From Macrostomum lignano (taxonomy: Eukaryota): a stretch of DNA of 64,000 nucleotides. The stretch spans positions 1,173,370 to 1,237,369 of the forward strand of contig NIVC01000056.1 in the NCBI GenBank assembly GCA_002269645.1, written 5' to 3'. This document shows positions 1 to 64,000 of this stretch, piece after piece; position 1 is the first letter of the stretch, and the number at the start of each line of letters is the position of its first letter. The notes beneath the pieces are model-generated. The model was not told where the DNA came from. It saw only the letters and a program-made list of their open reading frames with translations, and made no database searches. The translations under genes and the position numbers were made by a program.

Positions 1-3000
1 ATTAGATACTATTTTTAAATAAATTTTCTTTTTACATTAAACAAAGTTTATATAAAAAAAGGAAATTCGCTACAAAGAACATAGTGAGTATCAAAAACTT
101 TTTCTTCACATTTCAAGAAACAAATAAACTAAAAGTCTACAAGAGTCACAAAATAAGAGCGTTTAAAAGTTAGGCCTATTGGATATTTTAATTTTAATGT
201 AGGCTGTAGAGTGTAGGCCTGGCTGTAGGCTAGGCTGTAGCCTCAACTAGTTGGTTTAATCAATATTCAAATTCAATTGTTCACGTTTAACTTTATATAT
301 TGTATAAATATAGTGTATACATCTATATCTGACTTGTTGATATACTGTCAGTTTGTAATTGCACGCCAAGGTTATACGCCAAATAAAAAACTTGTACGCT
401 GAAAATTTAGGCGTGGCTTGAGACCCCTATTTGCACGCCAACTTTGCACGCCAAAATTTTATCGTGGCTTATGCACTCGGGAAAATTCCCGCATGCAGGC
501 CATCTTCCTGAGTATGGGATACTAAGCCTAGGCTACTGCCACTACTATTCAGTTTGGCAACAAGACATTTTGGTAACAAGATGTTTCAGCAAAAATTTTA
601 GGCTATTTTGGCAAATCCTATCTAGATATGGTTATAACTAATTTATAGACTTCAACTTGGACTTGGACTATCTTGAACTAGGCCTAATGTATTTTTGGTA
701 TTTTCTAATTTATAGACTCGGACTACCTATTTATAGACTAGGCCTAGCCTATGATAAAACTTGAAATTTAACATGTTAAAATCAATAAAAAATCCTAAAT
801 TGGATATTGGTCCTATATCTAATATAATATAGGATATTGGATATAAGTAGGGCCTATGATAGATAAGATAGGTAATGTTATTCATTGTCATTAATCAATA
901 TATAAACCCTATTGGAATAAGTTTCAAAAACCCACAGACATGTAACATGGGTGCCAAAATTATGCCCTCAAAAGCATGACGTGACACCAAATTTTGTTGA
1001 CTGAGGGGTGGCGTCCGTGGCGACGCATGACACAACATTGATGTCTATTGACTAAATGATTGGGGGGGGAGGACGCCACAGTAGCCACATTGCAATTGAC
1101 AATTCCTTTGCCATTCACTCCCAACACCGAGACCATGGGGCAAGGGACAAGAGTATTCTGAGGTAGGGGTGGAGAAAGAAAAATAAGAGGGTGGGGGATT
1201 TGGCAATAAATTTATTTTAGCTAGTTTGCACACAAAAGAGAGCATTGCTGGTTTGCTAACACCAATAAGGTGGGGCAGTTTTACTTTGAACTGCCGCTGA
1301 CATTGAATTCGCATGAATTAAATCCGGAAATATTGCACAGACAAATCGCAATGGAATCTTCCTCCTGTTTAACTCCAATTGCCAGGGTCCTCAAATTCCA
1401 GGGGGAGGGTAGTCTTAGTCATAGGCAAGTGGTCTTTGTTAAGCGCGAGCATTCAGTGCAAGTTCTCAGACACCATAATTAATGTTCTCTGAATGCTAGA
1501 CTAATTACTGTCGATAGAGTAGCGCTGCCACCACTGTAATTTACGTATTATGGAACATAGAAGTCTTAGAGCTTTCTTTGAGATAAGACTGGGTTATTTT
1601 ATGCCCCACGGGCAAATGACTCAAGATAAGCTATGGTCTTAAACAAGCAAGGAGTAATAAGTTAAATTAGTTTATTAATGAAAGTAGGATAAGTTATAGA
1701 TAATTTTTACTAATGTGACAAATTTTACAAGACGCAAGGCGGTGCTGCAAGGCAACTATAAATTAGATACTATTAGTTGTTAATTAACTTGCAAGTAATT
1801 GGGTAACCAAGTATTAAGGTATGAGAAGTTAACGGTTCAAGGTAAAGGAGGAATAGCAACAAACAAAAGAACAAACATCAAACTATTTCGACAGTGCTCA
1901 CATTGAGCTATAAATACTATAGAACAGTCTATACAGTGGCATATAACAAACATAAAAAGGGATAAACGTTAATTGAAATGGACATTGCAGACATAATTAC
2001 GACCAAACGAAAATTAAGATGGAGATGATAGGCAAAATTAACAATGAACAAATAAAGGGGCACAAAGGCCAGAACTGGGGGCGGGAGATGATAGGAGGGT
2101 GACATTAGGGCAGCAACCTAAGGTGGACATAGGAGGGCCAAACCTGGGACAAATGACAAATTAACAACCAAAAACAGGACAAAATTCAAACAGTTCAGTG
2201 GGAGGCACCCACCTACCACAATTCCTTTCAATTTCGCAGAAAAAGAAATAAAATTTAAAAACAATAAACAGTAAAACAACAAGGTACAACACTTAGAAAA
2301 ATAGTGCACGCATTGTAACTAACAAGTAACATTTCTAAAAATTATATTTGAAGTATTAGTTACTTTACCATTAAAATAAAAAAAATTCAAGAACTAATTA
2401 TTATCAAACATGTTTGAAACATTTAAATACTGAGAAACAACCGTGAACATATTACAATGAAACACAGTTGGCGAGGTTTTGGCTACAGATCCAGGCTGCA
2501 ACGTGACACATGATAACACTAGCCGCCAAGTTGCCACTGTCGCGTCACGCGACGTGACATACCACTTGACACCACTGTTGCGTGACGTGACACCAGGAGA
2601 ATCCAAAAATGTGATGGACAGTCATCCGCGTTTTGTCAACTTATTCCAATAGGGTATATAGACATAGTATAAGCCTAGATTGTACATAGGCCCTCTATAA
2701 GTAATATGTCTAAATAGATTAATAGAGTCATAGAAACTATATAATAATCCCATGGCTATAAGCCTAGGCCCCTATTGATATATTAAGCCTAGTCTGATCT
2801 AGGTATGTTAATAGCAAAAATATATAATATATATTTAATAATAATAAAAACTGTATTAATAATTAAAAAACTAAGACAAGGCCTAAAAGTAAGACAAGAA
2901 CAAATTAAACAATATTTATCAATGTCAACTTTTCTTTTAAAAGCCTATATAGCTAGGCAGCTATCCTGTGTTATAGTTTTGCTCATTAATTTTTTTTGTT

Positions 3001-3334
3001 AAAAATAATAATTGTTGAGCCATAGTCCAGATTATATTGGTTACACATCTAAACAAAAATTGAATAAATGCAAATGTATGCCAGAAAAAAATTGAGTTCA
3101 TATCCATTCTCATAACTATGCTAGTGTTGCAATAATAAATGACCTTCTTTACATTGTGAAAATAAATTACTTTTTAAAATTGCATAATGGTTAATTTTTA
3201 TGCTTTTTTGATGATACTATTCATAGTAAAAAATAAATACATGTAAAGATTTGTTTAACTGTTTTTTACAAGCTTAAAAAACCCTAAAAGCTTAAAATTT
3301 ATGCTTAAAAATGAACATAAACATTAACAATATA

Positions 3335-4090
3335 CTTCTTTCTACTTTACAATAACTCTTGCATAATTCTATGAAATGCACACCAGGTATGCATGCATAC
3401 TATTTTCTTAAGAGTGATGCATGACAATTGTGCATGCCTACATGGATTTATAACTCGTACTTTTGGTGTGCAAGGCCAATGCATGCCTAAATTTTTAGGT
3501 CTAGGGGTAAAGGGTAAAGGGATAAAGGGTAATAAGGAATCAACTATTTAGTTCTGTTAGTCTACAATGAATAATAATGTGACACCTAATAGAAGTTCCC
3601 AAAGGTCTTGTTTGGAAAAGGGCACCAGTGAAAGTAGGGCCTAACTCTTGTAGGTATAACTTTGGTATAGAAAATGATAATAGAATGGTTGTAATATACA
3701 CATTTAAACAAAAGTGGGTACTTAATAATATGTTACATTTGTTCCTTATTCTTTATTCTACTATTTCTTAAGCTTAAAGTTGCTTAAAAGTTTATTATTT
3801 TTAACAAAAATAATTTAACATGCAAAACTATAAGATAGTCAGCTAGGCCTAGGCCTATAATAAAGTTCTAACTAACTAATGGTAAACCACACTCCAGATC
3901 AATGAGATCATGTGATATATATTAAAAAAATTAGGCATGCATTAGCCTTGCATGCCAAAAGCTAGGTATACACAATTGGCATGCATTACTTCTAAGAAAA
4001 ATAATATATATGCATACAGTATACCTAGTGTGCACTTTATGAAATCATGCTAAAGAGTTAATTTTAAGTAGAAAAAAGATTAAAAACTTC
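3335..4090. repeat. Degenerate long inverted repeat (foldback/MITE relic); arms ~3335-3497 and ~3925-4090
   Basis: Left arm taactcttgcataattctatgaaatgcacaccaggtat...gcaaggccaatgcatgcctaaattttt aligns to the reverse complement of aaaaaattaggcatgcattagccttgcatg...atacctagtgtgcactttatgaaatcatgctaaagagtta, with substitutions and indels. Boundaries approximate. Confidence 0.6.
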
Positions 4091-5077
4091 CAGTTTTCCA
4101 GTTTTTTAATCTTATAATAAGGCATTAAAACTAATGTTTGTACATATTGATTTCTGCTATAAATAATATAGGCAAAAAAGAAAAATAATGAACCAAATTA
4201 TCAGTCAAAAAGGTCCTTTACACAATGCAAAAAAGGTCATTTTGTTGTAATGCGAAAAATCATTTTTTGTCATAATACCAATGTAGATTTGAGTGTAGAC
4301 ATGCACTAATTTTTTTGATATGCATTTATAACTATTAAATTTTTGTTTTAGTATGTACCTAGCATGATCCAGACTATAGATCATAAATGACCAAGTTAAA
4401 GCATTTTTAAAAAAGTAATTATTATAAATTTTATACAAAGTATTATGTACTAGTTTGTAGTAGCTGCATTGTAGTAGCTACAAATAAATGTAGGCCTGTA
4501 CATTGCAAAGTTTTTTTATAATGTAAGATAGATTAGAATTTGATATTACATTAGATTATTATACTTGAAATCATATTTATGAATATATTAAAATTCATGC
4601 CAAAAGTTAAAGCCAAATATAATGCATAATAAACCAAATATATCTTGTATGCCAATACACTCTGGTATAAATCAATGATCTTCTAGAGTGTGGTTAGGTA
4701 ATTTACCATAGTTGGATTAGAAAGGTAATATAGATATGTTAGAATAATTATGTAGTTGAGGATATCTATGCATTCTTTATGTATGTATTATGTGCTATCA
4801 TACATGCCTAATACCTGTCTGACCCATCTGAACTAGACAGGTAAAATGGCTGCCGGCCAAGGTAAGTTGCATAATAGAAAAATTTGGGGAAGAAAAAAAG
4901 AAGACAAAAATAAAAGGAAAAGAAAGGAAGAAAAAAGAGGAATATGAAAGAGGAAAGAGAAAAAGAAAGAAGAAAAAAAGCAAGAAAAGTCATATACAAA
5001 GTTAAAATTAAGTCGTAATTGGGGATTCTAAGTTGCAATTAAGAGAAACTAAGGTAAAGTTGTTCGCTTTAACAACC

Positions 5078-5188
5078 ATGCAAATAAAAAAGTAATTATC
5101 AACATTTTGTAATTTGTAACATTTAAATTTGTAACACATCGCAATGTTACAAATTGCAAAATGTTGATAATTACTTTTTTATTTGCAT
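5078..5188. repeat. Near-perfect hairpin: 46-bp arms, 1 mismatch, 19-nt spacer
   Basis: atgcaaataaaaaagtaattatcaacattttgtaatttgtaacatt (5078-5123) vs aatgttacaaattgcaaaatgttgataattacttttttatttgcat (5143-5188). Confidence 0.9.
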
Positions 5189-5300
5189 AAGAGGAACTAA
5201 GTCACACCAGATGGGTGAAATTTTGAGGTTGGGCCTGTATGTGTTCTATTTGTAGCTAGGCTTAGTTATAAATTGATTATATTTGTCTCTATTTGGTTAT

Positions 5301-5388
5301 ATTTTTGAGCCAAAAATGTATAAGCTAATTGCCAAGAAGACTTATTACCTTTATATTGAAATTTTATATTTTTAAGGGATATATTCAT
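5301..5388 (+). repeat. ~88-bp direct repeat, copy 1 (abuts the viral fossil)
   Basis: atttttgagccaaaaatgtataagctaattgccaagaagacttattacctttatattgaaattttatatttttaagggat recurs with few substitutions at 6862-6949. Confidence 0.85.
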
Positions 5389-5389
5389 C

Positions 5390-6720
5390 GTAGCAGAAAG
5401 CAGAGTTAGGGCAGTGTTGGTAGCCCTCCAAGCTTCCTAGTTGTGAGCAGACTGGCAGCCAGTTGGTTGGCAGTTAACCTGTTAGTATAGGTATCAAGCT
5501 CCTGGCTTTCAAGCATGCAGCTGAGTAGATAGGCAAGCGCAAGATGCAGGTCAACACTGGCCACTTGCAGTGTACCTGAGTAAATGCTTGATATCTTGTT
5601 GGTCATGGTAACAAGTCTGTCCCTAGGTGCGAGGCCTTATTCAGGCCCTGGGAGACATCAAATCCATAGAGGTGATAGCCCTTGGAATACTCGTTGAGCA
5701 CCAAGGAGCTCCATATCTCCTTGGGCTTCACCTCCATTCCCATGATAGTTGCTTCTTGCACCAGCTGGCAGAGGGCAGATAAACCCTGCCACAAAGTTGG
5801 CTGTGCTCTCTTAGGTGTCCCTGTAGGCCTCTAGGATTATTAGGACAATCACCTGGTTGTTGCCTTGACCAAGCACTGGTTCTGTGGTTGAATGCTGCCC
5901 ACAAGATAAGTGGTTATCAATGTCCAACCTTTTTGTCTCATCCCCTCAAACCACTGCTGACAAAGATGATTAGCAGTCTTACTCTGACATGGTAGTGCCC
6001 CTGGCTGGTCTGAGGCTGGTGGTGGACAAAATATATCCTGGAACAAGAACAATAAGTCAGGAGAAAACAAGAGAGTATAATAATACAAAAAGTAGAGGCC
6101 AAAAAGCTGGTCAAATTCTTGGAATTTTGGCCTACATAGCACATAATGCATAGTGGATCACCAAGTGCAGAAATCAACACTGATGAAGATATGTGATATC
6201 TTCTTAAAGTGCTAGAATGGTAATGTGATCTTGATCAATGTTTGGAGCAATTCTTTTTCACTCATTGTCATGCTTTGCCCCTTGATATATTATATAGGAA
6301 GATCCTAAGGCAATGTTAGCCTTAGTTTGCTATCTAAAAAGCTTGCATTTTGTAAGGTAGCTTTATGAAAATGCACACATTGTCTTTCTTGAATTCCCAC
6401 TTTTTTGGGCATGCCTTATTGCACCTTGCAGTGAGCCATGATAGTCTCGTTGGCCTGGAAGAAATCTATTACCTCCTTGACAGATAGTGGGTTCCCCCTC
6501 AAAAAGGCGAAGAGAAGCCTCTTCTCAATCTATGATGGCTAGGTGCTCCTTCTTGAGCCTTCTTTGGTCAGTCATAACCCTCTTAATATAGTCTATCTTG
6601 TTTTGCAATGAAGGTGATACAAGATCTCCAAAGCTTGTTTCTCCAAAACACAGACATCCCAGGTAGATACCTGTGGGCTTGTGATAGGTCAAACAAGTCA
6701 GAGTAATTGTATTCTATAAA
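5390..6720 (-). pseudogene. Endogenous viral element: decayed fragment of the L protein (RdRp domain) of a non-segmented negative-strand RNA virus (Mononegavirales/Jingchuvirales-like)
   Basis: Manual minus-strand translation across frameshifts/stops gives L-protein motifs in the correct order: EKRLLFAFL (~6500-6526), PKKWEFKK (KERELK-like pre-motif A, ~6385-6409), IKGQSMTMSEKELLQTL (~6236-6287), ISVDFCTW*STM (motif A, DxxKW-like, ~6150-6185), FQEFDQLFGL, FEGMRQKGWTLIT (motif B, ~5910-5950), VLGQGNNQVI (motif C, GQGDNQ with D>N, ~5847-5876), GMEVKPKEIWSS..NEYSKGY (motif D region, ~5680-5740), LLTTRKLGGLP (~5419-5450). GC is visibly higher than the flanks. Confidence 0.88.
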
Positions 6721-6861
6721 ACTAGTAAACAACAATATGAGGAGTAAGCAATGTATATAGGCGAGTATATTGTTAGTTTATAATCTCATAGCACATAATA
6801 CAATATACTATATACCATATAACTTTATATCAATATAGTATCTTATATTATATGCGATAAC

Positions 6862-6949
6862 ATTTTTGAGCCAAAAATGTATAGGCTAATTTCCAAGAAG
6901 ACTTATTACCTTTGTATTGAAATTTAATATTTTTAAGGGATTCATTCAT
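6862..6949 (+). repeat. ~88-bp direct repeat, copy 2
   Basis: Matches 5301-5388. Confidence 0.85.
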
Positions 6950-8076
6950 TTTGTTTGCTATTAGTTTGTTGGCTAATATACAAAATAACTTTTTAGTAGT
7001 ATCTATAATTATTAACTTTGGAATTAACTAATCTAATAAGTTAGTATTTTATTATTAATATTATTTGGTAGATTGCCATCCCTGATATTAATTAGTAGTA
7101 AGAAAAGCAACTTGATCATTATTTGCTATATCGAAGGCACTAGTGTACATGTATATATATACAATTTATAACAGAAATATAATAAAAAATTATTTGTATC
7201 ATTATATAACTAATGTATTTTCAAAAATATATATTTTGAAAATTGTATATGGGTCTTAAAAATACTTTCAGACAATACTTTTGAAAATGTTGTATTGCTC
7301 ACTATTCACATTCATCTTAACAAAAGTAGTATTAATTTTTTAATTTTACCATACATTTTTTCTTTTCTATTTTCTAATTGCACTAAACAACCTGCATTGA
7401 ACACTACACAGCCTATGTTATGTTACAATATTGTGCTATGCCATATGTGCCAATATATTAACTTTAGAAAGCTTCTGTCCATTGGAATTTTTATTAGACA
7501 AAAAGACTTCATTCTAAGTGTAGAGTGTGCACTACGACTATATACCAAATGCAGTAGGGACCCTTTGTGTATACCAGAATTTTGTTTGGCAAAGGCGATT
7601 TTCATTTTAGCTATAAGTTTTATATTGCTATACAATGCAATACGAGTTCTGCAATACAAGTACAATGCAATACAACAGGAAGTGAAACATAGCTACTGAC
7701 TGATACTACTTAATAGTAGTATTAAAGTAATACTCGCTCTGAAATTTCTTTGTTTTGTTGAATCTTTAAAATTCTTAATTTTGAGCAACTCGTGCTAAAA
7801 TTAGTCCAGTTAAGGTCTAGACAATTTTTTCTGCAATGTGAAATGCATTAATTATTAATGTAGGCATATAAAATGTCTCCATTTCTTATAAATTTCTTTA
7901 GAGTGTCTTATCAAAATATTTTGAGCATGGCACCTTCAACATTATCCCACGATTTAAGTTTCACAGGAAGGAAATTGGCAGACTAGTTTTACCAAGAAAA
8001 TCTCAATAGACTTCAATTCCAGCATTCAACTTTCCTATCTTAACTTCTGCTGATAGAATAACTTCTGCAGACAGTT

Positions 8077-11000
8077 ATGTCTCACTTCCTGTCAAAGCAG
8101 GCGGTGGAGTCAAGCGATGAAGACAGCAGCAGCGATAGTCTGAGCAGCAGCAGCAGTATTAGTGGCCGGGGCGGCGGTGGAGCTGAGGAAGCCAGCGACA
8201 AGCCCGACCAGTCTCCAGTGCCTTCAAAGAAGCGCAAACTCGATCCGAAGTCCTCGTCAAAGCCGCAGAAGAAATCGCCTGAGCAGCACAAGAAAAAGAA
8301 GAAGAAAGATAAAAAGCAATTGGCCAAGAAAGACAAACAAAAGAAGAAGACTAATAAAGCCGCTATAGCGAGTGACAGCGATGGCGAAGACGGTGATGCG
8401 AACAACGATGTCGACAGCGAGGACAGCGAAGATGACGATGACAGCGAAGATGACGTTGAGGAGCTGCGCAAAGTGCAGCAGGGTTTCATAGTCGATAGCG
8501 AAGAGGACGAAGACAATGATAATGGGGAAAATGAAAGCGGCGGCGGCGGCGGCGGAGGCAAAGCTGTTACCGAGAAGCGCGGAGCTGGCGGCGGCGAAGG
8601 GGGCCACGGCGAAGGCGGCTTGAGCTCCGGCTCGGACTCTGAGCTGTCTGAAGATCTCGACGAAGAGGACCACGCCCTGATCGAGGAGAACACCGGCATC
8701 CGGCGTCGAGCTAAAAAACCAAAACGCGTAGTCGGCGTGGTTGATTCGGACGAAGACTCCGACGCTCGAAGCGGCGACTCCGGCGCAGCGACGGCGCCAA
8801 CCGGTGGGGCCAGCGCCGCTGCCGGCGCCGACGAAGCCATCCGGCGGGACATCTTCGGCGAGGACGACGACGACGACGAGGATGTTGATGGCAACGACCG
8901 CTCCGCGCTGCCTGCGAGCGCCGCCGCCTCCGCTGCTCTGCTGACTCGGCGGCCGGGTGAGTGGCAGAGACTGACAGGCACTGGGGCAGACAGACACTGA
9001 GACTGACAGTCACTGGGGCAGACAGACACTGAGACTGACAGGCACTGGGGCAGACAGACACTGAGACTGACAGTCACTGGGGCAGACAGACACTGAGACT
9101 GACAGGCACTGGGGCAGACAAACACTGAGACTGACAGGCACTGGGGCAGACAGACACTGAGACAGACAGACACTGGGGCAGACAGACACTGAGACAGACA
9201 GACACTGAGACAGACAGACACTGGGGGCTGGGGCAGACAGACACTGGGGCAGACAGACACTGGGGCAGACAGACACTGGGGCAGACAGACACTGGGGCAG
9301 ACAGACACTGGGGCAGACAGACACTGAGACAGACAGACACTGGGGGCTGGGGCAGACAGACACTGGGGCAGACAGGCACTGGGGCAGACAGACACTGGGG
9401 CAGACAGACACTGGGGCAGACAGGCACTGGGGCAGACAGACACTGGGGCAGACAGGCACTGGGGCAGACAGGCACTGGGGCAGACAGACACTGGGGCAGA
9501 CAGACACTGGGGCAGACAGACACTGGGGCAGACGGGCACTGGGGCAGACAGACACTGGGGCAGACAGGCACTGGGGCAGACAGGCACTGGGGCAGACAGG
9601 CACTGGGGCAGACAGGCACTGGGGCAGACGGGCACTGGGGCAGACAGACACTGGGGCAGACAGGCACTGGGGCAGACAGGCACTGGGGCAGACAGGCACT
9701 GGGGCAGACAGACACTGGGGCAGACAGGCACTGAGACAGACAGGCAATGGGGCAGACAAACGCAAGGGCGCAGGCAGTCACGTGACCAAACCAGTAATTA
9801 CGTCTATTGACATTGTCAGGTCACAGCGACGACGACGATGAAGAGGACGACGATGACGACGACGACGGCATGGCGCATTTTATTGTCGACGAGACTCGAG
9901 AAGGCGCGGCTGCCGGCGGCCCGTCGACATCGTCTGCCGGCCAGCGGCGTCCCGGCGGCGGCGGCGGCAGTCGGGCGCTCCGACACGCGCAGGAAATTTT
10001 CGGCGTCGATTTCGACCGGGACGAATTTAAACAGTACGGAGAGGACAGCGCCGACGAGGACGAAGATGAAGACGAAGATGATGATGAAGAGGAAGACCTC
10101 GATGACGAGGAAGCTGAGGATGAGGAAGGTGCCGTTGCCAGGCGGAAGCGTCGGAAAGCCGCGGCCTCGCTGGCCGCACGCGCCGGTCCACGCGCCGCTG
10201 AAGAAGTTTTCGACCCCTCCGAATTGGAACGATTCCATCTGACTAAGGAGGACGCCGAGATTCGAGCCACGGACCTGCCAGAGAGATTTCAAACAATGCG
10301 GCAGGTGGCAGTGAAACAGGCAGCTGACAATGACGAATTGCAGGAGGAAGCCGAATGGATTTACAATAACTGCTTTAGCAGCAGGACTATCACTAATCAG
10401 GTTTGGATTTGGGGCGCGTTTGCCGATATGTTGAGTTAATCAGCGTTTGGTTTTTCATTTATTTGCCATGAGCCAGTGGCAACCAGTGATAACTCTCTCT
10501 GGGCAATTCCCTATGACCCACTCTTATCTATCTGAGCGATTCCCTATGACCCACTCTTATCCATCTGAGCGATTCCCTATGACCCATTCTTATCTATCTG
10601 AGCGATTCCCTATGACCCATTCTTATCTATCTGAGCAATTCCCTATGACCCACTCTTATCTATCTGAGCAATTCCCTATGACATATTCTTATCTATCTGA
10701 GCGATTCCCTATGACCAATTCAGATGCAGTTCAAGTTACGCACTTAAAATTACTATAAAAAGCGCGATTGCCGATATGTATCGTAAAAAAACTTTCCTTA
10801 TGACTGCTAAATCGAAAAAAATCCCCAGCTAATACCCGGTGACGAAGCTTACGAGCACGGACTTAGCCGACGCCGCGGCGAAACTGTCGCCAAAATCTTC
10901 GCCGCCCTCGCCCTGATGCGCAACAAACTTTACGAAGTTCCCTTCATTGCCTTCTACCGGAAAGAGTTCGTAGAAAAAGAGCTGAACCTCACCGACCTGT

Positions 11001-14000
11001 GGCGAATTTGGCAAGCCGATGAGAAGTGGACTCAATTGTGGCTTCGCAGGCGGCGGCTGCACGCTCTGCTCTCTCGGATGCAAAAGTACAAAGTTGAACG
11101 AGAATTCTCGCGCTATGAAGGCGCCCTGCCGGACAATTATAGGCCACTTAGTGACGAGGATGTGGCCAGGGCCTTGAAAGTGAGTGAAGAATTTTCTAAA
11201 TGTTTACATGGTATTGTATTAGATCTGAATCTCAGCTCAGGATCTGAATCTTATAGCTCAGAATCTGAATTTCAAAGCTCAGGGTCTGAGCCTCATAGCT
11301 TGGGATCTGAATCTCATAGCTTAGGATCTGAATCTCATAGCTTAGGATCTGAATCTCATAGCTTGGGATCTGTAAAATCTCATAGCTTAGGATCTGAATC
11401 TCGTAGCTTAGGATCTGAATCTCATAGCTTGGGATCTGAATCTCATAGCTTGGGATCTGAATCTCATAGCTTGGGATCTGAATCTCATAGCTTGGGATCT
11501 GAATCTCATAGCTTGGGATCTGAATCTCATAGCTTGGGATCTGAGTCTCATAGCTTAGGATCTGAATCTCATAGCTTAGGATCTGAATCTCATAGCTTGG
11601 GATATGTAAAATCTCATAGCTTAGGATCTGAATCTCGTAGCTTAGGATCTGAATCTCATGGCTTAGGATCTGAATCTCGTAGCTTAGGATCTGAATCTCA
11701 TGGCTTAGGATCTGAATCTCATAGCTTAGGATCTGAATCTCATAGCTTAGGATCTGAATCTCATGGCTTAGGATCTGTAAAATCTCATAGCTTAGGATCT
11801 GAATCTCGTAGCTTAGGATCTGAATCTCATAGCTTAGGATCTGAATCTCATAGCTTGGGATCTGTAAAATCTCATAGCTTAGGATCTGAATCTCATAGCT
11901 TAGGATCTAATTCTCATAGCTTAGGATCTGAATCCCATAGCTTAGGATCTAATTCTCATAGCTTAGGATCTGAGTCTCATAGCTCAGGATCTGCATCTCA
12001 TAACTTGGGATCTGAATCTCATAGCTTAGAATCTAAATCTCAGCTCAGGATCTGAATCTCATAGCTTGGGATCTGAATCTCATAGCTTGGGATCTGAATC
12101 TCATAGCTTGGGATCTGAATCTCATAGCTTGGGATCTGAATCTCATAGCTCAGTATCTGAATATCATAGCTCAGTATCTGAATCTCATAGCTCAGGTTCT
12201 GAATCTCATAGCCCAGGGTCTGAATCTCATAGCTCAGGGTCTGAATCTCATAGCTCAGGATCTGAATCTCATAGCTCAGGATCTGAATCTCATAGCTCAG
12301 GATCTGAATCTCATAGCTCAGGTTCTGAATCTCATAGCCCAGGGTCTGAATCTCATAGCTTTTGGTCTGAATCTCATAGCCCAGGGTCTGAATCTCATAG
12401 CTTTTGGTCTGAATCTCATAGCTCAGGATCTGAATTTCATAGCTTTTGGTCTGAATCTCATAGCCCAGGGTCTGAATCTCATAGCTCAGGATCTGAATTT
12501 CATAGCTTTTGGTCTGAATCTCATAGCTCAGGATCTGAATCTCATAGCTTTTGGTCTGAATCTCATAGCTCAGGATCTGAATTTCATAGCTTAGGATTTG
12601 AATCTCATAGCTCAGGATCTGAATCTCAGCTCAGAATCTGGATCTCATAGCTCAGGATCTGAATCTCATAGTTCAGGATCTGAATCTCTTGGCTCAGGAT
12701 CTGAATCTCATAGCTTAGGGTTATAATTAAACTAGGCAGCTATGGCACGTGATATTCCAATTATGTATCAATCTGAACTCTCACAGGTGACCAGCCTAGA
12801 AGAGCTTGATGACGTCTATCAGCATTTTCTATTATACTACGGCCGCGACATGCAGGCTATGCACGAATACTTCGACGAGCTGCAGCAGCAGCAGGCTACT
12901 CAACAGCAGCAGCAGGCTCGGCGCAATCAGTTACGTCGTCAGGCCAATACTAGGCCTCAGTATCGGCTGTGTCTGGAGGCTAGGTAATTGAAATGCCCAT
13001 TTTTATAGTTGTATTAGCACCCCTGTACGAAGCGTGAAATAATCGCCCTTGAAATAGGCATTGAAACCCTGTATATACCTTGAACTAATCGCCCTGTACA
13101 TACATTGAGCTCATCGCCTCGTACATTCATTGAAATAATCGCTCTGTACGTACATTGAACTGATCGCCCTGTACACATTTCACCTGTACTTATCGCGTTC
13201 ACACGAAAGAATTTCTATTTAAACGCATTAAAATAATCTTTCATGTGCTCGCCTTAAGTACCTTACCTCATATCCCTTAATTCTCAGACTCGTTGGCCTT
13301 GCCCGTCGCTGGGGCCTCACTCCGGAACAATTTGCCGACAATCTCAAGGAGCAATTCTCTCGACACGAGGTCGATCAGTGCATGCTGGATCCCCTGGAAG
13401 CTGCCAGGGAATTTGTGTCCGAACGATTCCCAACGCCTGAGGACGCACTTGACGGGGCTCGGCTTGTTGTAGCCACTCAGATTGCCGCGGACCCTACGGT
13501 GCGCTCTGTTTCAACTTTAGGGTGTTCTGAGTTGGTTTCTATCACTTTATGGTGCTTTGAGTTGGTGTCTAACACATCCTATAGTGTTCTGAGTTGGTGT
13601 CTAACACTTTAGGGTGTTCTGAGTTTGTGTTTAGCACTTTATGGTGCTTTGAGTTGGTGTCTAACACATTCTATAGTGTTCTGAGTTGGTGTCTAACACA
13701 TTCTATAGTGTTCTGAGTTGGTGTCTCCCTAGAGACAGACAATGCAAATTAAATGAGATTATAATATATTATATTTTTTGCAGAAAAATGCGCTTTTACT
13801 GCATTATATGGTTGTAATGCATTTTAAAGCATTTATAATCCATTATAAACAGCATAATGTATTCAAAATGCATTATTCTGCAAAAAATATAATATATTAT
13901 AATCTCATTTAATTTGCATTGTCAGTCTCCAGGGCTAACACATTCTATAGTGTTGAGTTGGTGTCTAACACACTCTATAGTGTTCTGAGTTGGTGTCTAA

Positions 14001-17000
14001 CACATTCTATAATGTTCTGAGTTGGTGTCTAACACATTCTATAGTGTTCTGAGTTGGTGTCTAACACATTCTATAGTGTTCTGAGTTGGTGTCTAACACT
14101 TTAGGGTGTTCTGAGTTGGTGTCTAACACATTCTATAATGTTCTGAGTTGGTGTCTAACGCATTCTATAATGTTCTGAGTTGGTGTCTAACGCATTCTAT
14201 AATGTTCTGAGTTGGTGTCTAACACATCCCGCATCCAATTTTACAGGTGAGACAGATCGTACGCAGGCGCTTTTTCTCATCCGCCAAGTTGACCGTGCGG
14301 CCAACTAAAAAAGGCCAACGGGAAATAGACGAAAGCCACCATTTATATCCGTACAAGTACCTAACCAACAAGGAGGTTGATAGTATCCATGGCGACGCGT
14401 TTCTAAAAATTCAACAAGGCCAAAAAGATGGGTTAGTGACCTACGAGCTGCATATGGACGATAAGCCTACTAGGCGACAGCGAGTGGACATTGTCACCTA
14501 TTCGTCCGAGGCCAAGCAGTACTTCTATCGGGACGAGTACAGCGCCCTCGCTCGGGCCTGGAATGCTCAACGATTTCAAGCTTTAGATTATGCGCTCGAG
14601 AAACTGCTCTATCCCACTTTGCGCCGCCAACTGGAGGGAAGAATTATTCAAGAGGCTGGAGATGGTTAGTCTTTATTGGCTTGATATTATTCTCCACGTC
14701 TGCGTGTTCCTGGCATCTAAGTGTTCTTTCTTAGAATTTGAGTGTTCTTTCTTAGAATCCTGTAGTTATTTCTTAGAATTTAAGTGCTCTTGCTTAGAAT
14801 TCGAGGGTTTTTTCTTAGAATCGAAGTGTTGCTTCTTACAATTTAAGTGTTCTTTTTTAGAATTTGTGTTTTTTTCTTAGAATTAAAGTGTTCTTTCTTA
14901 GAATTTTAGTGTTCTTTTTAAAAAAAGTCAGCTTTCTTAGAATATAAGTTTAAGAGTACTCGTATAAGTTCTTACAACCTATTTCTCATTTCTTGAAATT
15001 CACTTGTACTTTCTTAGAATCAAAGTGTACTTTTTTAGAATACATGTTCCCTATCTTAGAATTTGAGCATTTTTTTCATTCCCTGTTCCACTTGAACCTT
15101 CAAGATTATACTAGCGTTGTACTAGCAAATGTTAAAAGTCGAATAGTTAGAAGTCAGGCCAATCCTCATTACACAACAGAGCTTTCCCAAACACCAATCC
15201 ACAGGCATCAGCCGGTCGTGCAGCCTAAAGATTAGCAATTGGCTCAAGTTCGCGCCCTACCCGGCTGGCGGCCTGGATGGCGCCGGCGGCGAGCACAGGC
15301 ATCGAGCCGACTCGTCGAGTCGTAGACGCGACAGGCTCGCTAGAGTTATGGGCGTAGCCTACAGCACAGATAGAGAGATTGCAGCCTACGCTTCGGTTAT
15401 TAATTCAAACGGCGAAGTGCTGGATTTCTTGAGGCTGCCGTTCCTGCTGGCTAATAAGAAATCGCAACGCGAGGAAACTGCGAAGAATAAGGTATGAACT
15501 AGACAGAAATTATGTACTTGTTTATAGTATTCCGCATTATTTAAATTAATTTTTTTAAAAAAACACAATGTTCGTTATAGTCTACTGTTTTGGTCATCAT
15601 GTAAGTAGTCAAGTAGCGAATTTTAAAGCTATAATTTAACAAAAAAGTGATCTTTCACTGCCAGGCTCGCGAGCTTCACCTCATCAAGAAGCTAATCGCC
15701 AAGCATCGCCCAGACGTTATCGCTGTTGGCACCGAGTCCAAAGAGGCCCTGACTATTCAGCAGGAGCTTCGCGAACTCGCCCAGGAACTCCTAGCCGAGG
15801 GCTTAGCAACTAACTCGAGCGTCCATCTGGTTGACAACGAGCCGGCCCGAGTGTTTGAGAAATCCCGGCGCGCCGAGAAAGAATTGCCAACTTATCCAGA
15901 AATTCTGCGACAGAGCGTCTCGGTTGCTAGGCGACTGCAGGATCCCCTAGTGGAGCTGGCCGGCTTGGTTAATGCCGATGAGGATATCCTGTGCTTGAGG
16001 ATGCATCCTATGCAGGTTGGTTGCTATAAAGCTTTGCTCTTATGCCCCCAGTTGCTCGGCCAGCCTCCCAGCTCCCCAGTTGCTGGGCCAGCCTCCCAGC
16101 TCCCCAGTTGCTGGACCAGCCTCCCAGCTCCCCAGTTGCTGGGCCAGCCTCCCAGATCCTCAGTTGCTGGGCCAGCCTCCCAGCTCCCCAGTTGCTGGGC
16201 CAGCCTTCCAGCTCCCCAGTTGCTGGGCCAGCCTTCCAGCTCCCCAGTTGCTGGGCCAGCCTTCCAGCTCCCCAGTTGCTGGGCCAGCCTTCCAGCTCCC
16301 CAGTTGCTGGGCCAGCCTTCCAGCTCCCCAGTTGCTGGGCCAGCCTTCCAGATCCAGGTAAGTTATTGGACAGAATAGAAGTCACGTGACTGCTCTCAGC
16401 CAATAGCGACTTACATGTGTGTGTTGCCAATAGAAACGGCCGGGTGATTACCAAGGTTGCGCTTGTATGGCCATTGCCATCCCTACATCTCACTCACATT
16501 TCTGTCCTTTTGGCTCCATTCTCAAAACGACCTCTATATATTTTAGATTCTGAGATTCCCTTCGGTTGTTTAGACTGCACCACAAGATTTCCCATAATTA
16601 CACCTTATTGGAACCTCAGGTCAGCTGAAATCCTCAATCCATTCAATCCCAGGACGCGGTGCCCCGCGACCAGCTGCTATCGGCCCTGACCCTGGAATTC
16701 GTCAACAAAGTAAACGAAGTCGGTGTTGACGTGAACCGCTGCGTAGACTTGCCAAACTACGCCGCCCTGCTGCAATTCGTATGCGGACTGGGGCCTCGAA
16801 AAGCTGGCGATATTGTTAGCAAGCTGCGCTACTCCGGCCAGCGGCTGCACAATCGGGTGCCGCAGATTATCGACCTACTGCGGATGGGTCCCGTTGTGTT
16901 CATCAACAGCGCCGGTTTCATACGCATCGACACTGAGGCGGTTGAGAACGAAGCGCCGCACGCTCAGACAGACATACTCGACGCTACCCGAGTGCATCCG

Positions 17001-20000
17001 GAGTCCTACGAGCTGGCTAGAAAGATCGCTATGGATGCCGTTGATGCCGACGATGCTGCTGACGACGAGGAGGCTGCCAAATCTGCTCTGCTGGAAGTGA
17101 TGGAGCATCCGGACAGGCTGAAGGAGCTGGATATTGATGCGTTTGCCGAGGAGTTGAAGCGACAGGTTGGAAACTTGTTTTCTGGTTGGACTTTCGGGGT
17201 CATCTGGTTCAGGGTTTGGGTCAGCTGGTTCAGCGTTTAGGTCAGCTGGTTCAGCGTTTGGGTCAGCTGGTTTAGGGTTTGGGTCAGCTGGTTCAGGGTT
17301 TGGGTCAGCTGGTTTAGGGTTTGGGTCAGCTGGTTCAGGGTTTGGGTCAGCTGGTTCAGGGTTTGGGTCAGCTGGTTAAGGGTTTGGGTCAGCTGGTTCA
17401 GGGTTTGGGTCAGCTTGTTCTAGGTTTGGGTCAGCTGGTTAAGGGTTTGGGTCATCTGGTTCAGGGTTTGGGGCAGCTGGTTCAGGGTTTGGGTCAGCTG
17501 GTTCAGGGTTTAAGTCATCTGGTTCAGGAGTTGGGTCAACTGGTTATTTTCAGCCGGTTAAATGGTTAGGCAAGATTCGGGTCACCTGTGCACAAATCAA
17601 GGTCAACTATTTCTCGCCCACCCCAGGAGTACGGCGAGAAGCACATAACCCTGTACGACATTCGCAACGAGCTGTGCCAACCCTACAAAGATCTTCGAAT
17701 TGAATATTCTCCGCCAAATTCCGAGGAGCGTTTCAACCTGGTCACCAGGGAGACTCCAGACACGTTCTACATCGGCAAGCTGGTAGACTGCACCGTGATG
17801 GGTTTCGCGCGCAGGCGGCCGAAACCGGACCAATTGGAAAATGCCAACCCTATTCGCAATGAGGAGACGGGCAATTGGGTCTGCCCGTTCTGCGGCCTGT
17901 CCAATTTTGTGGAAGTCAACCAAGTCTGGTCGCATTTCGATGGTCAGTCGTGTGAGGGCGAACCAGTAGGAGTTCGAGTGCAGCTCGACAACGGATTGTC
18001 TGGATTTATTGGCACCAGGAATCTGTCGGATAAGTCGGTTGTTAATCCTACCGAGCGAGTGGCCGTGGGCCAGCAACTGCACGCCAGGATTATGAAGATT
18101 GATATTGAAAATTTTCGAGTAGATTTAACTAGTAGAAGCTCGGATCTGAAGGATACGGCGTTTAAGTGGAAACCGCCTAGGGACGCTTGCTTTGATGAAG
18201 ATGCTGAGGCTGTCGACCTGCAGGTGAGTTGCGGGCGCTGAAACCCGTGGAAATGTCATTCCAGATATTTATTCCAAAATACCCCAATAAATTTCTCGAA
18301 TATACCAATAAGCTCGTGGACTTGTTTAAAATACCCAATTAGATTCCTTTAAAATACCCCATCAGTTTCCTTTATAATACCCAATTAGATTCCTATAAAA
18401 GACCCCATCAGATTCCTTTAAAATACTTCATTAGATTCCTTTAAAATACCCCATTAGATTCCTTTCAAATGCTCCATCAGATTCCTTTAAAATACCTTTT
18501 TAGCCTCCTATAAAATACCTCATTAGATTCCTTTAAAATACCCCATTAGATTCCTTTCAAATGCTCCATCAGATTCCTTTGAAATACCTTTTTAGCCTCC
18601 TATAAAATACCTCATTAGATTCCTTTAAAATACCCCATTAGATTCCTTTAAAATACCTCATTAGATTCCTTTAAAATACCCATTAGATTCCTTTAAAATA
18701 CCCATTAGATTCCTTTAAAATACCCATTAGATTCATTTAAAATACGCTATTAGATTCCTTTAAAATACCCATTAGATTCCTTTAAAATACCCCATTAGAT
18801 TCCTTAAAAATATTCCATTAGATTCCTTTAAAATACCTCATTACATTCCTTTAAAATACCCATTAGATTCCTTTAAAATACCCATTAGATTCCTTTAAAA
18901 TACCCATTAGATTCCTTTAAAATACCCCATTAGATTCCTTAAAAATATTCCATTAGATTCCTTTAAAATACCTCATTACATTCCTTTAAAATACCCATTA
19001 GAATCCTTTAAAATACCCCATTAGATTCTTTTAAAATACCCAATTAGATTCCTATAAAAGACCATCAGATTCCTTTAAAATACTTATATTATATACTATA
19101 TTAAAGACATTTAATACTATATTTAAAATACTATATTAAAGAATCCTCTATAGTACACTATTCGATCACTGTAAGTATGTTGGCAATAACCTTGCAAAGT
19201 TAAGCACAATTGGCTGCGGTTAGTACACAGGTTCTACAATACCATCTCAATTTAGCTTCACAATAATCCTACAAAATATTTTCAGTCCGAGGAGGACAAG
19301 CGCAAGGAGACCAGGCCAACCTACGTGAAACGGGTGATCGATCATCCGAATTTTCACAACGTCACGTATCGCGACTGCGCCAAACTGATGCACAGCTTGG
19401 ACCTTGGCGATGCCGTGTTCCGGCCCAGTTCTAAAGGCACCGATCGGCTGACGCTGACCTGGAAGATTGAAGACGGCATTATTCAACACGTTGAAGTGCA
19501 AGAACGAAATAAGCAGAACGATTTCTCTTTGGGCAAGACGCTCCTTATTGAGGTTGGTGCTTCATTTAAAATGAACTGTGACTGTTGGGTCACTGTTGAG
19601 TCACTAGCGCATCATGAGTTGCAGAATCGTAAAATAGTCTCGGAAAGAGTTGTCCAGATTGACGCAGATTCGCTTTAGACGCAACTCAGTGATTCTAAGA
19701 GTCTAGAGTCACTTCTTTTCTATTTTACCTGTGCTACCTGCCACGACTCTGAAACTACTATGGGACGCTTCTTGGCTTCTACCTCTTTACCTACCTCTCT
19801 ACCTACCCCTTTACCTACCTCTCTACCTACCCCTTTACCTACATCTCTACCTACCCCTTTACCTACCTCTCTACCTATCCCTTTACCTACATCTCTACCT
19901 ACCCCTTTACCTACCTCTCTACCTACCCCTTTACCTTCCTCTTTACCTATCCCTTTACCTACATCTCTACCTACCCCTTTACCTACCTCTCTACCTATCC

Positions 20001-20903
20001 CTTTACCTACATCTCTACCTACCCCTTTACCTACCTCTCTACCTACCCCTTTACCTACCTCTCTACCTACCCCTTTACCTACCTCTTTACCTATCCCTTT
20101 ACCTACATCTCTACCTACCCCTTTACCTACCTCTCTACCTATCCCTTTACCTACATCTCTACCTACCCCTTTACCTACCTCTCTACCTACCCCTTTACCT
20201 ACCTCTCTACCTACCCCTTTACCTACCTCTTTACCTATCCCTTTACCTACCCATTTATCTACCCCTTTACCTTCCTATTTACCTACCCCTTTACCTTCCT
20301 ATTTACCTACCCCTTTGCCTACCTCTTTACCTATCCCTTTACGTACCCATTTATCTACCCCTTTACCTTCCTATTTACCTACCCCTTTGCCTACCTCTTT
20401 ACCTATCCCTTTACCTACCCATTTATCTACCCCTTTACCTTCCTATTTACCCACCCCTTTACCTACTACAGGGCGAAGAATTCGAAGATCTAGACGAAAT
20501 AATCGCCCGCTATGTGCAGCCAATGGCGGCCTACATTCGCGACATCAGCATGCACAAGTATTACGTCAGGCCGGCGCCTGGCGCCTCCGGCGTCGCAGCT
20601 ATCGACGACAGTTTGCGCCAAGCTAAACAGGCCAGGCCAACTACCATTCCCTACAGTCTGTCGGCTGTGACCAATATGCCTGGCAAATTTCTATTGGCCT
20701 ACCTGCCTAGGAGTAATGTACACCGCGAGTACATCACTGTGCGGCCTGGCGGGCTGCGCTATAGGGGCAGGCAGTTTGCCAGCTTGAATCAGTTGTTAGC
20801 CTGGTTTAAGCAGCACTATAGAGAGCCGCCGCCTAGCGCTGCTAATGCGCCCGGTTCGGCCCTGATGACCCCGGCTGGCTCTGTGATTTCGGCTAGAATG
20901 TGA
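8077..20903 (+). CDS. SPT6: Transcription elongation factor/histone chaperone SPT6, 12 exons, 1694 aa
   Basis: Exons inferred by hand, all GT-AG and frame-consistent (5085 nt): 8077-8956, 9820-10400, 10829-11179, 12787-12983, 13288-13498, 14247-14664, 15205-15491, 15665-16015, 16653-17165, 17627-18223, 19286-19552, 20472-20903. Hallmarks: acidic N-terminus, [32 protein letters not shown], YqgF-region [14 protein letters not shown], Hh[37 protein letters not shown]1 with CPFC insert, tandem SH2 KRVIDHPNF / [21 protein letters not shown] at 20921. Confidence 0.96.
8965..9755. repeat. SPT6 intron 1 minisatellite, ~16-bp unit (cactggggcagacagr) with variants
   Basis: Direct inspection; source of the spurious [15 protein letters not shown] ORFs. 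Confidence 0.95.
10497..10715. repeat. SPT6 intron 2 minisatellite, 33-bp unit (gagcgattccctatgacccactcttatctatct), ~6.5 copies
   Basis: Direct inspection. Confidence 0.95.
11220..12720. repeat. SPT6 intron 3 minisatellite, 21-bp unit (ggatctgaatctcatagcttr), ~70 copies
   Basis: Direct inspection; source of the GSESHSL ORFs. Variants are spatially clustered. Confidence 0.95.
13035..13190. repeat. SPT6 intron 4 degenerate ~25-bp repeat (ttgaactaatcgccctgtacataca)
   Basis: About 6 degenerate copies seen. Confidence 0.75.
13505..14228. repeat. SPT6 intron 5 minisatellite, 30/32-bp unit (gagttggtgtctaacacattctatagtgttct), interrupted by a MITE
   Basis: Direct inspection. Confidence 0.95.
13727..13934. 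mobile_element. 208-bp MITE with ~58-bp terminal inverted repeats (CCC...GGG ends), apparent 2-bp TSD (CT)
   Basis: ccctagagacagacaatgcaaattaaatgagattataatatattatattttttgcagaa vs the reverse complement of ttctgcaaaaaatataatatattataatctcatttaatttgcattgtcagtctccaggg (2 mismatches). The host repeat gtgtCTaacac is split as gtgtCT[element]CTaacac. Confidence 0.88.
14715..15065. repeat. SPT6 intron 6 degenerate ~21-22-bp repeat (ttcttagaatttaagtgttct)
   Basis: Direct inspection. Confidence 0.8.
16044..16335. repeat. SPT6 intron 8 minisatellite, 28-bp unit (gccagcctyccagctccccagttgctgg), ~10 copies
   Basis: Direct inspection. Confidence 0.95.
16380..16468. mobile_element. Truncated copy (right arm) of the MITE at 34580-34747
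   Basis: cgacttacatgtgtgtgttgccaatagaaacggccgggtgattaccaaggttgcgcttgtatg matches caacttatatgtatgtgttgccaatagaaacagccaggtgattcccaaagttgcgcatttatg. Confidence 0.75.
17205..17545. repeat. SPT6 intron 9 minisatellite, 21-bp unit (gggtcagctggttcagggttt), ~16 copies
   Basis: Direct inspection. Confidence 0.95.
18320..19085. repeat. SPT6 intron 10 minisatellite, 22-23-bp unit (cattagattcctttaaaatacc)
   Basis: Direct inspection. Confidence 0.95.
19776..20468. repeat. SPT6 intron 11 minisatellite, 12-bp unit arranged as 24-bp dimers (ctacctacccctttacctacctct)
   Basis: Direct inspection; runs up to the 3' splice site at 20471. Confidence 0.95.
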
Positions 20904-21184
20904 CACCTGTTTAATTCATTAATAAACTCAACTAAATTGTACTTTGTTTAGCGTTCATCAATCTGAGGATTTATTTGTTGCTGCCTGTGTGTGTTTTTTA
21001 ATTTGTTTTTATAGTCGTAGTTTGGTTGTACTTTTGTTGCCCTTTTTTATACAGAAGCTTTGGGAGCATTGAATCAAACAATTCACCTTTATTGTTTGTA
21101 ACAAGGTTCCGACCTTGAAATCATCTAGGGTCCTTGGGTCATTCAAGGTCAAGTAAAGTGGGAGATTTAGTGTATGATTTGAGA

Positions 21185-22175
21185 GTGGGGTCATCAAGTG
21201 GGGTCATTCAAGGTCAAGTCAAGTGCCAGGTCTAGGTGTATGCTTTGAGAACGGGGTCATTCAAGGACAAGTCAAGTGGCAGGTCTAGGTGTATGATTTG
21301 AGAACGGGGTCATTCAAGGACAAGTCAAGTGGCAGGTCTAGGTGTATGATTTGAGAACGGGGTCATTCAAGGTCAAGTCAAGTGGCAGGTCTAGGTGTAT
21401 GATTTGAGAACGGGGTCATTCAAGGACAAGTCAAGTGGCAGGTCTAGGTGTATGATTTAAGAACGGGGTCATTCAAGGTCAAGTCAAGTGGCAGGTCTAG
21501 GTGTATGATTTGAGAACGGGGTCATTCAAGGACAAGTCAAGTGGCAGGTCTAGGTGTATGATTTGAGAACGGGGTCATTCAAGGACAAGTCAAGTGGCAG
21601 GTCTAGGTGTATGATTTGAGAACGGGTTCATTCAAGGTCAAGTCAAGTGGCAGGTCTAGGTGTATGATTTGAGAACGGGGTCATTCAAGGACAAGTCAAG
21701 TGGCAGGTCTAGGTGTATGATTTGAGAACGGGGTCATTCAAGGACAAGTCAAGTGGCAGGTCTAGGTGTATGATTTAAGAACGGGGTCATTCAAGGTCAA
21801 GTCAAGTGGCAGGTCTAGGTGTATGATTTGAGAACGGGGTCATTCAAGGACAAGTCAAGTGGCAGGTCTAGGTGTATGATTTAAGAACGGGGTCATTCAA
21901 GGACAAGTCAAGTGGCAGGTCTAGGTGTATGATTTGAGAACGGGGTCATTCAAGGACAAGTCAAGTGGCAGGTCTAGGTGTATGATTTGGGAACGGGGTC
22001 ATTCAAGGACAAGTCAAGTGGCAGGTCTAGGTGTATGATTTGAGAACGGGGTCATTCAAGGACAAGCCAAGTGGCAGGTCTAGGTGTATGATTTAAGAAC
22101 GGGGTCATTCAAGGACAAGTCAAGTGGCAGGTCTAGGTGTATGATTTGAGAACGGGGTCATTCAAGGTCAAGTCT
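21185..22175. repeat. Intergenic minisatellite, 53-bp unit (ggggtcattcaaggacaagtcaagtggcaggtctaggtgtatgatttgagaac), ~18 copies
   Basis: Period measured from 21253 to 21306. Confidence 0.95.
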
Positions 22176-22879
22176 AAATCGAAATTTTCCGAATGCAAAA
22201 ATTTCCAATCCCAAATGTCAATGGGTCATTTAAGGTCAAATGACTTTTTATTTTAACCACGTTGCCTGCCTTAACTCTTCAAATAAAATTACAAAAAACT
22301 CAATAAACCTCGCTGCGTCCTTATTGGTGGGCAAAGTGTAACATTTTCGTTATCATAGTGTAATATTTGTACTTTTCTCTTCCTAATTAATAAATTTGGC
22401 CAGCATTTGCGCTCAGTCAATTCTACTAGAATCCTTATTACTATAAGCATGAAAAATTCAATACGAAAGCAAAACTTGAGCTCTGTTAAAGCAAGTTCCC
22501 TATTAAAGTGCATTACAACAGTACAACAACACTGAAAGTAATTATAAATTTGTGTAATTTTGTATGCCTTGCGTCATTCTTTCTCGATTTTGGTGTTCTG
22601 TACAAAAAAACTCGATAAAATAAAAACACAAGTTTTCTGCTGCTATTCTAATTACTATTATTCCAATTAAGGAATTTTGAGTAGTCGGTGGTTCTCATTT
22701 TTTATGCTATCAGTGTACGAGCATAAGTTTATTCGGTCAACTATTATATTTAATAAATCCGTTTATCACATGCTTCTACTTCTACTTGGCTTTCAGTTAT
22801 CAGTAGCAAGTTTCGAACATTTCAAGTATATTTTGGACGGTTCATCCTTACATCATCTTCAGGTTCATCTCTATGCTAT

Positions 22880-23755
22880 GGTGTGGGGCTGATGCTATGG
22901 TGTGGGGCTGATGCTATGGTGTGGGGCTGATGCTGTGGTGCGGGACTACTATGGTGCGGGACTACTATGGTGCGGGACTACTATAGTGTGGGACTGCTGT
23001 GGTGTGGGACTTCTGTGATGTGGGACTTCTGTGATGTGGGACTGCTTCTGTTGTGCGGGACTGCTTCTGTGGTACGGGACTGCTTCTGTGGTGCGGGACT
23101 GCTTCTGTGGTGCGGGACTGCTGTGGTGCGGGACTGCTGTGGTGCGGGACTGCTTCTGTGGTGCGGGACTGCTTCTATGGTGCGGGACTGCTTCTGTGGT
23201 GCGGGACTGCTTCTGTTGTGCGGGACTGCTTCTATGGTGCGGGACTGCTGTGGTGCGGGACTGCTGTGGTGCGGGACTGCTTCTGTGGTGCGGGACTGCT
23301 TCTGTGGTGCGGGACTGCTTCTGTGGTGCGGGACTGCTTCTGTGGTGCGGGACTGCTGTGGTGCGGGACTTCTGTGGTGCGGGACTGCTTCTGTGGTGCG
23401 GGACCTCTGTTGTGCGGGACTGCTGTGGTGCGGGACTGCTGTGGTGCGGGACTTCTGTGGTGCGGGACCTCTGTTGTGCGGGACCTCTGTTGTGCGGGAC
23501 TGCTGTGGTGCGGGACTGCTGTGGTGCGGGACTTCTGTGGTGCGGGACTGCTGTGGTGCGGGACTGCTGTGGTGCGGGACTGCTGTGGTGCGGGACTGCT
23601 AACCTGTGGTGCGGGACTGCTTCTGTGGTGTGGGACTGCTTCTGTGGTGCGGGACTGCTGTGGTGCGGGACTGCTTCTATGGTGCGGGACTGCTGTGGTG
23701 CGGGACTGCTTCTGTGGTGCGGGACTGCTGTGGTGCGGGACTGCTAACCTGTGGT
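22880..23755. repeat. Intergenic minisatellite of interspersed 16-bp (gtggtgcgggactgct) and 19-bp (+tct) units
   Basis: Direct inspection; source of the CGAGLLWCGT ORFs in all three frames. Confidence 0.95.
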
Positions 23756-24462
23756 GGGGGTAGGCATATGTCTGATGCGGATATCTCTACTTATAAAAAT
23801 CAAAATAATATATAAAGTAGATGTGACACTTCCAATAAAAGTTCAAGTGGAACTTTTCAAAGTTCGGTTTGTTTAAGCGGTTTTGTGCGCTGCGGGGGGT
23901 GGGGTGGGCGGCAGCCGTCACGATTACGTCTCGCACCACCTCGAACTCGTCTTGCTGGCTTCCTTTACCTTGTCCCTCAGTCTTATCTTGTCTTACTCAT
24001 TTGTGTCTATTGTTGCTTTGAAAGGTTAGGCGGTAGAAGCAGCCAATTAGAAATGGACCTGCCCAGCCAGTTCAAGTCGAATCAAGGACACCCTAAACCT
24101 GTATTTGGATTGGAATACTTTCGTGTTTTTCTGTTTTTGTTTTACTTTACTAGATTTATTATAACGGTAAACTTTGTTAGGTTTTAGAAGTGTTATTTTA
24201 AGTACGAGCATTTTTATAAATTTCTGAACTTGGAATTCAAAATAGGCCTTTCGTGTAGTTGTAGGTATTGTTGGCCATTCCAGAGTTCTAGAGTTTTTTA
24301 TGGGTCTCCATGGTCGACCACACCCCCTTTAAATGCCCGTACTAGTTTTGTTGTCTGTTTTCTCTCCTTAAGAGCCAAAGCCTCAGGCCACGCCTCCAAT
24401 TTCATATATCATTCAATCGTACCTAATTTTTTATTCTCAGCCAAGCCGGCCAACCAGCAGTC

Positions 24463-27400
24463 ATGCGTTCAAGCATTAGAAACATACTATCGTTAAATAC
24501 GACAAAATTATCTATTCGGCGTTGCTTAGCAACAACTGACGCCTCAGCCGCGTCGTCTAGTTCGAGTTGTTCAACGTCTTTGCCAAGTGCTGTCGCTGCT
24601 GGAAGCTTCCGTTTCGCTGATCTGTCAATCGAGCGAACCGAACAGCCCAAGCCGAAGCCGCCCAATGACAGTCTGGTGTTTGGCAGCCAGTTCTCCGATC
24701 ACATGCTGTTGGCCAGGCATTCCAAGTCTGCCGCTGGTTGGATGGCGCCTCGCATTCAACCCTTGCAGAGTCTGCCGTTGCATCCGGCGTCCAAGTGCTT
24801 GCACTACGCTTTGGAGTGCTTCGAAGGATTGAAGGTTATAAATTTGTGGCTGGGATGCTCAGTTTGATTGTATCAACTTGTAATGGGATTTTGATGTTGT
24901 AGGGATGAGATTCTGATGCTGTAGGGGTGAGATTTTGATGCTGTAGAGGTGAGATTCTGATGCTGTAGGGGTGAGATTTTGATGCTGTATGGGTGAGTTT
25001 TGATGCTGTAGGGGTGAGACTTTGATGCTGTATGGGTGAGACTTTGATTCTGTATGGGTAAGATTTTGATGCTGTAGGGGTGAGATTCTGATGCTGTAGG
25101 AGTGAGATTTTGATGCTATAGAAGTGAGATTCTAATGATGTAAGGGTGAGATTTTGACACTGTAGGGATTAGATTCTGATACTGTAGGGGTGAGCTTTTA
25201 ATGTTTTAGGGGTGAGATTTTAATGCTGTATGGGTGCAATTCTGATGCTGTAGGGATGAGATTCTGATACTGTAGGGGTGAGATTCTGATGCTGTAGGGG
25301 TGAGATTCTGATGCTGTAGGGATGAGATTTTGATGCGGTAGGTGAGATTCGATGCTTTAGGGGTGAGATTCGATGCTGTAGGGGTGAGATTCGATGCTGT
25401 TGGGGTGAGATTCGATGCTGTAGGGGTGAGATTTAGATACTGTAGGGATGAGATTCGGATGATGTAAGAGTGGTTTTAATGCTCTAGGAGAAGATTTTGA
25501 GACACTGTATGGGATAAGATTTTGGTGATGGGCGAAGTTCCAACCCCAACCCCACAGGCTTTCCGTGGCGTTGACGGCCGGGTCCGCCTGTTCCGCCCCA
25601 TGGAGAACTGCAAGCGGATGCTGCGCAGCGCCGAACGCTCAACCCTGGCCTCGTTCGACCCCGCCGAGCTGCACCGATGTCTGCGCGAGCTGATTCGGCT
25701 GGACGCCGACTGGGTGCCGGATTCGCGCGACTGCTCGCTGTACATCCGGCCTACCATGATCGCCGCCGAGCCGCGCATCTCCGTCGGGCCCGCCGAGGAG
25801 ACCCTGCTGTGAGCCGCTCGTGTGTCCTGCTGCCCGCACGAACTCATTTATGAACTCACTCATGAACTCATTTATGAACTCATTCATGAACTTATTTATG
25901 AACTCACTCATGAACTCATTTATGAACTCATTCATGAACTCATTTATGAACTCACTCATGAACTCATTTATGAACTCACTCATGAACTCATTTATGAACT
26001 CATTCATGAACTTATTTATGAACTCACTCATGAACTCATTTATGAATTCATTCATGAACTCATTTATGAACTCACTCATGAACTCATTTATGAACTCACT
26101 CATGAACTCATTCATGAACTCATTCATGAACTTATTTATGAACTCACTCATGAACTCATTCATGAACTCATTCATGAACTCATTTATGAACTCACTCATG
26201 AACTCATTTATGAACTCATTCATGAACTCATTTATGAACTCACTCATGAACTCATTTATGAACTCACTCATGAACTCATTTATGAACTCACTCATGAACT
26301 CATTAATGAACTCACTCATGAACTCATTCATGAACTCATTCATGAACTTATTTATGAACTCACTCATGAACTCATTTATGAACTCACTCATGAACTCATT
26401 CATGAACTCATTCATGAACTTATTTATGAACTCATTCATGAACTTATTTATGAACTCTCTCATGAACTCATTTATGAACTCATTCATGAACTCATTCATT
26501 AACTCATTTATAAATTCACTCATGAACTCACTTATGAACTCATTTGTGAACTCACTCATAAACTCACGTATAAACTCAACTCATGAACTCACTCGACTGA
26601 TTGCTTAATCACCCACGCAACCGTCACGGTTTCCTCCTGCGCTTTATTACTCAGTTTCTTTCGCAGAATCTTTCGCTAACCATTGGTTATAGTTCAACTC
26701 CTAAGATGATAAATTCTATTACTATTATGTTACCTCCCGCCACGAAAAATTCACTTACAGGTACGTGATCACGGGGCCGGTGGGGCCCTATTATCCAACC
26801 GGGTTCAAGCCCGTAACGCTGCTAGCCGATCCAACTTATTGCCGAGCTTGGCCGGGTAAATTTTATGACTAACTGATTCTAATGCTTTTATACTACTTGT
26901 TGATTGCAGCTAGGAATATGAATAAAGTGTCTTATCTTTTAGCGTGTTGTAATATGCGTTTTAGTTGGTTTTGCAGCTGCCTGTTAACAGTAGGTGGTAC
27001 ACTTGAATGTTAGAACTCACTGGCTGTTTAATATGGGTTTTATTGTGTTACAGAACTTACAGCACAGTATGTTTAATGTTGGGTCTCACAGGTGTTATGT
27101 GTTATAGCTGGTGTTACACATGTCATTATTTACATGAGTTCATGTTACAGGTGTTGTTATTGGTGTTACAGGTGTTCTGAATAGTGTTACATGTGTTATA
27201 AACGGTGTTACAGGTGTTATGAATAGTGTTACATGTGTTACAAATGGTGTTACAGGTGTTATGTTGGTGTTATGATTAGTGTTACAGGTGTTTGAGCATT
27301 AGGATAAACCTCTCCCTAACCTGCCCCTATTCTCCTCACCCAACCACCAGGCGGCGTTGGCAACAACAAAATGGGCGCGAACTACGGACCTACCTGCTAC

Positions 27401-27874
27401 GTACAGTTGCAGGCCGCCGCCCAGGGCTGCCAACAGGTGCTGTGGCTATACGGGCCCGAGCACCGGCTAACAGAGGTTGGCACCATGAATTTGTTCATAT
27501 TCTGGCGCAGCAAAGACACTGGCAAGCCTCAGCTGGTGACGCCGCCGTTAAACAGCGGATTAATCCTACCCGGCATTGTTCGGGACAGCCTATTGCGTCT
27601 AGCTCGCGAATGGAACGAATGGGAAGTATTAGAACGGGACATCACTATGGGCGAACTAATTGAAGCTATCGATAGCGGCCGGCTAATGGAAATGTTCGGC
27701 TCTGGCACCGCTTGCATTGTTAGCCCGGTTAGCGGAATTAAATACGACGGCAAAGTGATCCAGGTGCCCACTATGAGCCAGGGCGCCCCGGTTACTATGC
27801 GCTTCTTTAAGACGCTGACGGATATTCAGTACGGCCGGATCAAGGATCACCCCTGGGCCGAGATTGTCGCCTGA
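24463..27874 (+). CDS. BCAT: Branched-chain amino-acid aminotransferase (PLP-dependent class IV), probably mitochondrial; 4 exons, 413 aa
   Basis: Exons 24463-24834, 25558-25808, 26761-26855, 27351-27874 (1242 nt, frame-consistent). Motifs [62 protein letters not shown] (PLP Lys), [33 protein letters not shown]-terminus is Arg/Ser-rich with no acidic residue in the first 25 aa (presequence-like). AATAAA near 27954. Confidence 0.95.
24885..25465. repeat. BCAT intron 1 minisatellite, 22-bp unit (gatgctgtaggggtgagattyt)
   Basis: Period measured from 24915 to 24937. Confidence 0.93.
25838..26590. repeat. BCAT intron 2 minisatellite, 12-bp unit (tyatgaactcay)
   Basis: Direct inspection; source of the MNSF/ELIH ORFs. 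Confidence 0.95.
27085..27290. repeat. BCAT intron 3 degenerate gtgttaca-based repeat
   Basis: Repeated gtgttacaggtgtta / gtgttacatgtgtta. Confidence 0.7.
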
Positions 27875-30570
27875 GTGTTTTTTTCGTTTCTAAGAAATCA
27901 TCACATATAATCATCACATAAAATCTCTTTATTTCGTTCATATTTTGCTACTCAATAAACAGCTGATAGTAGACTGTCGAGCGCTTTGTGTTGCTTTTTT
28001 CATCTACATTCTACATCATTCGGGAGAAGTTCAATTTCGGATTTAATATTGTCGGTCACAATTATTTTGTCATCGCATTAAAGACAACTACTGAACTACG
28101 ATTATGCTAAGTAAACATTTGCTACAAAGCACTACTACTCATTCCCGTGTAAAGCAAGCACAAGGACAATTGTCTTTTTTGTTGCTGCACTTTTTGCAAA
28201 GCACTGCCTGCCCGCTGAATCAAACTGGTTTCCAGTGGTTGGGTTGCTTAGTTTGTTGCTTTTTCTGTCTTTGCTTCTTTTTAATACAATATTTTTATTT
28301 AATCTTGCCCATTTGATTGTAGATCATCGCGTACTGGCTTGGTTTCTGGTCCATTGTGTGCATAAATTCTAAAATATTCCGTTTATACTACTAATTTTTT
28401 CTTTGAGAAAGTAGCCGACGCAGCTTTTGTTGTCAATTTTCTTTCTGGTCTGTATTTAGTATCTAAAAGGTAACTTATTTCACAATTGGTAGTCAATATG
28501 ATCTTTCTTTGTTAATCTCTAATCGAGATAATTAGGGATTAATGCATACTCTGGGATTTGGGAAAACTGTTTATTCCCGCCTTTGATCCCCGGATATTAC
28601 ATCCTCAATCTTTAATCAACAGGTAAAACTGCCTTGAATTTTGATGCTGATGGACTTGTCCCCTATCAGTGGCGTTAGCGTTTATCTAGAGATTCCAATT
28701 TATCGTACTTTTTGCAATCCCGATCCCCGAGATTTTTGGCATCTCAATTTCCCGGTGTTTTTCTTATCCTGTGATCCCCAATCCCTGGTCCTAACGCCTA
28801 ACAATGCCGGGTACTTTTGATTCAGAGAAATTAGGCTTTTGTATAATACCGGTATTGGATTCCTTACGTTCTGGGACTGGCATCAACGACTTGATTAAGC
28901 ATCTAGAAGTCTAGGTCTAGGAGTCCATGGACTGGGCCTGGGAGTCGGGACGGCTGGGTAGGAATGTATGTAATGTGGGTAAGTTGTAAAACTTGTATCG
29001 ACAGAAGGTCCAGCTAGACTCTAGAGAGAAAAGAAAGGGCTTGGAAAGCCAGTCGGGTCGGGTGGGTCGGGTTGTTTTTCGCTTCGGCTGTTGGTTGGCC
29101 CATAGGCCATTGGGACCATGGGGTTTGAAGTTGGAGAGCCGAGGCGGGCCTAGACTGGATTTTAGCTTCGGTAAAAATCCGGTTCTAGCCGGGGTTTTGC
29201 GCGCCTAAGCTTCTCATTCCTTTTTTCTCCAGCCTTATTTCTCTTTGCCTCGGACCTCCCCCTCAGTCAACCCCGCTTGAACTATTTTTATCAGCATTCC
29301 GTCCCCCGCTCGCATCCCTCCTCCCATTGGGTTATGTACATTCCCTCCCTGTGACTGTACGTTAGAGCCATGAGGGTGGGTGGGGGTTATGTATGCGGCA
29401 ATTACACATATTCAGACCACGTGATGTTTTTCAAGACCTACCCGGCCCCCCACTTTTCCAACCTATTAGTATTAATGCGATAGCCAACTTCGCGTCACGT
29501 CTTTGGTCCCGCTGGCGTCCATTGAGTACTTAGCTTTCCGGTTTAAATGCTATCGATAGGCGAACAAAATGTTATAATTATAATTGTCTGAACTCTGCAG
29601 TTTATACTGAACTTGATACGCCAAAATAACTTTAGAAAAAACAGTTTTGGTTTTAAGAATAAATATTTTTATGATAATTATATGCGGGAGGTTTTATCTC
29701 CACTCTCTTCTCGGCTAAGCTGCACTCACACTCAGTACCAGTAGAATATGATATTCTCATTTCGCCTCGCACCATAATTAGTCCCAACTTGAAATATCAG
29801 CAATATCTATCTGCTTTAGTAGCTTTTAATTTAAAAAAAAGGTTAAAAATATTTCTTGTTTTTGTAGAAAGCACAGATTGTACTATTATATTTAGGCGTC
29901 GACTTTGTTAAAGCTTTTTCACTGCGAACTTTTTTGCGATTTGTTTTGCTTTTTCCCAGCAGATTTGAGTTTATCTATTTTTTACTAACTATATATTCTT
30001 TGAAAGTGGCAGTTCTGAATATATAAATATTTTTTTTAATTCCATCTGAATATTGATATAATAAGTTTAGTAAATAACCATTCTAATTAACTCGTGTCGT
30101 GCGTATTTACATATTGCCCAGTGCGTTTCCTTCAGCAGGTGTTGTTGAACAATAATAATTATCATCCTTAATTCAAGAATCCTTTATTTTGAGAAAATAT
30201 TTCCATTCTATAATAGTAGGAGCCATAATAGTTCTAGCTGACGCTAGTGCGCATTTTTTTCTCTTTCTCGAGTCACCTGCCACCTCACATCACATTGCTA
30301 GACAGGCCAGTTTTTATTTACGAGTATTTGGTTTTTTGTCGAATTCCAATCACAACTCAACTCAACAAGCTCTTACAATTACAAAACACGTTTAAATACG
30401 CAAAATACAAAGACATTCACGCTTTAATTTGTTGTCAGTCAGTCTTAATCTAGATTTTTCAATCTACTATTGATAAGTCATAGATATTCTTGTATAGATC
30501 CTGTTTGTTTTTTTCTTAGCTCGTAGCACCTAATTATTGACCTGTAAAAGACAAGTTTAATGGGTTACAT

Positions 30571-30680
30571 CAGCGGTCGGCAAACTCCGGCCCCTCTTAA
30601 ACCTCTATCAGTCTCTCTGGTCTTTATGAAACTTCTCAATAGCAATCCGGCCCCGTCTAAAGTTTGTGTCTCTTTTCAGC
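30571..30680. mobile_element. Partial inverted copy of one end of the hAT-like element at 31103-31544
   Basis: cagcggtcggcaaactccggc...tgaaacttctcaatagcaatccggccc matches the reverse complement of 31462-31544. Confidence 0.65.
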
Positions 30681-31102
30681 CTTCTTCTCCTTTCTCTCCT
30701 CTCCCTTCTCTCCTCTCCCTCTCCTGTCCTCTCCCTTCTCCCATCTTCCTTCTCTCCTCTCCTTTCTCTTATTGGGGGACAAAGCCAAGAATTCAACATG
30801 TAACATGACTAAATTCCTACATTTCTATTATTTTGAGAATTCGTATTGTCAGCGCTCATTTTGGCGCGGCAGCTATTCCTTTTGGCGCCGCAGGCATTCT
30901 TTTAGCGCCGCAGGCACTCATGTGGCGCCGAATGCGCTATATTTTGGCGCCCTGAAGAAAAATTATTGGTTACCACAACAGGTCACAAGGGGGTTGGGGG
31001 ACATAGCATTGGCATGTCCCCCATAGCTTTTACTGGGGGGGGGGCATGTCCCCCTGTCCCCCCGTAGCGATGCGCCTGCTGTACACTGTACAATGTCTAA
31101 AC

Positions 31103-31544
31103 AAGGGGTCGGTAAAAGTTTTTACCTTATAGGCCAGATAAAGAATCCAGATCGTGGCGGCGGGCCTGATGAGAGAGGCAAGGAGAGAGAAGAGAGGAGA
31201 GGCTATAGAGATGAGGATGAAGAGAGGAGCTGAGAGGTGAGGCTAAAGAGGGTTGCGAAGAGAGGCGAGAGGCTAGATAGGGGTGTGATAGAGGAGAGGG
31301 GCGCTATAGAGAGTAAAGATGAGAGGGGAGAGGCCAAAGAAGCATTTATTAGATGTGTTAAGTTGGGAGATGACAGGCAAGAATATGAGTGTAAATGAAA
31401 TGAGAGGAAGGAAGATTGAGGGGAGATAAAGAGAATTAGAGAGTTGAGAAGAGAAACCCTCGGAGGGCCGGATTGCTATTGTGAAGTTTCAAAGGGTCCG
31501 AGGGCTGAATAAGAGAGGCTTGAGCCGGAGTTTTCCGACCCCAG
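31103..31544. mobile_element. Non-autonomous hAT (Charlie/Buster-like) element, 442 bp, GA-rich interior
   Basis: Ends aaggggtcggtaaaag / agttttccgaccccag (degenerate CAGGGGTCGGCAAA TIR). Flanked by 8-bp gtctaaac (31095-31102) and gtctaagc (31545-31552), with the central TA typical of Charlie/Buster targets. Confidence 0.75.
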
Positions 31545-33774
31545 GTCTAAGCCGTACATGTATAATACCTTAGGTAGTTTAATGAAAAAAATCCTTTCTT
31601 TGTTTGCCTCGCCAACGGGAGTGGGGCGCAGATGCTATAGTGATCAGCTAAAATTATTTTTCTTGAGTTTTTTATTTCACCCAGAACTTTTCATTCTTAG
31701 ATTTTCAATATTTAAAAAAAATGACCGAAAAAATCCTATTTGAACCATAATGTATACGATGTACTCGTACAAGTATACACATTTGCACGTACATGTACAT
31801 GTTTAAGTTCTATATATAAAGCGCAATTTTTCAAGTTTAAAAAAACTGCGGAATGGTTTTTCGATCAAATAATGATATAAAAATATTTCCTCCTGAATAC
31901 AGTGTGAGTTAAAGCTGCATGGATTTTATGGTTTTTTCCATAGACAGTGGGAACTGGTGGTAAAAAAAATTACTGTGCGCACGCACATATACATCAGAAT
32001 AAATTATGACTCAAATACGTGAAATTTCTCTGGAGAGCTCAGTAATTTCACGCAATTCTCTGTTAAGTATTCTAATCAAAGTACTTTAGGTGACAAAAAT
32101 ATAGTAAACGTGTGACATGTACGAAATATATTCATGCAGCTTTAAAACTGAATTTTATCATCTCTGTGCAAATTTATAAATGTATGTGTGCATCTAGAAA
32201 TGGACGCTCGACCACAGGGACAACTGAAACCCTAAAGGGTTTTAGTTGTCCCTGCTCGACCATTCAGTGTCGATCTTTCAAATGGGCTAGACTTGCAAGG
32301 CTTAAAATCGGTTAAAATATTTTTGTACAGCCTACTGTAAATATGTACAAACGTACATTACAGATTCGTATTCAAAGCCGCGTGCAATATCTTAAAATGT
32401 AGAAAACAAACAACATGTTCATGTAGTGTACATGTCATGTACCGATATTCATGATTTACAATTTACATGTAGGAAATGAATATTTTACAGTAAAATATAC
32501 GCAATAGATTCCTTCATTACACGAGTGCGTTGGGCGTATATCGTGCGATAAAAATAGCTGTTGAGGATGCATGCATATTTAAATTATGTTTTAGAGTTTT
32601 CTGGAGCAAACAACATGAAATATAATGAATTTAATATACAACTGCATGTACATACACCTAGGTCTATTCCAATTCTGAATGCATTTTAGTTGTTCTTTAA
32701 CATGTAAGAATTCAAGTTTGTTGACAAGATGAAAATTCTTAAAATAATGATTCCGGTAAAATAGAAAGTACTTTATAATAACAAACAGTACAGTAAAATT
32801 ACGTTAGTTTATTTTTTGTCTCTACTAATGTTGGAAATGCGTTAGGAAATAAATTGTATACAGTTTCTGAAAATATCAATGTACTTGCAAATTTTCCCGT
32901 AGCCACGCTGCTACCTATAAGTAGTCGACGAACTGGTTCCAACCGGTTTCGGCTGGTTTTAGCCACATTTTTGGGAGGACCATAAGAGCTGTATATGAGA
33001 CAACATTATTGTAGTTCTGCTTAGTTTATACTGGTATAACAGGGCTGTGGCCTTAAGCCAAGCACATCTAATATTTGGCTTCTACCTGCAACCGTGAGTC
33101 TGCGTGTAGTAAGGTCGCAGTTTTCACAGGTCGTAACTTGGGCCTTTGTGTAGGCCTAGGCCTAGTCCTAGCCAAAAAGCTGGACTAAACTAAAGACAAA
33201 GTGAGCCGAGCTTCATACTTACAGCCTAATTAAATTTTTGTTTTTTAGCTTAGCTATTTTTATGTATTTTTGTTAGATCCAGTAGGTTAACATATTACAC
33301 AATTGTAACATTGTCAATATTAACTAAAAATTGCTCATCCTGAGCTGTTGTCACTTGTCATTGACATTGTCATTAACTGTTTAGAATAGGCCTAAGCCCT
33401 AACGCTAAGTCTAAGTGGTATTCAACAATTTATTTGTAAAAATAGTAAAAAAGACTAATGTTATCATTGTTAGGCTATGGTAGTCCTACCATGTACAAGC
33501 AGTGTTTTACTGCTATACCTCTATAGGCCTTCCTCTGGTTTCCATGTTTATTTGGTACCTAGCATGTCTCAATTTATGATTTCTAAATTAAAAAAGTAGG
33601 CCTGGCCTTCTTGAACTTTAGGTAGATAAAAGTTGCAGTTTCAATAAGATCATAATTTTGTTTCTATAGAGGTTTTTGATGGTGCTGATTTCAAATTTGA
33701 ACTTCATTTTTTTGTAGCTTAAAGCCAACCACTGGGGTATGGGAATAAGGGTTTTAAGTAGTGTTCCACCATAG

Positions 33775-35830
33775 CCATAGCTATGGCTACGGGATCCTAC
33801 ATTATGGCAAATATGGTAAAATAAGTGCCTATGGCAGCTACGGATACGCCTATAGTAGCTAGCTGCTCTTATAGCTAGGACTACAGAAATATGGTAGTTG
33901 CTGTCACATTCCGTAGATTCCCATAGCCATAGTTATTAATGTTAAAAATTGAAAAAATATTAGAAACAGGTAGAGTAAAACAAATATACTTTTAGTAAAC
34001 TATATTATCAACCTAGAAACTTATAAAATATACCTTAAAAAAAACAATAAAACACTAGCAAACTCTAATTTTTATTAATGTGAAAAGGTTTAGCGTTAGT
34101 ACTTTCAATAACGATTAAGTATTTTTGCTCTGAAAAAAGACAAAATTTAATCTTACAAAGACAATCAAGTGTTTCTTTTATTTTCTAATTTAATTTGCAG
34201 TTGTTAAAGCACTAGGTTATCTTCTTGATTCAAAGTATTTTGTTTTTTAGACTTTTTGTTAAAACTACAGCTATGGGAACTACAGGAATATGGTAATTTT
34301 GGGGTCCCTATGGCTGTGGAATACAGAGAATTGGAATAAGCCATAGTTTTGCTAAAGGCTACAGCTATGGTACATGGACCCTCCTTACAGTGAAACACTA
34401 GTTTTAGGGTAGGGAGATTCTTCATGGGGATTTATTTTATATGTCTAAATTTCAATAGAGTTGTAGGGGTCTATTGAAGATAAGGTTGTTTATTTTTTAG
34501 AGACTGAGGGGGTAAGGGGGCAAGTCTCAAGGGAAAGGGGCTGACAACTACCAACAACCAAGGCATAAGAAAAGGAGGTCATGCTTGGGCGCAACCTTGG
34601 GATTCACCTAGCCGTTTCTATTGGCAATACATATAAGTCATTATTGGCGGAGAGCAGTCATATGACCACTATTTTGTCCGATAGCAACTTATATGTATGT
34701 GTTGCCAATAGAAACAGCCAGGTGATTCCCAAAGTTGCGCATTTATGATGGGGGTATTAGTGTAGGGAGAATCTGCATGGGGATTTATTTTATGTACCTA
34801 AACTTCAATAGAGGCATAGAAGTCTATTGAAGATTAGGTAGATAAATTCAGAGACTGCGGGGGGTCCTAGGGGGTAAATTGAAATAAAGCTTTAAAATAA
34901 TTAAAAATTCAACAATTTATCAAAAACACAACCATAGAGAAAAAAATTATAATCCTATCAAAATTAATTGTTATTAGCAGCTATAGTGACCTTCAGAATG
35001 GAGACAACCCAGATTAGTAGAAATTAGTATAGGTAAACAAGTAAAGAATATACGTCTATAGTAATCAACAATAAGAAAACTACAGCGAATCAAAAAGTGG
35101 GTGGTGAGGGGCAGGTAGAAAACTGTTAGTCAACATTTTCAAAAAAAGTAAACTGATGTGGCATTCTCGCTGCACTATAACAAATTAAATAAAAAATTAG
35201 AATAGACACTATTTTTTAAAGATAAAATTCGAACCTTCTAAATGTTTTTTAGAATTAGTTCAAGTTTTGGATATTTTGGAAAATATTTATGTTAGAAAGT
35301 TTTTGATTCTAAAAAAGTTCAACTTTCAGACATACCATTCTCCAAAACTGCTTGGATCAAATTACCACTAGTTACATTGGAGATTAACAAATCAAGCTCC
35401 CATTACCTCTGAAGGTAATTTTTGCAATTTTTTTGCTTTATTATAAATTTGGACAGCCTTTAAGACTCTGGCAAAAGTTTTAAAAAATCCGAAAATTAGA
35501 AATAGGCCCAACTTTTAATCTTGCAAAAATAGAATAAGTGTTCTAGTGTTTTGCTATAGCTACAGCTATAGCTATGGGATCTTATGTCAAATATAGTAAA
35601 TAGGTTGCCTGTGGCAACTACAGATATGCCTAAGGTAGATAGCTGTTGTTATGGCTACAACCACAAAAATATAGTAGTTGCTGTCATATTCCATAGATCT
35701 CATAGCCATAGCCCATGGTTATAAATTTAAAAAATGAAAAAATATTAGAAATAGGTAAAGTAAAACAAAGATACTTGAACTATATTATGGATTTAAAACC
35801 TTTAAATTATACCTAATAGAGTACAATAAA
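33775..35830 (+). repeat. Pair of diverged ~280-bp direct repeats (~33775-34060 and ~35553-35830)
   Basis: Shared aaatatrgtagttgctgtcayattccrtagat.ycatagccatag...aaaaaatattagaaayaggtaragtaaaacaaa. Confidence 0.7.
34580..34747. mobile_element. Palindromic MITE with CAT..GCGCAAC-type ends and ~50-bp inverted arms
   Basis: gcgcaaccttgggattcacctagccgtttctattggcaatacatataagt vs acttatatgtatgtgttgccaatagaaacagccaggtgattcccaaagttgcgc. Flanks aaggaggt/atgggggt (6/8) may be a decayed TSD. Confidence 0.75.
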
Positions 35831-36089
35831 ACACAAGGACTAACAAATTATAACTTTAATATTAATATGAAAAAGTTCAGTTGGTCTTTCATTTAATTAA
35901 TTAGAAATGTGAATGTATTACCAAATAAAATATACTTTACAAAATTTATTAAAATTATGGTAGCAATAATTATGGTGGTATCATTGGTAACAATAAGCGT
36001 GGTGTCCTAAAGTATGAGTACACTTAGAAGACTTGAAACATTTATAAAATTGCTAATCCACATTGCAGAATTAGTGTCTAAGAATGTAC

Positions 36090-37065
36090 CAATAATTCCC
36101 CAATCAGGTTTGCTATAATCCCAAGTCAAGCTTGCAATGATCCCAGTCAAGTTTGCAATTATCTCCTAATCAGGTTTAAAATGATCCCAATCAGGTTTGC
36201 AATGATCCTCCTAGTCAGGTTAGCAACAATCCCCAGTTAAGTGGTATAATAATCCCACAAAAAGGTTTGAAATGATATCCCAATCAGGTTTGCAATGATC
36301 CCAGCCAGGTTTAAAATCATACATGCGCAACAGTCAGCCAAGTCAACCAATTTGACGGCCAACCAAGGAAGTCACAAAAATACCCACCCAAAAAATTACC
36401 CAAGTAGTAGTACTAAGTAGCTGACAAGGCATTTTGGCTTTATAAGACAGTCATAGTTACTCCTGTCATTTACCCAAAATTGCGTTAATTTTGCTTTAGG
36501 GTTTTTTATATGTAAGTTGCATTTTGGCCAAAAACTATGTCGCATTTTTGTTAAAACTAAGTCGCATGGCCGACCAAATTTTGGAGGTTGCGCATGCATG
36601 TTTAAAATGATCCCCCAGTCAGGTTTAAATTGATCCCTAGTCAGGTTTGCAATGATCCCCTAGTCATTTTTGCAATAATCCCTGTCAGGTTTGAAATGAT
36701 CTTCTAGTCAGGTTTGCAATGATCCCAGTTAGGTTTGCAATAATCCCCCAAGCAAGTTTAAAATGATCCTAGTCAGGTTTGCAATTATCCCCTAATCATT
36801 TTTGCAATAGTCCCAGTCAGTTTCGAAATGATCCAAGTCTGGGTTATAATGATCCCCTAGTCAGGTTTGTAATAATCTCACAAAAAGATTTAAAATGATC
36901 TCCCAGTCGGGTTTGTAATGATCCCAGTCAGGTTTACAATGATCCTAGTCAAGTTTAAAATAATCCCCCAATCAGGGTTAAAATGATCCCAGTCAGGTTT
37001 ACAATGATCCTAGTCAGGTTTAAAATGATCCCTCAATCAGGTTTGAAATGATCCTAGTCAGTCAA
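36090..37065. repeat. Degenerate ~21-23-bp minisatellite (atgatcccagtcaggtttgca), interrupted by a MITE
   Basis: Direct inspection. Confidence 0.85.
36318..36600. mobile_element. 283-bp hAT-type MITE with a perfect 8-bp TSD
   Basis: TIRs catacatgcgcaac / gttgcgcatgcatg; tttaaaat duplicated at 36310-36317 and 36601-36608. Confidence 0.9.
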
Positions 37066-39973
37066 TGGGAAATGATCCCATTAATTGATATTTCATTTGA
37101 TATTTTGCTTTTAATTGTTGTTTCTATGATTCATTGGAATAAATTTGTTATATAATATATTTTACCATGTGGCAATTTTGTTATATTGCTTTTTTGACAT
37201 GTCACTTTTCTATGAATGGCTGTTTTGATATATATTTCAAGCATTGCATTCTGTTACACTGCACTATGTTGCACTAAAGGCCGCTTCACAGAAAATGTGC
37301 CATGCCACAGGGTCATTTTGAAAACATGCCAGATAGCCATCTGCGATTTAGCAACTTCCAATAAGGCCAAAGTGAAGGCAATCAATCAAAAAGCAAAAAC
37401 TCTTTCAAACCTAGTGATTTGTTTACTTCAATACAATAAATATAGATGCACTCTATATATGATAGATGATAATGTATCTGTTTATTTAGCCAAGAATATA
37501 AACCACCATTAGGCAAGATCTCTGTAGTTGTAATCTATAACCAAATACAGATAAAACTGATACAGGAATGATAGGATAAAAGCTAATTTTACTTTTGTTG
37601 CAATGTAATAGTGCTGTGGGTCAGACTTGAAGATGTTGCAAGCTAGATCTGGTCCATGTGCCAGTTTCCTAACCCCTGGTCTAAAGCATATGCTAGCAAA
37701 CTCTGGCCTTTGCCTCTTTCTCTCTGTCCCTTTGAAACTTCTCTCCTCTTTCTTTCTCCTTTCTTTTCTTATCTATCATCTCATTTTCTTTGTCATTTAT
37801 TCATTCCTCTCTCTTCCCTCATCTCCTTTCTCCCTCTTCTCTTTCTCCTTTCTCTTCTCTCCCTCTCTTTACTTAGGAGTCCATAGCAAACAAATTTGTA
37901 CATACCCAGACACACAGAGTTTCCATTTTTAAAGTTGAGATCTATAGCCTCTTAGAATCTATTTTGACTACTTATAAAGTCACCATATCAATAACAGCTG
38001 CCTATTTAAGAGTCAACCTTAGGCTTAGAGGGCATAAGAAAACTGCAGTAATATTTTTCTCCAGTTTTTTATTATAGTCAATGTCTAACTTTTTCCTCTG
38101 ATAGTAAACATAGTTTCTATATATTAAATGTTTTTTATTGGGAAACAAAGCTAACCTGTTAAAAAGTAAAAAAGAAAGAATTTTATCATAATTTGAGTGT
38201 ATTTACTTAAATATATAGGTTAAGACTTCAAAAAATGTTTATTGTCAAAATTTGTATAAATGTCAAAATTTATTTTATAGTACTTATAAAGCATCTAATG
38301 TACATATATTGCCTATGTCTATGACTAGTAAGCAAAGACTTAATCTTTAGAACATTCAACTTAGTCTATTTCCTGCTTTTGGATACAATACAATAACACA
38401 AACTAAAAATAAAGATTGAACATAAGAAATATAAATGAGCAAAAAATTTATTCATATAGGTTATCTTTAAGACTAGAAATGTATGCCAATGTACACGACA
38501 GTCAAAATAAACCATTATTATTTAGAAAACAGCCCTATAAGGTAATTAAAACAAAACCTTAAGCATATACTAGTATAATTTATTTGAAAATATTTTTTAA
38601 AAAATTTCTATAAGAAAGTACTAGTTTAGTATGTTTTATGTAGCTGGCACACCTAAGATTTTAAAATAATAGGATATATCTAAAAAATTGCTGTCAAAGA
38701 AAGTAGTTTTTTATGATCTTTTGCTTTATATAAATAGTAAAAAAGTACCTATACCATTAATAATCAAAAATAAAACTACAAGATATCACAAAATCACAAT
38801 ATAGTTCTATTCTACATATTTGTTCAGACATATTAGTAGCAATATGCCATATATGTGTAGTGTCTAGATGTGTTTTAATTGTGCCTACTTATATGCAAAA
38901 ATATTTTTATGGCGTACAAATAATATAAAAAACAATAAAAGCTATATAAATTAACTGTTGCATTATAATGGTAAAGCAGTTGTCATTTATTTGTATAGTT
39001 TTTGTTTTATGTAACATTTGAGCAATATAAAAAAATATTTGGTTAACTATATAGACTTTAGTGAGTCATTTGAAAAAATATTTCTTAGAGAGCTAGATGC
39101 TTCATATCTTTATCAATTCTCTATAAAGCTACAAGTATTATTTAGAATAAATAAAGTTTTGAGCATAAAAATCAAACACAAGTAGTAAAATGGTCATTGG
39201 TCATCAAAGGCATTGCATTTAGGCTAATAGAAGACAAAAAATGAGATTATAAAAAGTAAACTTTTTTGTGAAGTAATTTTAAATTTTTCTATATTCAAAT
39301 GATAAAACAATTTTTTCTAAGGGTGTCCCATGTAGAAAAGGAAAATTTTTTTGTTATAGTTATTAGTATTGCTATTTTAAAACAAATAAGATACTCGTAA
39401 CTTGATTTTCTGTAGTTAAGATAACATAGTAGAAAATAATTTATCTTAGAATTAATTGAACCCAACCATTTTAATGTTAATTTCTAAATAAAGTAATTTT
39501 AGCATATCTATTGAGCCATTCATAAATGTATTTTCAAACATTTAATAGAAAAGATTTATCTTCTTAAAGATAAGATTCTTTTTTCTGTCAGTTAGATTAT
39601 TAAAACTATATTCTGACAGATATTTTAACTTATAGGTCTTTCTTAACTGTTAGTATTGCCCTTTTTATTGTCATAATGTCGTTTTGAATATAAAATTTGG
39701 AACTTTACAAAAATTAAAATACTCTAGTTGGAAGCAGCTAATAAATGAATAATGTAGTGTCTGCTTTGTTATGTTTTATTTATGCTACCAGTTGACACGT
39801 GGATATTTGAAATTGTAATGTTTAGTTTAGTTTATAAGTGAAGGCTGATTAAAATATAAAAAATGAATGCTACTGGTTTTAAATGCACAGAAAAACGCAT
39901 CTAAATACATGTGTTGTTTGCCATATTTCCTTAAACATTTTATTATTTTGTATGTGCTACTTTTAGTAGTTGA

Positions 39974-40225
<252 letters not shown>

Positions 40226-41685
40226 TCCCGGCTTGATCTAATGCTCATTGCTTGTTGCTTTTTTCCTATGTATCTTTTGCGTCTGAATAAATACTATATT
40301 ACTGCCATTGTGACGACAACTGTAATACGAGTACCCAACTGAAATTGGCAGGTTTATTGGTGTCAATACTGCCAATTATTAACATTTTAATATTACCATT
40401 AATATTGCATTCTAACTCAAATTCGTTTTTGTTTGACTTTTGCGTAAACTTCTTGTCAATGTTAAGCATTGCTTTTATTTTAATTTTGAAAAGAAAAATA
40501 AACTTTGTTTTAACTGAGCAAAAAGGAGAAAAAAAATCAAACGTTTTCGACTTCGAATTGGGACACTAGGATTGTCTGCCTAGCTTAGAGAACAGCAAAA
40601 AAATACTAAATCTATAATACATCAACTTTAATAGCTATGAAGACAAAAAATTATATTTACTAAGGTTTAGCTTATTTATTTATCAACATCCGGTTTAGTG
40701 GTTGGTTATTAAATTGGAAATTAATTATTGGTGTGCTTTAGTCGTTGTTTTTTTAAATAATTTTTTTTAATAATGCTTTCCTTGGTTAAGTGGCCAAACT
40801 ATCAATTAGCTTCCCAACCGAACATTTGACCGAATTTCTAAACTAGGCCAGCCTAACTGCCCTCGCTCTGTCCTGCCTGTGTCGTCGGGGCTTGACCCTG
40901 TCGTCGCTGCCGCAGGGTCAGTGCAGTACTGGCTACGTCAGTGTGACTGCCTCGCTTCTGGCCAAGCCATGTAAGTCGAATCATTAATTTAATATTTTGT
41001 TCAAAAGCACTTACAATTTCTTCTTTCGCACGCCTTGGTCGTAAAATTCCGTGTTAAAACTACATGCCATCATTACACGGTATTGGGTAGCTTACAGTTT
41101 CAATGCGGCCTACAAGGTAACGGCACTGGAAGATATTTTAGTCGTGTACTTACATGTATACTTGTGCTGTATAAGTAGTATGATACGCTGCGGCTTCTCG
41201 GGTACACTCTTTCATCATTCGGCAGTCTAATCGAATGTACAAATAAGTGAAATCCATCTTGTCCGTCTCCTATTGTCGGCGTTCGCACATTCACTAGGCC
41301 GCGTACAAGTACAACTCGTACAACTCTTTAACCATCGACGACTTGGACACCTTGGATCGACTCGGGCTGTCTGCAAAGCAGATTTCAACAAATTGTAGGT
41401 TTGCGGTCATCCTTGTCTGTCACATACCGAGTTGCCTTTGTCTGTCCCTCTAGCGTTTATGTCGTGCAGAATTTAAACTTCGGATGTCGTGTTACCCGTG
41501 CATGTACGAAATCGCCTCTGGAAGCCGCGTTACATGTACATGTACGGAAAATCGCCCTTGGTTCTACTGTGAATGTACATATGTATGTCGGGATACACGT
41601 ACGAAATCGCCCTTAGTTGGATGTCGTGTTACACACTTGCACACGTGCCTGTACATCTTGACTGCTCGTAACTATAATTAAGTAC

Positions 41686-41901
41686 ATGTACGCCTTCAAC
41701 CCATCGACCTATAAAACAGCAAAGAGCACAAAGAAAAAGTCGTCTGCAACAAGGACATCACCGGAGACCGACGAAACACAATCAGCTGCAGCCAACAATG
41801 ACACCGCAAAACATGCAAATCAACCCGCGTCGCCTACTGCGTCAACAAGCGGCATAAAATCTGCTACTGATAAGCCAGCTGCCAGAGAGAGGAGGCACTG
41901 A
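41686..41901 (+). CDS. Possible small Ala/Lys/Ser/Thr-rich ORF or exon (71 aa), perhaps a diverged relative of the array peptides
   Basis: Purine-rich, more GC-rich island; AAANNDTAK resembles ADANKDAAK (18/24 nt identity by eye). Low complexity, so weak. Confidence 0.3.
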   Translation: MYAFNPSTYKTAKSTKKKSSATRTSPETDETQSAAANNDTAKHANQPASPTASTSGIKSATDKPAARERRH

Positions 41902-42802
41902 TTCGAAAGCAACTGATGTCAATCAAGTTAAACTATTCTTAATAATTGGCATTCAAAAGTAACCATACCCTACTACACTACTACTACCCATACTACACGA
42001 GTCTGTATTATGTTCCATCCGCTCATTTATGCAGTACATACATGTATTCTATAATTAGCTAAAGCCAACTTTACAATTACGTTAGCATAAGAAATTTCAG
42101 TTAGTCTGCTCATATGCATATCATCTCTCTGTATTATTGCATTAAAAATTGCAATAAATTTTGAATAGATTAGACTTAAAGTGAGCATATCTGCAAGTTC
42201 CCTTATTTAACTACACCTGTGCGGTACATACAGCCTAGCCACACTTCTTAACTTCCATTTAGCTTACTCCATCCTTAAGTACATGTACTTCCTTGCCTTA
42301 AGTACATTTCTAGACATCTGTAGACCAGTTGCGGCAGCCATTGTTAAAGCTGCAGCCGGAAGACTTCACTGCGTTTCAATGACACGGTTTATCAAAGCGA
42401 CCCTAGTCTACAAAAAGAGAGCTATTGAAAATTATTGGTAGTTCCTTCATTCAGCAATTCAACTTTTCTACACAACTAATCTGTGGAAATGGAGTGTACG
42501 GCTCGAAAATGTATAATTTCTAGGCATCCCTTGCGAGCTGGTCGGGTCATCAGGTTTATCAATGCAACCAGCGTCGATCATTAGTTGTATGAGTAGAAAG
42601 AGTGAAATTCCTTTGGTATTTAGCTAAGTTATACTCTGGTTGGTAGCACTTAAAAATTCTAGCTAGCTACTTGATTAAGATGCACGCAGACTTCGTTCGC
42701 TGCTGTGTGTGTGTTGTTGTTGTGTGAGCACTATATGACTTGCTTACTGTCGCCCCGATTGCAGCTCTAAGCAGCTTTCAAGCACAAAAAGCAAAACACA
42801 GA

Positions 42803-42943
42803 ATGCCAGCCAAGCAGAACCAGCAGCAGGGAGCCGGCAAGCAGCAGGCAGCCGATGCCAACAAGGACGCCAAGCAGCAAAAGCAGCAGCAACAACAACA
42901 GCAGGCTGGTGGCGCTGCCGCCAAGGCCGGTCAGAAGAAGTGA
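42803..42943 (+). CDS. Array micropeptide A, 46 aa (MPAKQNQQQGAGKQQAADANKDAKQQKQQQQQQQAGGAAAKAGQKK), copy 1
   Basis: GC-rich island with codon usage like the host genes, A-rich context cacagaATG, upstream acceptor ttgcag. The paralog B keeps the frame and shared motifs while differing at synonymous sites. Confidence 0.78.
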   Translation: MPAKQNQQQGAGKQQAADANKDAKQQKQQQQQQQAGGAAAKAGQKK

Positions 42944-43666
42944 TGCGATTTCAGAGAGATCAATTGTTAGGTGTGCTCTGCACCGCATGACAGCCAGGCC
43001 TACTATTGGCGTGACTGAGTGGAACTCTGAGCTCTCTCTATACCTGTACAGTATACTATAATCTGTCCGCATTAGCGTATCGTCTTTGTTAGGGCTAAAG
43101 AGTCGCTGCATCCAGCTCTGAAACTGCAATTAGGTTACTTACTGTATTCTGTACTGTACTAACCTTACTCACGTGCTGACGAAAGCTTATAGTTGTAAAT
43201 TGATCCTTTGAAAAAAGTTGTTTGATTGTAGAATAATTACAGTAGCATTTCCTAATTACATATTGGACAGTATTTTTAAAGCAAGCAGGTGTTTTCGGCT
43301 CTCGTTCTTTAAATGCTCTCTGTTTCCCTATATGCTTAGGATGTTTTGTGTTAGATCAGCAGTTGCAGACAGAGAAAGGGGGCATTACTTGCATTTGGCT
43401 TGATATAGCATCCTCTAGATTTCGTTGTCCAGCACATCCAACTAGAGGCTAGATATGCACCAATGTTCCTTGTAGAGCTGCACTGCTCCAATAAGCGGTT
43501 AAATAAGAAGAAGTGCCCTTTAGGACATATCTAGATAGTTTTTCTAATGAGGATGTACAGCCAGCTAGCTATACTTGAAGTTGACGTTGGTCACCTTGCA
43601 AACCGCAGCTGCTCGCTTCTCAAATTGCAGCTTCAAGCATCAGCTTCCTAATCTCAACAGACAAAC

Positions 43667-43792
43667 ATGCCTGCCAAGAAAGCCGCCGCCGACAAGAAGG
43701 CCGCCGATGCCAACAAGGACGCCGCCAAGCAGCAGCCGGAAAAAGCCGAGGGCGAGCAGGCCGCTGCCAAGGGCGGTCATAAGAAGAAGTGA
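43667..43792 (+). CDS. Array micropeptide B, 41 aa (MPAKKAAADKKAADANKDAAKQQPEKAEGEQAAAKGGHKKK), copy 1
   Basis: Below the ORF-track cutoff; context acaaacATG, in-frame TAA 15 nt upstream, GC3-rich codons; homologous to A. Confidence 0.78.
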   Translation: MPAKKAAADKKAADANKDAAKQQPEKAEGEQAAAKGGHKKK

Positions 43793-44679
43793 TCGATGTG
43801 CGTTGCGGATCGCGCTATACCAACCTGTATGCTGGCTTGATCGCGGCGCTCCTACCGACCTGTACGAGTTGCTGGATGCCTGCTGATCAAACTGCAACTT
43901 ATAGCGAATTGTAATTACATGTGCTGGCCGGATACTAATCAATGTTGCATCATACTCAGTTATTACATACTACACAACTGCAGTCTCTACAGCTCTGCAC
44001 TGTAAAGCGCAGACGCATTTTATACAGTACGTAAATCGTAGCCTGTCAGCCATGCTCTATACTATGGTACCAGCTGCTCTGTTCTGACGGGCAGTCATGT
44101 ACTTGTCGTAAATTACATTGTTGTACTGGGTGCATCAGTTACTTACAAAGTTGTTGCAACAACCAACAATCGTTTTTCGGCTTGAGCTCTACTTTTACCA
44201 ATATTTTTGCTGCTTCCTAGTCACGTATATAGTTTCATGCTCCTCAAGGCTTAGGGGCCTCTCGCTCACAGGCTGACAGTGGGGCTGTTTCAGTTTATGT
44301 ATAAGAGTTAGACATTTTGCAGTGCAATAATTAGCTACTGGGCTTTTGTAGACTAATCTGTGGAAATGGAGTATACGGCTCGTAAATGTATAATTTCTAG
44401 GCATCCCTTGCGAGCTGGTCAGGTCATCAGGTTTATCAATGCAACCAGCGTCGATCATTAGTTGTATGAGTAGAAAGAGTGAAATTCCTTTGGTATTTAG
44501 CTAAGTTATACTCTGGTTGGTAGCACTTAAAAATTCTAGCTAGCTACTTGATTAAGATGCACGCAGACTTCGTTCGCTGCTGTGTGTGTGTTGTTGTTGT
44601 GTGAGCACTATATGACTTGCTTACTGTCGCCCCGATTGCAGCTCTAAGCAGCTTTCAAGCACAAAAAGCAAAACACAGA

Positions 44680-44820
44680 ATGCCAGCCAAGCAGAACCAG
44701 CAGCAGGGAGCCGGCAAGCAGCAGGCAGCCGATGCCAACAAGGACGCCAAGCAGCAAAAGCAGCAGCAACAACAACAGCAGGCTGGTGGCGCTGCCGCCA
44801 AGGCCGGTCAGAAGAAGTGA
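44680..44820 (+). CDS. Micropeptide A copy 2
   Basis: Same translation as copy 1. Confidence 0.75.
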   Translation: MPAKQNQQQGAGKQQAADANKDAKQQKQQQQQQQAGGAAAKAGQKK

Positions 44821-45543
44821 TGCGATTTCAGAGAGATCAATTGTTAGGTGTGCTCTGCACCGCATGACAGCCAGGCCTACTATTGGCGTGACTGAGTGGA
44901 ACTCTGAGCTCTCTCTATACCTGTACAGTATACTATAATCTGTCCGCATTAGCGTATCGTCTTTGTTAGGGCTAAAGAGTCGCTGCATCCAGCTCTGAAA
45001 CTGCAATTAGGTTACTTACTGTATTCTGTACTGTACTAACCTTACTCACGTGCTGACGAAAGCTTATAGTTGTAAATTGATCCTTTGAAAAAAGTTGTTT
45101 GATTGTAGAATAATTACAGTAGCATTTCCTAATTACATATTGGACAGTATTTTTAAAGCAAGCAGGTGTTTTCGGCTCTCGTTCTTTAAATGCTCTCTGT
45201 TTCCCTATATGCTTAGGATGTTTTGTGTTAGATCAGCAGTTGCAGACAGAGAAAGGGGGCATTACTTGCATTTGGCTTGATATAGCATCCTCTAGATTTC
45301 GTTGTCCAGCACATCCAACTAGAGGCTAGATATGCACCAATGTTCCTTGTAGAGCTGCACTGCTCCAATAAGCGGTTAAATAAGAAGAAGTGCCCTTTAG
45401 GACATATCTAGATAGTTTTTCTAATGAGGATGTACAGCCAGCTAGCTATACTTGAAGTTGACGTTGGTCACCTTGCAAACCGCAGCTGCTCGCTTCTCAA
45501 ATTGCAGCTTCAAGCATCAGCTTCCTAATCTCAACAGACAAAC

Positions 45544-45669
45544 ATGCCTGCCAAGAAAGCCGCCGCCGACAAGAAGGCCGCCGATGCCAACAAGGACGCC
45601 GCCAAGCAGCAGCCGGAAAAAGCCGAGGGCGAGCAGGCCGCTGCCAAGGGCGGTCATAAGAAGAAGTGA
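45544..45669 (+). CDS. Micropeptide B copy 2
   Basis: Same as copy 1. Confidence 0.75.
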   Translation: MPAKKAAADKKAADANKDAAKQQPEKAEGEQAAAKGGHKKK

Positions 45670-46556
45670 TCGATGTGCGTTGCGGATCGCGCTATACCAA
45701 CCTGTATGCTGGCTTGATCGCGGCGCTCCTACCGACCTGTACGAGTTGCTGGATGCCTGCTGATCAAACTGCAACTTATAGCGAATTGTAATTACATGTG
45801 CTGGCCGGATACTAATCAATGTTGCATCATACTCAGTTATTACATACTACACAACTGCAGTCTCTACAGCTCTGCACTGTAAAGCGCAGACGCATTTTAT
45901 ACAGTACGTAAATCGTAGCCTGTCAGCCATGCTCTATACTATGGTACCAGCTGCTCTGTTCTGACGGGCAGTCATGTACTTGTCGTAAATTACATTGTTG
46001 TACTGGGTGCATCAGTTACTTACAAAGTTGTTGCAACAACCAACAATCGTTTTTCGGCTTGAGCTCTACTTTTACCAATATTTTTGCTGCTTCCTAGTCA
46101 CGTATATAGTTTCATGCTCCTCAAGGCTTAGGGGCCTCTCGCTCACAGGCTGACAGTGGGGCTGTTTCAGTTTATGTATAAGAGTTAGACATTTTGCAGT
46201 GCAATAATTAGCTACTGGGCTTTTGTAGACTAATCTGTGGAAATGGAGTATACGGCTCGTAAATGTATAATTTCTAGGCATCCCTTGCGAGCTGGTCAGG
46301 TCATCAGGTTTATCAATGCAACCAGCGTCGATCATTAGTTGTATGAGTAGAAAGAGTGAAATTCCTTTGGTATTTAGCTAAGTTATACTCTGGTTGGTAG
46401 CACTTAAAAATTCTAGCTAGCTACTTGATTAAGATGCACGCAGACTTCGTTCGCTGCTGTGTGTGTGTTGTTGTTGTGTGAGCACTATATGACTTGCTTA
46501 CTGTCGCCCCGATTGCAGCTCTAAGCAGCTTTCAAGCACAAAAAGCAAAACACAGA

Positions 46557-46697
46557 ATGCCAGCCAAGCAGAACCAGCAGCAGGGAGCCGGCAAGCAGCA
46601 GGCAGCCGATGCCAACAAGGACGCCAAGCAGCAAAAGCAGCAGCAACAACAACAGCAGGCTGGTGGCGCTGCCGCCAAGGCCGGTCAGAAGAAGTGA
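46557..46697 (+). CDS. Micropeptide A copy 3
   Basis: Same as copy 1. Confidence 0.75.
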   Translation: MPAKQNQQQGAGKQQAADANKDAKQQKQQQQQQQAGGAAAKAGQKK

Positions 46698-47420
46698 TGC
46701 GATTTCAGAGAGATCAATTGTTAGGTGTGCTCTGCACCGCATGACAGCCAGGCCTACTATTGGCGTGACTGAGTGGAACTCTGAGCTCTCTCTATACCTG
46801 TACAGTATACTATAATCTGTCCGCATTAGCGTATCGTCTTTGTTAGGGCTAAAGAGTCGCTGCATCCAGCTCTGAAACTGCAATTAGGTTACTTACTGTA
46901 TTCTGTACTGTACTAACCTTACTCACGTGCTGACGAAAGCTTATAGTTGTAAATTGATCCTTTGAAAAAAGTTGTTTGATTGTAGAATAATTACAGTAGC
47001 ATTTCCTAATTACATATTGGACAGTATTTTTAAAGCAAGCAGGTGTTTTCGGCTCTCGTTCTTTAAATGCTCTCTGTTTCCCTATATGCTTAGGATGTTT
47101 TGTGTTAGATCAGCAGTTGCAGACAGAGAAAGGGGGCATTACTTGCATTTGGCTTGATATAGCATCCTCTAGATTTCGTTGTCCAGCACATCCAACTAGA
47201 GGCTAGATATGCACCAATGTTCCTTGTAGAGCTGCACTGCTCCAATAAGCGGTTAAATAAGAAGAAGTGCCCTTTAGGACATATCTAGATAGTTTTTCTA
47301 ATGAGGATGTACAGCCAGCTAGCTATACTTGAAGTTGACGTTGGTCACCTTGCAAACCGCAGCTGCTCGCTTCTCAAATTGCAGCTTCAAGCATCAGCTT
47401 CCTAATCTCAACAGACAAAC

Positions 47421-47546
47421 ATGCCTGCCAAGAAAGCCGCCGCCGACAAGAAGGCCGCCGATGCCAACAAGGACGCCGCCAAGCAGCAGCCGGAAAAAGC
47501 CGAGGGCGAGCAGGCCGCTGCCAAGGGCGGTCATAAGAAGAAGTGA
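47421..47546 (+). CDS. Micropeptide B copy 3
   Basis: Same as copy 1. Confidence 0.75.
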   Translation: MPAKKAAADKKAADANKDAAKQQPEKAEGEQAAAKGGHKKK

Positions 47547-48433
47547 TCGATGTGCGTTGCGGATCGCGCTATACCAACCTGTATGCTGGCTTGATCGCGG
47601 CGCTCCTACCGACCTGTACGAGTTGCTGGATGCCTGCTGATCAAACTGCAACTTATAGCGAATTGTAATTACATGTGCTGGCCGGATACTAATCAATGTT
47701 GCATCATACTCAGTTATTACATACTACACAACTGCAGTCTCTACAGCTCTGCACTGTAAAGCGCAGACGCATTTTATACAGTACGTAAATCGTAGCCTGT
47801 CAGCCATGCTCTATACTATGGTACCAGCTGCTCTGTTCTGACGGGCAGTCATGTACTTGTCGTAAATTACATTGTTGTACTGGGTGCATCAGTTACTTAC
47901 AAAGTTGTTGCAACAACCAACAATCGTTTTTCGGCTTGAGCTCTACTTTTACCAATATTTTTGCTGCTTCCTAGTCACGTATATAGTTTCATGCTCCTCA
48001 AGGCTTAGGGGCCTCTCGCTCACAGGCTGACAGTGGGGCTGTTTCAGTTTATGTATAAGAGTTAGACATTTTGCAGTGCAATAATTAGCTACTGGGCTTT
48101 TGTAGACTAATCTGTGGAAATGGAGTATACGGCTCGTAAATGTATAATTTCTAGGCATCCCTTGCGAGCTGGTCAGGTCATCAGGTTTATCAATGCAACC
48201 AGCGTCGATCATTAGTTGTATGAGTAGAAAGAGTGAAATTCCTTTGGTATTTAGCTAAGTTATACTCTGGTTGGTAGCACTTAAAAATTCTAGCTAGCTA
48301 CTTGATTAAGATGCACGCAGACTTCGTTCGCTGCTGTGTGTGTGTTGTTGTTGTGTGAGCACTATATGACTTGCTTACTGTCGCCCCGATTGCAGCTCTA
48401 AGCAGCTTTCAAGCACAAAAAGCAAAACACAGA

Positions 48434-48574
48434 ATGCCAGCCAAGCAGAACCAGCAGCAGGGAGCCGGCAAGCAGCAGGCAGCCGATGCCAACAAGGACG
48501 CCAAGCAGCAAAAGCAGCAGCAACAACAACAGCAGGCTGGTGGCGCTGCCGCCAAGGCCGGTCAGAAGAAGTGA
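48434..48574 (+). CDS. Micropeptide A copy 4
   Basis: Same as copy 1. Confidence 0.75.
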   Translation: MPAKQNQQQGAGKQQAADANKDAKQQKQQQQQQQAGGAAAKAGQKK

Positions 48575-49297
48575 TGCGATTTCAGAGAGATCAATTGTTA
48601 GGTGTGCTCTGCACCGCATGACAGCCAGGCCTACTATTGGCGTGACTGAGTGGAACTCTGAGCTCTCTCTATACCTGTACAGTATACTATAATCTGTCCG
48701 CATTAGCGTATCGTCTTTGTTAGGGCTAAAGAGTCGCTGCATCCAGCTCTGAAACTGCAATTAGGTTACTTACTGTATTCTGTACTGTACTAACCTTACT
48801 CACGTGCTGACGAAAGCTTATAGTTGTAAATTGATCCTTTGAAAAAAGTTGTTTGATTGTAGAATAATTACAGTAGCATTTCCTAATTACATATTGGACA
48901 GTATTTTTAAAGCAAGCAGGTGTTTTCGGCTCTCGTTCTTTAAATGCTCTCTGTTTCCCTATATGCTTAGGATGTTTTGTGTTAGATCAGCAGTTGCAGA
49001 CAGAGAAAGGGGGCATTACTTGCATTTGGCTTGATATAGCATCCTCTAGATTTCGTTGTCCAGCACATCCAACTAGAGGCTAGATATGCACCAATGTTCC
49101 TTGTAGAGCTGCACTGCTCCAATAAGCGGTTAAATAAGAAGAAGTGCCCTTTAGGACATATCTAGATAGTTTTTCTAATGAGGATGTACAGCCAGCTAGC
49201 TATACTTGAAGTTGACGTTGGTCACCTTGCAAACCGCAGCTGCTCGCTTCTCAAATTGCAGCTTCAAGCATCAGCTTCCTAATCTCAACAGACAAAC

Positions 49298-49423
49298 ATG
49301 CCTGCCAAGAAAGCCGCCGCCGACAAGAAGGCCGCCGATGCCAACAAGGACGCCGCCAAGCAGCAGCCGGAAAAAGCCGAGGGCGAGCAGGCCGCTGCCA
49401 AGGGCGGTCATAAGAAGAAGTGA
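49298..49423 (+). CDS. Micropeptide B copy 4
   Basis: Same as copy 1. Confidence 0.75.
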   Translation: MPAKKAAADKKAADANKDAAKQQPEKAEGEQAAAKGGHKKK

Positions 49424-50310
49424 TCGATGTGCGTTGCGGATCGCGCTATACCAACCTGTATGCTGGCTTGATCGCGGCGCTCCTACCGACCTGTACGAGT
49501 TGCTGGATGCCTGCTGATCAAACTGCAACTTATAGCGAATTGTAATTACATGTGCTGGCCGGATACTAATCAATGTTGCATCATACTCAGTTATTACATA
49601 CTACACAACTGCAGTCTCTACAGCTCTGCACTGTAAAGCGCAGACGCATTTTATACAGTACGTAAATCGTAGCCTGTCAGCCATGCTCTATACTATGGTA
49701 CCAGCTGCTCTGTTCTGACGGGCAGTCATGTACTTGTCGTAAATTACATTGTTGTACTGGGTGCATCAGTTACTTACAAAGTTGTTGCAACAACCAACAA
49801 TCGTTTTTCGGCTTGAGCTCTACTTTTACCAATATTTTTGCTGCTTCCTAGTCACGTATATAGTTTCATGCTCCTCAAGGCTTAGGGGCCTCTCGCTCAC
49901 AGGCTGACAGTGGGGCTGTTTCAGTTTATGTATAAGAGTTAGACATTTTGCAGTGCAATAATTAGCTACTGGGCTTTTGTAGACTAATCTGTGGAAATGG
50001 AGTATACGGCTCGTAAATGTATAATTTCTAGGCATCCCTTGCGAGCTGGTCAGGTCATCAGGTTTATCAATGCAACCAGCGTCGATCATTAGTTGTATGA
50101 GTAGAAAGAGTGAAATTCCTTTGGTATTTAGCTAAGTTATACTCTGGTTGGTAGCACTTAAAAATTCTAGCTAGCTACTTGATTAAGATGCACGCAGACT
50201 TCGTTCGCTGCTGTGTGTGTGTTGTTGTTGTGTGAGCACTATATGACTTGCTTACTGTCGCCCCGATTGCAGCTCTAAGCAGCTTTCAAGCACAAAAAGC
50301 AAAACACAGA

Positions 50311-50451
50311 ATGCCAGCCAAGCAGAACCAGCAGCAGGGAGCCGGCAAGCAGCAGGCAGCCGATGCCAACAAGGACGCCAAGCAGCAAAAGCAGCAGCAA
50401 CAACAACAGCAGGCTGGTGGCGCTGCCGCCAAGGCCGGTCAGAAGAAGTGA
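50311..50451 (+). CDS. Micropeptide A copy 5
   Basis: Same as copy 1. Confidence 0.75.
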   Translation: MPAKQNQQQGAGKQQAADANKDAKQQKQQQQQQQAGGAAAKAGQKK

Positions 50452-51174
50452 TGCGATTTCAGAGAGATCAATTGTTAGGTGTGCTCTGCACCGCATGACA
50501 GCCAGGCCTACTATTGGCGTGACTGAGTGGAACTCTGAGCTCTCTCTATACCTGTACAGTATACTATAATCTGTCCGCATTAGCGTATCGTCTTTGTTAG
50601 GGCTAAAGAGTCGCTGCATCCAGCTCTGAAACTGCAATTAGGTTACTTACTGTATTCTGTACTGTACTAACCTTACTCACGTGCTGACGAAAGCTTATAG
50701 TTGTAAATTGATCCTTTGAAAAAAGTTGTTTGATTGTAGAATAATTACAGTAGCATTTCCTAATTACATATTGGACAGTATTTTTAAAGCAAGCAGGTGT
50801 TTTCGGCTCTCGTTCTTTAAATGCTCTCTGTTTCCCTATATGCTTAGGATGTTTTGTGTTAGATCAGCAGTTGCAGACAGAGAAAGGGGGCATTACTTGC
50901 ATTTGGCTTGATATAGCATCCTCTAGATTTCGTTGTCCAGCACATCCAACTAGAGGCTAGATATGCACCAATGTTCCTTGTAGAGCTGCACTGCTCCAAT
51001 AAGCGGTTAAATAAGAAGAAGTGCCCTTTAGGACATATCTAGATAGTTTTTCTAATGAGGATGTACAGCCAGCTAGCTATACTTGAAGTTGACGTTGGTC
51101 ACCTTGCAAACCGCAGCTGCTCGCTTCTCAAATTGCAGCTTCAAGCATCAGCTTCCTAATCTCAACAGACAAAC

Positions 51175-51300
51175 ATGCCTGCCAAGAAAGCCGCCGCCGA
51201 CAAGAAGGCCGCCGATGCCAACAAGGACGCCGCCAAGCAGCAGCCGGAAAAAGCCGAGGGCGAGCAGGCCGCTGCCAAGGGCGGTCATAAGAAGAAGTGA
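51175..51300 (+). CDS. Micropeptide B copy 5
   Basis: Same as copy 1. Confidence 0.75.
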   Translation: MPAKKAAADKKAADANKDAAKQQPEKAEGEQAAAKGGHKKK

Positions 51301-52187
51301 TCGATGTGCGTTGCGGATCGCGCTATACCAACCTGTATGCTGGCTTGATCGCGGCGCTCCTACCGACCTGTACGAGTTGCTGGATGCCTGCTGATCAAAC
51401 TGCAACTTATAGCGAATTGTAATTACATGTGCTGGCCGGATACTAATCAATGTTGCATCATACTCAGTTATTACATACTACACAACTGCAGTCTCTACAG
51501 CTCTGCACTGTAAAGCGCAGACGCATTTTATACAGTACGTAAATCGTAGCCTGTCAGCCATGCTCTATACTATGGTACCAGCTGCTCTGTTCTGACGGGC
51601 AGTCATGTACTTGTCGTAAATTACATTGTTGTACTGGGTGCATCAGTTACTTACAAAGTTGTTGCAACAACCAACAATCGTTTTTCGGCTTGAGCTCTAC
51701 TTTTACCAATATTTTTGCTGCTTCCTAGTCACGTATATAGTTTCATGCTCCTCAAGGCTTAGGGGCCTCTCGCTCACAGGCTGACAGTGGGGCTGTTTCA
51801 GTTTATGTATAAGAGTTAGACATTTTGCAGTGCAATAATTAGCTACTGGGCTTTTGTAGACTAATCTGTGGAAATGGAGTATACGGCTCGTAAATGTATA
51901 ATTTCTAGGCATCCCTTGCGAGCTGGTCAGGTCATCAGGTTTATCAATGCAACCAGCGTCGATCATTAGTTGTATGAGTAGAAAGAGTGAAATTCCTTTG
52001 GTATTTAGCTAAGTTATACTCTGGTTGGTAGCACTTAAAAATTCTAGCTAGCTACTTGATTAAGATGCACGCAGACTTCGTTCGCTGCTGTGTGTGTGTT
52101 GTTGTTGTGTGAGCACTATATGACTTGCTTACTGTCGCCCCGATTGCAGCTCTAAGCAGCTTTCAAGCACAAAAAGCAAAACACAGA

Positions 52188-52328
52188 ATGCCAGCCAAGC
52201 AGAACCAGCAGCAGGGAGCCGGCAAGCAGCAGGCAGCCGATGCCAACAAGGACGCCAAGCAGCAAAAGCAGCAGCAACAACAACAGCAGGCTGGTGGCGC
52301 TGCCGCCAAGGCCGGTCAGAAGAAGTGA
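52188..52328 (+). CDS. Micropeptide A copy 6
   Basis: Same as copy 1. Confidence 0.75.
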   Translation: MPAKQNQQQGAGKQQAADANKDAKQQKQQQQQQQAGGAAAKAGQKK

Positions 52329-53051
52329 TGCGATTTCAGAGAGATCAATTGTTAGGTGTGCTCTGCACCGCATGACAGCCAGGCCTACTATTGGCGTGAC
52401 TGAGTGGAACTCTGAGCTCTCTCTATACCTGTACAGTATACTATAATCTGTCCGCATTAGCGTATCGTCTTTGTTAGGGCTAAAGAGTCGCTGCATCCAG
52501 CTCTGAAACTGCAATTAGGTTACTTACTGTATTCTGTACTGTACTAACCTTACTCACGTGCTGACGAAAGCTTATAGTTGTAAATTGATCCTTTGAAAAA
52601 AGTTGTTTGATTGTAGAATAATTACAGTAGCATTTCCTAATTACATATTGGACAGTATTTTTAAAGCAAGCAGGTGTTTTCGGCTCTCGTTCTTTAAATG
52701 CTCTCTGTTTCCCTATATGCTTAGGATGTTTTGTGTTAGATCAGCAGTTGCAGACAGAGAAAGGGGGCATTACTTGCATTTGGCTTGATATAGCATCCTC
52801 TAGATTTCGTTGTCCAGCACATCCAACTAGAGGCTAGATATGCACCAATGTTCCTTGTAGAGCTGCACTGCTCCAATAAGCGGTTAAATAAGAAGAAGTG
52901 CCCTTTAGGACATATCTAGATAGTTTTTCTAATGAGGATGTACAGCCAGCTAGCTATACTTGAAGTTGACGTTGGTCACCTTGCAAACCGCAGCTGCTCG
53001 CTTCTCAAATTGCAGCTTCAAGCATCAGCTTCCTAATCTCAACAGACAAAC

Positions 53052-53177
53052 ATGCCTGCCAAGAAAGCCGCCGCCGACAAGAAGGCCGCCGATGCCAACA
53101 AGGACGCCGCCAAGCAGCAGCCGGAAAAAGCCGAGGGCGAGCAGGCCGCTGCCAAGGGCGGTCATAAGAAGAAGTGA
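53052..53177 (+). CDS. Micropeptide B copy 6
   Basis: Same as copy 1. Confidence 0.75.
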   Translation: MPAKKAAADKKAADANKDAAKQQPEKAEGEQAAAKGGHKKK

Positions 53178-54064
53178 TCGATGTGCGTTGCGGATCGCGC
53201 TATACCAACCTGTATGCTGGCTTGATCGCGGCGCTCCTACCGACCTGTACGAGTTGCTGGATGCCTGCTGATCAAACTGCAACTTATAGCGAATTGTAAT
53301 TACATGTGCTGGCCGGATACTAATCAATGTTGCATCATACTCAGTTATTACATACTACACAACTGCAGTCTCTACAGCTCTGCACTGTAAAGCGCAGACG
53401 CATTTTATACAGTACGTAAATCGTAGCCTGTCAGCCATGCTCTATACTATGGTACCAGCTGCTCTGTTCTGACGGGCAGTCATGTACTTGTCGTAAATTA
53501 CATTGTTGTACTGGGTGCATCAGTTACTTACAAAGTTGTTGCAACAACCAACAATCGTTTTTCGGCTTGAGCTCTACTTTTACCAATATTTTTGCTGCTT
53601 CCTAGTCACGTATATAGTTTCATGCTCCTCAAGGCTTAGGGGCCTCTCGCTCACAGGCTGACAGTGGGGCTGTTTCAGTTTATGTATAAGAGTTAGACAT
53701 TTTGCAGTGCAATAATTAGCTACTGGGCTTTTGTAGACTAATCTGTGGAAATGGAGTATACGGCTCGTAAATGTATAATTTCTAGGCATCCCTTGCGAGC
53801 TGGTCAGGTCATCAGGTTTATCAATGCAACCAGCGTCGATCATTAGTTGTATGAGTAGAAAGAGTGAAATTCCTTTGGTATTTAGCTAAGTTATACTCTG
53901 GTTGGTAGCACTTAAAAATTCTAGCTAGCTACTTGATTAAGATGCACGCAGACTTCGTTCGCTGCTGTGTGTGTGTTGTTGTTGTGTGAGCACTATATGA
54001 CTTGCTTACTGTCGCCCCGATTGCAGCTCTAAGCAGCTTTCAAGCACAAAAAGCAAAACACAGA

Positions 54065-54205
54065 ATGCCAGCCAAGCAGAACCAGCAGCAGGGAGCCGGC
54101 AAGCAGCAGGCAGCCGATGCCAACAAGGACGCCAAGCAGCAAAAGCAGCAGCAACAACAACAGCAGGCTGGTGGCGCTGCCGCCAAGGCCGGTCAGAAGA
54201 AGTGA
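54065..54205 (+). CDS. Micropeptide A copy 7
   Basis: Same as copy 1. Confidence 0.75.
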   Translation: MPAKQNQQQGAGKQQAADANKDAKQQKQQQQQQQAGGAAAKAGQKK

Positions 54206-54928
54206 TGCGATTTCAGAGAGATCAATTGTTAGGTGTGCTCTGCACCGCATGACAGCCAGGCCTACTATTGGCGTGACTGAGTGGAACTCTGAGCTCTCTC
54301 TATACCTGTACAGTATACTATAATCTGTCCGCATTAGCGTATCGTCTTTGTTAGGGCTAAAGAGTCGCTGCATCCAGCTCTGAAACTGCAATTAGGTTAC
54401 TTACTGTATTCTGTACTGTACTAACCTTACTCACGTGCTGACGAAAGCTTATAGTTGTAAATTGATCCTTTGAAAAAAGTTGTTTGATTGTAGAATAATT
54501 ACAGTAGCATTTCCTAATTACATATTGGACAGTATTTTTAAAGCAAGCAGGTGTTTTCGGCTCTCGTTCTTTAAATGCTCTCTGTTTCCCTATATGCTTA
54601 GGATGTTTTGTGTTAGATCAGCAGTTGCAGACAGAGAAAGGGGGCATTACTTGCATTTGGCTTGATATAGCATCCTCTAGATTTCGTTGTCCAGCACATC
54701 CAACTAGAGGCTAGATATGCACCAATGTTCCTTGTAGAGCTGCACTGCTCCAATAAGCGGTTAAATAAGAAGAAGTGCCCTTTAGGACATATCTAGATAG
54801 TTTTTCTAATGAGGATGTACAGCCAGCTAGCTATACTTGAAGTTGACGTTGGTCACCTTGCAAACCGCAGCTGCTCGCTTCTCAAATTGCAGCTTCAAGC
54901 ATCAGCTTCCTAATCTCAACAGACAAAC

Positions 54929-55054
54929 ATGCCTGCCAAGAAAGCCGCCGCCGACAAGAAGGCCGCCGATGCCAACAAGGACGCCGCCAAGCAGCAGCCG
55001 GAAAAAGCCGAGGGCGAGCAGGCCGCTGCCAAGGGCGGTCATAAGAAGAAGTGA
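54929..55054 (+). CDS. Micropeptide B copy 7
   Basis: Same as copy 1. Confidence 0.75.
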   Translation: MPAKKAAADKKAADANKDAAKQQPEKAEGEQAAAKGGHKKK

Positions 55055-55939
55055 TCGATGTGCGTTGCGGATCGCGCTATACCAACCTGTATGCTGGCTT
55101 GATCGCGGCGCTCCTACCGACCTGTACGAGTTGCTGGATGCCTGCTGATCAAACTGCAACTTATAGCGAATTGTAATTACATGTGCTGGCCGGATACTAA
55201 TCAATGTTGCATCATACTCAGTTATTACATACTACACAACTGCAGTCTCTACAGCTCTGCACTGTAAAGCGCAGACGCATTTTATACAGTACGTAAATCG
55301 TAGCCTGTCAGCCATGCTCTATACTATGGTACCAGCTGCTCTGTTCTGACGGGCAGTCATGTACTTGTCGTAAATTACATTGTTGTACTGGGTGCATCAG
55401 TTACTTACAAAGTTGTTGCAACAACCAACAATCGTTTTTCGGCTTGAGCTCTACTTTTACCAATATTTTTGCTGCTTCCTAGTCACGTATATAGTTTCAT
55501 GCTCCTCAAGGCTTAGGGGCCTCTCGCTCACAGGCTGACAGTGGGGCTGTTTCAGTTTATGTATAAGAGTTAGACATTTTGCAGCAATAATTAGCTACTG
55601 GGCTTTTGTAGACTAATCTGTGGAAATGGAGTATACGGCTCGTAAATGTATAATTTCTAGGCATCCCTTGCGAGCTGGTCAGGTCATCAGGTTTATCAAT
55701 GCAACCAGCGTCGATCATTAGTTGTATGAGTAGAAAGAGTGAAATTCCTTTGGTATTTAGCTAAGTTATACTCTGGTTGGTAGCACTTAAAAATTCTAGC
55801 TAGCTACTTGATTAAGATGCACGCAGACTTCGTTCGCTGCTGTGTGTGTGTTGTTGTTGTGTGAGCACTATATGACTTGCTTACTGTCGCCCCGATTGCA
55901 GCTCTAAGCAGCTTTCAAGCACAAAAAGCAAAACACAGA

Positions 55940-56080
55940 ATGCCAGCCAAGCAGAACCAGCAGCAGGGAGCCGGCAAGCAGCAGGCAGCCGATGCCAACA
56001 AGGACGCCAAGCAGCAAAAGCAGCAGCAACAACAACAGCAGGCTGGTGGCGCTGCCGCCAAGGCCGGTCAGAAGAAGTGA
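55940..56080 (+). CDS. Micropeptide A copy 8
   Basis: Same as copy 1. Confidence 0.75.
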   Translation: MPAKQNQQQGAGKQQAADANKDAKQQKQQQQQQQAGGAAAKAGQKK

Positions 56081-56803
56081 TGCGATTTCAGAGAGATCAA
56101 TTGTTAGGTGTGCTCTGCACCGCATGACAGCCAGGCCTACTATTGGCGTGACTGAGTGGAACTCTGAGCTCTCTCTATACCTGTACAGTATACTATAATC
56201 TGTCCGCATTAGCGTATCGTCTTTGTTAGGGCTAAAGAGTCGCTGCATCCAGCTCTGAAACTGCAATTAGGTTACTTACTGTATTCTGTACTGTACTAAC
56301 CTTACTCACGTGCTGACGAAAGCTTATAGTTGTAAATTGATCCTTTGAAAAAAGTTGTTTGATTGTAGAATAATTACAGTAGCATTTCCTAATTACATAT
56401 TGGACAGTATTTTTAAAGCAAGCAGGTGTTTTCGGCTCTCGTTCTTTAAATGCTCTCTGTTTCCCTATATGCTTAGGATGTTTTGTGTTAGATCAGCAGT
56501 TGCAGACAGAGAAAGGGGGCATTACTTGCATTTGGCTTGATATAGCATCCTCTAGATTTCGTTGTCCAGCACATCCAACTAGAGGCTAGATATGCACCAA
56601 TGTTCCTTGTAGAGCTGCACTGCTCCAATAAGCGGTTAAATAAGAAGAAGTGCCCTTTAGGACATATCTAGATAGTTTTTCTAATGAGGATGTACAGCCA
56701 GCTAGCTATACTTGAAGTTGACGTTGGTCACCTTGCAAACCGCAGCTGCTCGCTTCTCAAATTGCAGCTTCAAGCATCAGCTTCCTAATCTCAACAGACA
56801 AAC

Positions 56804-56929
56804 ATGCCTGCCAAGAAAGCCGCCGCCGACAAGAAGGCCGCCGATGCCAACAAGGACGCCGCCAAGCAGCAGCCGGAAAAAGCCGAGGGCGAGCAGGCCG
56901 CTGCCAAGGGCGGTCATAAGAAGAAGTGA
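56804..56929 (+). CDS. Micropeptide B copy 8
   Basis: Same as copy 1. Confidence 0.75.
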   Translation: MPAKKAAADKKAADANKDAAKQQPEKAEGEQAAAKGGHKKK

Positions 56930-57816
56930 TCGATGTGCGTTGCGGATCGCGCTATACCAACCTGTATGCTGGCTTGATCGCGGCGCTCCTACCGACCTGT
57001 ACGAGTTGCTGGATGCCTGCTGATCAAACTGCAACTTATAGCGAATTGTAATTACATGTGCTGGCCGGATACTAATCAATGTTGCATCATACTCAGTTAT
57101 TACATACTACACAACTGCAGTCTCTACAGCTCTGCACTGTAAAGCGCAGACGCATTTTATACAGTACGTAAATCGTAGCCTGTCAGCCATGCTCTATACT
57201 ATGGTACCAGCTGCTCTGTTCTGACGGGCAGTCATGTACTTGTCGTAAATTACATTGTTGTACTGGGTGCATCAGTTACTTACAAAGTTGTTGCAACAAC
57301 CAACAATCGTTTTTCGGCTTGAGCTCTACTTTTACCAATATTTTTGCTGCTTCCTAGTCACGTATATAGTTTCATGCTCCTCAAGGCTTAGGGGCCTCTC
57401 GCTCACAGGCTGACAGTGGGGCTGTTTCAGTTTATGTATAAGAGTTAGACATTTTGCAGTGCAATAATTAGCTACTGGGCTTTTGTAGACTAATCTGTGG
57501 AAATGGAGTATACGGCTCGTAAATGTATAATTTCTAGGCATCCCTTGCGAGCTGGTCAGGTCATCAGGTTTATCAATGCAACCAGCGTCGATCATTAGTT
57601 GTATGAGTAGAAAGAGTGAAATTCCTTTGGTATTTAGCTAAGTTATACTCTGGTTGGTAGCACTTAAAAATTCTAGCTAGCTACTTGATTAAGATGCACG
57701 CAGACTTCGTTCGCTGCTGTGTGTGTGTTGTTGTTGTGTGAGCACTATATGACTTGCTTACTGTCGCCCCGATTGCAGCTCTAAGCAGCTTTCAAGCACA
57801 AAAAGCAAAACACAGA

Positions 57817-57957
57817 ATGCCAGCCAAGCAGAACCAGCAGCAGGGAGCCGGCAAGCAGCAGGCAGCCGATGCCAACAAGGACGCCAAGCAGCAAAAGCAG
57901 CAGCAACAACAACAGCAGGCTGGTGGCGCTGCCGCCAAGGCCGGTCAGAAGAAGTGA
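57817..57957 (+). CDS. Micropeptide A copy 9
   Basis: Same as copy 1. Confidence 0.75.
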   Translation: MPAKQNQQQGAGKQQAADANKDAKQQKQQQQQQQAGGAAAKAGQKK

Positions 57958-58680
57958 TGCGATTTCAGAGAGATCAATTGTTAGGTGTGCTCTGCACCGC
58001 ATGACAGCCAGGCCTACTATTGGCGTGACTGAGTGGAACTCTGAGCTCTCTCTATACCTGTACAGTATACTATAATCTGTCCGCATTAGCGTATCGTCTT
58101 TGTTAGGGCTAAAGAGTCGCTGCATCCAGCTCTGAAACTGCAATTAGGTTACTTACTGTATTCTGTACTGTACTAACCTTACTCACGTGCTGACGAAAGC
58201 TTATAGTTGTAAATTGATCCTTTGAAAAAAGTTGTTTGATTGTAGAATAATTACAGTAGCATTTCCTAATTACATATTGGACAGTATTTTTAAAGCAAGC
58301 AGGTGTTTTCGGCTCTCGTTCTTTAAATGCTCTCTGTTTCCCTATATGCTTAGGATGTTTTGTGTTAGATCAGCAGTTGCAGACAGAGAAAGGGGGCATT
58401 ACTTGCATTTGGCTTGATATAGCATCCTCTAGATTTCGTTGTCCAGCACATCCAACTAGAGGCTAGATATGCACCAATGTTCCTTGTAGAGCTGCACTGC
58501 TCCAATAAGCGGTTAAATAAGAAGAAGTGCCCTTTAGGACATATCTAGATAGTTTTTCTAATGAGGATGTACAGCCAGCTAGCTATACTTGAAGTTGACG
58601 TTGGTCACCTTGCAAACCGCAGCTGCTCGCTTCTCAAATTGCAGCTTCAAGCATCAGCTTCCTAATCTCAACAGACAAAC

Positions 58681-58806
58681 ATGCCTGCCAAGAAAGCCGC
58701 CGCCGACAAGAAGGCCGCCGATGCCAACAAGGACGCCGCCAAGCAGCAGCCGGAAAAAGCCGAGGGCGAGCAGGCCGCTGCCAAGGGCGGTCATAAGAAG
58801 AAGTGA
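58681..58806 (+). CDS. Micropeptide B copy 9
   Basis: Same as copy 1. Confidence 0.75.
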   Translation: MPAKKAAADKKAADANKDAAKQQPEKAEGEQAAAKGGHKKK

Positions 58807-59693
58807 TCGATGTGCGTTGCGGATCGCGCTATACCAACCTGTATGCTGGCTTGATCGCGGCGCTCCTACCGACCTGTACGAGTTGCTGGATGCCTGCTGA
58901 TCAAACTGCAACTTATAGCGAATTGTAATTACATGTGCTGGCCGGATACTAATCAATGTTGCATCATACTCAGTTATTACATACTACACAACTGCAGTCT
59001 CTACAGCTCTGCACTGTAAAGCGCAGACGCATTTTATACAGTACGTAAATCGTAGCCTGTCAGCCATGCTCTATACTATGGTACCAGCTGCTCTGTTCTG
59101 ACGGGCAGTCATGTACTTGTCGTAAATTACATTGTTGTACTGGGTGCATCAGTTACTTACAAAGTTGTTGCAACAACCAACAATCGTTTTTCGGCTTGAG
59201 CTCTACTTTTACCAATATTTTTGCTGCTTCCTAGTCACGTATATAGTTTCATGCTCCTCAAGGCTTAGGGGCCTCTCGCTCACAGGCTGACAGTGGGGCT
59301 GTTTCAGTTTATGTATAAGAGTTAGACATTTTGCAGTGCAATAATTAGCTACTGGGCTTTTGTAGACTAATCTGTGGAAATGGAGTATACGGCTCGTAAA
59401 TGTATAATTTCTAGGCATCCCTTGCGAGCTGGTCAGGTCATCAGGTTTATCAATGCAACCAGCGTCGATCATTAGTTGTATGAGTAGAAAGAGTGAAATT
59501 CCTTTGGTATTTAGCTAAGTTATACTCTGGTTGGTAGCACTTAAAAATTCTAGCTAGCTACTTGATTAAGATGCACGCAGACTTCGTTCGCTGCTGTGTG
59601 TGTGTTGTTGTTGTGTGAGCACTATATGACTTGCTTACTGTCGCCCCGATTGCAGCTCTAAGCAGCTTTCAAGCACAAAAAGCAAAACACAGA

Positions 59694-59834
59694 ATGCCAG
59701 CCAAGCAGAACCAGCAGCAGGGAGCCGGCAAGCAGCAGGCAGCCGATGCCAACAAGGACGCCAAGCAGCAAAAGCAGCAGCAACAACAACAGCAGGCTGG
59801 TGGCGCTGCCGCCAAGGCCGGTCAGAAGAAGTGA
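59694..59834 (+). CDS. Micropeptide A copy 10
   Basis: Same as copy 1. Confidence 0.75.
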   Translation: MPAKQNQQQGAGKQQAADANKDAKQQKQQQQQQQAGGAAAKAGQKK

Positions 59835-60557
59835 TGCGATTTCAGAGAGATCAATTGTTAGGTGTGCTCTGCACCGCATGACAGCCAGGCCTACTATTGG
59901 CGTGACTGAGTGGAACTCTGAGCTCTCTCTATACCTGTACAGTATACTATAATCTGTCCGCATTAGCGTATCGTCTTTGTTAGGGCTAAAGAGTCGCTGC
60001 ATCCAGCTCTGAAACTGCAATTAGGTTACTTACTGTATTCTGTACTGTACTAACCTTACTCACGTGCTGACGAAAGCTTATAGTTGTAAATTGATCCTTT
60101 GAAAAAAGTTGTTTGATTGTAGAATAATTACAGTAGCATTTCCTAATTACATATTGGACAGTATTTTTAAAGCAAGCAGGTGTTTTCGGCTCTCGTTCTT
60201 TAAATGCTCTCTGTTTCCCTATATGCTTAGGATGTTTTGTGTTAGATCAGCAGTTGCAGACAGAGAAAGGGGGCATTACTTGCATTTGGCTTGATATAGC
60301 ATCCTCTAGATTTCGTTGTCCAGCACATCCAACTAGAGGCTAGATATGCACCAATGTTCCTTGTAGAGCTGCACTGCTCCAATAAGCGGTTAAATAAGAA
60401 GAAGTGCCCTTTAGGACATATCTAGATAGTTTTTCTAATGAGGATGTACAGCCAGCTAGCTATACTTGAAGTTGACGTTGGTCACCTTGCAAACCGCAGC
60501 TGCTCGCTTCTCAAATTGCAGCTTCAAGCATCAGCTTCCTAATCTCAACAGACAAAC

Positions 60558-60683
60558 ATGCCTGCCAAGAAAGCCGCCGCCGACAAGAAGGCCGCCGATG
60601 CCAACAAGGACGCCGCCAAGCAGCAGCCGGAAAAAGCCGAGGGCGAGCAGGCCGCTGCCAAGGGCGGTCATAAGAAGAAGTGA
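60558..60683 (+). CDS. Micropeptide B copy 10
   Basis: Same as copy 1. Confidence 0.75.
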   Translation: MPAKKAAADKKAADANKDAAKQQPEKAEGEQAAAKGGHKKK

Positions 60684-61570
60684 TCGATGTGCGTTGCGGA
60701 TCGCGCTATACCAACCTGTATGCTGGCTTGATCGCGGCGCTCCTACCGACCTGTACGAGTTGCTGGATGCCTGCTGATCAAACTGCAACTTATAGCGAAT
60801 TGTAATTACATGTGCTGGCCGGATACTAATCAATGTTGCATCATACTCAGTTATTACATACTACACAACTGCAGTCTCTACAGCTCTGCACTGTAAAGCG
60901 CAGACGCATTTTATACAGTACGTAAATCGTAGCCTGTCAGCCATGCTCTATACTATGGTACCAGCTGCTCTGTTCTGACGGGCAGTCATGTACTTGTCGT
61001 AAATTACATTGTTGTACTGGGTGCATCAGTTACTTACAAAGTTGTTGCAACAACCAACAATCGTTTTTCGGCTTGAGCTCTACTTTTACCAATATTTTTG
61101 CTGCTTCCTAGTCACGTATATAGTTTCATGCTCCTCAAGGCTTAGGGGCCTCTCGCTCACAGGCTGACAGTGGGGCTGTTTCAGTTTATGTATAAGAGTT
61201 AGACATTTTGCAGTGCAATAATTAGCTACTGGGCTTTTGTAGACTAATCTGTGGAAATGGAGTATACGGCTCGTAAATGTATAATTTCTAGGCATCCCTT
61301 GCGAGCTGGTCAGGTCATCAGGTTTATCAATGCAACCAGCGTCGATCATTAGTTGTATGAGTAGAAAGAGTGAAATTCCTTTGGTATTTAGCTAAGTTAT
61401 ACTCTGGTTGGTAGCACTTAAAAATTCTAGCTAGCTACTTGATTAAGATGCACGCAGACTTCGTTCGCTGCTGTGTGTGTGTTGTTGTTGTGTGAGCACT
61501 ATATGACTTGCTTACTGTCGCCCCGATTGCAGCTCTAAGCAGCTTTCAAGCACAAAAAGCAAAACACAGA

Positions 61571-61711
61571 ATGCCAGCCAAGCAGAACCAGCAGCAGGGA
61601 GCCGGCAAGCAGCAGGCAGCCGATGCCAACAAGGACGCCAAGCAGCAAAAGCAGCAGCAACAACAACAGCAGGCTGGTGGCGCTGCCGCCAAGGCCGGTC
61701 AGAAGAAGTGA
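61571..61711 (+). CDS. Micropeptide A copy 11
   Basis: Same as copy 1. Confidence 0.75.
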   Translation: MPAKQNQQQGAGKQQAADANKDAKQQKQQQQQQQAGGAAAKAGQKK

Positions 61712-62434
61712 TGCGATTTCAGAGAGATCAATTGTTAGGTGTGCTCTGCACCGCATGACAGCCAGGCCTACTATTGGCGTGACTGAGTGGAACTCTGAGC
61801 TCTCTCTATACCTGTACAGTATACTATAATCTGTCCGCATTAGCGTATCGTCTTTGTTAGGGCTAAAGAGTCGCTGCATCCAGCTCTGAAACTGCAATTA
61901 GGTTACTTACTGTATTCTGTACTGTACTAACCTTACTCACGTGCTGACGAAAGCTTATAGTTGTAAATTGATCCTTTGAAAAAAGTTGTTTGATTGTAGA
62001 ATAATTACAGTAGCATTTCCTAATTACATATTGGACAGTATTTTTAAAGCAAGCAGGTGTTTTCGGCTCTCGTTCTTTAAATGCTCTCTGTTTCCCTATA
62101 TGCTTAGGATGTTTTGTGTTAGATCAGCAGTTGCAGACAGAGAAAGGGGGCATTACTTGCATTTGGCTTGATATAGCATCCTCTAGATTTCGTTGTCCAG
62201 CACATCCAACTAGAGGCTAGATATGCACCAATGTTCCTTGTAGAGCTGCACTGCTCCAATAAGCGGTTAAATAAGAAGAAGTGCCCTTTAGGACATATCT
62301 AGATAGTTTTTCTAATGAGGATGTACAGCCAGCTAGCTATACTTGAAGTTGACGTTGGTCACCTTGCAAACCGCAGCTGCTCGCTTCTCAAATTGCAGCT
62401 TCAAGCATCAGCTTCCTAATCTCAACAGACAAAC

Positions 62435-62560
62435 ATGCCTGCCAAGAAAGCCGCCGCCGACAAGAAGGCCGCCGATGCCAACAAGGACGCCGCCAAGCAG
62501 CAGCCGGAAAAAGCCGAGGGCGAGCAGGCCGCTGCCAAGGGCGGTCATAAGAAGAAGTGA
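62435..62560 (+). CDS. Micropeptide B copy 11
   Basis: Same as copy 1. Confidence 0.75.
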   Translation: MPAKKAAADKKAADANKDAAKQQPEKAEGEQAAAKGGHKKK

Positions 62561-63447
62561 TCGATGTGCGTTGCGGATCGCGCTATACCAACCTGTATGC
62601 TGGCTTGATCGCGGCGCTCCTACCGACCTGTACGAGTTGCTGGATGCCTGCTGATCAAACTGCAACTTATAGCGAATTGTAATTACATGTGCTGGCCGGA
62701 TACTAATCAATGTTGCATCATACTCAGTTATTACATACTACACAACTGCAGTCTCTACAGCTCTGCACTGTAAAGCGCAGACGCATTTTATACAGTACGT
62801 AAATCGTAGCCTGTCAGCCATGCTCTATACTATGGTACCAGCTGCTCTGTTCTGACGGGCAGTCATGTACTTGTCGTAAATTACATTGTTGTACTGGGTG
62901 CATCAGTTACTTACAAAGTTGTTGCAACAACCAACAATCGTTTTTCGGCTTGAGCTCTACTTTTACCAATATTTTTGCTGCTTCCTAGTCACGTATATAG
63001 TTTCATGCTCCTCAAGGCTTAGGGGCCTCTCGCTCACAGGCTGACAGTGGGGCTGTTTCAGTTTATGTATAAGAGTTAGACATTTTGCAGTGCAATAATT
63101 AGCTACTGGGCTTTTGTAGACTAATCTGTGGAAATGGAGTATACGGCTCGTAAATGTATAATTTCTAGGCATCCCTTGCGAGCTGGTCAGGTCATCAGGT
63201 TTATCAATGCAACCAGCGTCGATCATTAGTTGTATGAGTAGAAAGAGTGAAATTCCTTTGGTATTTAGCTAAGTTATACTCTGGTTGGTAGCACTTAAAA
63301 ATTCTAGCTAGCTACTTGATTAAGATGCACGCAGACTTCGTTCGCTGCTGTGTGTGTGTTGTTGTTGTGTGAGCACTATATGACTTGCTTACTGTCGCCC
63401 CGATTGCAGCTCTAAGCAGCTTTCAAGCACAAAAAGCAAAACACAGA

Positions 63448-63588
63448 ATGCCAGCCAAGCAGAACCAGCAGCAGGGAGCCGGCAAGCAGCAGGCAGCCGA
63501 TGCCAACAAGGACGCCAAGCAGCAAAAGCAGCAGCAACAACAACAGCAGGCTGGTGGCGCTGCCGCCAAGGCCGGTCAGAAGAAGTGA
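63448..63588 (+). CDS. Micropeptide A copy 12
   Basis: Same as copy 1. Confidence 0.75.
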   Translation: MPAKQNQQQGAGKQQAADANKDAKQQKQQQQQQQAGGAAAKAGQKK

Positions 63589-64000
63589 TGCGATTTCAGA
63601 GAGATCAATTGTTAGGTGTGCTCTGCACCGCATGACAGCCAGGCCTACTATTGGCGTGACTGAGTGGAACTCTGAGCTCTCTCTATACCTGTACAGTATA
63701 CTATAATCTGTCCGCATTAGCGTATCGTCTTTGTTAGGGCTAAAGAGTCGCTGCATCCAGCTCTGAAACTGCAATTAGGTTACTTACTGTATTCTGTACT
63801 GTACTAACCTTACTCACGTGCTGACGAAAGCTTATAGTTGTAAATTGATCCTTTGAAAAAAGTTGTTTGATTGTAGAATAATTACAGTAGCATTTCCTAA
63901 TTACATATTGGACAGTATTTTTAAAGCAAGCAGGTGTTTTCGGCTCTCGTTCTTTAAATGCTCTCTGTTTCCCTATATGCTTAGGAGTTTTGTGTTAGAT

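Follow-up and report, generated by a model that had tools for sequence, protein, structure and literature searches.

On balance (probability about 0.55), the DNA described here carries a genuine array of two Macrostomum-restricted paralogous micropeptide genes, A and B, whose amplification would serve dosage and whose expression would proceed from read-through transcripts by cis-splicing and probable spliced leader (SL) trans-splicing. The window, meaning the whole stretch that was analysed, is the final 64,000 nt of the Macrostomum lignano contig NIVC01000056.1 (1,237,369 nt; Mlig_3_7 assembly), and the array fills its last 21.5 kb with 11.47 (~11.5) units of 1877 bp until it meets the contig break. 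A preliminary description had reported 12 A and 11 B copies, head-to-tail and co-oriented in a 1877-bp unit from 42475 onward, and this is confirmed by copy counts, spacing and alignment. It also had the array continuing past the window: the array is indeed unfinished at 64000, but the assembled contig itself stops at the window edge. The array and its coding sequences lie as follows:

42475..64000, + strand: tandem array (TRF, exact matches, MAFFT), last unit incomplete at contig end
42803..42943, + strand: peptide A CDS copy 1, 46 aa, MPAKQNQQQGAGKQQAADANKDAKQQKQQQQQQQAGGAAAKAGQKK
43667..43792, + strand: peptide B CDS copy 1, 41 aa, MPAKKAAADKKAADANKDAAKQQPEKAEGEQAAAKGGHKKK
44680..44820, + strand: peptide A CDS copy 2
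45544..45669, + strand: peptide B CDS copy 2
46557..46697, + strand: peptide A CDS copy 3
47421..47546, + strand: peptide B CDS copy 3
48434..48574, + strand: peptide A CDS copy 4
49298..49423, + strand: peptide B CDS copy 4
50311..50451, + strand: peptide A CDS copy 5
51175..51300, + strand: peptide B CDS copy 5
52188..52328, + strand: peptide A CDS copy 6
53052..53177, + strand: peptide B CDS copy 6
54065..54205, + strand: peptide A CDS copy 7, with the 2-bp deletion of its unit ~1.52 kb downstream of the ATG
54929..55054, + strand: peptide B CDS copy 7
55940..56080, + strand: peptide A CDS copy 8
56804..56929, + strand: peptide B CDS copy 8
57817..57957, + strand: peptide A CDS copy 9
58681..58806, + strand: peptide B CDS copy 9
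59694..59834, + strand: peptide A CDS copy 10
60558..60683, + strand: peptide B CDS copy 10
61571..61711, + strand: peptide A CDS copy 11
62435..62560, + strand: peptide B CDS copy 11
63448..63588, + strand: peptide A CDS copy 12, where the annotated model Mlig001540g3 ends

Exact-match counting places the 12 A ORF starts from 42803 to 63448 and the 11 B ORF starts from 43667 to 62435, and the translations are identical in 12/12 copies of A (46 aa) and 11/11 copies of B (41 aa). The spacing is 1877 bp throughout except for one 1875-bp interval, and aligning the 11 full units with MAFFT leaves two variable columns in all, namely the 2-bp deletion in unit 7, a near-100% identity that is possibly overstated through consensus polishing of the PacBio assembly. 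TRF picks up the 1877-bp periodicity via an internal 18-bp AKKAA repeat. Likeness to the next unit stops 328 nt before the first A ATG, which sets the array start at 42475, and this first unit carries three substitutions (at 42496, 42506 and 42544). Concerted evolution, by unequal crossing-over or gene conversion, would keep the units nearly identical. Amplification for dosage, as proposed at the outset, is the most economical reading of such an array. The same window contains more than 20 other tandem arrays.

The best-documented aspect of the mechanism, and one missing from the preliminary description, is the gene architecture, in which a leader exon and sites for cis- and trans-splicing combine with read-through transcription:

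40847..40970, + strand: non-coding leader exon, 124 nt, no ATG, followed by donor CCAT/GTAAGT at 40971
40971..42764, + strand: intron from the leader exon to the first A exon, GTAAGT ... TTGCAG
42759..42764, + strand: TTGCAG acceptor of the A exon (exon start 42765), in every unit at 1877-bp spacing (1875 after unit 7)
43625..43630, + strand: TTGCAG, predicted acceptor of the B exon (exon start 43631), in every unit, paralogous to the A acceptor (ATTGCAGCTTCAAGCA)
44027..44641, + strand: intron from the B 3'UTR donor (ACA/GTACGT) to the next A acceptor, from PAA49765.1 (Mlig030344g1), in every unit

Transcription of the array is supported by three 'hypothetical protein' gene models (PAA92363.1, PAA49765.1 and PAA46468.1) in the Mlig_3_7 annotation, which was built from RNA-seq with trans-splice and poly(A) evidence (PMC5730564). 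In PAA92363.1 (Mlig001540g3) the leader exon is joined to the A acceptor, the junction codon T+CT (Ser) giving exactly ...AKPS/LSSFQ, and the B-to-A junction codon A+CT (Thr) gives ...ILYT/LSSFQ, as in PAA49765.1. For models P0002 and P0003, GT-AG splicing onto the A acceptor was reproduced exactly, and the 5'-partial CDSs begin at the first full codon past this acceptor. The three models use the A acceptor, and none documents use of the B acceptor. Mlig001540g3 places its acceptor at the last A copy because of multi-mapping, which creates a 22-kb 'intron', and a 153-aa model that spans five units defied reconstruction; these inconsistencies indicate that read mapping within the array is ambiguous. 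An acceptor of the form ATTGCAG/CT lies ~37 nt (36-38) upstream of each A and B ATG, and its TTGCAG fits YTNCAG, the [T/C]TNCAG acceptor motif of the M. lignano SL, in a species with 30% of its genes trans-spliced and 15% in operons (PMC8629364).

The expression scheme that we propose is partly documented and partly predicted. RNA polymerase II would start at or close to the AUG-free leader exon (40847-40970), ~1.6 kb before the array begins, and read through successive units; the leader would be cis-spliced to an A acceptor, and within the array the donor in the B 3'UTR could be joined in cis to the A acceptor of the following unit. The 35-nt spliced leader would most probably be added at the YTNCAG acceptor that precedes each ATG by 36-38 nt, freeing capped monocistronic mRNAs as in M. 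lignano operons. The leader and the A 5'UTR lack an ATG, and in the spliced leader-A mRNA no AUG comes before that of peptide A; joining the SL to A or to B yields ML-stop or MLQASAS-stop, mini-ORFs from the AUG that ends the SL. In such mRNAs the peptide AUG, with A at -3, would be the first or be preceded only by this two-codon or seven-codon mini-ORF. Canonical AATAAA and ATTAAA are absent from the unit, which holds only AATAAT and GTAAAT-type variants, and this counts against separable cistrons, which need 3'-end formation.

The micropeptide genes might instead be real without being operon-like, each unit or gene having its own promoter and yielding a short mRNA of its own, and the leader-exon and B-to-A models would then represent minor read-through. 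Promoters could fit into the 687 nt between the A stop and the B acceptor and the 849 nt between the B stop and the A acceptor, classical dosage arrays (histones, 5S rRNA, CUP1) have one promoter per unit, reported M. lignano operons comprise at most nine genes with a modal spacing of ~100 bp (PMC8629364), and mapping artefacts are evident in the gene models. We nevertheless regard independent promoters as unlikely: both genes keep, immediately before a short 5'UTR, a consensus acceptor that independent initiation would not need, no spacer sequence conserved between A and B could act as a shared promoter, and two distinct upstream donors are joined to the A acceptor, which means that the polymerase crosses from B to A and from leader to A.

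As judged from sequence, A and B look like genuine paralogous protein-coding genes because they combine a conserved start, stop and core with splice acceptors, codon bias and annotated transcripts; their translation is putative. Likeness between them within the unit is limited to the CDSs (74-77% identity, a figure inflated by low-complexity GCC, AAG and CAG coding regions) and a 16-nt acceptor block. Both peptides start with MPAK, share the core AADANKDA (23/24 nt identical) and end in AAAKxGxKK-stop. GC content reaches 62-64% in the CDSs versus 43% in the remainder of the unit, and the preferred codons AAG for Lys (17/19) and GCC for Ala (20/24) are far less dominant in the neighbouring SPT6 and BCAT exons (23/48, P = 0.002, and 28/59, P = 0.003).

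The array is also present on two further contigs. On NIVC01003793.1 (L003) both the leader exon and the beginning of the array recur, with a single mismatch over 2125 nt and a different indel pattern; the locus L002 corresponds to window 30847-64000 at 100% identity. The array on NIVC01004846.1 (L001) is 97.4% identical to that of the window, retains both ORFs intact and keeps the B acceptor in its units 2-5. Its non-coding sequence differs by 29 substitutions in 1610 nt (1.8% divergence), CDS A by none and CDS B by one substitution and one in-frame 3-nt indel, a coding deficit of substitutions of marginal significance (Poisson P = 0.047). This array resembles a homeologous subgenome copy, and its 1.8% fits the SNP divergence of 1.9-2.4% reported between M. 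lignano subgenomes (PMC10733133).

Less probable still is a transcribed satellite or minisatellite-like repeat with fortuitous ORFs, whose transcripts would be non-coding or noise and yield no peptide. Such repeats would be at home in the extremely repeat-rich M. lignano genome, of which tandem and simple repeats form 15% (PMC5730564), and in a window with so many other arrays; the A and B ORFs are short and of low complexity, ~25 ORFs of >=25 aa per unit arise by chance, and no homologue beyond M. lignano was found in our searches. What makes a satellite doubtful is that similarity between the A and B halves is restricted to ORFs and acceptors, that start and stop positions are preserved along with three peptide motifs, that codon bias is strong relative to neighbouring genes and the CDSs form GC-rich islands, that the peptide AUG comes first in the spliced leader-A mRNA, and that both ORFs are intact in a 1.8%-diverged array whose sole indel is in frame.

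The database models mis-delimit their CDSs, which carry a 5'-partial extension, are fused to a 3'UTR ORF or contain a frameshift. The suggestion that standard annotation would miss these genes is right for the exact 41-aa and 46-aa products, which as such are absent from database records, but three mis-delimited models already exist. It is very improbable that the genes really make the longer annotated proteins of 87, 100 and 153 aa, with A and B merely as their C-terminal parts: the frame is open upstream of the A ATG through the acceptor and is translated in database models, but the leader exon of the 5'-partial 100-aa model lacks an ATG, the 87-aa model begins at an ATG within the 3'UTR of B, past the B ORF, B is annotated solely as a frameshifted copy (P0001), and the translated extension reads LSSFQ in the window but LSSSQ in L001 while peptide A is identical. 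An assembly artefact, with one or few real copies multiplied by mis-assembly or homogenised by polishing of noisy long reads, is hardly credible even though the array runs up to a contig break with units of implausible identity, and Mlig_3_7 is redundant with 36% of its length in chimeric scaffolds (PMC10733133), for three separate contigs carry the array with differing indel and SNP patterns, the edge unit is more diverged than interior units, as it should be in a real array, the spliced B-to-A transcript needs head-to-tail order, and a contig break within a repeat usually means that the repeat is longer than the reads.

Rfam returned no match at the gathering threshold and none at E<=1 over 40400-46300, ARAGORN returned no tRNA, the SL RNA exon sequence matched nothing in the window even with 3 mismatches allowed, and neither a histone fold nor a histone 3' stem-loop was detected. 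Apart from A and B, the four longest ORFs in the unit contained no Pfam domain, and no terminal repeats were found for the unit. The initial view of a unit without rRNA, histone, tRNA, snRNA or transposon hallmarks was thereby borne out, and the genes, then called unrecognised, matched no described family in the databases searched: the peptides, for which sperm or chromatin protein, ribosome factor and hydrophilin had been put forward as candidate roles, did not match the Pfam models of TMA7, SERF, LEA or linker histone, had no sequence match in Pfam, NCBIfam or PDB at E <= 10, and had no relatives beyond M. lignano in Pfam, PDB or the protein databases searched. They appear to be species-restricted (M. 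lignano) or lineage-restricted micropeptide genes. Peptide A is rich in Gln, Lys and Ala and peptide B in Ala and Lys, with sizes of 4.2-4.8 kDa, GRAVY of -1.5 and -1.8, pI of 9.8-10.2 and a net charge of about +5; Thr, a hydrophobic core and a signal peptide are lacking. AlphaFold2 predicts helices in peptide B at residues 3-22 and 27-36 (mean pLDDT 65). Of the earlier portrait of tiny disordered basic peptides, small size and basicity stand, but the peptides are only moderately basic and B is predicted to be helix-prone, not simply disordered. The products would be abundant cytosolic or nuclear hydrophilic, moderately basic peptides, and their likeliest role, tentatively and as a guess, would be as bulk nucleic-acid- or ribonucleoprotein-binding peptides or hydrophilin-like protectants.

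Among known small basic or hydrophilic proteins, TMA7, SERF, LEA/hydrophilins, H1-like sperm proteins and type I antifreeze peptides have 40-65 aa or a composition similar to A and B (Lys, Ala, Gln, Asp, Glu; no hydrophobic core); some are helix-prone, and the Ala-rich type I antifreeze and sperm nuclear basic proteins are multicopy-encoded. Unlike these, A and B have no Thr periodicity, a net charge of only ~+5 and no 11-mer LEA repeat. Several paralogous tiny ORFs from one transcription unit also occur in tarsal-less/polished rice, where four or five 11-aa ORFs share one mature mRNA, with no kilobase DNA array and no trans-splicing. Histone, 5S rRNA and SL RNA clusters, the analogy drawn originally, likewise have homogeneous kilobase tandem units that are read as a high-output need, but in the array no histone fold, 3' stem-loop or RNA family was detected. 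The yeast CUP1 metallothionein array resembles it in a ~2-kb unit with a very small protein and a second ORF, and is a textbook dosage adaptation with ~10-fold or more amplification and homogenisation by unequal recombination; unlike the M. lignano array, it has a promoter per unit, a Cys-rich metal-binding product and no splicing (PMC4232551). Trypanosomatid and dinoflagellate arrays (e.g. PMC2488372, PMC5032977) have near-identical head-to-tail units too, transcribed polycistronically with an SL acceptor before every copy and copy number as dosage control, whereas the present array lies in an animal genome with otherwise conventional promoters and introns and encodes micropeptides of <50 aa without homologues. 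SL trans-spliced operons of M. lignano, other flatworms, nematodes and tunicates share with the array co-oriented genes, cistron-spanning read-through transcripts and a YTNCAG acceptor just before a short 5'UTR, in a host with ~30% of its genes trans-spliced (PMC8629364). Those operons hold 2-9 different genes ~100 bp apart (PMC8629364), whereas the array has at least 23 cistrons for two paralogous micropeptides, 0.7-0.85 kb apart, with cis-splicing competing for the same acceptor at which the motif predicts SL addition.

At the 3' end of the window, two paralogous ORFs alternate in head-to-tail repeats that together form the following feature:

42475-64000, plus strand: tandem array of head-to-tail units, period 1877 bp (exact-match ORF counting)

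Exact-match counting gave 12 copies of ORF A (46 aa, MPAKQNQQQGAGKQQAADANKDAKQQKQQQQQQQAGGAAAKAGQKK) and 11 of ORF B (41 aa, MPAKKAAADKKAADANKDAAKQQPEKAEGEQAAAKGGHKKK), all on the plus strand and with identical translations within each set, and the array as it had been outlined in the preliminary description was borne out in all countable details (12 A, 11 B, start at 42475, co-orientation). Only two columns vary when the 11 complete units are aligned, both belonging to a 2-bp deletion in unit 7, and the similarity between units ends at 42475, 328 nt 5' of the first A ATG, with three substitutions in this first unit. A homogeneous interior next to a substituted edge unit is what unequal exchange would be expected to leave in a real array. 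The array is unlikely to be an assembly artefact, although within-array identity may be overstated through consensus polishing of the PacBio data. The array reaches the window edge, past which it had been said to continue, but this edge is a contig break and not just the limit of the window, which is the last 64 kb of NIVC01000056.1 in assembly Mlig_3_7 (GCA_002269645.1, line DV1), and the counted copies may therefore differ from the true copy number.

Positions 1,204,216-1,237,369 of NIVC01000056.1, up to the contig end, correspond to window positions 30847-64000 at 100% identity, and two more contigs carry the array. One of them, NIVC01003793.1, has the upstream region and the array start as in the window, with 1 mismatch in 2125 nt and the 2-bp indel placed differently; the other, the 33.5-kb NIVC01004846.1 (L001), is 97.4% identical to the window array and has units of about 1870 bp. 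Line DV1 has three subgenomes with SNP differences of 1.9-2.4% (PMC10733133), and the 1.8% substitution divergence between the window and L001 arrays agrees with this range, as would fit homeologous copies. The internal homogeneity of each array indicates concerted evolution. The sole database protein with peptide B, PAA46468.1 (71 aa; L001, 442-657), is a frameshifted copy that in its second half translates the B 3' region in the +1 frame; the unit that holds it has TTGCTG in place of the TTGCAG acceptor, owing either to decay of an edge unit or to PacBio errors close to where the contig ends. The remaining four called B ORFs in L001 are intact and encode a 40-aa B' (N16S, one Ala fewer).

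Each unit contains about 25 ORFs of at least 25 aa, and ORF length by itself is thus no proof of genes. More telling is the comparison of the A half of the unit with the B half, in which similarity is confined to the coding regions (74-77% identity) and a 16-nt block directly upstream of the ORFs (ATTGCAGCTCTAAGCA vs ATTGCAGCTTCAAGCA), the remainder no longer being recognisably similar. The two peptides have in common an MPAK start, an AADANKDA-KQQ core (23 of 24 nt identical) and an AAAKxGxKK-stop end, and both ATGs have A at -3. The GC content of the two CDSs is 62-64% vs 43% elsewhere in the unit, and codon choice is strongly biased, with AAG used for 17 of 19 Lys codons in A and B vs 23 of 48 in the neighbouring SPT6 and BCAT exons (Fisher P = 0.002), and GCC for 20 of 24 Ala codons vs 28 of 59 (Fisher P = 0.003). 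Between the window and L001 arrays, CDS A does not differ at all and CDS B differs by one substitution (N16S) and one in-frame 3-nt deletion, as compared with 29 substitutions and 14 indel columns in 1610 nt of non-coding sequence, a depletion of substitutions in the CDSs that is only marginally significant (P = 0.047). The low complexity of both coding sequences counts against a coding reading; non-coding satellite DNA is the less likely reading, given the restriction of A/B similarity to the CDSs and acceptor, the codon bias, the GC island and the intact ORFs in the diverged L001 array.

The splicing architecture can be read from the gene models at the locus. M. lignano spliced-leader (SL) acceptors have the motif [T/C]TNCAG (PMC8629364), and the features concerned are:

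42759-42764, plus strand: TTGCAG acceptor of A, fitting [T/C]TNCAG and paralogous to the B acceptor
43625-43630, plus strand: predicted TTGCAG acceptor of B, fitting [T/C]TNCAG and paralogous to the A acceptor
43942-44026, plus strand: ORF in the B 3'UTR, in PAA49765.1 (Mlig030344g1), with donor ACA/GTACGT joined to the A acceptor (junction match)

The partial model PAA92363.1 (Mlig001540g3) reads ASLTAL...LLAKPS/LSSFQAQKAKHR-MPAKQ..., its first 41 residues being encoded at window 40847-40969, within an AUG-free leader exon upstream of the array. At its junction, the T preceding the genomic donor (T/GTAAGT) and the CT that follows TTGCAG at 42764 make up the observed Ser, just as A plus CT gives the observed Thr at the junction of PAA49765.1. 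Two different donors thus join the A acceptor, which means that transcription enters the array from the leader exon and also runs on from B to the next A, although each of these spliced models documents read-through over one junction only. Further gene calls are 5'-partial CDSs that start at the first complete codon past an A acceptor (L001 1406; window 48398), which is what the annotators' pipeline, described as cutting transcripts at spliced-leader peaks (PMC5730564), yields, and which is indirect evidence of SL addition at A. We infer use of the B acceptor from its paralogy with that of A and its conservation in L001. The sequence at 40847 (CTAG/G) does not fit YTNCAG.

In the leader-A mRNA, the first AUG is that of peptide A. 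The 35-nt SL itself ends in AUG, and this opens only Met-Leu-stop when joined to the A exon and only MLQASAS-stop when joined to the B exon, so that the peptide AUGs stay accessible. The unit contains no canonical AATAAA or ATTAAA poly(A) signal. A GU-rich (TG)n/(TTG)n tract lies at 44570-44600, with an equivalent in each unit, 45-75 nt 5' of every A acceptor, and B has no such tract before its own acceptor. The tract could help to form the 3' end of the B mRNA, as a downstream element, or promote trans-splicing, as an intercistronic element. A called 153-aa model (window 48398-57957; 17552-27111 of the array-bearing end of NIVC01000056.1) runs from the first codon past the unit-4 A acceptor to the unit-9 A stop, could not be reconstructed using canonical splice sites, and is probably an artefact of transcript mapping among identical repeats. 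Taken together, the paralogy of A and B, their splice architecture and transcript models, the codon bias and the conservation across homeologous arrays give candidate high-dosage micropeptide genes a better foundation and make them plausible.

The region upstream of the array contains two conserved genes and numerous minisatellites:

8077-20903, plus strand: homologue of the transcription elongation factor SPT6; N-terminus acidic, successive exons encoding Tex-like, HHH_7/HHH_9, S1 and SH2_2 domains
8973-9758, 11222-12719 and 16046-16355: SPT6 intron minisatellites (16 bp x48, 21 bp x71 and 28 bp x11, respectively)
17197-17545, 18325-19083 and 19779-20466: further SPT6 intron minisatellites (21 bp x17, 23 bp x33 and 24 bp x29, respectively)
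21200-22174 and 22931-23745: arrays between SPT6 and BCAT (53 bp x18 with 97% matches, and 16 bp x47)
24463-27874, plus strand: branched-chain amino-acid aminotransferase (BCAT), Aminotran_4, E = 2.8e-17
24887-25466 and 25840-26591: minisatellites of 22 bp and 24 bp interrupting BCAT

Both genes lie on the same strand as the array, and their introns are packed with minisatellites. Several SPT6 arrays whose period is a multiple of 3 continue the reading frame of the adjoining exon ORFs without a stop, e.g., the GSESHSL repeats after 10916. In all, over 20 distinct minisatellite arrays occur in the window, which agrees with the 15% of tandem and simple repeats reported for the M. lignano genome (PMC5730564). 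The interval from 28 to 40.8 kb yielded no convincing ORF. Shortly before the leader exon, the sequence at 38000-40000 is very AT-rich (24% GC), and poly(A/T) runs lie immediately 5' of 40847; the AT-rich stretch may be the array promoter region, but there is no TATA box at -30. The suffix 'g3' of Mlig001540g3 suggests that, in the annotation, the array and two genes 5' of it were grouped into a single transcriptional unit.

Operons in M. lignano have been defined as several cistrons on one precursor RNA, in which adjacent genes are co-oriented without intervening opposite-strand genes, intergenic distances are at most 1 kb (repeat-adjusted), the first exon of the downstream gene has a [T/C]TNCAG acceptor at its 5' end, and RNA-seq reads carry the 35-nt SL joined at the acceptor (PMC8629364). 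In the array, 23 of 23 ORFs are on the plus strand and the minus strand of the unit has no Pfam-supported ORF; TTGCAG precedes both A and B; and the distances, counted from the stop codon and not from the mRNA 3' end to the start of the following exon, are 687 nt for A to B and 849 nt for B to the next A. The boldest reading of these data, to which we give a probability of only about 15%, is that at least 23 cistrons, and more genome-wide, form one SL-resolved transcription unit driven by a promoter at ~40.85 kb, supplying very abundant, helix-prone polycationic micropeptides as partners of nucleic acids or ribonucleoproteins. The newly evolved micropeptide pair would then serve, e.g., in sperm chromatin compaction, ribosome storage, or osmotic and desiccation protection in an intertidal worm.

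Peptide A (4.85 kDa, pI 10.2, net charge about +5.5, GRAVY -1.8) is 39% Gln, and peptide B (4.2 kDa, pI 9.8, net charge about +4.6) is 34% Ala and 27% Lys; both are devoid of signal peptide, Cys, aromatics and, Met1 excepted, aliphatics larger than Ala. For B, AlphaFold2 predicts two helices, one at residues 3-22 and one at 27-36, with modest confidence (mean pLDDT 65), which agrees with its Ala-rich sequence and i/i+3-4 Lys/Asp pairs. The most apt description of both is that of small peptides, hydrophilic and moderately basic, of which at least B is predicted to be helix-prone. The former picture of tiny disordered basic peptides thus holds for their basicity, though this is moderate and below that of protamines and H1 tails, but less well for disorder in B. 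A bulk nucleic-acid-associated, ribonucleoprotein-associated or hydrophilin-like role would be the best guess, and no more than a guess.

That the family is unrecognised was upheld by searches of wide scope. Pfam-A (hmmscan, E ≤ 10, with filters that may lose very weak matches) contained no family for either peptide, NCBIfam none matching A or B, and a PDB profile search gave no match at E ≤ 10. B, A and the 58-aa A exon translation were compared with 5.8 billion proteins in a word-indexed search, and a profile of A and B with 1.84 billion cluster representatives in a full HMMER search; each returned only the three M. lignano models, and a JGI metagenome scan revealed no relatives. By exact look-up, the two peptides and a 67-aa TTG-extended ORF were absent from the assembly and Logan gene index, which yielded no independent transcript contigs for A or B.

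As for known elements, the absence of transposon hallmarks was confirmed and a transposable element array is rejected: the unit has no terminal repeats, its inverted repeats are only 14-16 nt and imperfect, and its four longest other ORFs contain no Pfam domain. A histone, rDNA, 5S, SL RNA or snRNA cluster is rejected, in agreement with the earlier failure to recognise rRNA, histone, tRNA or snRNA sequence in the unit, since Rfam gave no match with its gathering threshold and none with a cut-off of E ≤ 1, the array contains no tRNA and no SL RNA exon sequence, and the Pfam searches were negative. No profile HMM match was obtained for TMA7, SERF (4F5), LEA, linker histone or CCDC124/Lso2. Secreted or antimicrobial peptides are excluded by the lack of a signal peptide and by Ala and Met1 being the sole hydrophobic residues, hence no amphipathic membrane face. 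Type I antifreeze peptides are Ala-rich helices in which a Thr every 11 residues provides the ice-binding face, and both A and B lack Thr; an N-terminal X-P-K methylation motif is dismissed, the post-Met N-terminus being P-A-K.

It had been supposed that standard annotation would miss these genes. In fact, the locus already has hypothetical-protein models, but the 41-aa and 46-aa products are not in protein databases, and all three database proteins at the locus are mis-delimited, making it a concrete failure mode of transcriptome-guided annotation. The literature full texts searched make no mention of Mlig001540, Mlig030344, Mlig029044, PAA92363, PAA49765 or PAA46468, the three Mlig identifiers are absent from the searched supplements of M. 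lignano expression studies, and no described Macrostomum micropeptide or tandem gene array was found in the literature searched. The most fitting view of the locus is that of a tandem dosage array which encodes two orphan micropeptides and is combined with processing of the trans-splicing type. Should the ORFs go untranslated, it would simply add to the transcribed tandem repeats of a genome very rich in repeats; if the peptides are made, it represents a clean natural case of a lineage-restricted, possibly de novo, micropeptide family brought to high dosage by amplification of a kilobase-sized unit. M. lignano is a transgenic, RNAi-tractable model, which makes function testable in practice, and a single dsRNA would target all array copies.

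The use of SL trans-splicing to express tandem arrays is otherwise known from trypanosomes and dinoflagellates, and the locus offers a test of the reach of this strategy in animals. The largest M. lignano operon reported comprises 9 genes (PMC8629364), and the array, should it prove to be one unit, would be by far the largest operon-like unit reported in any animal.

Follow-up and report, generated by a model that had tools for sequence, protein, structure and literature searches.

The window, the whole 64,000-nucleotide stretch of Macrostomum lignano DNA analysed here, ends in a head-to-tail array of a 1877-bp unit. Each unit encodes two micro-proteins, A and B (Table 1), and the coordinates given for their open reading frames in the preliminary description are exact. 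Self-match at a period of 1877 nt starts at about position 42475 with three mismatches in its first 70 nt, and extra mismatches are confined to these 70 nt at the left edge of the array. Some 11.5 units make up the array; they contain 12 open reading frames for A and 11 for B, and the protein products are identical among copies. A single 2-bp indel is the sole difference among the 11 full units, although this near-perfect identity may have been inflated by consensus polishing of the repeat. The figure of 11.5 units is a lower bound: the array reaches the last base of the window, where contig NIVC01000056.1 stops as well, and it is therefore truncated by the assembly. Window positions 30847-44400 are 100% identical to the first 13,554 bases of the stretch 1,204,216-1,237,369 of this contig (assembly GCA_002269645.1).

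Table 1. Features of the A/B locus in window coordinates
Feature	Position	Strand	Details
Head-to-tail array, 1877-bp A-B unit	42475..64000	+	period-1877 self-match
Unique upstream exon (40847-40970) and GTAAGT donor (40971-40976)	40847..40976	+	P0003
TTGCAG splice acceptor of gene A	42759..42764	+	exon from 42765; junction in P0002, P0003
5' leader of A, 38 nt	42765..42802	+	CTCTAAGCAGC...CACAGA
CDS of micro-protein A	42803-42943	+	46 aa, MPAKQNQQQGAGKQQAADANKDAKQQKQQQQQQQAGGAAAKAGQKK
TTGCAG candidate acceptor of gene B	43625..43630	+	exon from 43631; motif and ATG-relative position as in A
5' leader of B, 36 nt	43631..43666	+	CTTCAAGCATC...ACAAAC
CDS of micro-protein B	43667-43792	+	41 aa, MPAKKAAADKKAADANKDAAKQQPEKAEGEQAAAKGGHKKK
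Exon segment in B 3' region (43942-44026) and GTACGT donor (44027-44032)	43942..44032	+	P0002

The array, its sister copies and its neighbours

Sister arrays lie at the ends of two more M. lignano contigs, NIVC01003793.1 and NIVC01004846.1. The length of the array breaks the PacBio assembly, leaving three contig ends. The locus on NIVC01003793.1 is 99.9% identical and has the same flank as the locus on NIVC01000056.1. This agrees with the duplication of the large chromosome that is described for the DV1 line of M. lignano (PMC8629364).

Units on NIVC01004846.1 are 97.5% identical to those of the window. They encode an identical A protein and a variant B', which is 40 aa long, carries N16S and has one Ala fewer. 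Intact copies account for 5/5 of the A genes and 5/6 of the B' genes. Relative to the window array, fixed substitutions amount to 27 per 1877 nt, with none in A and one non-synonymous change plus an in-frame 3-bp deletion in B; only about two substitutions are expected per CDS at this distance, and 3-bp indels are common in the non-coding spacers too, so the comparison has no power to reveal selection. The B copy nearest the end of NIVC01004846.1 has a 1-bp deletion that shifts the frame, and its acceptor is changed from TTGCAG to TTGCTG. This copy may be decaying at the edge of the array, or its changes may be sequencing errors at the contig end.

TMA7 (PF09072), a conserved Lys-rich protein of 64 aa that associates with the ribosome, is encoded 2.4 kb upstream, with TTGCAG 23 nt before its ATG and AATAAA after its stop codon. 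This gene is absent from the called genes at the locus. TMA7 resembles A and B in being small, basic and Lys/Ala/Gly-rich, in its C-terminal G.KK and in its TTGCAG-leader-ATG layout, and it is their neighbour. However, A and B have no significant similarity to TMA7, and PF09072 is matched by the 64-aa neighbour only. Descent of A and B from TMA7 is rejected, with local alignment z scores of -0.1 and 0.2 against shuffles. A 71-aa open reading frame at 41686-41901 has a weak blastn match to the B core (E 0.09). It is rejected as a decayed third paralog on the basis of protein similarity at shuffle level.

Database searches place the pair in M. lignano only. A full HMMER search of 1.84 billion cluster representatives returned three M. 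lignano models, P0001, P0002 and P0003, and nothing else. A word-indexed search recovered only P0001 with the A/B profile and only P0002 and P0003 with leader plus A as the query. In a scan of JGI metagenomes, 600 patterns matched and none was confirmed. Neither A nor B matches a Pfam family at E values up to 10, including PF09072 and LEA_4, the 11-mer repeat profile of LEA group 3, and neither matches a sequence in the PDB. Searches of the unit against Rfam and for tRNAs found no RNA family and no tRNA, and comparison of its other open reading frames with Pfam gave one sub-threshold SH3_2 match only. A gene-position index queried with the exact sequences of A, B and TMA7 returned no record. 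The gene-model ids and accessions are not mentioned in the full texts or the supplements of M. lignano expression papers that were searched.

P0001 is the frameshifted B copy of NIVC01004846.1 and the sole form of B in the protein databases among the matches; this copy excepted, no search match is a deposited protein corresponding to the native 41-aa B. A is deposited only in forms with N-terminal extensions, which are judged spurious.

Composition and predicted structure of A and B

A and B are two versions of a short basic peptide. A is the Gln-rich version, with 16 Gln, 11 Ala and 8 Lys (4.85 kDa, pI 10.2), and B is the Lys/Glu-rich version, with 13 Ala, 11 Lys and 6 Asp/Glu (4.22 kDa, pI 9.8). 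Their net charges are nearly equal, at +6 and +5. Lys makes up 17% of A and 27% of B, and Ala 24% and 32%. Arg and Thr are absent from both, and acidic residues number two to six. The only hydrophobic residues are Met1 and Ala, and both proteins are without a signal peptide. The preliminary description had reported the same net charges, a Q7 tract in A and an EKAEGE segment in B, and had said that neither peptide contains aromatic residues, Cys or large aliphatic residues; each of these points is borne out, the last with the exception of Met1. Of the motifs it listed as common to both peptides, MPAK, AADANKDA(A)KQQ and AAAK(A/G)G(Q/H)KK are all present, but the shared ending was incompletely described: B ends in HKKK, with three Lys.

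AF2 models, built from an alignment of A and B alone, are helical. A is predicted to form one helix over residues 3-42, with pLDDT values of 81-85 over residues 11-30 and a mean of 72. B is predicted to form helices at residues 3-22 and 27-36 with a break at Pro24; its best pLDDT is 75 (residues 11-20) and its mean 65. Within the conserved AADANKDA segment, Ala residues at i, i+3 and i+7 fall on one helix face, as read from the sequence. The models are of low-to-moderate confidence and are consistent with a helical conserved core. The short helical core proposed earlier thus reappears as predicted helices in both proteins, at pLDDT values that lend it weak support.

Several known classes of peptide offer partial likenesses. 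Hydrophilins, as reportedly set out by Garay-Arroyo et al. in 2000, have Gly above 6% and a mean hydrophilicity index above 1, and build up when water is short or osmotic stress sets in. The composition of A and B falls within the first two of these bounds, with Gly at 10.9% and 7.3% and GRAVY at -1.81 and -1.47, respectively. Like hydrophilins, 'Hero' (heat-resistant obscure) proteins and small LEA-like proteins, A and B are charged, helix-prone, very hydrophilic and apparently needed in bulk. In contrast, they have no sequence relationship to these groups and are much shorter than most of their members. Flounder type I antifreeze genes, present in many tandem copies, encode short Ala-rich single-helix peptides with Asp, Asn and Lys. 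Type I antifreeze peptides are recognised by Ala above about 60% and an 11-residue Thr periodicity. A and B fall outside this class: their Ala content is far lower, they have no Thr, they are not secreted, and an ecological rationale is lacking.

A role as sperm nuclear basic proteins, or as other chromatin-condensing proteins resembling histone tails and amplified to supply spermatogenesis in bulk, is unlikely. The small size, high pI, Lys/Ala-rich composition, absence of a signal peptide and tandem amplification of A and B would all suit such proteins, and an AKKAAA-type composition resembles H1 tails. The charge density is low, however, with +5 or +6 spread over 41-46 residues, no Arg and some acidic residues, and the SPKK-type motif is absent. 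Protamines, in which Arg and Lys make up roughly half or more of the residues, are a poor comparison on the same grounds. Nor are A and B likely to be enzymes or secreted signals. Going by composition, their most plausible role is a bulk-acting one, either as a shield of the hydrophilin or 'Hero' type or as a binder of polyanions such as RNA, the ribosome or chromatin; we consider this possible but doubtful.

Paralogy and coding-type conservation

The preliminary description had regarded A and B as paralogs and the unit as an ancient dimer. Comparison of the two half-units by blastn gives one co-linear match with 69% identity over 200 columns (E 2.6e-15), which begins 45 nt before the ATG and ends at the stop codon. 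The local protein alignment of A and B scores 88, against 43.2 +/- 6.4 in composition-preserving shuffles; none of 3000 shuffles reaches this score, which lies 7 standard deviations above the mean. None of 2000 shuffles reaches the global alignment score. The shuffle control matters because A and B are both of low complexity. An independent repeat finder recovers a 52-nt core (77%) and a 16-nt motif, ATTGCAGCT(C/T)(T/C)AAGCA (88%), whose A and B copies lie 852 and 866 nt apart, respectively. Sequence comparison thereby confirms A and B as true paralogs.

The similarity is limited to the TTGCAG acceptor, the 36-38 nt leader and the CDS. In the rest of the 864-nt and 1013-nt half-units, the A and B sides give no alignment. 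The earlier view that the flanks have diverged except for short motifs agrees with the recovery of the 16-nt ATTGCAGCT..AAGCA element and with the unalignable remainder. As for the dimer, the unit does contain paralogous pieces, but the description holds for only about 190 nt of each half. Since the units are mutually identical and the A and B flanks are unalignable, the A/B duplication is much older than the array.

Within the CDS, the differences between A and B follow a coding-type pattern, as had been claimed. Over 39 codon pairs, the NG86 method gives a dN of 0.25, a dS of 0.76 and a dN/dS of about 0.33. There are 11 synonymous differences at 23 sites and 20 non-synonymous differences at 94 sites (Fisher p 0.012). 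Synonymous differences occur in 5/24 identical-residue columns, among them the CCA/CCT difference noted previously at Pro2, and many of the replacements are Lys/Gln (AAG/CAG) exchanges. The indels keep the frame, again as described: spacings between the N-terminal, core and C-terminal conserved blocks differ between A and B by 12, 6 and 3 nt. Neither CDS has an intron. Because no homolog is available outside M. lignano, the case for purifying selection rests on this one pair of 39 codons. Coding-type conservation of A and B is, on these sequence comparisons, moderately well supported.

An alternative reading, which we hold to be improbable, is that the array is a transcribed satellite or lncRNA array. 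The open reading frames would then be untranslated by-products of GC/CAG-rich sequence, and the A/B similarity would reflect an element acting at the RNA or DNA level, such as an acceptor region with a processing signal. All six frames are mostly open from composition, so the length and openness of an open reading frame are weak as evidence, and the +1 frame also yields peptides common to A and B, such as MPTRTP..RRSD. The lack of homologs elsewhere would suit this reading, as would the absence of a canonical poly(A) signal: neither AATAAA nor ATTAAA occurs on either strand of the unit. Against it stands the substitution pattern itself. Codon bias also exceeds that of neighbouring exons, with GCC accounting for 83% of Ala codons and AAG for 89% of Lys codons, compared with 48% and 54% in those exons. 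The ATG and stop codons of A and B occupy homologous positions, with an A at -3 of both ATGs, and similarity stops at the stop codon. The non-coding leaders differ in length by 2 nt, in contrast to the multiples of 3 that separate the coding blocks, and the unit has no Rfam match.

Gene conversion between the neighbouring paralogs could also have kept the core similar, the core then being a conversion tract. The core GC(A/C)GCCGATGCCAACAAGGACGCC is identical at 23/24 nt, including a common non-preferred GAT codon, and the array is strongly homogenised. Conversion nevertheless leaves the excess of synonymous over non-synonymous differences unexplained. Moreover, the three conserved blocks are interleaved with diverged, frame-preserving segments, and the leader and acceptor are conserved too. 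We therefore regard conversion as quite unlikely, and return to A and B as coding paralogs.

The earlier description further linked the pair to A/B specialisation and a fixed 1:1 gene dosage. With one A and one B in each amplified unit, 1:1 dosage is automatic and is not evidence of selection on stoichiometry.

Splice acceptors, transcripts and the proposed processing of the array

M. lignano has spliced-leader (SL) trans-splicing and operons (PMC8629364). Its trans-splice acceptor motif is [T/C]TNCAG, and its spliced leader is 35 nt long and ends in ATG (PMC8629364). The acceptor of A and the candidate acceptor of B match this motif, TTGCAG preceding the A ATG by 38 nt and the B ATG by 36 nt. 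The match and the junctions in the gene models identify the "ttgcag" of the preliminary description as an M. lignano splice or trans-splice acceptor. That description had listed the element as a conserved leader motif and missed its acceptor identity.

Gene models in M. lignano derive from RNA-seq and transcriptome assemblies only, with open reading frames called afterwards, and are divided where trans-splice and poly(A) sites were mapped by experiment (PMC5730564). As the annotation is purely transcript-based, the models indicate a transcribed array whose A acceptor is in use. P0002 (Mlig030344g1, 87 aa) joins 43942-44026 to the next A leader and A, with its junction at 44641/44642. P0003 (Mlig001540g3, partial, 100 aa) joins exon 40847-40970 to the A leader and A. 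Both junctions fall exactly at TTGCAG/CTCTAAGC. In the models, the A acceptor is thus joined to an exon 1.8 kb upstream of the array, is joined to a donor in the 3' region of the preceding B, or forms the 5' end of the model. The upstream exon 40847-40970 begins directly 3' of an AG. A 58-aa model on NIVC01004846.1 begins 2 nt past the acceptor AG; since its frame is open for 9 codons further upstream, a transcript 5' end at the acceptor is implied. With a GTGAG 41 nt ahead of the A acceptor, a tiny 5' UTR intron is possible at that point.

An ATG supplied by the spliced leader would read ML-stop at the A acceptor and MLQASAS-stop at the B acceptor. Only 1 and 6 more codons, respectively, would be read before the stop, so A and B would have to use their own AUGs. 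This bears on whether the true products are instead longer annotated proteins that carry A at the C-terminal end. It is very unlikely that they are: P0002 and P0003 are both deposited models, an SL ATG at 40846/40847 would be in frame with exon 1 and A (giving 101 aa for P0003), and the resulting 55-residue extension is Ser/Leu/Ala/Arg-rich without Asp or Glu, but the two extensions are unrelated to each other, B has none, A/B conservation starts at the leader and ATG rather than upstream, and callers that take the longest open reading frame never called the native 41-46 aa frames.

Each gene would have its own acceptor. The distance from the A stop to the start of the B exon is 687 nt and that from the B stop to the next A exon 849 nt; both values include 3' UTRs, and both are within the spacing of less than 1 kb between same-strand neighbours that serves as the operon criterion (PMC8629364). 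Operons reported from M. lignano reach at most nine genes (PMC8629364), whereas the A/B array would have at least 23 cistrons. Trypanosome alpha/beta-tubulin arrays likewise alternate two paralogs head-to-tail, are homogeneous and obtain equal dosage from the structure of the unit. In those arrays and in the SL operons of nematodes and flatworms, each cistron starts at a leader-addition acceptor, as here. The A/B array differs in encoding orphan peptides of 41-46 aa and in the cis-splicing from upstream donors that also appears in its models. Polycistronic transcription of the A/B array is something we infer.

A and B arose from an old duplication of one small gene. Later, a 1877-bp segment of A, spacer, B and spacer was amplified into the homogeneous head-to-tail array. 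In the account we propose, the array would be read as one or more long precursor RNAs entering from upstream, and these precursors would be resolved by cis-splicing together with SL trans-splicing into short mRNAs, in an operon-like manner. Each unit would make one A and one B, with output scaling with copy number. The products, with low confidence, would be abundant, soluble, basic peptides, unstructured to helical and lacking a hydrophobic core, in which the AADANKDA segment would place an alanine stripe along one helix face.

These layers differ in strength. It is highly probable that A and B are genuine coding paralogs and that their tandem array is spliced. For operon-like processing of the array, the odds are about even. 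Weighted to these coding-paralog and processing layers, the account as a whole is one we hold to be rather probable. A far more specific version is distinctly improbable, in which a single operon-like transcription unit, 23 or more cistrons long, would take its input from upstream of 40847, A and B would pair in equimolar amounts through their alanine-faced helices, and the products would form a hitherto unrecognised and very abundant flatworm class of protective or ribosome- or chromatin-coating peptides. We regard the locus as an orphan, lineage-specific, uncharacterised and essentially unannotated micro-protein gene pair.

Regeneration and stem cells are studied in M. lignano as a transgenic model, and its annotation misses proteins as short as these. 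Present in dozens of identical copies, the A/B pair probably ranks with the most strongly expressed products of some cell type, so that it can be targeted cheaply by RNAi and in situ hybridisation. As a test case, the locus also bears on the way in which flatworms transcribe tandem arrays and resolve them by trans-splicing, on concerted evolution across a recently duplicated genome, and on the recognition of micro-proteins from paralog comparison alone.

Transcript leaders of the A genes

A GTGAG donor-like site lies 41 nt 5' of every A acceptor (window 42724-42764 and its repeats in the array of A-B units). Judged from sequence, the site and the acceptor could delimit a putative very short 5' UTR intron, in which case transcription would start within each unit. 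Upstream, addition of the spliced leader (SL) at AG|GCC (40846|40847) would open a reading frame at the SL ATG that continues through exon 1 and the A leader into A itself. The predicted product (SL ATG + 40847-40970 + 42765-42943) is 101 aa long, and its 55-residue extension, devoid of Asp and Glu and rich in Ser, Leu, Ala and Arg, resembles a targeting peptide in composition. Alternatively, this extension may simply be UTR read in frame.

Divergent and candidate B-related sequences

In the sister array (L001), the B copy that lies outermost carries an acceptor mutated to TTGCTG, a 1-bp deletion and, within 1120 nt, four further private substitutions; it is the copy to which the deposited protein PAA46468.1 corresponds. 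This divergence means either that a copy at the array edge is escaping homogenisation or that the contig end contains an error. A Ser/Thr/Ala/Lys-rich ORF in the intron upstream of the window array contains AAANNDTAKHANQP, which bears a weak likeness to the B core (blastn E 0.09). A relationship to B is unsupported, with protein alignment reaching only shuffle level.

Features of the window and of the sister array
Feature	Location	Strand	Remarks
SPT6-like gene	window ~8077-21000	+	
Branched-chain aminotransferase-like gene	window 24463-27874	+	
TMA7, intron-less gene	window 40031-40225	+	PF09072, E 4.9e-20
71-aa ORF	window 41686-41901	+	within 1.8-kb intron upstream of array
Outermost B copy, sister array	L001 380-660 (NIVC01004846.1)		contig end

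Genes upstream of the array

Minisatellites occupy almost all inter-exon gaps of the SPT6-like and branched-chain aminotransferase-like genes (8077-27874), a different one in each gap. There are 13 such arrays, each 200-1500 bp long with a repeat period between 16 and 53 bp, and several ORFs in this region read through from exon sequence into minisatellite.

TMA7 lies 2.4 kb from the array, on its upstream side. Its ATG is preceded at 23 nt by a TTGCAG acceptor, and an AATAAA follows ~60 nt 3' of the stop. A short distance 5' of TMA7 is a very AT-rich stretch (38001-40000; 24% GC, versus 42-46% in the neighbouring 40001-64000). TMA7 is absent from the called genes at the NIVC01000056.1 locus and an exact-sequence look-up returned no record of its product, indicating that small ORFs are under-annotated in the M. 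lignano assembly.
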